Shown: one piece after another, positions 1 to 34,739 of the stretch
How positions within the stretch are numbered: the first letter of the stretch is position 1
Layout of the letters: the number at the start of each line of letters is the position of its first letter
Assembly (NCBI GenBank): GCA_003971905.1
Contig: RSEE01000040.1
Coordinates: 558,001-592,739 of the forward strand
Origin: Moniliella sp. 'wahieum'
Taxonomy: Eukaryota
DNA: 34,739 nucleotides
Direction: 5' to 3'
Notes under the pieces: generated by a model
Databases searched by the model: none
What the model was told of the DNA's origin: nothing
What the model saw: the letters and a program-made list of their open reading frames with translations, nothing else
Translations under genes and position numbers: made by a program

Positions 1-570
1 GGTGGGGGTGGGACGGGGGAAGTGAGTGAGTTCTGTGGCTTGCGGGTGTGCGAGGGCACCACGCGAAAGATCAGCAGCCATCGGACCATCGCGGACCATG
101 AAGAAAGAAGTGAAGCTCGTCGTGGTCCTGCTGAGTGTGGGGGGAGGTGGGAAGTGCAGAAGCGATGGCGGCCGAAGCTGGTGGTGCCGTTTGCGCAGAG
201 GGAGAGGGCGGGAACAAGGCAGCGAGGGAAAGGTAGAAGGTGCGAGCGACTGGTGCATTTGAGGCAGGAATGTTGGGTGTGGAGGAAGATGTCGGGCAAG
301 GTGGTTGGCTGGTGGTGGTGGTGCGGTGATTGTGGCGGCGGGAGGGGAGGAGGGTAGGGCAGGGGCAGGTCCGCAACGTATGCGTGGCGGCGGATGGCTG
401 CTGCATCATCCCACAAAGGAGAAAGAAGAGGGGGGGGTGGCGGTGGTGTGCGGTCGAATGGAGGCCAGGACGAGGTGGGAAAGAGGGTGGAGGTGACCAG
501 AGGCGGCAGCGAGGGAAGATGTTCGGGCAGCGCCTGCCGTGGGCCTCAACGACTCGCCTATAACCGCGCG
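1..570 (-). other. Possible promoter, 5' UTR and first codons of a gene running off the left edge
   Basis: Minus strand is pyrimidine/CT-rich like the leaders of other genes here. Candidate ATG near 99 opens a frame to the window edge (MVRDGPMAADLSRG...). No recognisable domain. Confidence 0.25.
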
Positions 571-855
571 CCAACCGAGGCTGGACAACAGCGATCAACC
601 GTAGGACTAAGCACGTCCAACCCCGCCTTGTTTTTTTGCTGGCCCCAAGGCGCAACTGCGGGTCAGCGACGGCGGTGCGACGGCACAAACGCCGGTCGTG
701 TGGTTGTGTGAGAACAGGCGGGCAGCGGGCCAGTGTCCGGCGCCCTCCCGCCGCCGCACGGCCTAGACCGATGGGCGGCTCGGCCCAGACTGGGCCCAGA
801 CTCCGGCCCGCCAGGCGCGGTACAGTCGCCCCCCGCTGAACCTCGGTTCTCTCGC

Positions 856-1301
856 ATCATGCATCCCCTGTCCCAAACGATGCATCATCCATCACTCGCA
901 CTCTTCTCAGACGGCGGTCTCAGCTCAATCTCAGCCCAGGCGCCGTGCGCCCGCCTGTCGCATGATGCATGATGCATGATGCATGATGCATGAGTACGAG
1001 TTGCAACAGTGCCTCAGCCTCAGGCAGGTCTAACTCAGTATTGGTACTTGACAAGCTTGACAGTACTCACCGGCCCCAGATCTCAGATCCCCAGACGCAC
1101 TCAGAGATCTCAGAATAGGAGTCTCCGACACTGCCAAGTGCCTGGTCCTGAGGAAGGCGATGGCAATGCCTCCAATACCCCGGAGGACTGACTCAGTACG
1201 TGGGCAGTCACTGCATCCTCGCCCCATCGAACCCCGCAGGAACATTCACCGTCCGCTGGCCTCTGGAGGCAGACGCCAGGACATGTGTGACATGTGACAT
1301 G
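856..1301. repeat. 7-bp TCA/TGA + palindromic-spacer island 1
   Basis: (TGA-TGCA)x4-TGA-GTAC at 963-997; GATC-TCA-GATC at 1079-1089; TGA-CATG-TGA-CATG at 1288-1301; about 11 CTCAG/CTGAG in 900-1200 by hand count. Confidence 0.8.
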
Positions 1302-1884
1302 GGAGTGACAGATGCAGTCCAACACACTAATCATCAACATCAAATATCAATCACAATAGCACTTGAGAGCTTGAGAAGGAGGCACCGTGGCAGGAGTGTG
1401 GTGCTCTTTATTGTGCCCCCATTTTGGTCGCTTTTCGTTCTCCTTCCTTCCGGGTCCTCTCTCTGTCGTGCAGAGATCGTATCCCACATATCATACACAT
1501 ATTTACGGCACACCTTGCTCATTCCCGTACATCAGATTCTCAGAGCCAACATTCTCCACACTCGTTGCATCTTCGTCGCAGCCACGACAGTCTGTCGGTG
1601 CCTTGGATATCGTCCCAAAACTATAGGACGTGCTGAGAGGCGTGCGGACATGAGAAACACAACAACGGCGAAAGAAGACTTGATTAATGCAACTGAATGC
1701 ATGCTCCGCTTAGCCCATTTCATGCCGGCGCTTTCCTTTTACCCTCGGGCTCCTTTCCGTACGTCTGCTCGTAGTTTTGTAGTCCGCGAGGGAGGTGTGT
1801 GGGGAGTGTTCTATCTGAGATATATATCAGCGCGAGTGTCTCACTTCCACATTGCGCGTGTATTGTATGTTCCTGTATGTTCGG

Positions 1885-2046
1885 TCAAGCTTCAGCTTCA
1901 AGCTTCAAGCTCAAGCTTCAAGCTTCAAGGTTGTCGGAGCCGCACTTGCCTTCACATTTGTCACATGTGCATGTCACGACGGACAATGGGATCGTTGACG
2001 CGTTGAGGTGTTGACGGTCGGGAAAGGTGATGCATGATGTGCATGA
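1885..2046. repeat. 7-bp TCA/TGA + palindromic-spacer island 2
   Basis: (TCA-AGCT)n array at 1885-1927 with two 1-nt-short units; TCA-CATG..CATG-TCA at 1961-1976; TGA-CGCG at 1996; TGA-TGCA-TGA at 2028. Confidence 0.8.
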
Positions 2047-3019
2047 GGGATGGTTGGACGGTACCGCAGCACCAGCTGGGCCAGTGCGGCAGTGACCGGT
2101 ACCGACATCCATTTGGGGAGAGAAGTTTTGTGGGGACCTCAACTGGCATCATGTAGCGCGTGTGCGGGGTTTGGAAGGCTCCGCTCACCGAGTTCTGTCG
2201 CGTTCATCAAAACTTATTGAAGACAAAGGACCAACAACTGCGCCTACTTACCAGTCTTGCTCATCCGGCGTGTGCTCTGTTAGAGCGCTTAGCTGGTCTC
2301 AACGTTCCACCTATGCAAGAGATTTTCGTCGGGTCGCCAGCAGGTCTGGGCCCCCTTCATTCGCTTTTCCGAAGGCCGAATGTTGCGCCAGTGGATACTG
2401 AGGGTGGCAGACATGTGGACGATGAACCATCGTGTCTGTAGCAATAAGACTCCTCTTCTCTGCAACCATATCATTGACGAACTTAAGGCTGCGGGACAAA
2501 GAACCGCTGCGGATAAACTGACCCGTTCATCCAGCGTGAGTTGCTTGATAACTTCAGGAAAAGAGTCTCAAAAATTGCAGGAGTCCTGTAGGCGATCTTG
2601 ATGGCATCTCTCATGATCATGTACTTTAGTCACGTCGGTAGAAGAGATGTGTGCGCGGCGGCCCCGTTCCACCTCTGTTTGCCCCTCCTTGTTTGCGCTC
2701 CGGGCCGCCTCCCCTGATTGCATCCACAACGCCTCTTCCCCAGCCTTGCTCGCCTGCCACTGCCCCAAGATGATGGAAGCATATGTGGTAAAACCCGTGA
2801 TTGTGCAAAACGTTGAATCCTCCGTCCTCCCACACACTACTCCCTTGGATGCTCTTACTACCACCCCTTCTGTTATGCCTTCACGCATCCACCGTTATAA
2901 GACCACGAGGCCGTGGCCAGGATGACGAGCGATGGTCGTCACATGTCGTTAAGTTATGGCCGAGACTCTAAGTGGGCGTTGGTGGCATAGCACGTGTCTC
3001 CCTATCGTTCTCGCCGATT

Positions 3020-5035
3020 CTAGATGAATGGTTTGTGTCGTGCCCTTGGATGCACACTGCAGCTCACGGGGTCTGCAAGCTTTGATATGGTCACAACTAA
3101 CATTGGTACTGATACTATACACGTGCGGGAGAGAACGAGAAGGTGGGGCCCAATGACCAAAAGAATGTGCAACATCACTGCGGGGACCAGTTGTGCTGTG
3201 CCTGGCGCAAACGGTTCTTCCTCGCCTTCACCTACCAAGCCCAACGCATTTTCTCGCGCCCGCGCGGCAGCCAGGGTCCGAGGGGAGTCGGATACCTCGT
3301 CGTCGTCGGCACTGGCACCTCGGCTGGCACCCGCTCCTTGTGTAGGCGCCAAACTTAATGGCGCGGGATAAGGCGGGCACTCGAGGTTTGGGCCGAGTCG
3401 AGTACCCAATGCGATCGGGGCTAAAGAAAGTTTGGGACGTACAGGCATGGCCGGTGCGGGAGCTGACGGGGGTGAGGAGGTGGTGTCACAAGAAGCTGGT
3501 GGAGGCTGGTGTAGGGTAACGGGCCGGGGCAGGGTAGGTAGGCTGCGCAGGACGAGCCGTATTTCTCGCGTCGCAGGCTCATCCCAAACTGGGTTGGAGG
3601 TGCCAATGGTCAATCGGAACCAGCCCTTGAGCCAAAGCTTTACTTCGTCCCTTCTGCTTTGGCCGAATGGGCGCCGCGATGGCTCCAGGTCAAGGGCAGC
3701 CTCTTCCTTGGTCAGAGGTGGCGGATGCACAGAGGGTTCCGTCTCGGTTTCCGATTCACTGACACTAGAGGAAGAAGCATGACCTAGATGCGTCGCGTTG
3801 GACGCCATTCTCCCCCGTGGCCGTGCCGTAGTAGGCGTTGGGACGGACGCGGTAACGGAGGACATGCCTCCCGGTCGCCCAGGTCTGGGGGTCGCAGGGC
3901 CATCGGAGCCACGAGGTAAGACCATCCCGGCTTGGGGTTGGAATAAGAGACGGTTGGGATGTTTGGGAATCTTGACTGGCGGAGGTCCTTCGGGGCCCCA
4001 GCCCCAAGCACCTGCGACAAAATGGGCCATTGATTGTTGCATGCCCTTGCTCTGCGCGACATTGAGCCAGGGGTGGGCGAGCATAGCGCGGGGCGTCCGA
4101 CGGAGCGCTGGATTTTTGTTCAGCGTATTTTTGAGAAACTGCGAAAGTAGTTGCTCCACTTGACCTGTGCCGTGTCAGGGCGGCAAGGTGGGTGGGGGAT
4201 CATTGAGAACCATCATCACCATCTCCACAGGACTCAAGTGAGCTTCGTTACCGACCAGGTACGGATTGTTCCCCGTAGCAACTTGGTAGATGGTCAGACC
4301 CAAGGACCAAACGTCACCGTTGATCCCGCACGGATGGCCCTCCAGCCGTTCGGGGGCCATGTACATGCTTGTTCCCGTGAACGTGCCGGCAATCGAGTCC
4401 ACCAGCACACCCGACACGCCAAAGTCGCACAGCTTGGTCTGGCCATCGGCTGTGAGAAGGATGTTGGAAGGCTTGATGTCGCGATGACCACACCCTGAGA
4501 GTGGAGGTAATCGAGACCAGAAGAACGCTGAAGGAATTGTGGCCATACTTTTTCCGAAATCTGCACCACCCCAACTTGTGGTACCGTTGCGAGATGGCCA
4601 GGAGCGAGCCGCCGGCACAGTACTCCATGCAGATGGAGATGACCGTGTCTTCCGCCTCGAGGAAGGAGCCAAAGTAGCGCACAATGTAGGGGCTGACACA
4701 ACGGCTGTTGATGTCGAGCTCGCGCAAGATCTTGGCAAACACTTCGGGCTCAGGGTGGTCGAAATGGTTTTTTTGGCCAGGACAAAGCCGGTCGGACGAT
4801 GCACGGCCTGATAGACTTGCCCGCTGATTCCCTCGCCGAGCGCCTTGATGGGGACAATGTCTGAGGGCGTGGAGAGGTCGAGGTCAAAGTGCCGCTGTCA
4901 TGGAGCGTGGGGGAGCGGGGGCCATCGGGGGGCAGGCTGCCGTCGGAGGAGCGCGCGGCGGCCGACGGCGCTCCGTAGCTGGTCAGCGAGAGAGCGGGGA
5001 GGCCCGGTCGGGGGCGGCGGCGGACCCAGGACCAT
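3020..5035 (-). CDS. MKK1: MAP kinase kinase, Mkk1/Mkk2/Pek1 (cell-wall-integrity) type, with long C-terminal extension; several apparent assembly frameshifts
   Basis: Stitched frames give [129 protein letters not shown]. Start ATG 5035 inferred. 3' end uncertain (~3020-3180). Confidence 0.85.
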
Positions 5036-5335
5036 GGCGGGGACGGCGGCAGGCAGCTGGCACGAGAAGGTGGTGGTGGTGGTGGCGGTGGTGGACTGGG
5101 TGGAGGGGGCGAGGCGGGGCGGGGCTAGCGGCGGAATGCCCGGTGGTTGCGTCTGTGCGGCTGCGTTGCCAGGCGAGGGGATTCGAGTATGGGTTACGTA
5201 ACCGATTGGCACGGCCTGGCCTTTCCTTGTCCAAACTGTGCACTAGCGTAGATTAGTACCTGCCCATCAGTCTCGTCCCCTACAGCGATTCAGCCTCACC
5301 TGCCTCGTCTGCTCCAGCGCACGCAGCTGCCAAGA

Positions 5336-5430
5336 CGATGGCATGGCGGCCACGGCAATGGCGATGGCGATGGCGATGGTGATGGCAATAATGATGACGA
5401 TGAAGATGGCAATGGCAAGAATGGCAATGC
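5336..5430. repeat. Degenerate ATGGCR hexamer microsatellite in the UTP21 3' flank
   Basis: Repeated atggcg/atggca/atggtg units just downstream of the UTP21 stop. Confidence 0.7.
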
Positions 5431-5456
5431 AGTTTTGTTTTTCTCGACGGGCCTTC

Positions 5457-8400
5457 TTACGCCAGTGGCATGTCGCGCAGGAAGGCCAGCGTGCCAGTGC
5501 AGTAGTCCAGCAGATCCATCACGCGCGTGGCCTGGGTTGGAGTTGGACCATGAGCTGCTCAGCGCCGCGCGCAGCAAGGCACTTGCCTCCCCGTCGCCCT
5601 GCCTGCCGCGGCCTCGTCCATCTGAACATCCCCGCTGGCGTCCACCGTCGCGCCATGGAGGATCAGCTCGTCCTGATGCAGCTTGAGGAACACGGCGAGC
5701 AGCGCCTGCACCGCCTCAAAGTCTTGCCCCGCCTCAAGGCGGAGCGTGAGGATTTGGAGGAACCAACGCAGCTCTTCCGGCAGCATCAGCGAGCGCAGCT
5801 CCACGTCCAGCTGCGGCGGTGTCAACGCATTCAGGTAAAGGAAGAAGGCACCCGACTTTCCCTCATGCAGCGCCTGCTTCAGACGGCGCACAAAGTCCGA
5901 TTCAACATCAAACATGCCGGTCGTGATGCGCGATTCGGCCGCCAGTTCGTCCCCGAGGCCCGGGCGGGATTTGGCCTCGTCCAGGTCCCACGACGAGGTG
6001 GTTCCCGCCACTTGGGGAGGAAGAAAGGCGCCTTCTCCGGCGCCTTGGGTGCTTCAATAGGCTTGTCCCTCGCCTTGATCATGTCCAGGTTCAACAGTGT
6101 CATCCAGCGTGAGCGAGGCATGGTGCTCAATGTGACCAGCGGCTCGTCTTGATCAAACATCTGCGGCGGCTGGTGTACACTGGGCCACCCACTTGCTCGC
6201 CTTCTTCCTCGCTTGGGCCCAGCGCTGACGGCGCTTGCGCCGCGCCAGCCAACGAAGGCATCGTCACCTCCTGCACCAACGCATCCTCATCGATCGCCTT
6301 GAGCGCCACATTGGCAAAGAGCGACCGATTGGCCCACAGGTACACGCCCAACACCCCCACGTGGGTTGTGGCCAAAAAGTCGAGGGTGGGTGACAGACTG
6401 ACACTGGTGGCTGTCGAAGGCGTACGGAAGACATCGACGAGGGTGGAGGTGGGGATATCAAATGTACGCACCACACTGTCCTCCGAAGTGGTAACGAGCC
6501 AGCGCGAGTCGGACGAGAGGCACATGTCGAGCACCTTGGCACGGAACCCACTAAACTGACGCACCATCCGCCTCGTCTCGAGGTCCAGCAGAACAACCGT
6601 CAAGTCTGCCAGCGAGATGGCAATCAGGTCGGCCTCGCGCGAATACACAACCTTTTGTGGCTCAGCCTCCAGCTCAATCGTCTCGAGCAGGTTGCCCGAG
6701 TAAAAGTCATAAAAGCGCACGTAACGGTCCGTAGTGCAGATAGCTACTGTGCGGTTCTTGTTGTCCATCACAGCGCCAGTCACGCGAGCACCGAGACCGA
6801 TACGAGCATCGGACTCTGCCTTGGTCCGCTTAGGTCCAGCAGGTAGCTTTTGCGCCGCATTCCACGCGGCTTGATTGATGGGCCGAGTATCAAACACGCG
6901 ACGCCTGCGCGCCGATTGCATGTAGTAGCACTCCACCTTACCTCTCGTAGTGCCAACAAGAGTAAAGTTTCCGCACGCACTGACAAAGGAGGTGGTTGCT
7001 TCGGCTTGCCCCGTGCTGAGAACATGGTTGGTCATGCGCTTGTCCCATACGGTCCAAGTCCGAGCCCAGGGAGAACCGCTGTGGGTAGTGACACATCGGC
7101 CCAGTCGCGGGAACGCGTCAGACTGAAGGACAAGTTGGTCGTCACGGGTAGCTTGAGAGTGCGCGGGTCGACACCGAGTTGGCGCGCGCGACGCTGGATC
7201 GAACCTGCAAAAAGGGGTACAAAGTCAGAAAGATGGAAACGGTAAAGAGGTAAAGACAATCCAACACGCACCTTGACTCAATTCAAAGCTCCTGCTATCG
7301 CGGACGATCGACAGGCAGCGCACCGACAGGTCACGCGAAGCGGTCAATAAGTTCTTGCCGTTATCGCCATAGTGGCGAACAATGTGAGGGGGCTCAAAGT
7401 GACCCCCGCGCGATTTGAGGAGCCGTGGGGGGGCCCTCCCGCAGAAGCATCGTCGAGCCATCCAGCGCCGCATTCCCTCCCAACTTGGAGTCGGTGATGG
7501 CAGCGTCAGGGTCATCAAAGAACCATTGCTTGTACGAGTTGTCCGCCGACGAGGAAATTAGCAGTGGTTGCCCCGGAACAAAGGCCAGCCCTCCCACCGC
7601 ACGCTCGTGAGCATTGCGAATGACGTGCAACACGCGGGCAGGTCGTGGGACCGCGTTTGGGCAGTTGGATCGGACGATGCAACAGGAGCGTGAACTCCGT
7701 CCAGGCTGTAGATGGCGATGGTCCCGTTCGTACCGGCCAGGGCAATAGTATGCTGCTTCTCCAGTCGCTCCGGAACGAAATCCCGTCTCGGGCCAAGACG
7801 TCGACGTCAGAACTTTGCTCGGCGCCCTGATCGGATGAGGGGGAAAGGCGGAGATGGAAAATTGGCTCATCGAGACGAACGTCGTGGATCAGCACGTGAC
7901 CACTGGCGTACCCAATCGCAACAATGTCCAGCGCAGGGCTTTGCTCCAGGGCAACCACCCGCTTTCCGGCCTCTTCGACGGGACCTTGAAGCGCTTGAGG
8001 GTTGGCCAGGCCATAGAGATGGTCGGCCCCAAACGCGTGCACGCGTTTCCCGCTTCGCACATTCCACACTTCCACACTGCCGTCAGAGAAGCCAACAAGG
8101 ACCTTGTTGAGATGGGTGTCTGGGTGAACCAGCGAGGTGGCTCTCCGCTCCGTTTCTGTCGCGCCCAAAAGCAAGTCCACCCTCTTTACGCTCACTGTAC
8201 CTTCCAACAGACCCCATGTAAAAGCCACCGCCCGTCCGTCGACAAGGCACAAACAGTGTGGCCAAAGACAATCATGCGGGCCAAGGGGGTGGGTGTGTCG
8301 AGCTGCTCTTCCATGTAGAGCAAGTTGTGCGGAAGGGTGACCGCTTGGTCCTCGTCCCTCTCACGAAGAGGAGCTCGAGTCTGAATCTGAATCAGAGTCG

Positions 8401-8986
8401 GAGTCGGAGTCGGAGTCGGAATCCGAGGTCGAGCTCGAGCCTGAGGCCGAGTCGGAATCTGAGGCCTGGGCACGGCGGGCGGCCTTGGCGGCGTTGGCAC
8501 GGCGGGTAAGAGCAATCTGCTGCTTATCCTCTGCCGAGAGCCACGTGTTGTACTTCTCAACAATGTGGGAGCGATTGAAGCGGTAGATGGAGCCGCCCTG
8601 GTACGCTACCAGGAGACCGTCGGGGCTGGTCGAATGGGCGAGGGCAACAATGGGACCGCCGCCCTGGGACTCGGGTGGAGGAGGGGGACCGACAAAGAGG
8701 AGGCGCATGGGGCTGCGTCCCACAGAGACCATGTGTCCAGCCCACCGGCGCCGGGAAGAGCGGTGACGATGGTGACATCGGCCGCCTTGGCGTCTTTACC
8801 GCCGCGCGGCGGACCTGCAGCGCAAACGGCACCGCGCCCAGATGTACCCAATGGCACGGAAGGGGACGTAGAGGCGGGAGGATGCATGGACGGTGGACGC
8901 GCGCGCCGGTGGTTGTGGTTGTTGGTGGGGGTGGGCGGGGCAGGTGGCCCCAGGGACGGGACTTCGAGCCTGGCTTTCTTGCCCAT
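5457..8986 (-). CDS. UTP21: U3 snoRNP / SSU processome WD40 protein Utp21 (WDR36); one intron (7205-7271); multiple apparent assembly frameshifts
   Basis: N-terminal SRLYVPFRAIGY..VPFALQ; LVHPDTHLNKVLVG; QSPALDIVAIG; SSADNSYKQWFFD; RSFELSQG; SACGNFTLVGT; DSRWLVTTSEDSVVRTFDIPT; LVTLSTMPRSRWMTLLNLDMIKARDKPIEAPKAPEKAPFFLP; DFEAVQALLAVFLKLH; ends LLDYCTGTLAFLRDMPLA*. Intron GTGCGT...CTGAC...GCAG. Confidence 0.92.
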
Positions 8987-9029
8987 CTGGCCGGGGTGCG
9001 GTGGTGGAGAAGCGTGGCAAGCTGGCCCT

Positions 9030-9080
9030 CGAAAAAAAAAATCAGAGCAGGCGGGGGTTCGGATCGCTGCAAATTTTTCG
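9030..9080 (-). promoter_or_regulatory. RRPE-like (GAAAAATTT) and weak PAC-like (GCGATCC) elements plus a poly(dA:dT) tract upstream of UTP21
   Basis: Minus strand CGAAAAATTTGCAGCGATCC at 9061-9080 and T10 tract at 9032-9041, 45-95 bp upstream of the ATG of a ribosome-biogenesis gene. Confidence 0.45.
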
Positions 9081-9758
9081 TGGCCCACGTAGCGCGTCCC
9101 AGTTTCAACTTTCACAAGCGGCAGCGCCAGACGATACCCAGCGCAGTCACGTGCTGCCTCCCGTGCCTACCCCGCCTCGGCCTGCCCCCGCTTCGCTTCG
9201 GTGCCTCTCGGTCAGTGCGGGGTAGGCTGGCTTACAGGGTGGCCCCCACCGGCTCTGCGTTGGTATGCGAAACATCGGCGGCTGCTGGGCGGCTGCTGGG
9301 CTGCGTTGGACAGGGAAAGCGCGGCGGGCAGGGCGGCGCACAGGATGCTCAGCGTGCGCGCGGTTCACGGTAATAGACGCGCTGGCCGCCGGGTAGATCT
9401 ATATGCGGGAGAGTGCGGTGGGCGGGCACACGGAAGGTGCGCAGCGCCATCGGGAGAGTGGTGGGTGCTGCGTACTAGGTACTAGCCGCAACAGCAGAGC
9501 AGTGGTGGCGCGGCTGGGAATCACATGCTGATCGTCCCCGTTAGTCCGATACCTGAGTCTCCGGCTGAGGCCTCAGGACCAGGTCCATGCACGGGGGTTA
9601 TTAGCACTGCCTGGCACTGCCTCGCCCGCCTCGCACCTGTGCTCTCCCCCCACAATCGAACCGTCTCGGGTTTAAATTGATCGCCACGGCACCCCACACT
9701 ACCATCCAATCTGCCCCCCCCCGATTTAGGAGCGCCTGCCCACCCCCACCTTCGCATT

Positions 9759-10589
9759 ATGCCACCGCAGCCCCCCTCGGCCGAGCCACCGTCGTACACC
9801 CCCCTGCCCCCGCGCCCCCCCCGCTGGTCCATGCGTCTACGCCCTCGTCATCTCTCCCCGCTGGCCCCGAGACCCAGGGGGCGCAGAGGATGAGACGGCT
9901 GCCGTCAATGCAACGCTGGAAAGCTGGTCCCAGGCTGAGACCAAGCGTCGCAAGTCTGTCCGTCAAGCTCGCCGCGCCGAGGCTCTGGGCGACGTCGCCA
10001 CTGGCTCACCCACCGCCCATCCGACGCATGTCGACCCGCCGTCGTCGTAACCAAGGCCATACCCGGCATCGCGATGACTCTCTCGCATCCGCCGCTGTGA
10101 ACGATCCCAGCGGAAGGAGTAGTGGCTGCAACGAAGCACGAATCTCCCCCTTCCGCTTTCCCCTCACCACCGGCTCAACGTACTGGCGTTTCCGACGAAT
10201 GCGCATCCGCCTTCGGCTCAAACAGTGCAAGTCTGATTGATCATCAAGAAGTAAACATGTTCCAGACCGCGACCGAAGGGACATCGCCTTTATCCAACCA
10301 GCCAAATTCCCACCCCACCACGCCCTACCGAGGCGAGCAAAACTCGCATTCGTCCCATTGTGACGGCCGGCCCTGCGCCGGTAAGGAGTATGCGGACAGT
10401 ACAGCTGGGACAACCGACCGAAAGGTATCAGACCATACCCCGGTAGAAGAAGCGCACCGAGACGAGAGCAAGCAAGAAATGACGCAGGACACGACGCGCG
10501 GGTTCTGGCTGACCGACTTGCTCTGCTGCAACATTGATTCTTCCCCAAACGAGGAAGAGCAAGCAGGCAAAACGAATCCGAACGAGTGA
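9759..10589 (+). CDS. Hypothetical protein (basidiomycete-type, C-terminal WxxDLLCC...QAGKTNPxE motif); frameshifted in assembly
   Basis: MPPQPPSAEPPSYTPLPP start, helical segment AEDETAAVNATLESWSQAETKRRKSVRQARR in another frame, C-terminus FWLTDLLCCNIDSSPNEEEQAGKTNPNE*. Resembles an uncharacterised basidiomycete family recalled from memory; not database-checked. Confidence 0.6.
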
Positions 10590-10699
10590 GGTCCGACGAC
10601 TGCAACAGAGAGTCTGCCTTTTACCGCATTCAGTGTTTAGTCCCTTGCTCTTCCCTGTGAGTCTACAATCGCAACACAGTCCATCCTCCTGCCACATTG

Positions 10700-10960
10700 A
10701 GAGCAATGCAACTGTCTTTTGTTTGCGCCTCTTGTCTATACGTCTTTTTGGTATTCGTAGTTGTACCGTTTCTGGCGACTTGCGGTTTTACATCCTGTTT
10801 CTTGTTCTTGCTGTGTTTTTCTCTGAGAATGTCGCGACGGTCCGCACACCAGCCACTGGGCATATCCCTCGAGAATGGATTTCGTTACCAGGGCTGAATT
10901 GATCTTGAGTGACGATGCTACCACTCTTAAGAGAGGGGGAGTGAAAGTAGCTGCGCTTAT
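10700..10960 (+). mobile_element. Decayed Ty1/copia 3' end (RNase H tail, PPT, start of 3' LTR)
   Basis: Degenerate ENVA(D)G..PLG....FR motif at ~10825-10897, then polypurine tract AAGAGAGGGGGAG (10929-10941) directly followed by TG at 10942. LTR end not found. Confidence 0.4.
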
Positions 10961-11325
10961 CGAGCTCATAATATCCTCAGTATTGCAAATGTGAATGTAT
11001 GGCATGTGCATCAAGGTATTGCGCCCTCGCTCCACCAAGCACAAATATAGTACCGCTCGCGGACCGCACCCAAACCCACGGCACTCGTCTTGCGAGACTC
11101 ATGCTCTCTAGCCAGCACGACGACCAGCATCAGTCATGGATGAGCGCACTGGCCCACAGCGAGAGGCCGATCTGATGAAGCGGTGCTTTTTGGAAGGCCA
11201 GGGTTCGCGTCCTGAGGACGCTAAGCGTTAAGAGAGAAAAAAAGGACGAGCTTGCAGTGCCAAAGCTGGCTTTATATACTTGCTTGTCCTGGCCCACTGT
11301 GTTCCGCCGCCTGAATTTTGAGCTG

Positions 11326-11372
11326 CCTAGTCACTAGTCACGCGATCATGCGTCATGGATGCATATCACGTG
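11326..11372. repeat. 7-bp TCA + palindromic-spacer island 3
   Basis: CTAG-TCA-CTAG-TCA-CGCG-(A)TCA-TGCG-TCA at 11327-11355. Confidence 0.7.
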
Positions 11373-11533
11373 CACGACGCGCACAGGACGGGGATTGAAC
11401 GTTGACTAGGTTGACTGGATATTGCGTAGCGTGTCTCGATGGGCGTTTCTGTGCATCGTTATCGACGTTATCGCGTTAATCAGCTTCACGTTTCCGTGTA
11501 TCGTTATCAGCTTCACACATCTTGCATGCCCCT

Positions 11534-11828
11534 TGTTGAGCGCGCTCAGGCTGAGCCCTGATGTATGTCTGATGGCTCGTGCATTTGGCATCAGGGACCC
11601 TCTAGACCCTCCTCACAGGCCCTCATGCCTCAGACGTAGGAATTCCGTTGGTCTCTCCGCTTCTGTTTTCCCTGTTCCGCAGCAGCCTATAATAGCTGCT
11701 GGTGGACTGGCTGCTTTTGGTATCCCTCCTATCAGGTGCTCTCGGTAGCTTCGACCACCACCACCACTAGTGCGATTCCCTCAATCTCAAGGCCCTTCGC
11801 GACTCCAGCTCTCATCAAAGTATCAACA
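11534..11828 (+). repeat. Candidate 5' LTR of the copia remnant
   Basis: TGTTGA...TCAACA termini (295 bp), internal TATAAT at ~11688, located ~95 bp before the gag-like ATG at 11923. No canonical PBS or matching second LTR. Confidence 0.35.
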
Positions 11829-12392
11829 GAGCTACAACTCTTCGTTCGGCCAGCAAGCAACCGCGAACCCAGCTCACACTTTCCTTATTTCCATCCCCTT
11901 CTTCTGGCGTATTTCGGCAACCATGAGTGACACTCCCAAGCAAACACATCTGCTCCCGAAGACCGCAGAAGAATGGCCCAAATCCCAAATTCCGCCTCCT
12001 CTTCCTACCGAAGCACTCACCCTCGAACGTGACTTTCACGGGCCAAAGATCAGCTCCGCCAATACCACACTCTTCTCACTGCTCTTGAAGTACAGGATGA
12101 CCTCGTGGATTCCAAGGTCACCAACGAAAAGTATTTTGATTTTAGGTTCCTGTTAAGCGCTTTCTCGGATCGATACTCATCTCTCGAAAAGGATATGGTG
12201 AAAATCGTCGGGGATCTGTTAAGCCTGTGCGCAGCGACCAGTCCCTCCTTCGACGGTCCATCGTGCGCAAGGACGAAGAATTGCGTAGACTGTTGTGCGA
12301 TAGCATGCTCGACGTCTACATGACAGATTTGTTTTCCCCTTCCGCCCTTCCGCCCCTCCCGCCCACCCAACCCAACGCAAGATCCATCATAT

Positions 12393-12465
12393 CCATCTCA
12401 AGGTCTCTCCGACCCATCCCAAGGTCCCTCCGACCCATCCCAAGGTCCCTCCGACCCATCCCAAG
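12393..12465 (+). repeat. 21-bp tandem repeat (about 3.5 copies) inside the copia gag region
   Basis: Unit CCATCCCAAGGTCCCTCCGAC; one frame reads PSQGPSD repeats. Confidence 0.9.
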
Positions 12466-14877
12466 ACCCCCCTGGCCTTCTGGACCCGTTACGATCCCGC
12501 CCTTGGGTCAGACTCCTAAGGCTGTATCCGCCACAACTCATTTGTCTGCCCCTGTGCCTGCACATTCTGATGAGCCTCCTCCTGTCGACGAGGAAGTTAT
12601 TGCCGCATTGACGAAGGCAAGCGCTCATAATCTAAGCCCGGACAATCTGGTGGACATGGCAAAGGCGTGTTGGGGTCCTGATGTGGGCTGCCGTGCTGCT
12701 TTTCTAGTTTTACAGAATCGCAACACTCACTCCACATTGGATTTTGGGGGACCCCATCTGAGCCCTTCCAGTCTCTGGCCGAACTTACGCGCAGCGTCAA
12801 CGCTGAGGACAAATACATTTTCGGACAGAGTTTTGGCCCTGGGTGGATTTGGTTCTGAGCCGATTGGACGATGCGGTGGACGGTGCACGTGCGTTGATTC
12901 AGGACGGCCAAGACGATCCTCATTACACATCTTCTAGATCGTAAACTCCACGCTCCGCTCTTGGCCTATCTACACTGCGATGTTAGCTCCACCATCCCAT
13001 CCTCTGAAACTGGCGGCATGGCTTCCGAGCTGTTCCGCATCCTGGTTCAACGCTACGGCCAATCGTCACCGGCCGAGCAACTTGCCCTTCTCGGCAACTT
13101 ATTGACCTTAGTATTGGGACTTCGTCAGGGGCCGCATATGTTGAACGGCACCGCAACCTCGCTTACAAACTGCGCGCGCGCTTCGTCAACCCCTCCCTGA
13201 CTGGGTATTACGGTCCATTTTGCTCAATGGTCTCCACGATCCTACCTTTGCCGCGTGTAACCCTCATGCAGACTATGATGGTCTTTTGATGTTGATCACG
13301 AGTCGGGCCGCGACGCCCACTCAGTCCTTTATCCCGAGCGCAAGTGGACGCAGTTCGCGTCTTCGCCCTGCGTCCCGTCAGAGTTCTTTTTCCTCCGGTG
13401 GCCATTCGTCCCGGAGCAGTGGTTCTTCCCAGTGGAGTGAGGTGAGTCAGGGCAGAGGGTTTGTGCGTAGGCCGCGCAGCTCTAGTCTACACGCGTGTGG
13501 AACTGCGTATTCTGGGTCTCAGGGCGCCGCCAACTGAACCACTGCGGTTACCGTTGCGGCTACCGTGGATCCTGCTTCAGGCTCTTCCGTGACAGAGCGT
13601 GCACGCCCCGTGAGTACTGAGTTTTACACCAGGCTTTATCACGAACCCGCCACCCATGCCACGGAAGCATCCGTACCGCACCCAGTCCTACCCCTCCTCG
13701 TCCTCATGCGAATAGGACTGCGCGGGGAAAGCTGTATTACACACCCTCCCTGCGTAATGTGATTCGGAAGCGCGGCCATCCGTCTTCAAGGACAAGAACG
13801 CACTCACTTCACACTCAACATCCCAGTCAGGCTATCGTAACATAACTCTTACCGATGGCTGGGTCATGTGCAAGCCGACGGGTATTGGCCCTCTCTCTTT
13901 GTATAACTATCCCTGTAATTATCCCTGTCCCTGTATCCTGGACCTTCTGTGTTTGGTTGTTCATGTCGGACCTCCCCCAACTGTTTTTACTGTGATGGCT
14001 CTTTTCCTCTATTAACTTGAAGAGTGCCAATCACTTTTCGATGACTGTGAGCTCGAGTGTTTGGTCGTAGCGTGACGGAAAGACTTCTATCTACCGTATC
14101 CCGCAGGTGATGATATAGTACACCTCGACTTTGCTAAGGACGCCACTTACAACGCCGACTCCAGGAAGTTCATTGCGCATTGAACCTATATTCCGGTACC
14201 CGAAACCACAGTCTCTACAGTCCCCATCCCCTGACGCAATTCCGTTTCGGTCATATTCTGTCGAGAGGCCATGAGCAATGGAAACGAACATCCATGTCTC
14301 CTGTGGCCAGCTCTCACTGCGCAACCGACTCCCAGCTTCCTCCTTCTCATTTTCTCCGTCAAAATACGTGGCTTCAGTTCGAGCACCTGGGCTATTCTCA
14401 ATGCTTGCGGCTTTGCACGGGGTCGGCCTGCTCGTCCCGTCCCGACACTCTGTTTGCTGCTGCCTTGCTCGCTCGTTTTTCCGATGCCCGCTTATCGGAC
14501 TCACGGCGAAGCTGCTGTCGGTTTGCTGACACACCTGAAGGGCACTGCTGAACATTCCTTCTGCGGCCGCGCCAGACCCACTTCCTTGAGCTGCACACAC
14601 GCATACTTCCAAACACTTCCCGTTGCCTCGGACAAGCGCAACTCAAGGTCTGTCTCCGGGCACGTTATTATCGCGTCGTGCACAGCGTACCCGTATCGTG
14701 GAATAGCAACACGTCCATTCCTCTTCTCATCCTACCCACTCGGAGTAGGATTCTTCACAGACTCATCAGGGGAGAAACGTTAATATGCGATGAGAACATG
14801 TATTTTGAGCGGTTACGCCCCTTTGTACAGGGTGGGGGGCAAGGAGTGGGCTGGGGTGGGGTTAGACAGGAGATGGA

Positions 14878-16124
14878 CTAAGCGGCAATCTTCCACTTCA
14901 ACTGCTTGCCAGCCATAAAGGGAACGACGGCAATCTTGCCTGGCTGGGTGTCGGGCCAGCTCTGGTGGTCGGCCAAGACGTACTCAGCCGGGACCGTTCC
15001 ATCGCCTGCCTCTGCGCTCCCAGTTCGGACGAGGGTTACAGTGGGTGGGTTGGAAGGGAGTGTATGACCGTAAAACGCACGGCCGTTGCGGCTGACAAAC
15101 CCTTCGAGCTGCTCCAGCGCACCAAACGATTCCAGCAACGTCGCACACAGCGGCAGCAGAATCGCCGACGTGTACACCCCGGCCGCACACGCACACTGGG
15201 CCGCGGCAGCGTAGCTGCCATGCGAGGAGGCCGACGGCATCTTGTTGGTAAACGGGTGCGGACCGAGTCGGAGCCAAGGAAAAACCGCGGATGGCCCGAA
15301 CGCACGATTTGTTGCAGCGCAGCACGATCCTTCGGGTACTTGGCCACTGGCTTGCAAAAGTTCAATGGCTTTCCTGCCCAGTCGTCAACAATCAGCGCAA
15401 GATGGTGGGCGGTGATGGAGCAGCCAACGGTCGGACCACATTGTTTGACTGCCTCCACCGCAGCAGCTGTCGTGGCGTGCTCCAGCACAATCTTGAGCGT
15501 GGGGAAGCGAGCATGAATCTTGTGTAGCTGCTTGAGGAACGCTTCCTCAGCGTTCAACACCAAATTCCCTGTGTGTGAGGACATGGAAATGTCAGTTCCA
15601 GGTGGCATAGCTGTCGTACGACATCCCTTGGCCTGGCAGAAGCCTACGGGGAAGAGGGATCGGGGGATCGGGGGCCAAAAGAGGAACAAAAACGTACTAG
15701 TTCGGGGTCACTTGGAATCTCCCCATGCAAGTTGAGCACCAACCCTTCCTGCGCCATGGCCTCAAATACAGGGTAGTACCTCGTAGTTTTCAATGCCCCC
15801 GTCCGAGTTGGTCGTCACACCGCGTGGGTAGGACTTGACCCCGCGAATGCCGGCGCGGGCAGCCTTGCGGATCTCATCCGGGGTGAGAGAGGGGAGAGGT
15901 AGAGGGTCATCACCCATTCTGTCGCGGGCGCAAGGGCGAGAGCTCTGCTGCTTGTACGCCAGCGCCTCCTCCACCGAGCTGATGGGGGGTGGTGTGTTGG
16001 GCATGACATAGCCCAGGGCAAATCCGCCTTGCTGCACATGGGGCGCAATCAGAGAAGCCATCGGGCCCTGGCGGACATGCACATGGTAGTCGGCGGGCGC
16101 GGGGATGGAGATGGAAGACACCAT
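14878..16124 (-). CDS. URA4: Dihydroorotase (fungal homodimeric type); one intron (15569-15697); apparent assembly frameshifts
   Basis: PADYHVHVRQG, YVMPN, GVKSYPRGVTTNS, LNLHGEIP, LNAEEAFL, IVLEHATT, ITAHHL, FCKPVAKYPKDRAAL, FFLGSDSAPHP, CAAGVYT, LEGFVSRNGRAFY, VVPFMAGKQLKWKI. Intron GTACGT...CTGAC...CAG. Confidence 0.95.
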
Positions 16125-16547
16125 GGCCGAGACGGAGATGGAGGTGGAGATGGAGGTGGAGGGGGGGATGCTGTGGGGTGCTGCTGCTGCTGCTATGGTG
16201 GTCCAATCCGAACTACTCCGCAGCGCATTTGTTAATTTGTTCGCATCGGACACCGGACATGATGCTGGGCATTGCACCGATCTTTGAAATATACCATTGC
16301 GCTGGAGCCGCACGGCACGGCGCAGGAGCAGTGTCTCAGCGCAGCAGCCACTGCGTCGCCCTCGGCTCCGGGCCACGGCGCTTCCCGGGTGCTGCCAGTG
16401 GGCTGCCTTTGCCATGCGTCCGGCCTCAGACGAGCTGCCTCCAGCTTCACGCCAGGCGCCGCTCTTGAGCCTACCACCTGCCCCCTTCCCCCTCTCCCTC
16501 TGCCCCCCGGCTCGCCGCTCGCCGCTCCCGCACCTTCTCTCCCCGCC

Positions 16548-17411
16548 ATGGCTGTCCCCCCCTCCTGGAAGGACCTGAGCAAGGCCACCACCGACCTGCT
16601 CGGCAAGGACTACCCCCTGGGCAGCGCCACCCTCGATCTCAAGACCGTCGCACCCAATGGCGCCACCTTCCATGTCCAGGGCTCCCGTCTGAACGGCAAG
16701 AACGGCCTGTTTGGCGACTTGGAGGTCAAGGTGGCCAACAAGGCCAAGGGCCTTACCGCCTCGACCGTCGTCACCTCGTCGAACCAGGTGCGACAGACGC
16801 TGGAGGCGGAGAACTACCTGGTCAAGGGCTTCAAGCTGGACTTTGTTGGTACCTTCCATCCCGACAAGGGCACCAAGACAGGTGTCATCAACACCACCTT
16901 TAAGCAGCCGCGACTGCACACCCGCACGCTGATTGATCTCAGCAGGGCCCTTTATTGTTCACGACAGTGTGGCCGGGCGGACGGCTTGCTGGCTGGCTAC
17001 TCGGCGGTGGTCAACACGCAGACCAAGGAGCTGACCAACTACGAGGTGGGCGCCGGCGTGTATGCGCCGGACTACTCGATCACCTTGCAGAGCACCAAGA
17101 AGCTCACGCACTATGTCGCGTCGTACACCACCGCATCAATGCCGCTCGAGACGGGCGCGCGGATCCATTACGACGGGTCGAAGCCAGTGCCGACGACCAA
17201 GCTCGAGCTGGGCAGCAAGGTGTACCTGGACAATGCGGCGTTCGTCAAGGCCAAGATCAACAACGATGGCATCCTGGGCCTGGGCTACACACAGGCGCCC
17301 GTCCTGGGGTCAAGGCGGCGCTGGGCCTGGCCTGGACACCAGGCCTTCTCGACGACCGAGACGGGCACGCCAGCGCACAAGGTGGGCGCGGCGCTGTTCT
17401 TCGAGGCGTAG
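16548..17411 (+). CDS. POR1: Mitochondrial outer-membrane porin (VDAC)
   Basis: MAVPPSWKDLSKATTDLLGKDYP N-terminal helix, FKQPRLHTR, ASYYHR-like segment, KVYLDNAAFVKAKINNDGILGLGYTQA, HKVGAALFFEA*. About 288 codons, no intron, small compensating frameshifts. Confidence 0.95.
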   Translation: MAVPPSWKDLSKATTDLLGKDYPLGSATLDLKTVAPNGATFHVQGSRLNGKNGLFGDLEVKVANKAKGLTASTVVTSSNQVRQTLEAENYLVKGFKLDFVGTFHPDKGTKTGVINTTFKQPRLHTRTLIDLSRALYCSRQCGRADGLLAGYSAVVNTQTKELTNYEVGAGVYAPDYSITLQSTKKLTHYVASYTTASMPLETGARIHYDGSKPVPTTKLELGSKVYLDNAAFVKAKINNDGILGLGYTQAPVLGSRRRWAWPGHQAFSTTETGTPAHKVGAALFFEA

Positions 17412-17913
17412 CGGCGGCAGGGACAGACGGCTGGTGATTGGGTATCGTTTGTGCTGTGATGTGTGAGGGCGTGCGCTGGTAGCTGGGCAGGTGGAGGTGG
17501 GGGGGAAGCAGTCGCATGGTAGCTGTTGGGGTAGAGCGGGGGAGGGGCAGGGTGCGCGGGGGGCTGTGGGCAGCGGAAGCGGAAGCGGAAAGACAGCGTT
17601 TCAAATAGGGATAGGGGGAGGGCGCTCAGGCTGAGCACGTGTTTGCCATCCACCCGGGACAGATCGGCGTGCGTCCCGCGTGGCACCTGGCCACCTCGGC
17701 CCCCCGCTGACATCATTCCGGCGCTCCCATCCAAAAAGTCGGGCGCGACGCTGGGTGTTGGCGGGGCAGTCTTCCTGCCACCATCTCCGCCTGAGCGCGT
17801 CGTCTTCGAGCTCGACTTCGTCGTCGTCTTCGTCTTCGTCCTTCGCCTTCGTCTTCGTCGTTGTCTTCGCTCTCGCCTTCCCCCCCACCTTCCTCCCCCC
17901 CCGCCCCGCCCCC

Positions 17914-18940
17914 ATGCGGGACACGGCTGTGGCAGGCGCTGTGCCGGCCTGCCTCGTCTGTGCTCACATGCCTCTCGACGTGGTCAAAACGCAGCTGCAG
18001 GCCCAGGGCGCCTATCCGCCCATCCGTCTGCCGCCCCGCGCCTCCACCACCCCGCCCTCCCCGCTCCGCGCATTGTCGTCCAGATCTGGCGCGCGACGGC
18101 ATCCGCGGCTTTTACCACGGCCTCGGCCCCACCATCCTCGGCTATCTGCCCACCTGGGCCATCTACTTATTTACCCTCTACGACCACGCCAAGCGCCACC
18201 TCATTAATTCCAACCTCGGCCTCAATGTCCAGCCGGCGGCCACGTGATGAGCGCCATGCTCGCCGGTGTCGCCACAACCACCATCTCCTCGCCCATCTGG
18301 TCGTCAAGACGCGTTTATGCTCCAGGCCCTCCCGCGTCCCGGCGAGGTGCCCTACCGCCACACCCTCGACGCATTTGTCCGCATTGCGCGCACCGAGGGC
18401 TTGACTGCGTTCTACAAGGGACTGGTGCCTTCCCTGATGGGCACGGCGCATGTCGCTGTCCAGTTCCCTCTCTACGACAATCTCAAGAAACTCCTTCTCC
18501 AGTACCGCCATCCCCGCCTCACCGACCCTCTCTCGCCCCAAGAAATCCTGGTGTGCTCCACCATCTCCAAAATGGTCGCTTCGTGTCTCACATACCCCCA
18601 CGAAGTGCTCCGCACCCGCTTGCAGATGCGGTACAACTTGTCCCCTCACACACCCACGCTCTGCCTTCCCCCGCTTTGTACCCCCGCGGATAGGCATGAT
18701 GGCCATGATCCAAACCATTTGGAAACACGATGGTGTGGTCGGGTTTCAAGGGCATGGGCATCAACCTCGTCAGGACACTGCCCAACTCTGCATGACTCTC
18801 CTCACGTACGTCCCCCTCCCCGCCCCCGGGCCCCTGTGCTCGCCGACCAGTGGTACCTAATGCGCCTGTCTTCTTCTTGTCTCTTCAGATACTCATCTCA
18901 TCATGCAGCCTCTGCACACTCTTCCCTCCCCAGTCGTTAG
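17914..18940 (+). CDS. YIA6: Mitochondrial carrier, NAD+ transporter Ndt1/Yia6-like; intron 18806-18888; start and end approximate
   Basis: Three carrier signature repeats PLDVVKTQLQ, PIWVVKTRFM (frameshifted), PHEVLRTRLQ. Family-typical GLGPTILGYLPTWAIY, HVAVQFPLYD, SKMVASCLTYPHEV, INLVRTLPNSA. Confidence 0.85.
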
Positions 18941-20119
18941 CCGCGTCTTGATGCCCCTGCACTTCTGTCTTACACCACGTGGCCGATGAAGGCTTAGCCT
19001 CGACCCGTTTATCTTATCCTGCCTCGACCATCGATCGCATCGATCCCACTCCCCGGACCAAGGTGCGTTTTGTTATGTTTGCAACGTGGCATACTTGTTC
19101 TCGTGCGATGGGACACTGGGCACGTCGCCCCTCCACGCTTGATACCCCCTCTTCACCAAGTGCCATTGGGACTGCCCGCACGCGTTTCCCCTTCTCGGGA
19201 GGGAGGGAATAGGAGGTGCTACTGACCAGAGCGTTTTCGGCTACCAGGTCTCCCAACAAAAAAATCAGTATCGAGGGGGCTGGGGGCAGGCCGTCGTTTT
19301 CATGGATGGGTACCGCCGATGCGTCATCGTAGAGGCGAGAGCGCGGCCAGCAGAGTGGCCATCGCGTCCATGCAATGGACCAGCCTCTCTGGTTTGGTCG
19401 GCGTGGAGGCTTGGTTGGAACTGGGCGGACTTACAGAGAAGACATGAATGGTCAAATGTAGGCCCTGATCCGGTCTCCCGTAGGCCATGGGGAGTGATAT
19501 AGAGGAAGAGCAGAAGGGAGAAGGGGAGTAGGGGCCCTCATTGTGGAGAGCTGGTCAGCACAGTAAAAAGGGTAAGCTCGGTGCTTCTGAGTGCCTTGTG
19601 TCCCTTCTGCGCCGATCGACCTGAATGATCCCTGGGCGTTCAGTTTGCTCCATCTGCTCTTGCTGGGCATCGGACTCGGCTGGTCCCTGGGCAACGCAGC
19701 AAGCTTGCCGAGCTGAAGGCTCCGAGGCACTTGGTTGGGAACTTGAGGCACACCTCGAGGCTGTGGGGTCGATGCAAAGTTAGTAGTACGCTCAATGGGG
19801 CTGCTCTTGACTCCTTCTGGCGGCTCCATGACCCAGACGGAAAGGCAATGACATATATGTAGCCTCTCCCCTTCAACTAGTGTACGGCGCCTTGCCCACC
19901 AGAGGCCGTTACATCACCTTCTGACCCACTGCCCGCCTGAGGTGACCTCGTAGAAGGTGGGGTGGGGTGACCTACTAATGAAAAGATGTTTACCATCTCG
20001 ATGGCCTTATGGTAACGGCACTCCTGCCGTGGCCTGGGTTGTGACTACATGGGTCTGTGGATGCTACCGAACAGAATCGTTCACAAGCAGTGCAATGCAG
20101 TTCAAGCAACATAGGCCGC

Positions 20120-23100
20120 TCACTTGGTCTTGCGCGGCACGCGCACAATGTCCGAATCCAAGCCAAAGTCATAGTCGCCCATCGAGCGCGGGCGACTGGC
20201 ACGCCGACGGTGCCGCTCCAGCGCACGGAAGCCCGCTTCGGGGTCATCGTCGCGGAAGTCAAGGTGAACCTTGTGGTGTGTGCGCAACAACCTGCCTTCC
20301 CCGTCGCGCGGCAGCTCCATCTGGTCCGGAATATCATCCCGCGCCTTCTTCCCACCGGCCACCTCGGTCACGCGCGCCTGGTGCAGTCGCGCGGCCGTGG
20401 TTAGATCTTCCATGTCGAACGCTGGGTCGACTTGAGCATGGAGCTGAAGTGTCTGCTTGCGCTTGAGTTCACGTGCCTTGCGCGCGCGCTGGCTCAGCCC
20501 GGCCGAGATGGACGGCAGGAAAGAGTCGTCGCCATGAACGGGCGTGACGAGTGCCGAGGGCGGCGCGAGCCGCTCCTGGTTGACAATCGCCATCGCATCC
20601 GGCCCAATCGCACCGTACGCGGCCACGTCGGGGTCCAAGCCTTGGCGCTGCTGCAGCGTCGCTTGCTTCTCTTTGCGTGACCTGACTGCCCCCGTGGACG
20701 TCTGCCGCGGTGACGCATAGGGGTCAAACACGTCTTCCGCTTCCCTGCCAACCTGCGAATCCAATCCGGCTGCATAGTCCGTCAAGCGCTCCAGCTCCAG
20801 GATCTGCTGCACCTGCTCCTCGTCCAGCTCGGCTCCCATCGTGTCCGTCCCGCCCGTCTCTCCACGGTCCACTTCATAGTCGTCATTCTCATCGACGGTC
20901 TTTTTCATCCGCACCGCCCTGGCCTTTGTCCGCTCCCGCAAGGCAGCTGGTGTGATCAGCTCGCTCGTGTCTGCCCGTGCTCGCTCCACTAGGGTAGAGC
21001 GGATGGAGGTCAGGGAAATGAGGGAACAAGTCTCCCTTGCGCGACTTGCGAGCGTCCTGGTACTTTTGCACATCCTTGTGGGGGACCACGAACCGCTTGA
21101 TGTTGCCCTCCGACGTGCAACCATACAACACACGTGCCCCCCCTTCTTGCTCGACGGGATCAGCAGGCGGGGCCACGAGTAGGATTCGATCTGCATCGCT
21201 GCATAGTCGGCCGGCGCCAGTTCTGGGGGAGCAGGAATAGGAGTTCGGCCACCAAGCGCCGGAGGCATATCCACCTCGATCGTAGCGTCCTCCGAACCCT
21301 TAGCGTGTTGCCCCTCTCCCTCTTCTTCCGCACCTTCCGGCTGGTCGGGGAAGACTTCATCGAGAATCGCAGCCTCTTCGGGCCACATGTCGCGATAGTA
21401 CTGGCCTCGGCCGAAGCCACGTTGGCCTTTTGCTCGGGGGTCAAAGGCTCCCTCAGTTCCTTTTCCTCCTGGGCTGGCGCCGCAGTTGACCGCGTCTCGC
21501 TCTGCTTTGCTGCCGTACCAGCTCTTCCACCTCCTCGTCCGTCAGCTCGCCATACGCTTCAGGGTGTTGCTGACGCAGGTGCTGCACCACGCTGGGGATG
21601 AGCGAGTCGAGCACTTCCTTCGCCTCGGCTGCTTCTTCCTCGTCCCTCTCCAGCCGACTGATGGCCTCTTGAAGTTGTTCAGCGGTAAGGATGTGGGTTG
21701 CGCCTTCCTCTTCCCCGCGCGCTGCCGCCCGGTCTCGCTCCATCTGCCGCCGCATCCACTCCACCTCACCATGCTTGGTGCGTTCCGCCATCTCGCGCAA
21801 GTCAGGCACTTCCTCCGCCCGCCTCGGCGACTTGCGCAGCCTCCTCGGCCGAGGCATCGGCCGGCAGCCATGGCGGTTTGAATGGCCTCCCGCTCGGCAG
21901 CTACCGCCACCTCCTGCCGCAGAGCCTCCTGAGCCGCATCAAGCGACGGGCGGGGGCCACGTCGAACGATGAGGTACGTGTAGTCCTTCGAGAGTTCGTC
22001 CTTCTTGGGCATGTTGAAAAGCTGAGCATGTTCGCGCGGCAAGCCGATCCGGTGGTTGAACCGGCACACTGCCCGTGTCGATTGCAAATCATTGTTCAAG
22101 TTGATCCGGTTCACCTCGGGCACAAGCGCAAAGGGATGCAGCAACGGGCAGGGCTTGTCGTGTGGGCAAGGCGCAACGACATGAGCCCCGACCATCTTGG
22201 GCGCAGCCTGCTCCGTCGTCCCAGTAGCTTCAGCCAGCCCCGTCCTCGGTGTCCACCTCATAAAACGTCTCGCCATCGATCGTCAACTCCTCTCCTCCGC
22301 GCGCAGCCGTTCCTGCGTTTTCTCACTTGTGTGGAGGCATGCGTGGTGGCACCCAGACGAAGCAGCAGTGCACGAGCGGATGCGATACAGGCAAACCCAC
22401 GCGGATCAGCCGGTTCAATCAGCACAAAGACTTCGGCCCATTTCTGTTTCCACATCCGTGTCACATAGTCTACCCGCTCTTGGTCGCTGGCAAGATGAGA
22501 GAGACGGAAGGCAGACAGGAGGATGGTGTCTTTGGTCGGGGTCTCGTGCAATCCTTCCAGCTCACCCTCCATGGCAGCCCTGTTGGCGCGGCTGATCTGC
22601 TCTTGGTCCGGGTAACTGGTCGGCACCTTCAAGGTAGTTTCGGGCTTGCCCGCCTGAAGATAGGCGTCGTATGCAGCCTGGTCTTCCGGCTCCAGCTTGA
22701 TATCGTCATCGTCTTCTTGCGACCACTGTTTTCTTCGCCGCTTGGCTGCCTTGGCTTCCTCCTTGGCCAGAGCCTCACTTTCTTCTGGGTAAGATGCTCG
22801 TACTCCACTTCAACTTCCTCCTCCTCCTCATTCTCATTCTCATTCTCCTCCTCCTCCTCCTCCCCTTGCTTGGCTGCTTCCATGGTTCGCTTCTTCTCGG
22901 CGACAGCGGCCACGTCGCGCAAGTGCTGCCGGTCGGATCGGTTGGCAGGATCGAGCAGACCAGCTTCGCGTTCGGCGCGGCGCACCTCCCGGTACAGTCG
23001 CTTGGGCACCACAATCCGAGAAGGCTTGGTAGGGCGGAAGGTGAGGGTGGCAATCAAACGGTCGTACATGTGGGTGTGAATGGGGGGCGAGTGCGAGCGG

Positions 23101-24238
23101 CCCCACGTGTCAAACCGGCTCACCTTGCCGCGCCAAGCGCGCATCGATTCCCAAGAGGAAGTTTGCGCCAGCATGTCCGCCGCCACGTTCATCCGCTTGA
23201 TGTCCCCCGTCGCACCCCAGTACTCGAGCGCGTCCTCGACCGCCGCACACGCGGGTGACGTTTCTCGTGGTTGGGCCAGGCGCCGCGGGGCGACTCCAGA
23301 GTGGGATCCTGTACTTCGTCCGACTCCCACTCCGGCTTAGGAGGCGGGTCAAACACGTCGGCAAACGCCCAGGCACCCTCGGCCCCGCGCAATCCCACTC
23401 GACCAGACGGGTGGGGTTAAAGGGTTTGGGACGCAGCGCGGGAGGTAGGTCAGAGTGGGCTTCCTCGGCCTCGGCCTGCTCGGCAGCGAGACGCTTCTTG
23501 AGCGTGGAGAGAACTCCATGGATGGCCGTGTACCGTCCGGGCGCTTCGGACACGTAGTACGCCACCAAGGCAGCCGCAGCGCGCTTCCGGGTGATGTACA
23601 ACTCATCGCGCGGGGCAGAGAACTGGTGGTTGGTCATCTGGACCGCTTGGGTGGTTTTCCAAATCTTGAGCTCGCTGCGGACTTCGCTGTTGGGCACCTG
23701 CTTGCGCAGGTACCGCACGCCGTTGATAAATCCCCAAGGCAGCATCGATCGCAGACCCCGCTGGTCAATCCCATACCGCGCCGCGGGCGACAGGCGGCGC
23801 ATCGAGTGGCCCACCGGAGCGTCAAACCCAATGTCTGCCTCCGCACCATAGTAGTTGGCCGACTCGCCGCGGTCCGGCCAAAGCTCGTCGTCGCCAGCGG
23901 TTCGGCGTCGCCCCAGTCGGTGTACTGTGCAGCCAGATCGGCCTCCGCCTGCTCCGCGCTGGGCGTATAGGCAGCGCCCGGCTGTTCGGCCAGGACTTCT
24001 GCGACGCGCGGACGACGGCCAGCAGGAAGGCGTCGGCGCCATCGGAGACGCTGTTGGACGCGACGCTGCGCCGCCGTAGTGGGCGGGGTCACGGCGGCGG
24101 GGCGGCGGTGGGCGGTCGCGTGGGCGACGGCAGCGGTCTGGAGAGAGCGGCGGGGAGAAGGCGGGCGGACAGAGGGGCGAGAGAGGGGGGAGCGCGGAGG
24201 CGCGCAGCCGCCATGGCCGGCGCAGAGAGGAAGCGCAT
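20120..24238 (-). CDS. RSM22: Mitoribosome small-subunit assembly factor Rsm22 (METTL17 family), very long form; apparent assembly frameshifts
   Basis: Arg/Ala/Leu-rich presequence MRFLSAPAMAAARLR; VLIEPADPRGFACIASARALLL; GAHVVAPCPHDKPCPL; CRF; YTYLIVRRGPRP; SYSWPRLLIPSSKKGGHV; GCTSEGNIKRFVVP; YQDARKSRKGDLFPH. Confidence 0.88.
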
Positions 24239-25072
24239 GCTCGTCGCGCGCGCAGCAGCGGACACGGAGTGGAGGTGGAGAGGAGTCGGGGGATCAGAGG
24301 CGGCGCCGCGTTGGCTTATTTCTTGTTCTCGCCAACATTCTTCGCCAGTGGCAAAATCTGAAACTCGGTGCAATGCCTGCCCAGAAGCAATGCTTCTCAA
24401 ATAAATAGGCCAACGCATTGCAAATCAATAGGACGTCGCTTGAAAGTAGCCGCGTCTGTCGCGTACAGGACCCAACGTAGTTGCCCCGCCGACTGGCAGC
24501 CTAGCAGCTTCGTAGGCTAATGCTGGCGTTCGTCCAATCCTCCTGAGGAAAGAGAGCTAGGGCGGCGCTAAAGACGGATGGACATCAGGCAGTCGAGGCA
24601 AGTGGCAGTGGGGTGGGGTCGTCTGGCAAGTCAACTGGCATGCCGCGGGCATGGTGGGCGCATGCCTCTCCCTGGGCCCATGCATGTTGTGGCGGGGCAG
24701 GGTCGAATGCATGGCGAGGGTAGCTGACACAGTGAGGTGGCGCCTGCCACGCACGGGTACCTCAGATGCCTACTATAGTACCTGCTGACGTCTGCCTGGA
24801 CCGTTCATCATTCATTTCGCCCCCCTTCGAACCACTGGTGGCCTCGCGCCTGGTGCGAGGAGACTATCCACAGTTCGGTAAAGTTGGGATGGAGAGAAGT
24901 GTTGTGCGCAAAGGTGTACTGCGCCAAGACGCCATCCTCGCCGGCCATTAAGCGCTATGGAGCGAGACAAGGGATGTCTCCGGATCGAACCCCACCACGG
25001 ATCGTTGAGCATCGACGTTTATGAGGCGGGAAAAGCGGAGAAGGGGACCCAGGCGGAAGGTAAGCGTGGGGA

Positions 25073-26111
25073 TTAGTTCTCCATGGGGAAGTAAACTTCC
25101 TTGTCGTCGGCATTTTGAACCATGTATGCCGTCCCTGCCTCCTCGAGTTCCGTGAGGATATTGCTGTATTTCGGTAAGGTCAGGTGCCTGCTCAGTCAAG
25201 CAAGGGCGAGAAATATGGAAAGGGAGAAGAGAACATACCTAATCTCATCCATGCCCATGGTGGACACCCCGTTTCTGAATCTGGGTAGCCACACACCCCC
25301 TGGGTTCTCCTTGATCAGCTCCTGCAGGGCAGTGGAAACGCGCGTGGTCGGGGTAGAGGTATGAGCGGAGGTCGACAGTCCGACTTCGCCCATGGGCTCG
25401 TCACTGTTTTTGCGGAGGTAAAGGTGGGCCCAAATGGCCTGAAGGTTGTGAAAGACAATTTCGTTGGGGTCGGTGACCTTGTGTACGGTGGTGGCGGAGA
25501 TGGTGGTGGTGCCTTGGAACTGCTTGACCACCCCACGAACCCGGGCATACTCGTTCTGCTCTACCGGAATTGGGTTGGATTCGTTGCTCCATAGTTTGCA
25601 CTCAATCGAACCCGTACCATCGTCAATGACAAATGAACTGAACAGTTCGCCGCCCTTGGCCTCGGCAACTCGACCGACGAACGTCACCTGGAAGGAGAAA
25701 CGAAGGATATAATCAGTATGGAAGCAAGGCGAGGGGCAGTAAGCATATCAGCTCAGCATACATTTTTGACCTCTTTGTCGTCGATGATCATGGGCATGTC
25801 AACGCTGCTGGTCTCGACGTGGGTTAGTTGGCGGATGGTGACAGGACGGAGACCAAGCTCATTGTCCTAGAGGCCAGATGGGGGGGCGTGTCAGTAAGAG
25901 CGCACTGAGTTGTGGGAACCAGAGGGAACAAACCTTGCGCCGGTCCGGGCCGGCATCGCCACCACCCATGCCGCTGCCCTCAAAGTAGCCGCCGCCTTGG
26001 GTTCCGCTCATGTCGACTGCAGCAGGTGAGACGAAGAAGGTCAGCATGGCCTTCCCGCACTGGGGGGGAGGGGTAGCAGGGGCAGAGAAAGGCGCAACAC
26101 GCACAGTTCAT
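25073..26111 (-). CDS. RFA2: Replication protein A 32-kDa subunit; introns 26017-26104, 25867-25933, 25688-25761, 25164-25238
   Basis: Spliced product MNFDMSGTQGGGYF...LRPVTIRQL...IDDKEVKNVTFVGRV...IDDGTGSIECKLW...YARVRGVVKQFQG...VTDPNEIVFHNLQAIWAHL plus a short winged-helix-like tail. All four introns are GT-AG with CTGAY branch sites. Confidence 0.92.
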
Positions 26112-26217
26112 TGCTGAGATGGGGCTGGGAGAAGCGAGCTGAGCGGGGCTGTGGGAAGTTGATGTGGATGGAGCAGGACGATGGAATGCGGCCGCCGCTC
26201 GTTTCTGTCGGCCCAAC

Positions 26218-26280
26218 ACGCGTGGGCGAGGCGCGCGTCGCTTGACGTGACGCGGCCGGACGCGGCGGAAAGCCGCGCGC
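26218..26280. promoter_or_regulatory. MCB-like (ACGCGT/CGCG) cluster upstream of RFA2
   Basis: ACGCGT at 26218-26223 plus further GCGCGT, ACGCG and CGCGCG sites ~110-170 bp upstream of a DNA-replication gene. Confidence 0.5.
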
Positions 26281-26970
26281 CGACTGGACAAATTCCGCTC
26301 CGCACCCCCCGCCTTCCCAATTTATAGCCTGTCTGCGCCTTGCCAAGAACATGCCTTCAAGAGCAGCAATCTGCAGCAACCTCCCGTCGCTTGTGCTCTT
26401 CGATTCTTCGGGATGGCCTGGCGTCTTTTCCACGGCAGCGCTTCGCATCGTGTTGCTGCTTCCGACCCCTGCCAATCCAGACCGTGTTGGGCAAATCAAA
26501 TCCAGTCGTACATTTCGGCGCCGTAGGACTTTGCGCAATACTGAGGGGCTACTATGTGGGTCATAGTAGACAGGCTGCGGTACGGAGCAGCCGATGCCAG
26601 GGAATACCCGCTATCAGCTCAACACCAGATGGGGTTAGCCCATGTCAGGTCTCCTTCCGGGCCTGCCCCAGCAGTTGCCCACAAGCCCCTCTCTCTCTGC
26701 GTACGCCCGCCCAATCTGCCTCCCAACGGCGCCGCCGCCAGCAGCAGCAGCACTGAAATGACTAGCTCTGCCGCACTCCCAGCAGCCGAGAGACCATGGT
26801 AGCGCGGTTGCATTGACCACTCCATGAATGCGCTCTCCTATCACGGCATTACTAAACAGACTGTTGTCCAATGTCACCGACTACTAACCCCAAGAATGCG
26901 CATGTCGATGTGGATGGGCAGTGCGTCGCACGCGAATAGGTCGCAGGGCGTCGGCAGGACACGCACCGGC

Positions 26971-27414
26971 TTAGTTGCGTGTGCGCTGGGCACAAAACCA
27001 GAAACGAAAGGATCAGTACCTCAACTCACAGAAGCGTAATGAACGTCTCAGTCTTTGGGGGAAGAGCAAGAAATCGTACCTGCTTGTGTCGGGGGTGGGC
27101 CTTGCAAATGATAAATGTCTTCCCCCGCCGCCGCACCACCTGACACGAGCTGCACCGCTTCTCAAGCGAAGTGCGGACCTTCATACCGCGCTCAGTCGCT
27201 GGCATGACGGGACCGTGAGCGTGGACGTGAGCGTGGACGGGGGCTGGGTAGCAAGAGGAGTGGCGAGGGCGCGTGGATGCGGGTCGAGGCTCGCAAAGCC
27301 CGGGAGCCGGTGCGGCGCGGAGCGTGTGCACGCTGCGCAGCGCCACAGAAGACGCCGACGGAGCGTGGGCGTGCACAACAGGGCGGATAAGCGAACGGAG
27401 GGAGCGCCCAGCAT
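26971..27414 (-). CDS. RTC6: Mitochondrial ribosomal protein bL36m; intron 26986-27079
   Basis: Presequence-like N-terminus, then [41 protein letters not shown] with the CxxC...CxxxxxH zinc ligands. Confidence 0.9.
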
Positions 27415-27816
27415 CGCTGTCAGATTTAACGTCGTCGTCGTCGTTGTGGGCAACTCCGCAGTGGTTAGGTTGCTGGGAGAACAACGATGCGCTGGCAGAT
27501 TACGTATGCGGGGCCGATTCGCGGCCATGCACCATGTTCCTCCAGCTTTCGAATTGTAAAATGTTCATTTTACGTGTGGGGGCGGGCACGGGGGCCGTGT
27601 TGGGGCGATAAGGGAGAGAGGGTTGGTTATAGGTTCCTCGCCTCCTCTGGCCTCCCCTGGCCTGTCCTGCCCTCTCTTCGGCATGTCGTCGCGACTACGC
27701 CGACCAGAGGAAAGCGAAAAGTATGTCTGCATGTACCAAAGCGACGTGGACGGCAGGAGAAGCAAGTAACCTGCCCCCCCCCGATACACCATCTCCTCCA
27801 GCTGCACCAATTATGA

Positions 27817-28427
27817 ATCCTAAGGCACGCCGTGGGCCGCGCCGCGTACCAGGTCCGCCTCCCCGACTACCTACACCTCCATGACGTGTTCCATGTGTCC
27901 CGCTTGCGAGCCTACACCCCTGGTGACGTGGTCCCTGCCCGCTTGATCGAGCCCCCGCCCTCCTCTCCCCGAGTTTGCTGATGATGGTGCGGTTCATCAC
28001 GAGGTCGAGCATGTCCTCGACTCTCGCCGCAAGGGTCGTGGAGGCCGCATTGAGTACTTTGTTCACTTCCGGGGCTATCCTGTCCACGAGAGGGAGTGGG
28101 TACCCGCTGCGGACATGTCTCATGACGCCGAGCCAGTGGTTCGTTTCCACGCCCTCTACCCCGATAAGCCTGTCTCCCATGCCCGCCGACTCGCCCTCTC
28201 TCGCCTTCGTCGCCGCCCGGGAGATGAGGTCTGAAAGGGGGCAATGTCATAGTTTGGCTGATCTCGCTCCCATTTCCAATTTCTTCGTCTCGAGCGTCTC
28301 GCTCCTTCCCTGTTCCTTCCACTTCGCACCATGTCCTCTGTTCTTGCTTCTTCCCCACGAACGATTGCTACAACCCCCTTGGCCTAGTCCGATCCTGGTC
28401 TCCCTCGCCTTAGCCCCGACTGTGACA
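27817..28427 (+). mobile_element. 5'-truncated Ty3/gypsy chromovirus: integrase C-terminus, chromodomain, PPT and 3' LTR
   Basis: VGRAAYQVRLPDYLHLHDVFHVSRLRAY, then (frameshift) EVEHVLDSRRKGRGGRIEYFVHFRGYPVHEREWVPAADM...FHALYPDKP, stop 28232-28234, PPT GAAAGGGGG, LTR from 28245. Confidence 0.9.
28245..28427 (+). repeat. 183-bp 3' LTR of the chromovirus
   Basis: Termini TGTCATAGT...ACTGTGACA (8/9 inverted match), 3 bp after the PPT. Confidence 0.8.
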
Positions 28428-29227
28428 ATGTCCCACACGTTCTCTCTCCCCGCGGCTCCCAGCACGGCGTCGCGCCACCACCCGGCCCCCGTGGCGCGTT
28501 TTTGTGGCTGCAATGCTTTCGCCGGCGCTGCTTATGCCCTTGTCTGGACTAGCGGTGGTACTCGTAGCTTCTCCAGCCCCATAGTGTTTTGATTGCGCCG
28601 TCGAAGGGTACCGGCATCGGCAAGCGAAACAATGTAACGTTAATGGCATGGTGTAAAGCAACGGTGCTGGGCTTGTCTTGACGGGTCTCAACTTTTACAA
28701 CCCAGCCAACAACTCCTTCACTTACCGCCAATCTGCTGGGATCACCTATACAGCTTTTTCCCGACGACAGCTTTTTCGAGGAGGCAATATGCCACAGTAC
28801 AACATCAATGGTAGCAACATAATGTGCTTGTTGACATAGATGATCTGGCAGCACGGACTCTACACTATCAACAATTCCAACCGGATCACTCTCTCTCCCT
28901 TCTCGGCGTACGGGGCATTGCTGCAAGCATCGCGATGCAACAGTTCCTCGGAACAAGCGCAATGGTATGGCCAAGAGAAGCACCTCAACGACTTCCAGAT
29001 CGCGATCGCGATACTCATTACGATGAGACAGCCTACTACTTTCAACTCTGCAACTGGGATGGGTCCCTCAAGCTGTTCATGTGGCACCCTTTCAATCCAC
29101 CTCAAATGTTACCGGCCGAAGCGCTTAAACAAGCTGTACGTCCCTTATTTCGCTCAGTTTTTCCCTGAAGCACATATACTGAATCGTACTGCTTCTATAG
29201 GCTAACGACGCTAATGGTGGTAGTTAA
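28428..29227 (+). pseudogene. ROT1: ROT1 (ER protein-folding chaperone) pseudogene retaining an intron (29136-29200)
   Basis: Signal-peptide-like stretch, NNVT, *SNGAGLVLTGLNFYNPANNSF, DDSFFEEA, IWQHGLYTIN, YFQLCNWDGS, FNPPQMLPAEAL match the Rot1 motif order (GTWSS..V.TG..FY.P / DG..EEA / QHG.Y / LQLY..DG / PP.MLP). In-frame stops TAA 28654 (conserved Trp position) and TAG 28837. Confidence 0.85.
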
Positions 29228-29615
29228 GTGAGTTTATCAGGTCTCCCACACACCGACAACTGGCTGTGTCTGCACTTCCATCGCCTCACGTTGGGACCTT
29301 CCTGTGGTCTTTTTCTTCCCCACCTCATCAGTGTTCTGCAATGCCATCCACTTATGCCATCCACTTCTCCTTTCTGTCTTCTTGTCATGAGTGCAACTGG
29401 TACCTTACCGCTGGGGCAAAACTCCCCATCCGCCCCCCCACCCCACCCAATGGTTGGCTTGTTTATATATTCACAATATATCCATACGGAGTCATCATTC
29501 CTGTTCCCCTCTGTTTCTCGCCATTGTGGTAGCTCTCTTTCCAAAGGCTCGTCAAATAACCCTCGTGGGTACAGTGGGTCCAGCAGATATAGACCAATAG
29601 AAATTGAAAACAAGA

Positions 29616-29664
29616 TCGGCTCGACAGTGTTTCCCAGTCGGCTCGACAGTGTTTCCCAGTCGGC
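29616..29664. repeat. Perfect 22-bp tandem duplication
   Basis: TCGGCTCGACAGTGTTTCCCAG x2 followed by TCGGC. Confidence 0.9.
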
Positions 29665-30068
29665 GAAAAGAAGGGAGGCGGGAGTGGGCGCGCTTGTCGA
29701 GCCTTGCTCAACTGCACACGCGATCGACGACATGGGCTGGTACTCAGAGGCTGACTCACGGCAATCCATTATGGTGAGTAGTCCTAATGGATCTTTGTCC
29801 TCCCAACCTGTCCCACCGTTTTGAAAGGGGGGGCAATCAGCCGGGGAAGTTTACGTTGAGCACGGGAAGTCCCGTTGAACGCGACCGACGCACGCCATCA
29901 ACGAGTGTCAGCACTTATAGGGCGAACTTGGAAGTAGCCACCCTCTCCTTGGGGCTGCATCGTGTGTACGTGGCAAGCCCAGTAACATGGCGCAGGGACC
30001 AGGGGTTTCCATCCAAGCGGCACATGATGCACTTGTACATAATGTTACTCGGTGTATTCAACGCTCTC

Positions 30069-30936
30069 TGTCACGGGCGGGCGCCGCCAGGGGCCCGCCC
30101 TGGGGTTTTTGGGGTACAATCCCTTAGGCGACGGTAGGTCGACTCACGGTAGTTTCGGGCTTAGGCTGGTTGGTGTGTCCGAGCGGAGCTAGGGACGAGG
30201 AGAGGCCTTTGGTGGGGCGGCTGCACGTGTGGCAAGGCTGCGTCTGCACCGGCTTGGGCCGTAGTAACGTGTCTGAAGCCTCCGGGACTTAGGGACGGGA
30301 GGAGGCAGCGGCGGACAAACACTGCCTTAACTGAGACTGGGAATCGCCGCGCGAGGAGGGCTCGCGCGATTGGACTGACGAAGGCTGGAGGACGAGGTCG
30401 GAGGAGAAGTCGGACGCTAACAAGAAGAGCTGCCTGTACTGGATCAATTGGCTGGAAACGGGCAGGAGTCGGACAGGATGGGCGGGAAAGGGACGAAGGT
30501 GGAGACGAGAGATGACGAGAGGATGACGAGAGGATGACGAGAGGATGACGAGAATGGAAGGTGGGGGAAAAGATCCCCATCAACCAGGGTACAGGCAGGA
30601 TCAAAAGGGAAACGGATACAAGGGGGTGTAGAAAGGAAGACATGTCAAAAGCGGGTTGGTCGCCGCAGGCGCGACAGAGAAAGGAACGGAAACGGGGACG
30701 GGACGGCAGATGCCGCCACGGCACTGGAAGCTCGGTGGCCTTATTTAGGCCGGCCGACTTGGACTTGGGCGGGGGGCTACTTGTCGCGCGGAGCATGGCC
30801 CTTCGGCCACGATACTTGATTTAGCCAACCATCATCACACTTGGTTGGCCTGCGGAGCACGCTCTACTGGGCATGTGCGGAGCAGGCGGGCCTTAGCTTG
30901 GGTCGGACCATCTCGTGTCCGCCGCAGCCCGTGACA
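30069..30936 (-). mobile_element. Solo LTR (868 bp) with 5-bp target-site duplication
   Basis: Perfect 10-bp terminal inverted repeats TGTCACGGGC...GCCCGTGACA, flanked by CTCTC at 30064-30068 and 30937-30941. Orientation inferred from TAAATA at ~30745 followed by a pyrimidine-rich tract on the minus strand. Confidence 0.92.
30511..30553. repeat. 11-bp tandem repeat (x4) inside the solo LTR
   Basis: GATGACGAGAG units. Confidence 0.9.
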
Positions 30937-31397
30937 CTCTCCTCTGAAGCGGAACGCAACTCGACAGGTGGAAGTGTCGGCATGACGGGGGTTTGTGGGA
31001 GCCTCTGGCAAGCAACCACTGGATGCCAGAACTACTAAACCAAGCATTTGTTTCCTGAGCATACGAAAAGCTGTTGATGCAATGAGCACTCAATCTGAGT
31101 CTGGACGCTGACCTGCCCCTTGGGGGCTGGCAGGCTGGCTCCAATAATCTCGCTGGTTGGGTCACCCCGCGCGGTCCCCGTCATCGAATACCCCTGGCTA
31201 GCTTTAAGCTTAAAGGCCCAATCCAAATCATCCCATCCGCTCCGGAGCCCCACATAGCCCGCGGACCTGTCTCGAAGGATTAATGACACTTGTCAAATAG
31301 ACTGCGCACGCGTCGCGTCGTGTCCTGTCGTGTCTCCTGGAAGAGGTTGGACCATCCCGCACCATCATACGTCACACATCACACGTCGGGTAGCCAC

Positions 31398-31880
31398 TGA
31401 TGCGTGACGCGTGATTAGTGACTCAGGTCTCGATCTCATGCATCTCATGCATTACCGGTTACCGCATACCCAGGTGCTCAGGCATTCAAGACGATCAACG
31501 TTCTCAAGCTAGCTTCAAGCTGGGTCTCAGCACATCAGGGGCTCAGATCCTCAGATCTCAGATGCAGGCTACATAACCTCAGGCCTCAATATTATGTACT
31601 CCACGTGCCCTCATCGACTCATCCTCGTCTTAGTATTTCACAGGCCGTCGCAGATCGCAGCTCGACTGTTACAGCCACCAGGTTTGAACATTTGGACGGA
31701 ATATGCACTGCTTTACGGTGGCGTGCATTCTGAATCGTATGTGAATTGCGCATGGAACATGCACGTTGGACCCCACTCGACTCAGTACTCTGTGTACTCA
31801 GTCTCAACTCAGTCACGTACTCAGTTACCTGGTGTACATAGAGCCCCCCTCAGCCTCATCGCCTCAGCGCCTCAGCGTCA
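31398..31880. repeat. 7-bp TCA/TGA + palindromic-spacer island 4
   Basis: TGA at 31398, 31405, 31412, 31419 (spacers TGCG, CGCG, TTAG); GATC-TCA-TGCA; AGCT-TCA-AGCT; TCA-GATC-TCA; TCA-GGCC-TCA-ATAT at 31579-31592; TCA-GTAC; dense CTCAG. Confidence 0.8.
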
Positions 31881-32270
31881 TCCGCCTGTCTTCGTTTCTC
31901 CACCTCTGAATCTGCTTTGTTTCGCCTGCCGCGCCTGTTTTCGCCCTGTGCTGTACACAAATCCGAGTGGAACACCTACCTCCGCCCAGCGCCCACAGCG
32001 CCCACGGTCACCATCGGCCCAAGGCCCTCATCTCATCCCACGCTACGCGCCCTCGTCCACAGCACACCCGAGACCACGCGTCCTATTCCTTGCCGTAGGC
32101 CGTAGAGAGCAAGCACCTCCATATGAATGTGAACGTGTGAACCTTCGTCCAATCATCGACACCATGGCGCACAACCGTAATCGACGTAATAATCACACAA
32201 TCTTAATCTTAAAGCTTAATCACCGCTCAGTGCTCCGCCTGTTGAGCTCCGCAACTCTGTCCACACTTTG

Positions 32271-32833
32271 TGAAGCTTGACGCCGTACACTCACCGGTCC
32301 GGCCGGTACTCCCATGTCCCAAGATCCCAGGATCCCAAGAGCTAATCGTGTGTCAGCATGTCAGATCGCCGGTCTGACGAACATCTGATCGCTCTTGGAG
32401 TGCACTTAGCGCACATGGCACTACTCGTCTCAGATCTCAGGCGAGCCTCAGGCCCCAGTTGAGGCTGCAGGCATCAGGAGGTCTAGTACGTTCAGCACGT
32501 TCAGCGTCCAATGCGCCCAGTCCTCCATCTTGAAGCTTGAGGCTTGAGGCCTGAGGCCTGAGGCCTTGAGGCTTGAGTACTGAGTCCTACTCAGTACTCA
32601 CTACTCGGTACTCTCTTCTCTCACATGCTCACGTCTCAGAATCCCAGACCTGAGTATTGAGTTAAGCATCAAGACCTGGGTCTGAGCGCCGGAGCGCCCG
32701 GCGTTCGCTGAGCCCTCGCTCAAATTGTTCACAATCAACGTTCTATCATCGGTGGATCATCGATCACACATCTCGTCCATCATCGATCACCAACATGCTC
32801 GGGAGCATGCGATCCCAACCAGTCACTAGTCAC
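32271..32833. repeat. 7-bp TCA/TGA + palindromic-spacer island 5
   Basis: TGA-AGCT-TGA 32271; TCA-GATC-TCA 32430; mixed array TGA-AGCT-TGA-GGCT-TGA-GGCC-TGA-GGCC-TGA-GGCC-(T)TGA-GGCT-TGA-GTAC-TGA 32531-32583; TCA-GTAC-TCA 32591; TCA-TCGA-TCA 32757 and 32780; TCA-CTAG-TCA 32823. Confidence 0.85.
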
Positions 32834-33659
32834 ACCGCCTCTTTCCACGAAGCGCCAAGGGGGAGTAGTACTACGTGCGATCTGATGCTATGGGGACAGG
32901 CGGGACAAGTGCGCGTCACGCAGGCAGCTTCATGCTTCGGCACGTCATAGCGCTGGGGCTAGCGCCGGGAAGCGTGGCCCGGAGCCAGAGCCAGAGCCAG
33001 GGCGAGAGCGGGAGCGGTGCGGGAGCGGGCGCGGAAACGGGTGCGGAAAGAGGGAGGGGAAGGGAGAAGGGAGAGGATGGGGGGTAGGGGAGGGGGGGAG
33101 AAGCAACAGCACAGAGCGTCGGCCCCAACACCTCAAGAGGCCAGCATGAGCACGACCTCATGCCAGACGCGTTCTTCGTTTTTTTCTTGTCGCGGAGGTA
33201 GGTAGGGGTGCAGGCACGGCTTGGCCCTCGACCTCGCCCGGCCCGAGGCTCTCCGGCCGACAAAAGAGTACAGTAAGGGTGAACAAGCTTAGCTTAACAG
33301 AGGAGAGCGCAACAGAGAGGCAGGGGCAACGGGGACGGGATAGGATAAGAGGGGATGAAGGTGGGAAGGGGGGCTGTGTGCAGAGTAAAGCACAGATCCC
33401 CAACAACCGGACACAAAGGTGCAAGAACAGAGATTATCGAAGGACAACGTTGCGTTGCAGTCAGGACAACGACAGCGCGGATTCGGGTGCGGGCTTGCGA
33501 AGCTCCGGTACGGGCGAGCGCGAGAGGCGAGAGGGGTGGGAGAGGACCGGACCGGCGCGACGGCGGTGCGGGGGAACGATGGAAGGAGGCCGACAGAACG
33601 AAAATGAATCAGGAAGGACAGGAATTGGGCACGCAGCACCACCACTGCATCCCGGCACT

Positions 33660-34634
33660 TTACTGCAGCCCAGAAGGCGGCAACGGCGCACCCATCGCGT
33701 GCGGAGGCAAGCCATGTGCTGGCGGCTGGCCTGGGACAAAGTGCATGCCCGGTTCGGGGGCACGAGCAGGAGGCACGGGAGCGTGTGCATCCATTTCCGG
33801 CACATCACCCACATATTTTTCAATCACCTTGCACAGCGCGTGCTCCAGCACCTTCCACGAGAAGGTCTTCACGTCCTTGGCGATGGTGCGGGGCTTGGGG
33901 TCCTTGAAGTTCATGATGCGTTTGAAAAAGTCCTCTGACCCACCCGAGTGCTTGCGCACCGTCTCGGGGTGGAAGCCCTCCAGGTTACGCGCGAATGCGG
34001 TTCTTCTCCTCAATCGAGAAGCGGCTGGCGACGAGGGCCTCGAGCAAAAGGATGGTGTCGACAGAGGTGATGTAGCACTCATTGCGGTCGGCACGGAAGA
34101 TGCACGAGACGACAATCGAGTTCTTCACATATTGGTCCAACAAGATGGGGCGGAAGGTGGCGTGGATGGTGGTGCCTTCTTGTTTGCGCCAAATTGGACC
34201 AAGCGACGGCCCTCTTGCAACTCATCCCGGCCCATCCGTAAGCCATTGATCCCAAATCACCCTGCAACTTGAGTTGCGGCCCGGGGACGGTTGGAGAGAT
34301 TGGTCATGAAACTGTTGTCGTTCGGGTTGCTCGATTGAGGCGCGCGCACAAGCGCAGGCGCATTCATGTTGGGCGGCACGCCGTTCATCATCATCGGCTG
34401 CGAAGTGCGGTGGACCATGGCCCGACTGGGAGAGCCAGGCCGGCCGGCGCGTGCTCAGAGTATCGGCCACGCATGTAAGGGTTGGCCGGGTCCCAACCCA
34501 ACTCGCGGCGACCGCCGCTTTGAGTCCGCACGGGTCCATACTGTGACTCTAGCTTGGCCTGCGGTGGCATATTCCACAGGTCGGGCGACGAGGTAGGGGT
34601 GCCGTTGGGACGCATGTGCGCTGCCGTCTTGGAA
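33660..34634 (-). CDS. medA: MedA/Medusa (Med1) developmental regulator, 3' exon; gene continues past the right edge (intron from 34635)
   Basis: GDLGSMAYGW...GRRLVQF...IVVSCIF...ECYITSVDTIFLLEALV..RFSIEEKNRIR.NLEGFHPETVRK...FFKRIMNFKDPKPRTIAKDVKTFSWKVLEHALCKVIEKY matches the conserved MedA C-terminal domain. Acceptor CTGAC...TTTGCAG at 34635. Confidence 0.88.
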
Positions 34635-34739
34635 CTGCAAAGACCAAGAAACAAAAGCAAGTCAGGAAAACGAAGCATCATGAGGAGAGGGGACGAGGGG
34701 ACGAGCGCATGAGGGCGCGAGGGAGGTGTTAGGGTTAGG

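Follow-up and report, generated by a model that had tools for sequence, protein, structure and literature searches.

We analysed a single window of about 35 kb (34,739 nt), on which all of the results below rest. It carries three islands, defined as positions 850-2100 (A), 11200-11700 (B) and 31200-32900 (C) and totalling 3,453 nt, in which T-S-A triplets (TCA or TGA) recur at 7-bp spacing around 4-nt palindromes. Across the window, units of T-S-A plus a 4-nt palindrome were concentrated at 501-2500, 11001-11500 and 31001-33000. The lattice lies in ORF-poor DNA, other low-GC, ORF-poor stretches of the window are free of it, and the lattice arrays are the only sequence common to the three islands. 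A preceding sequence-only reading had named the right positions within bounds that proved too narrow, the lattice extending also over 11312-11630, 31200-31398 and 32833-32960. The features are listed below, with a strand where one is assigned; scars are candidate excision scars.

855..1301: left lattice arm of island A, holding a (TGATGCA) array of ~4.9 copies at 960-993
855..879, forward strand: left arm of the 25-nt imperfect inverted repeat bounding island A; starts CATCA, its first 12 nt being a lattice unit
1047..1062, forward strand: candidate scar of the clearest type, CTTGACA twice around AG, which reverse-complements the first two bases of the 7-mer; T-G-A at the exact 7-mer centre, a single register, and a repeat run of exactly 7
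1302..1884: lattice-poor middle of island A, with no Pfam, Rfam or tRNA match
1885..2046: right lattice arm of island A, with a (TCAAGCT) array of ~6.7 copies at 1885-1929 that includes 1-nt deletions
2015..2039, reverse strand: right arm of the island A inverted repeat; ends TGATG, with the 5+2+5 candidate scar unit TGATG-CA-TGATG at 2028-2039
9472..9577: weak fourth patch, with two copies of GTACTAG at 9472 and, around 9566, a perfect palindrome of 12 nt that holds TGA-GGCC-TCA
11312..11630: island B, a short stretch of lattice that exceeds the earlier bounds 11326-11372
11401..11416, forward strand: candidate scar GTTGACT-AG-GTTGACT, a 7-nt repeat centred on TGA, AG being the reverse complement of its last two bases
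31363..31880: left lattice arm of island C, mostly in TCA orientation
31434..31449, forward strand: candidate scar TCTCATG-CA-TCTCATG, a 7-nt direct repeat split by a dinucleotide
31577..31588, forward strand: 5+2+5 candidate scar CCTCA-GG-CCTCA; the sequence at its far side is unrelated
31881..32270: C-rich middle of island C, poor in lattice units, with a few 7- and 9-nt tandem duplications that lack T-S-A
32271..32960: right lattice arm of island C, with weaker units on to ~32960
32490..32505, forward strand: candidate scar GTTCAGC-AC-GTTCAGC, a 7-nt direct repeat split by a dinucleotide
32529..32563, forward strand: array of five adjacent 7-mers, CTTGAAG CTTGAGG CTTGAGG CCTGAGG CCTGAGG, in which a non-palindromic 7-mer has its left-half palindromised form on the left and its right-half form on the right
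32574..32600: inverted repeat of 12 nt around a 3-nt loop, at the point where lattice orientation switches from TGA to TCA

The TGA-GGCC-TCA unit reported earlier at 9566 is present; it is the sole inverted case (TGA..TCA) and may be a chance occurrence.

Distribution and symmetry of the lattice

The spacing of T-S-A pairs (TSA-Nk-TSA) peaked at k=4 across the whole window, with 57 pairs relative to 16-48 at the other values of k from 0 to 14, and 27 of these 57 spacers were palindromic against an expectation of about 1/16. Island counts were compared with 300 shuffles preserving dinucleotides, revealing 40 k=4 pairs (shuffles 6.9 ± 2.6, maximum 17), 25 of them with a palindromic spacer (0.4, maximum 3); with tandem copies collapsed, 18 palindromic loci were retained (0.4, maximum 3). 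Outside the islands, ~31 kb contained only 17 k=4 pairs, two with a palindromic spacer. These counts bear out the two claims on which the lattice was originally proposed, namely a real 7-bp TSA-N4-TSA period and spacers that are mostly palindromic, beyond 1 in 16.

A palindromic 4-mer flanked 90 of the 186 island T-S-A triplets (17.9 in shuffles), and 48 of the 186 were the centre of a 7-nt odd palindrome (10.2 in shuffles). The effect is not a product of tandem copies, since the palindromic flank was still found at 43 of the 117 island triplets that have no partner at ±7; 22 of these 117 were isolated odd-palindromic 7-mers. It is also specific to T-S-A, with palindromic flanks at 48% of TSA, 28% of TTA/TAA and 8-13% of six other triplet classes. 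Nearly all 16 palindromic 4-mers were used as spacer, CTCAG was the most frequent core (44/186), and 6-nt palindromes of the A....T form made up 55 of 89 in the islands relative to 68 of 456 elsewhere. Even values of k were high within the islands (40, 15, 15 and 14 pairs at k=4, 6, 8 and 10, respectively; expected 6.8) and odd values were low (two pairs at k=7 and four at k=9; expected 6.8). Very short spacers were scarce (one pair at k=0, three at k=2), spacings of 6 and 8 were common (13 and 17, respectively), and nearest-neighbour pairs at spacing 11 numbered 11.

Anatomy of the repeat unit

Rather than a simple tandem 7-mer, the repeat has as its basic unit TSA plus 2 nt, a 5-nt sequence present twice in direct orientation, with an intervening dinucleotide that reverse-complements the repeat's outer end. 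Identity runs at lag 7 that reach 5 nt or more had a density of 11.0 per kb in the islands, against 1.3 per kb in the rest of the window; 29 of the 38 island runs were just 5-6 nt long and nine were at least 7 nt, which counts against clean tandem duplication, as this would give runs of at least 7 nt. A 5-nt repeat followed by 2 nt and the same 5-nt repeat was found at 108 positions in the islands and at 69 in the nine-fold larger rest of the window, and the 2 nt between the copies reverse-complemented a repeat end in 39 of the 108 and eight of the 69, respectively (chance ~2/16). Besides the arrays, about 30 loci in 3.4 kb carry a 5-nt direct repeat at lag 7 (the 5+2+5 type).

In 22 of the 26 direct TSA-palindrome-TSA pairs, the repeat continued for 2 more nt on one or both sides. 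The opposite flank of the 15 one-sided pairs was random-looking (zero matches in eight, one match in seven), so these pairs are not decayed 14-nt duplications. Where a palindromic 7-mer lay beside a non-palindromic 7-mer, the inverted dinucleotide stood between direct repeats in 14 cases, the mirror arrangement was seen in none, and four had no common half. Window-wide, the middle base of T-S-A was the same in 26 of the 27 palindromic-spacer pairs, being copied directly, and was complemented once. Furthermore, a 7-nt direct repeat nnTSAnn, with T-S-A at its exact centre and split by two P-type nucleotides, was found at four loci (1047, 11401, 31434 and 32490), two of which fit a single register only. 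This anatomy is that of a target-site duplication flanking palindromic P nucleotides.

Proposed excision scars and rival explanations

We favour the reading of the islands as fields of transposon excision scars, tentatively and at somewhat less than an even chance. From the observed repeat anatomy we infer the transposon, its mechanism and the reason for its return to the same sites. A cut-and-paste DNA transposon, absent from the window, would insert with a 7-bp target-site duplication nnT(C/G)Ann, and on its excision the flanking DNA ends would be closed as hairpins. The host would open each hairpin ~2 nt from the tip, producing a 4-nt self-complementary overhang (P nucleotides), and end joining would fill in one overhang and lose the other, converting a target YZ-TSA-WX into YZ-TSA-WX-X'W'-TSA-WX. 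The predicted product contains a 5-nt direct repeat and two T-S-A triplets that are spaced by 7 bp, share their middle base and enclose a palindromic 4-mer specific to the site; were the second duplication copy kept whole, a 7-nt direct repeat split by 2 P nucleotides would result, at spacing 9. Because a palindromised 7-mer would have matching overhangs, each new insertion and excision would add an exact 7-nt unit and the array would grow, a process to which replication slippage may contribute.

The excision-scar reading draws on the short lag-7 runs, the inverted dinucleotides, the random one-sided flanks, the 14-to-0 arrangement, the four 7-nt nnTSAnn loci, the constant middle base and the excess of even k, together with the published hairpin and P-nucleotide footprints and the Basidiomycota transposons with 7-bp duplications described below. 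Two properties of an excision footprint were found: direct repeats of fixed length at the joint (7 nt at four loci, 5 nt at ~30), and the inverted complement of the flank between the duplicated copies (39/108 versus 8/69; 14 to 0). The search for an element flanked by an nnTSAnn duplication found none in the window, the best of 419 candidate pairs matching at 9 of 14 terminal positions, and a Pfam scan of 119 ORF translations from the window (30 of the 96 ORFs of at least 130 aa and 89 of the 179 ORFs of at least 70 aa near the islands) detected no transposase domain. The literature examined gave no example of a 7-bp target preference centred on T-S-A.

Several observations run against the excision-scar reading. 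The density of scars in 3.4 kb would be very high, so that strong targeting or local hopping has to be assumed. The spacings of 3 and 5 predicted when both overhangs are lost are depleted (k=0 and k=2), the cases at spacing 11, judged by eye, mostly violate the predicted flank rule, and the common spacings of 6 and 8 require 1-nt variation in joining. The isolated odd-palindromic 7-mers are not directly predicted, and the inverted repeat of island A suits a resident element.

That resident-element explanation is the main rival: the islands would be non-autonomous DNA transposons, possibly Plavaka- or CACTA-like, and the lattice their subterminal repeats (iterated pseudo-termini or transposase-binding sites), which may themselves be shaped inside the elements by the same cut-and-rejoin chemistry. 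We regard it as possible, though on balance doubtful. A 25-nt inverted repeat with 84% complementarity (alignment score 30 versus a shuffle maximum of 24; 10 of 14 non-lattice positions match) delimits island A (855-2039, 1,185 bp), and in island C the segments 31410-31441 and 32805-32834 match in inverted orientation (score 26 versus a shuffle maximum of 21), but likeness between lattice tracts by itself scores similarly (29 for a non-terminal pair) and the lattice extends past the putative ends of island C. In islands A and C alike, a lattice-poor middle is enclosed by lattice-rich arms; the mirrored arm order of a foldback element is unsupported, the mirrored and direct chains measuring 7 and 7 in island C and 5 and 4 in island A, and block shuffles reached the observed value in 154 of 200 and 150 of 200 trials, respectively. 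The termini of island A, 5'-CATCA..TGATG-3', are as published for PlavakaB (PMC12730594); they were found at island A only and are weak evidence, as CATCA occurs 53 times in the window. The 2-3 bp target-site duplication expected of PlavakaB is absent there, the left end being preceded by TCG and the right end followed by TGC (CG versus TG in a 2-nt reading).

A similar grammar was recognized by eye in the first 400 nt of three of roughly 27 published Plavaka consensuses (one repeating T-S-A plus a 6-nt palindrome with a period of 9, one GCTGA plus variable 4-mers with the same period, and one CACAG with palindrome-rich spacers), whereas most of the published Plavaka and all of the Kyakuja consensus starts shown have other subterminal motifs. 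The element Muta1 also combines a palindromic terminal motif with subterminal repeats that promote excision (PMC5499845). Against a resident origin, the use of nearly all 16 palindromic 4-mers would be odd for binding sites, and islands alike in their lattice arrays only would require three unrelated families within 35 kb. Neither related copies nor an encoded transposase were found in the window by comparison of the islands and the Pfam scan, and a metagenome scan with the island A terminal pattern gave four unrelated contigs.

Without any transposon, the arrays might also have grown by ordinary replication slippage, or by expansion helped by hairpins, from 7-mers that are odd palindromes by chance, a reading we judge decidedly unlikely. 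True arrays of up to 4.9-6.9 copies are present, and of six arrays folded as single strands the two longest were more stable than shuffles (z -5.7 and -4.7), but the other four were not (z +0.05 to -1.8); by this measure only the same two arrays would suit the cruciform that the sequence-only reading suggested, in which C:C or G:G would be mismatched once per 7 bp. Slippage would moreover leave repeat runs of at least 7 nt rather than mostly 5-6 nt and decayed rather than random-looking one-sided flanks, does not predict the 14-to-0 asymmetry, and explains neither the T-S-A preference nor the palindromic flanks at isolated triplets. Quite improbable, in our estimation, is a functional lattice in which a protein or dimeric-factor family reads T-S-A at 7-bp spacing, or A-NNNN-T palindromes in promoters. 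Its confinement to ORF-poor DNA, the A....T palindromes of the islands and the prevalence of CTCAG would suit such a role; just 3 nt are constant, however, nearly all palindromic 4-mers are in use, other likely intergenic stretches of the window lack the pattern, and binding does not account for direct repeats with an inverted dinucleotide. The earlier proposal that a general chromatin or replication factor binds the lattice is likewise disfavoured by the three constant bases, the restriction to three islands and the duplication-plus-inversion structure. Intergenic DNA of Ustilago maydis may carry a 7-bp repeat that is a possible analogue; a literature search for it found nothing relevant.

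The footprint of a mutational process, last of the three interpretations initially offered, comes closest, although not in the form of template switching. Template switching or fold-back synthesis during replication or repair is highly improbable as the source of the lattice: short palindromes are in excess and one true 12-nt inverted repeat lies at 32574-32600, but a fold-back copy would complement the middle base (TCA..TGA), as in 1 of 27 pairs, and the inverted part is only 2 nt, between direct repeats, instead of a whole copied segment. We attach almost no weight to an assembly or base-calling artefact; the one sequencing run examined covered a small share of the sequence, in fragments, and the pattern is highly structured and locus-specific, includes decayed units and is missing from 31 kb of the same contig.

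Known transposon systems and biological meaning

Hairpin formation on flanking DNA followed by end joining is described for hAT, Transib, RAG and MULE elements (PMC5499845), and Ds footprints in Candida albicans comprise short deletions along with inserted palindromic P nucleotides of up to 3 nt at the joint (PMC5873905). Ac/Ds footprints in yeasts and plants resemble the units described here in that copies of the duplication flank a joint with short palindromic P nucleotides, and the mechanism (a hairpin on flanking DNA, hairpin opening and end joining) is like that proposed above. They differ in their 8-bp duplication, relative to the inferred 7 bp, and in palindromes centred on one complemented base; the even palindromes centred at the repeat end found here argue against a canonical hAT element. 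Known hAT footprints are, in addition, single donor-site events rather than kilobase fields of dozens, and no element is seen in this window. Perfect flank hairpins yield even palindromic P nucleotides in V(D)J coding joints and the Transib/CMCT clade; the mechanism is named in PMC5499845, and the clade and its common catalytic motifs have been described (PMC12730594). Transib/CMCT elements, however, generate 2-5 bp duplications and RAG joints have no target-site duplication, and the link of the islands to the CMCT clade is an analogy only.

Basidiomycota DNA transposons with 7-bp target-site duplications include hAT7 and Kyakuja (PMC12730594). The Kyakuja consensus starts shown have GGGTGGGCC-type subterminal repeats and no TSA lattice, and neither Kyakuja nor hAT7 was found in the window. 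PlavakaB and CACTA-like elements are comparable in the termini and inverted repeat of island A and in repeat-rich arms around a unique middle, and a few published Plavaka consensuses have T-S-A or CACAG cores with palindrome-rich spacers. Unlike PlavakaB, island A has no 2-3 bp duplication, no copies or transposase were found in the window, and its ends differ from the published PlavakaB ends, which continue CATCAG(C/G)AAAA... Muta1 is a foldback MULE whose palindromic terminal motif matters to the binding of its transposase and whose subterminal repeats make excision more frequent (PMC5499845); its foldback arm order is not seen here and its excision is mostly precise.

Instead of a protein-binding code, the islands may be the record of a mobile element that is itself unseen, and the excision-scar reading offers a concrete alternative to interpreting periodic motifs as such a code. 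If it is true, the element's duplication length (7 bp), target (nnT-S-Ann) and hairpin chemistry would be legible from host DNA, and repeated insertion and excision could build sizeable intergenic tracts in a compact fungal genome; dense scar fields of this kind were not found described in our literature search. If instead the islands are resident elements, the lattice would represent a subterminal repeat of a new form, belonging to a little-known group of transposons in an unsampled basidiomycete lineage. It is also conceivable, if unlikely, that a transposon or a domesticated RAG-like or hAT-like nuclease repeatedly cuts and rejoins DNA at a few intergenic landing pads, each scar being a better palindromic nnTSAnn target, so that in a self-feeding manner kilobase non-coding islands are written almost wholly from scars. 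Such a process would supply new regulatory DNA and, at the same time, leave in nature a record of the stagger, target and hairpin chemistry of the enzyme.

Genomic setting of the islands

The lattice consists of TSA triplets (S = C or G) separated by mostly palindromic 4-nt spacers, and is richest in three gene-free islands, A (855–2039), B (11312–11630) and C (approximately 31200–32960). The window comes from the nuclear genome of a basidiomycete and has Pfam matches to a protein kinase, Utp21, a eukaryotic porin, a mitochondrial carrier, an OB-fold protein, ribosomal protein L36, Rot1 and DUF7082; searches of Rfam (gathering threshold) and a tRNA scan gave zero matches. The best named relatives of the porin are only 43–46% identical to it (Tilletiaria, Exobasidium, Pseudozyma) and five unnamed assembled proteins are 64–76% identical, so that the host lineage is poorly sampled; judged by these comparisons, the organism appears to represent a basidiomycete lineage without an annotated genome in the protein collection searched. 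The two ORFs adjoining the islands are rich in Arg, Pro and Ala and look spurious from their composition. Three tandem repeats lack the TSA grammar, and a perfect 14-nt inverted repeat on a G7/C7 run, its arms 368 nt apart, lies between the porin and mitochondrial-carrier genes.

Features of the window
74–856 (−), ORF adjoining an island, apparently spurious
12393–12465, tandem repeat, 21-nt unit, ~3.5 copies
16263–17411 (+), porin (VDAC) ORF
17495–17508 and 17877–17890, arms of the 14-nt inverted repeat
29616–29664, tandem repeat, perfect 22-nt unit, ~2.2 copies
30164–30820 (−), ORF adjoining an island, apparently spurious
30504–30553, tandem repeat, 11-nt unit GACGAGAGGAT, ~4.6 copies

Abundance of the TSA lattice

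The sequence-only reading had described a 7-bp lattice of TSA triplets around palindromic 4-mers and had proposed a genome-wide count of TSA-Nk-TSA pairs (k, spacer length; spacing, k+3) against dinucleotide shuffles, a comparison that we ran within the window and that bears the description out. Every count and test comes from this one 35-kb window, with the islands delimited for counting as 850–2100, 11200–11700 and 31200–32900 (3,453 nt in total) and 300 dinucleotide-preserving shuffles of them as the null model. Across the whole window, pairs were most frequent at k=4 (57 pairs, 27 with palindromic spacers), and the lattice units were concentrated in three places. The islands held 40 k=4 pairs (shuffles, 6.9 ± 2.6), 25 palindromic spacers (0.4) and, once tandem copies were collapsed, 18 distinct palindromic loci (0.4), whereas only 2 of the 17 k=4 pairs outside them had a palindromic spacer. 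Within the islands even spacer lengths were enriched and odd ones depleted. A palindromic 4-mer adjoined 90 of 186 island TSA triplets compared with 86 of 792 elsewhere, and flanked 43 of the 117 isolated ones; this effect was confined to T-S-A, apart from a fainter one at TTA/TAA. Similarly, 6-nt palindromes of the form A....T made up 55/89 in the islands and 68/456 elsewhere. Literature searches on palindromic 7-bp repeats in basidiomycetes, on Ustilago heptamer repeats and on the repeat sequences themselves found nothing relevant.

A general lattice for a chromatin or replication factor, one origin suggested from the sequence, is unlikely, since the constant part amounts to three bases, almost every one of the 16 palindromic 4-mers is used, and other ORF-poor, lower-GC stretches of the window lack the lattice. 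With regard to the suggested cruciform-forming element, hairpin/cruciform potential was significant in only two of the six arrays folded. An assembly or base-calling artefact is implausible because the structure is locus-specific and partly decayed.

Fine structure and variants of the repeats

The fine structure of the repeats is the key result of this analysis. In 26 of the 27 pairs with palindromic spacers both TSA triplets share the same middle base, so the second triplet is a direct and not a fold-back copy, which speaks against the proposed footprint of template switching. Lag-7 identity runs occurred at 11.0 per kb in the islands and 1.3 per kb elsewhere, an eightfold density; 29 of the 38 island runs were only 5 or 6 nt long, whereas a clean 7-nt tandem duplication would be expected to give runs of at least 7 nt. 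In the common unit, a 5-nt repeat made up of TSA and two further bases (WX) is followed by 2 nt and then the identical 5 nt (5+2+5), the 2-nt spacer being the reverse complement of WX at 39 of 108 positions in the islands compared with 8 of 69 outside. Among direct TSA-palindrome-TSA pairs, 22 of 26 had a repeat that continued for two more bases to the left, to the right or both ways. Where it continued on one side only (15 pairs), the other flank matched at chance level (zero matches in 8, one match in 7), and these pairs are thus not decayed full duplications. Where a palindromic 7-mer lay beside a non-palindromic one, an inverted dinucleotide stood between direct repeats in 14 cases to 0 (four pairs shared nothing), compared with the 1 to 1 expected from random decay of perfect arrays. 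At 32529–32563, non-palindromic CTTGAGG is flanked on the left by CTTGAAG, its left half palindromised, and on the right by CCTGAGG, its right half palindromised. A longer, 7+2+7 form was found at four loci.

Loci with a 7-nt direct repeat split by 2 nt that are the reverse complement of a repeat end, TSA exactly central
1047–1062
11401–11416
31434–31449
32490–32505

Several variants accompany these forms. Four TCCCA repeats at 32310–32340 (spacings 7, 8 and 8; palindromic joints CATG, GATC and GGATCC) look like a lattice variant with the middle base replaced by a run of three C. The lattice grammar also occurs on T-T-A and T-A-A cores (AGCT-TTA-AGCT-TAA, TTA-CCGG-TTA and CTTAA-AG-CTTAA; sites 31200–31216, 31452–31464 and 32199–32221), so that the middle base is not strictly C or G. 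The spacers TACG, CACA, CACG, TGCG, CGCG and TTAG at 31363–31420 resemble CGCG units after decay through CpG-to-TpG/CpA changes, which suggests arrays that were perfect at birth and eroded later, and gives a hint that cytosines in this DNA are methylated or deaminated. Island B carries short non-TSA repeats at 11457–11517, namely CGTTATCG three times and GTTA(A)TCAGCTTCAC twice, 27 nt apart, that might be regulatory or transposon-derived. A lone 5+2+5 unit outside the islands, TGAGT-AC-TGAGT at 13609–13622, may be due to chance; it overlaps GTGAGT, which could be an intron donor site.

Possible excision scars and resident transposons

Fixed-length direct repeats that enclose a few neighbouring bases in inverted form are the textbook picture of a target-site duplication around P nucleotides. 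Our best explanation, held tentatively, is that the units are excision scars of a cut-and-paste transposon. Its insertion would create a 7-bp duplication, nnTSAnn, and on excision the flank hairpins would be opened 2 nt off the tip; filling of one overhang and loss of the other would yield the 5+2+5 form with spacing 7, and keeping the second duplication copy whole would yield the 7+2+7 form with spacing 9. Once a 7-mer had become palindromic the overhangs would match, and every later cycle would add an exact unit. This combination of duplication and hairpin opening reproduces both main forms.

Hairpins on the flanks, which the host opens and repairs by end joining, are on record from hAT, Transib, RAG and MULE elements (PMC5499845), Ds scars in Candida albicans are reported to have short deletions and P insertions of up to 3 nt at the joint (PMC5873905), and the basidiomycete DNA transposons reported with 7-bp duplications are hAT7 and Kyakuja (PMC12730594). 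A canonical hAT element is less likely than an enzyme nicking exactly at the element border, because the lattice palindromes are even whereas canonical hAT scars are described as centred on one complemented base (PMC5873905).

Other scar models were rejected by reasoning from the lists of pairs, spacings and 5+2+5 units. If the duplication were a 3-bp TSA, P nucleotides would make every spacer TGGA or TCCA, and element ends of 2+2 nt would require a separate element for each palindrome. Duplication of 5 bp (TSA+WX) predicts P nucleotides also on the TSA side, where none were seen. For an 8-bp hAT duplication the classical +7 scar should show a 6-nt repeat together with one complemented base, a pattern that, by inspection, fitted only four of eight 6-nt runs, the chance level.

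Several observations count against the excision-scar explanation: spacings 3 and 5, which it predicts, are depleted in the islands, spacings 6 and 8 are common there, spacing-11 cases mostly violate the flank rule (by inspection), and isolated palindromic 7-mers exceed what it needs. The window contained no element flanked by an nnTSAnn duplication (419 candidate pairs scanned) and no Pfam transposase domain (119 ORF translations scanned), and the density of scars requires that strong targeting or local hopping be assumed. A literature search on excision footprints in fungi found nothing relevant.

The main rival, which we consider rather unlikely, takes the islands themselves to be non-autonomous transposons and the lattice to be their subterminal repeats; there is evidence on both sides. 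A 25-nt inverted repeat with ends CATCA..TGATG, as reported for PlavakaB (PMC12730594), encloses island A, which has no target-site duplication; the arms of islands A and C are repeat-rich and their middles plain. By eye, three Plavaka consensus sequences out of roughly 27 published show related grammar at their start, judged on the first 400 nt that the supplement gives, whereas the Kyakuja starts given there carry a motif unlike the TSA lattice. The islands share only lattice arrays, and a single transposon family for all of them was rejected on that ground; an alignment score of 29 came from lattice-to-lattice similarity alone, in a non-terminal pair. A foldback arm order was unsupported, and the architecture was rejected: inverted 8-mer matches do gather at the centres of the islands, but this proved to be an effect of geometry. 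A metagenome scan with the terminal pattern of island A retrieved four bacterial-looking contigs, all without the lattice. Excision scars and resident elements can also be combined, with mobile elements as the place where the scars may have built up.
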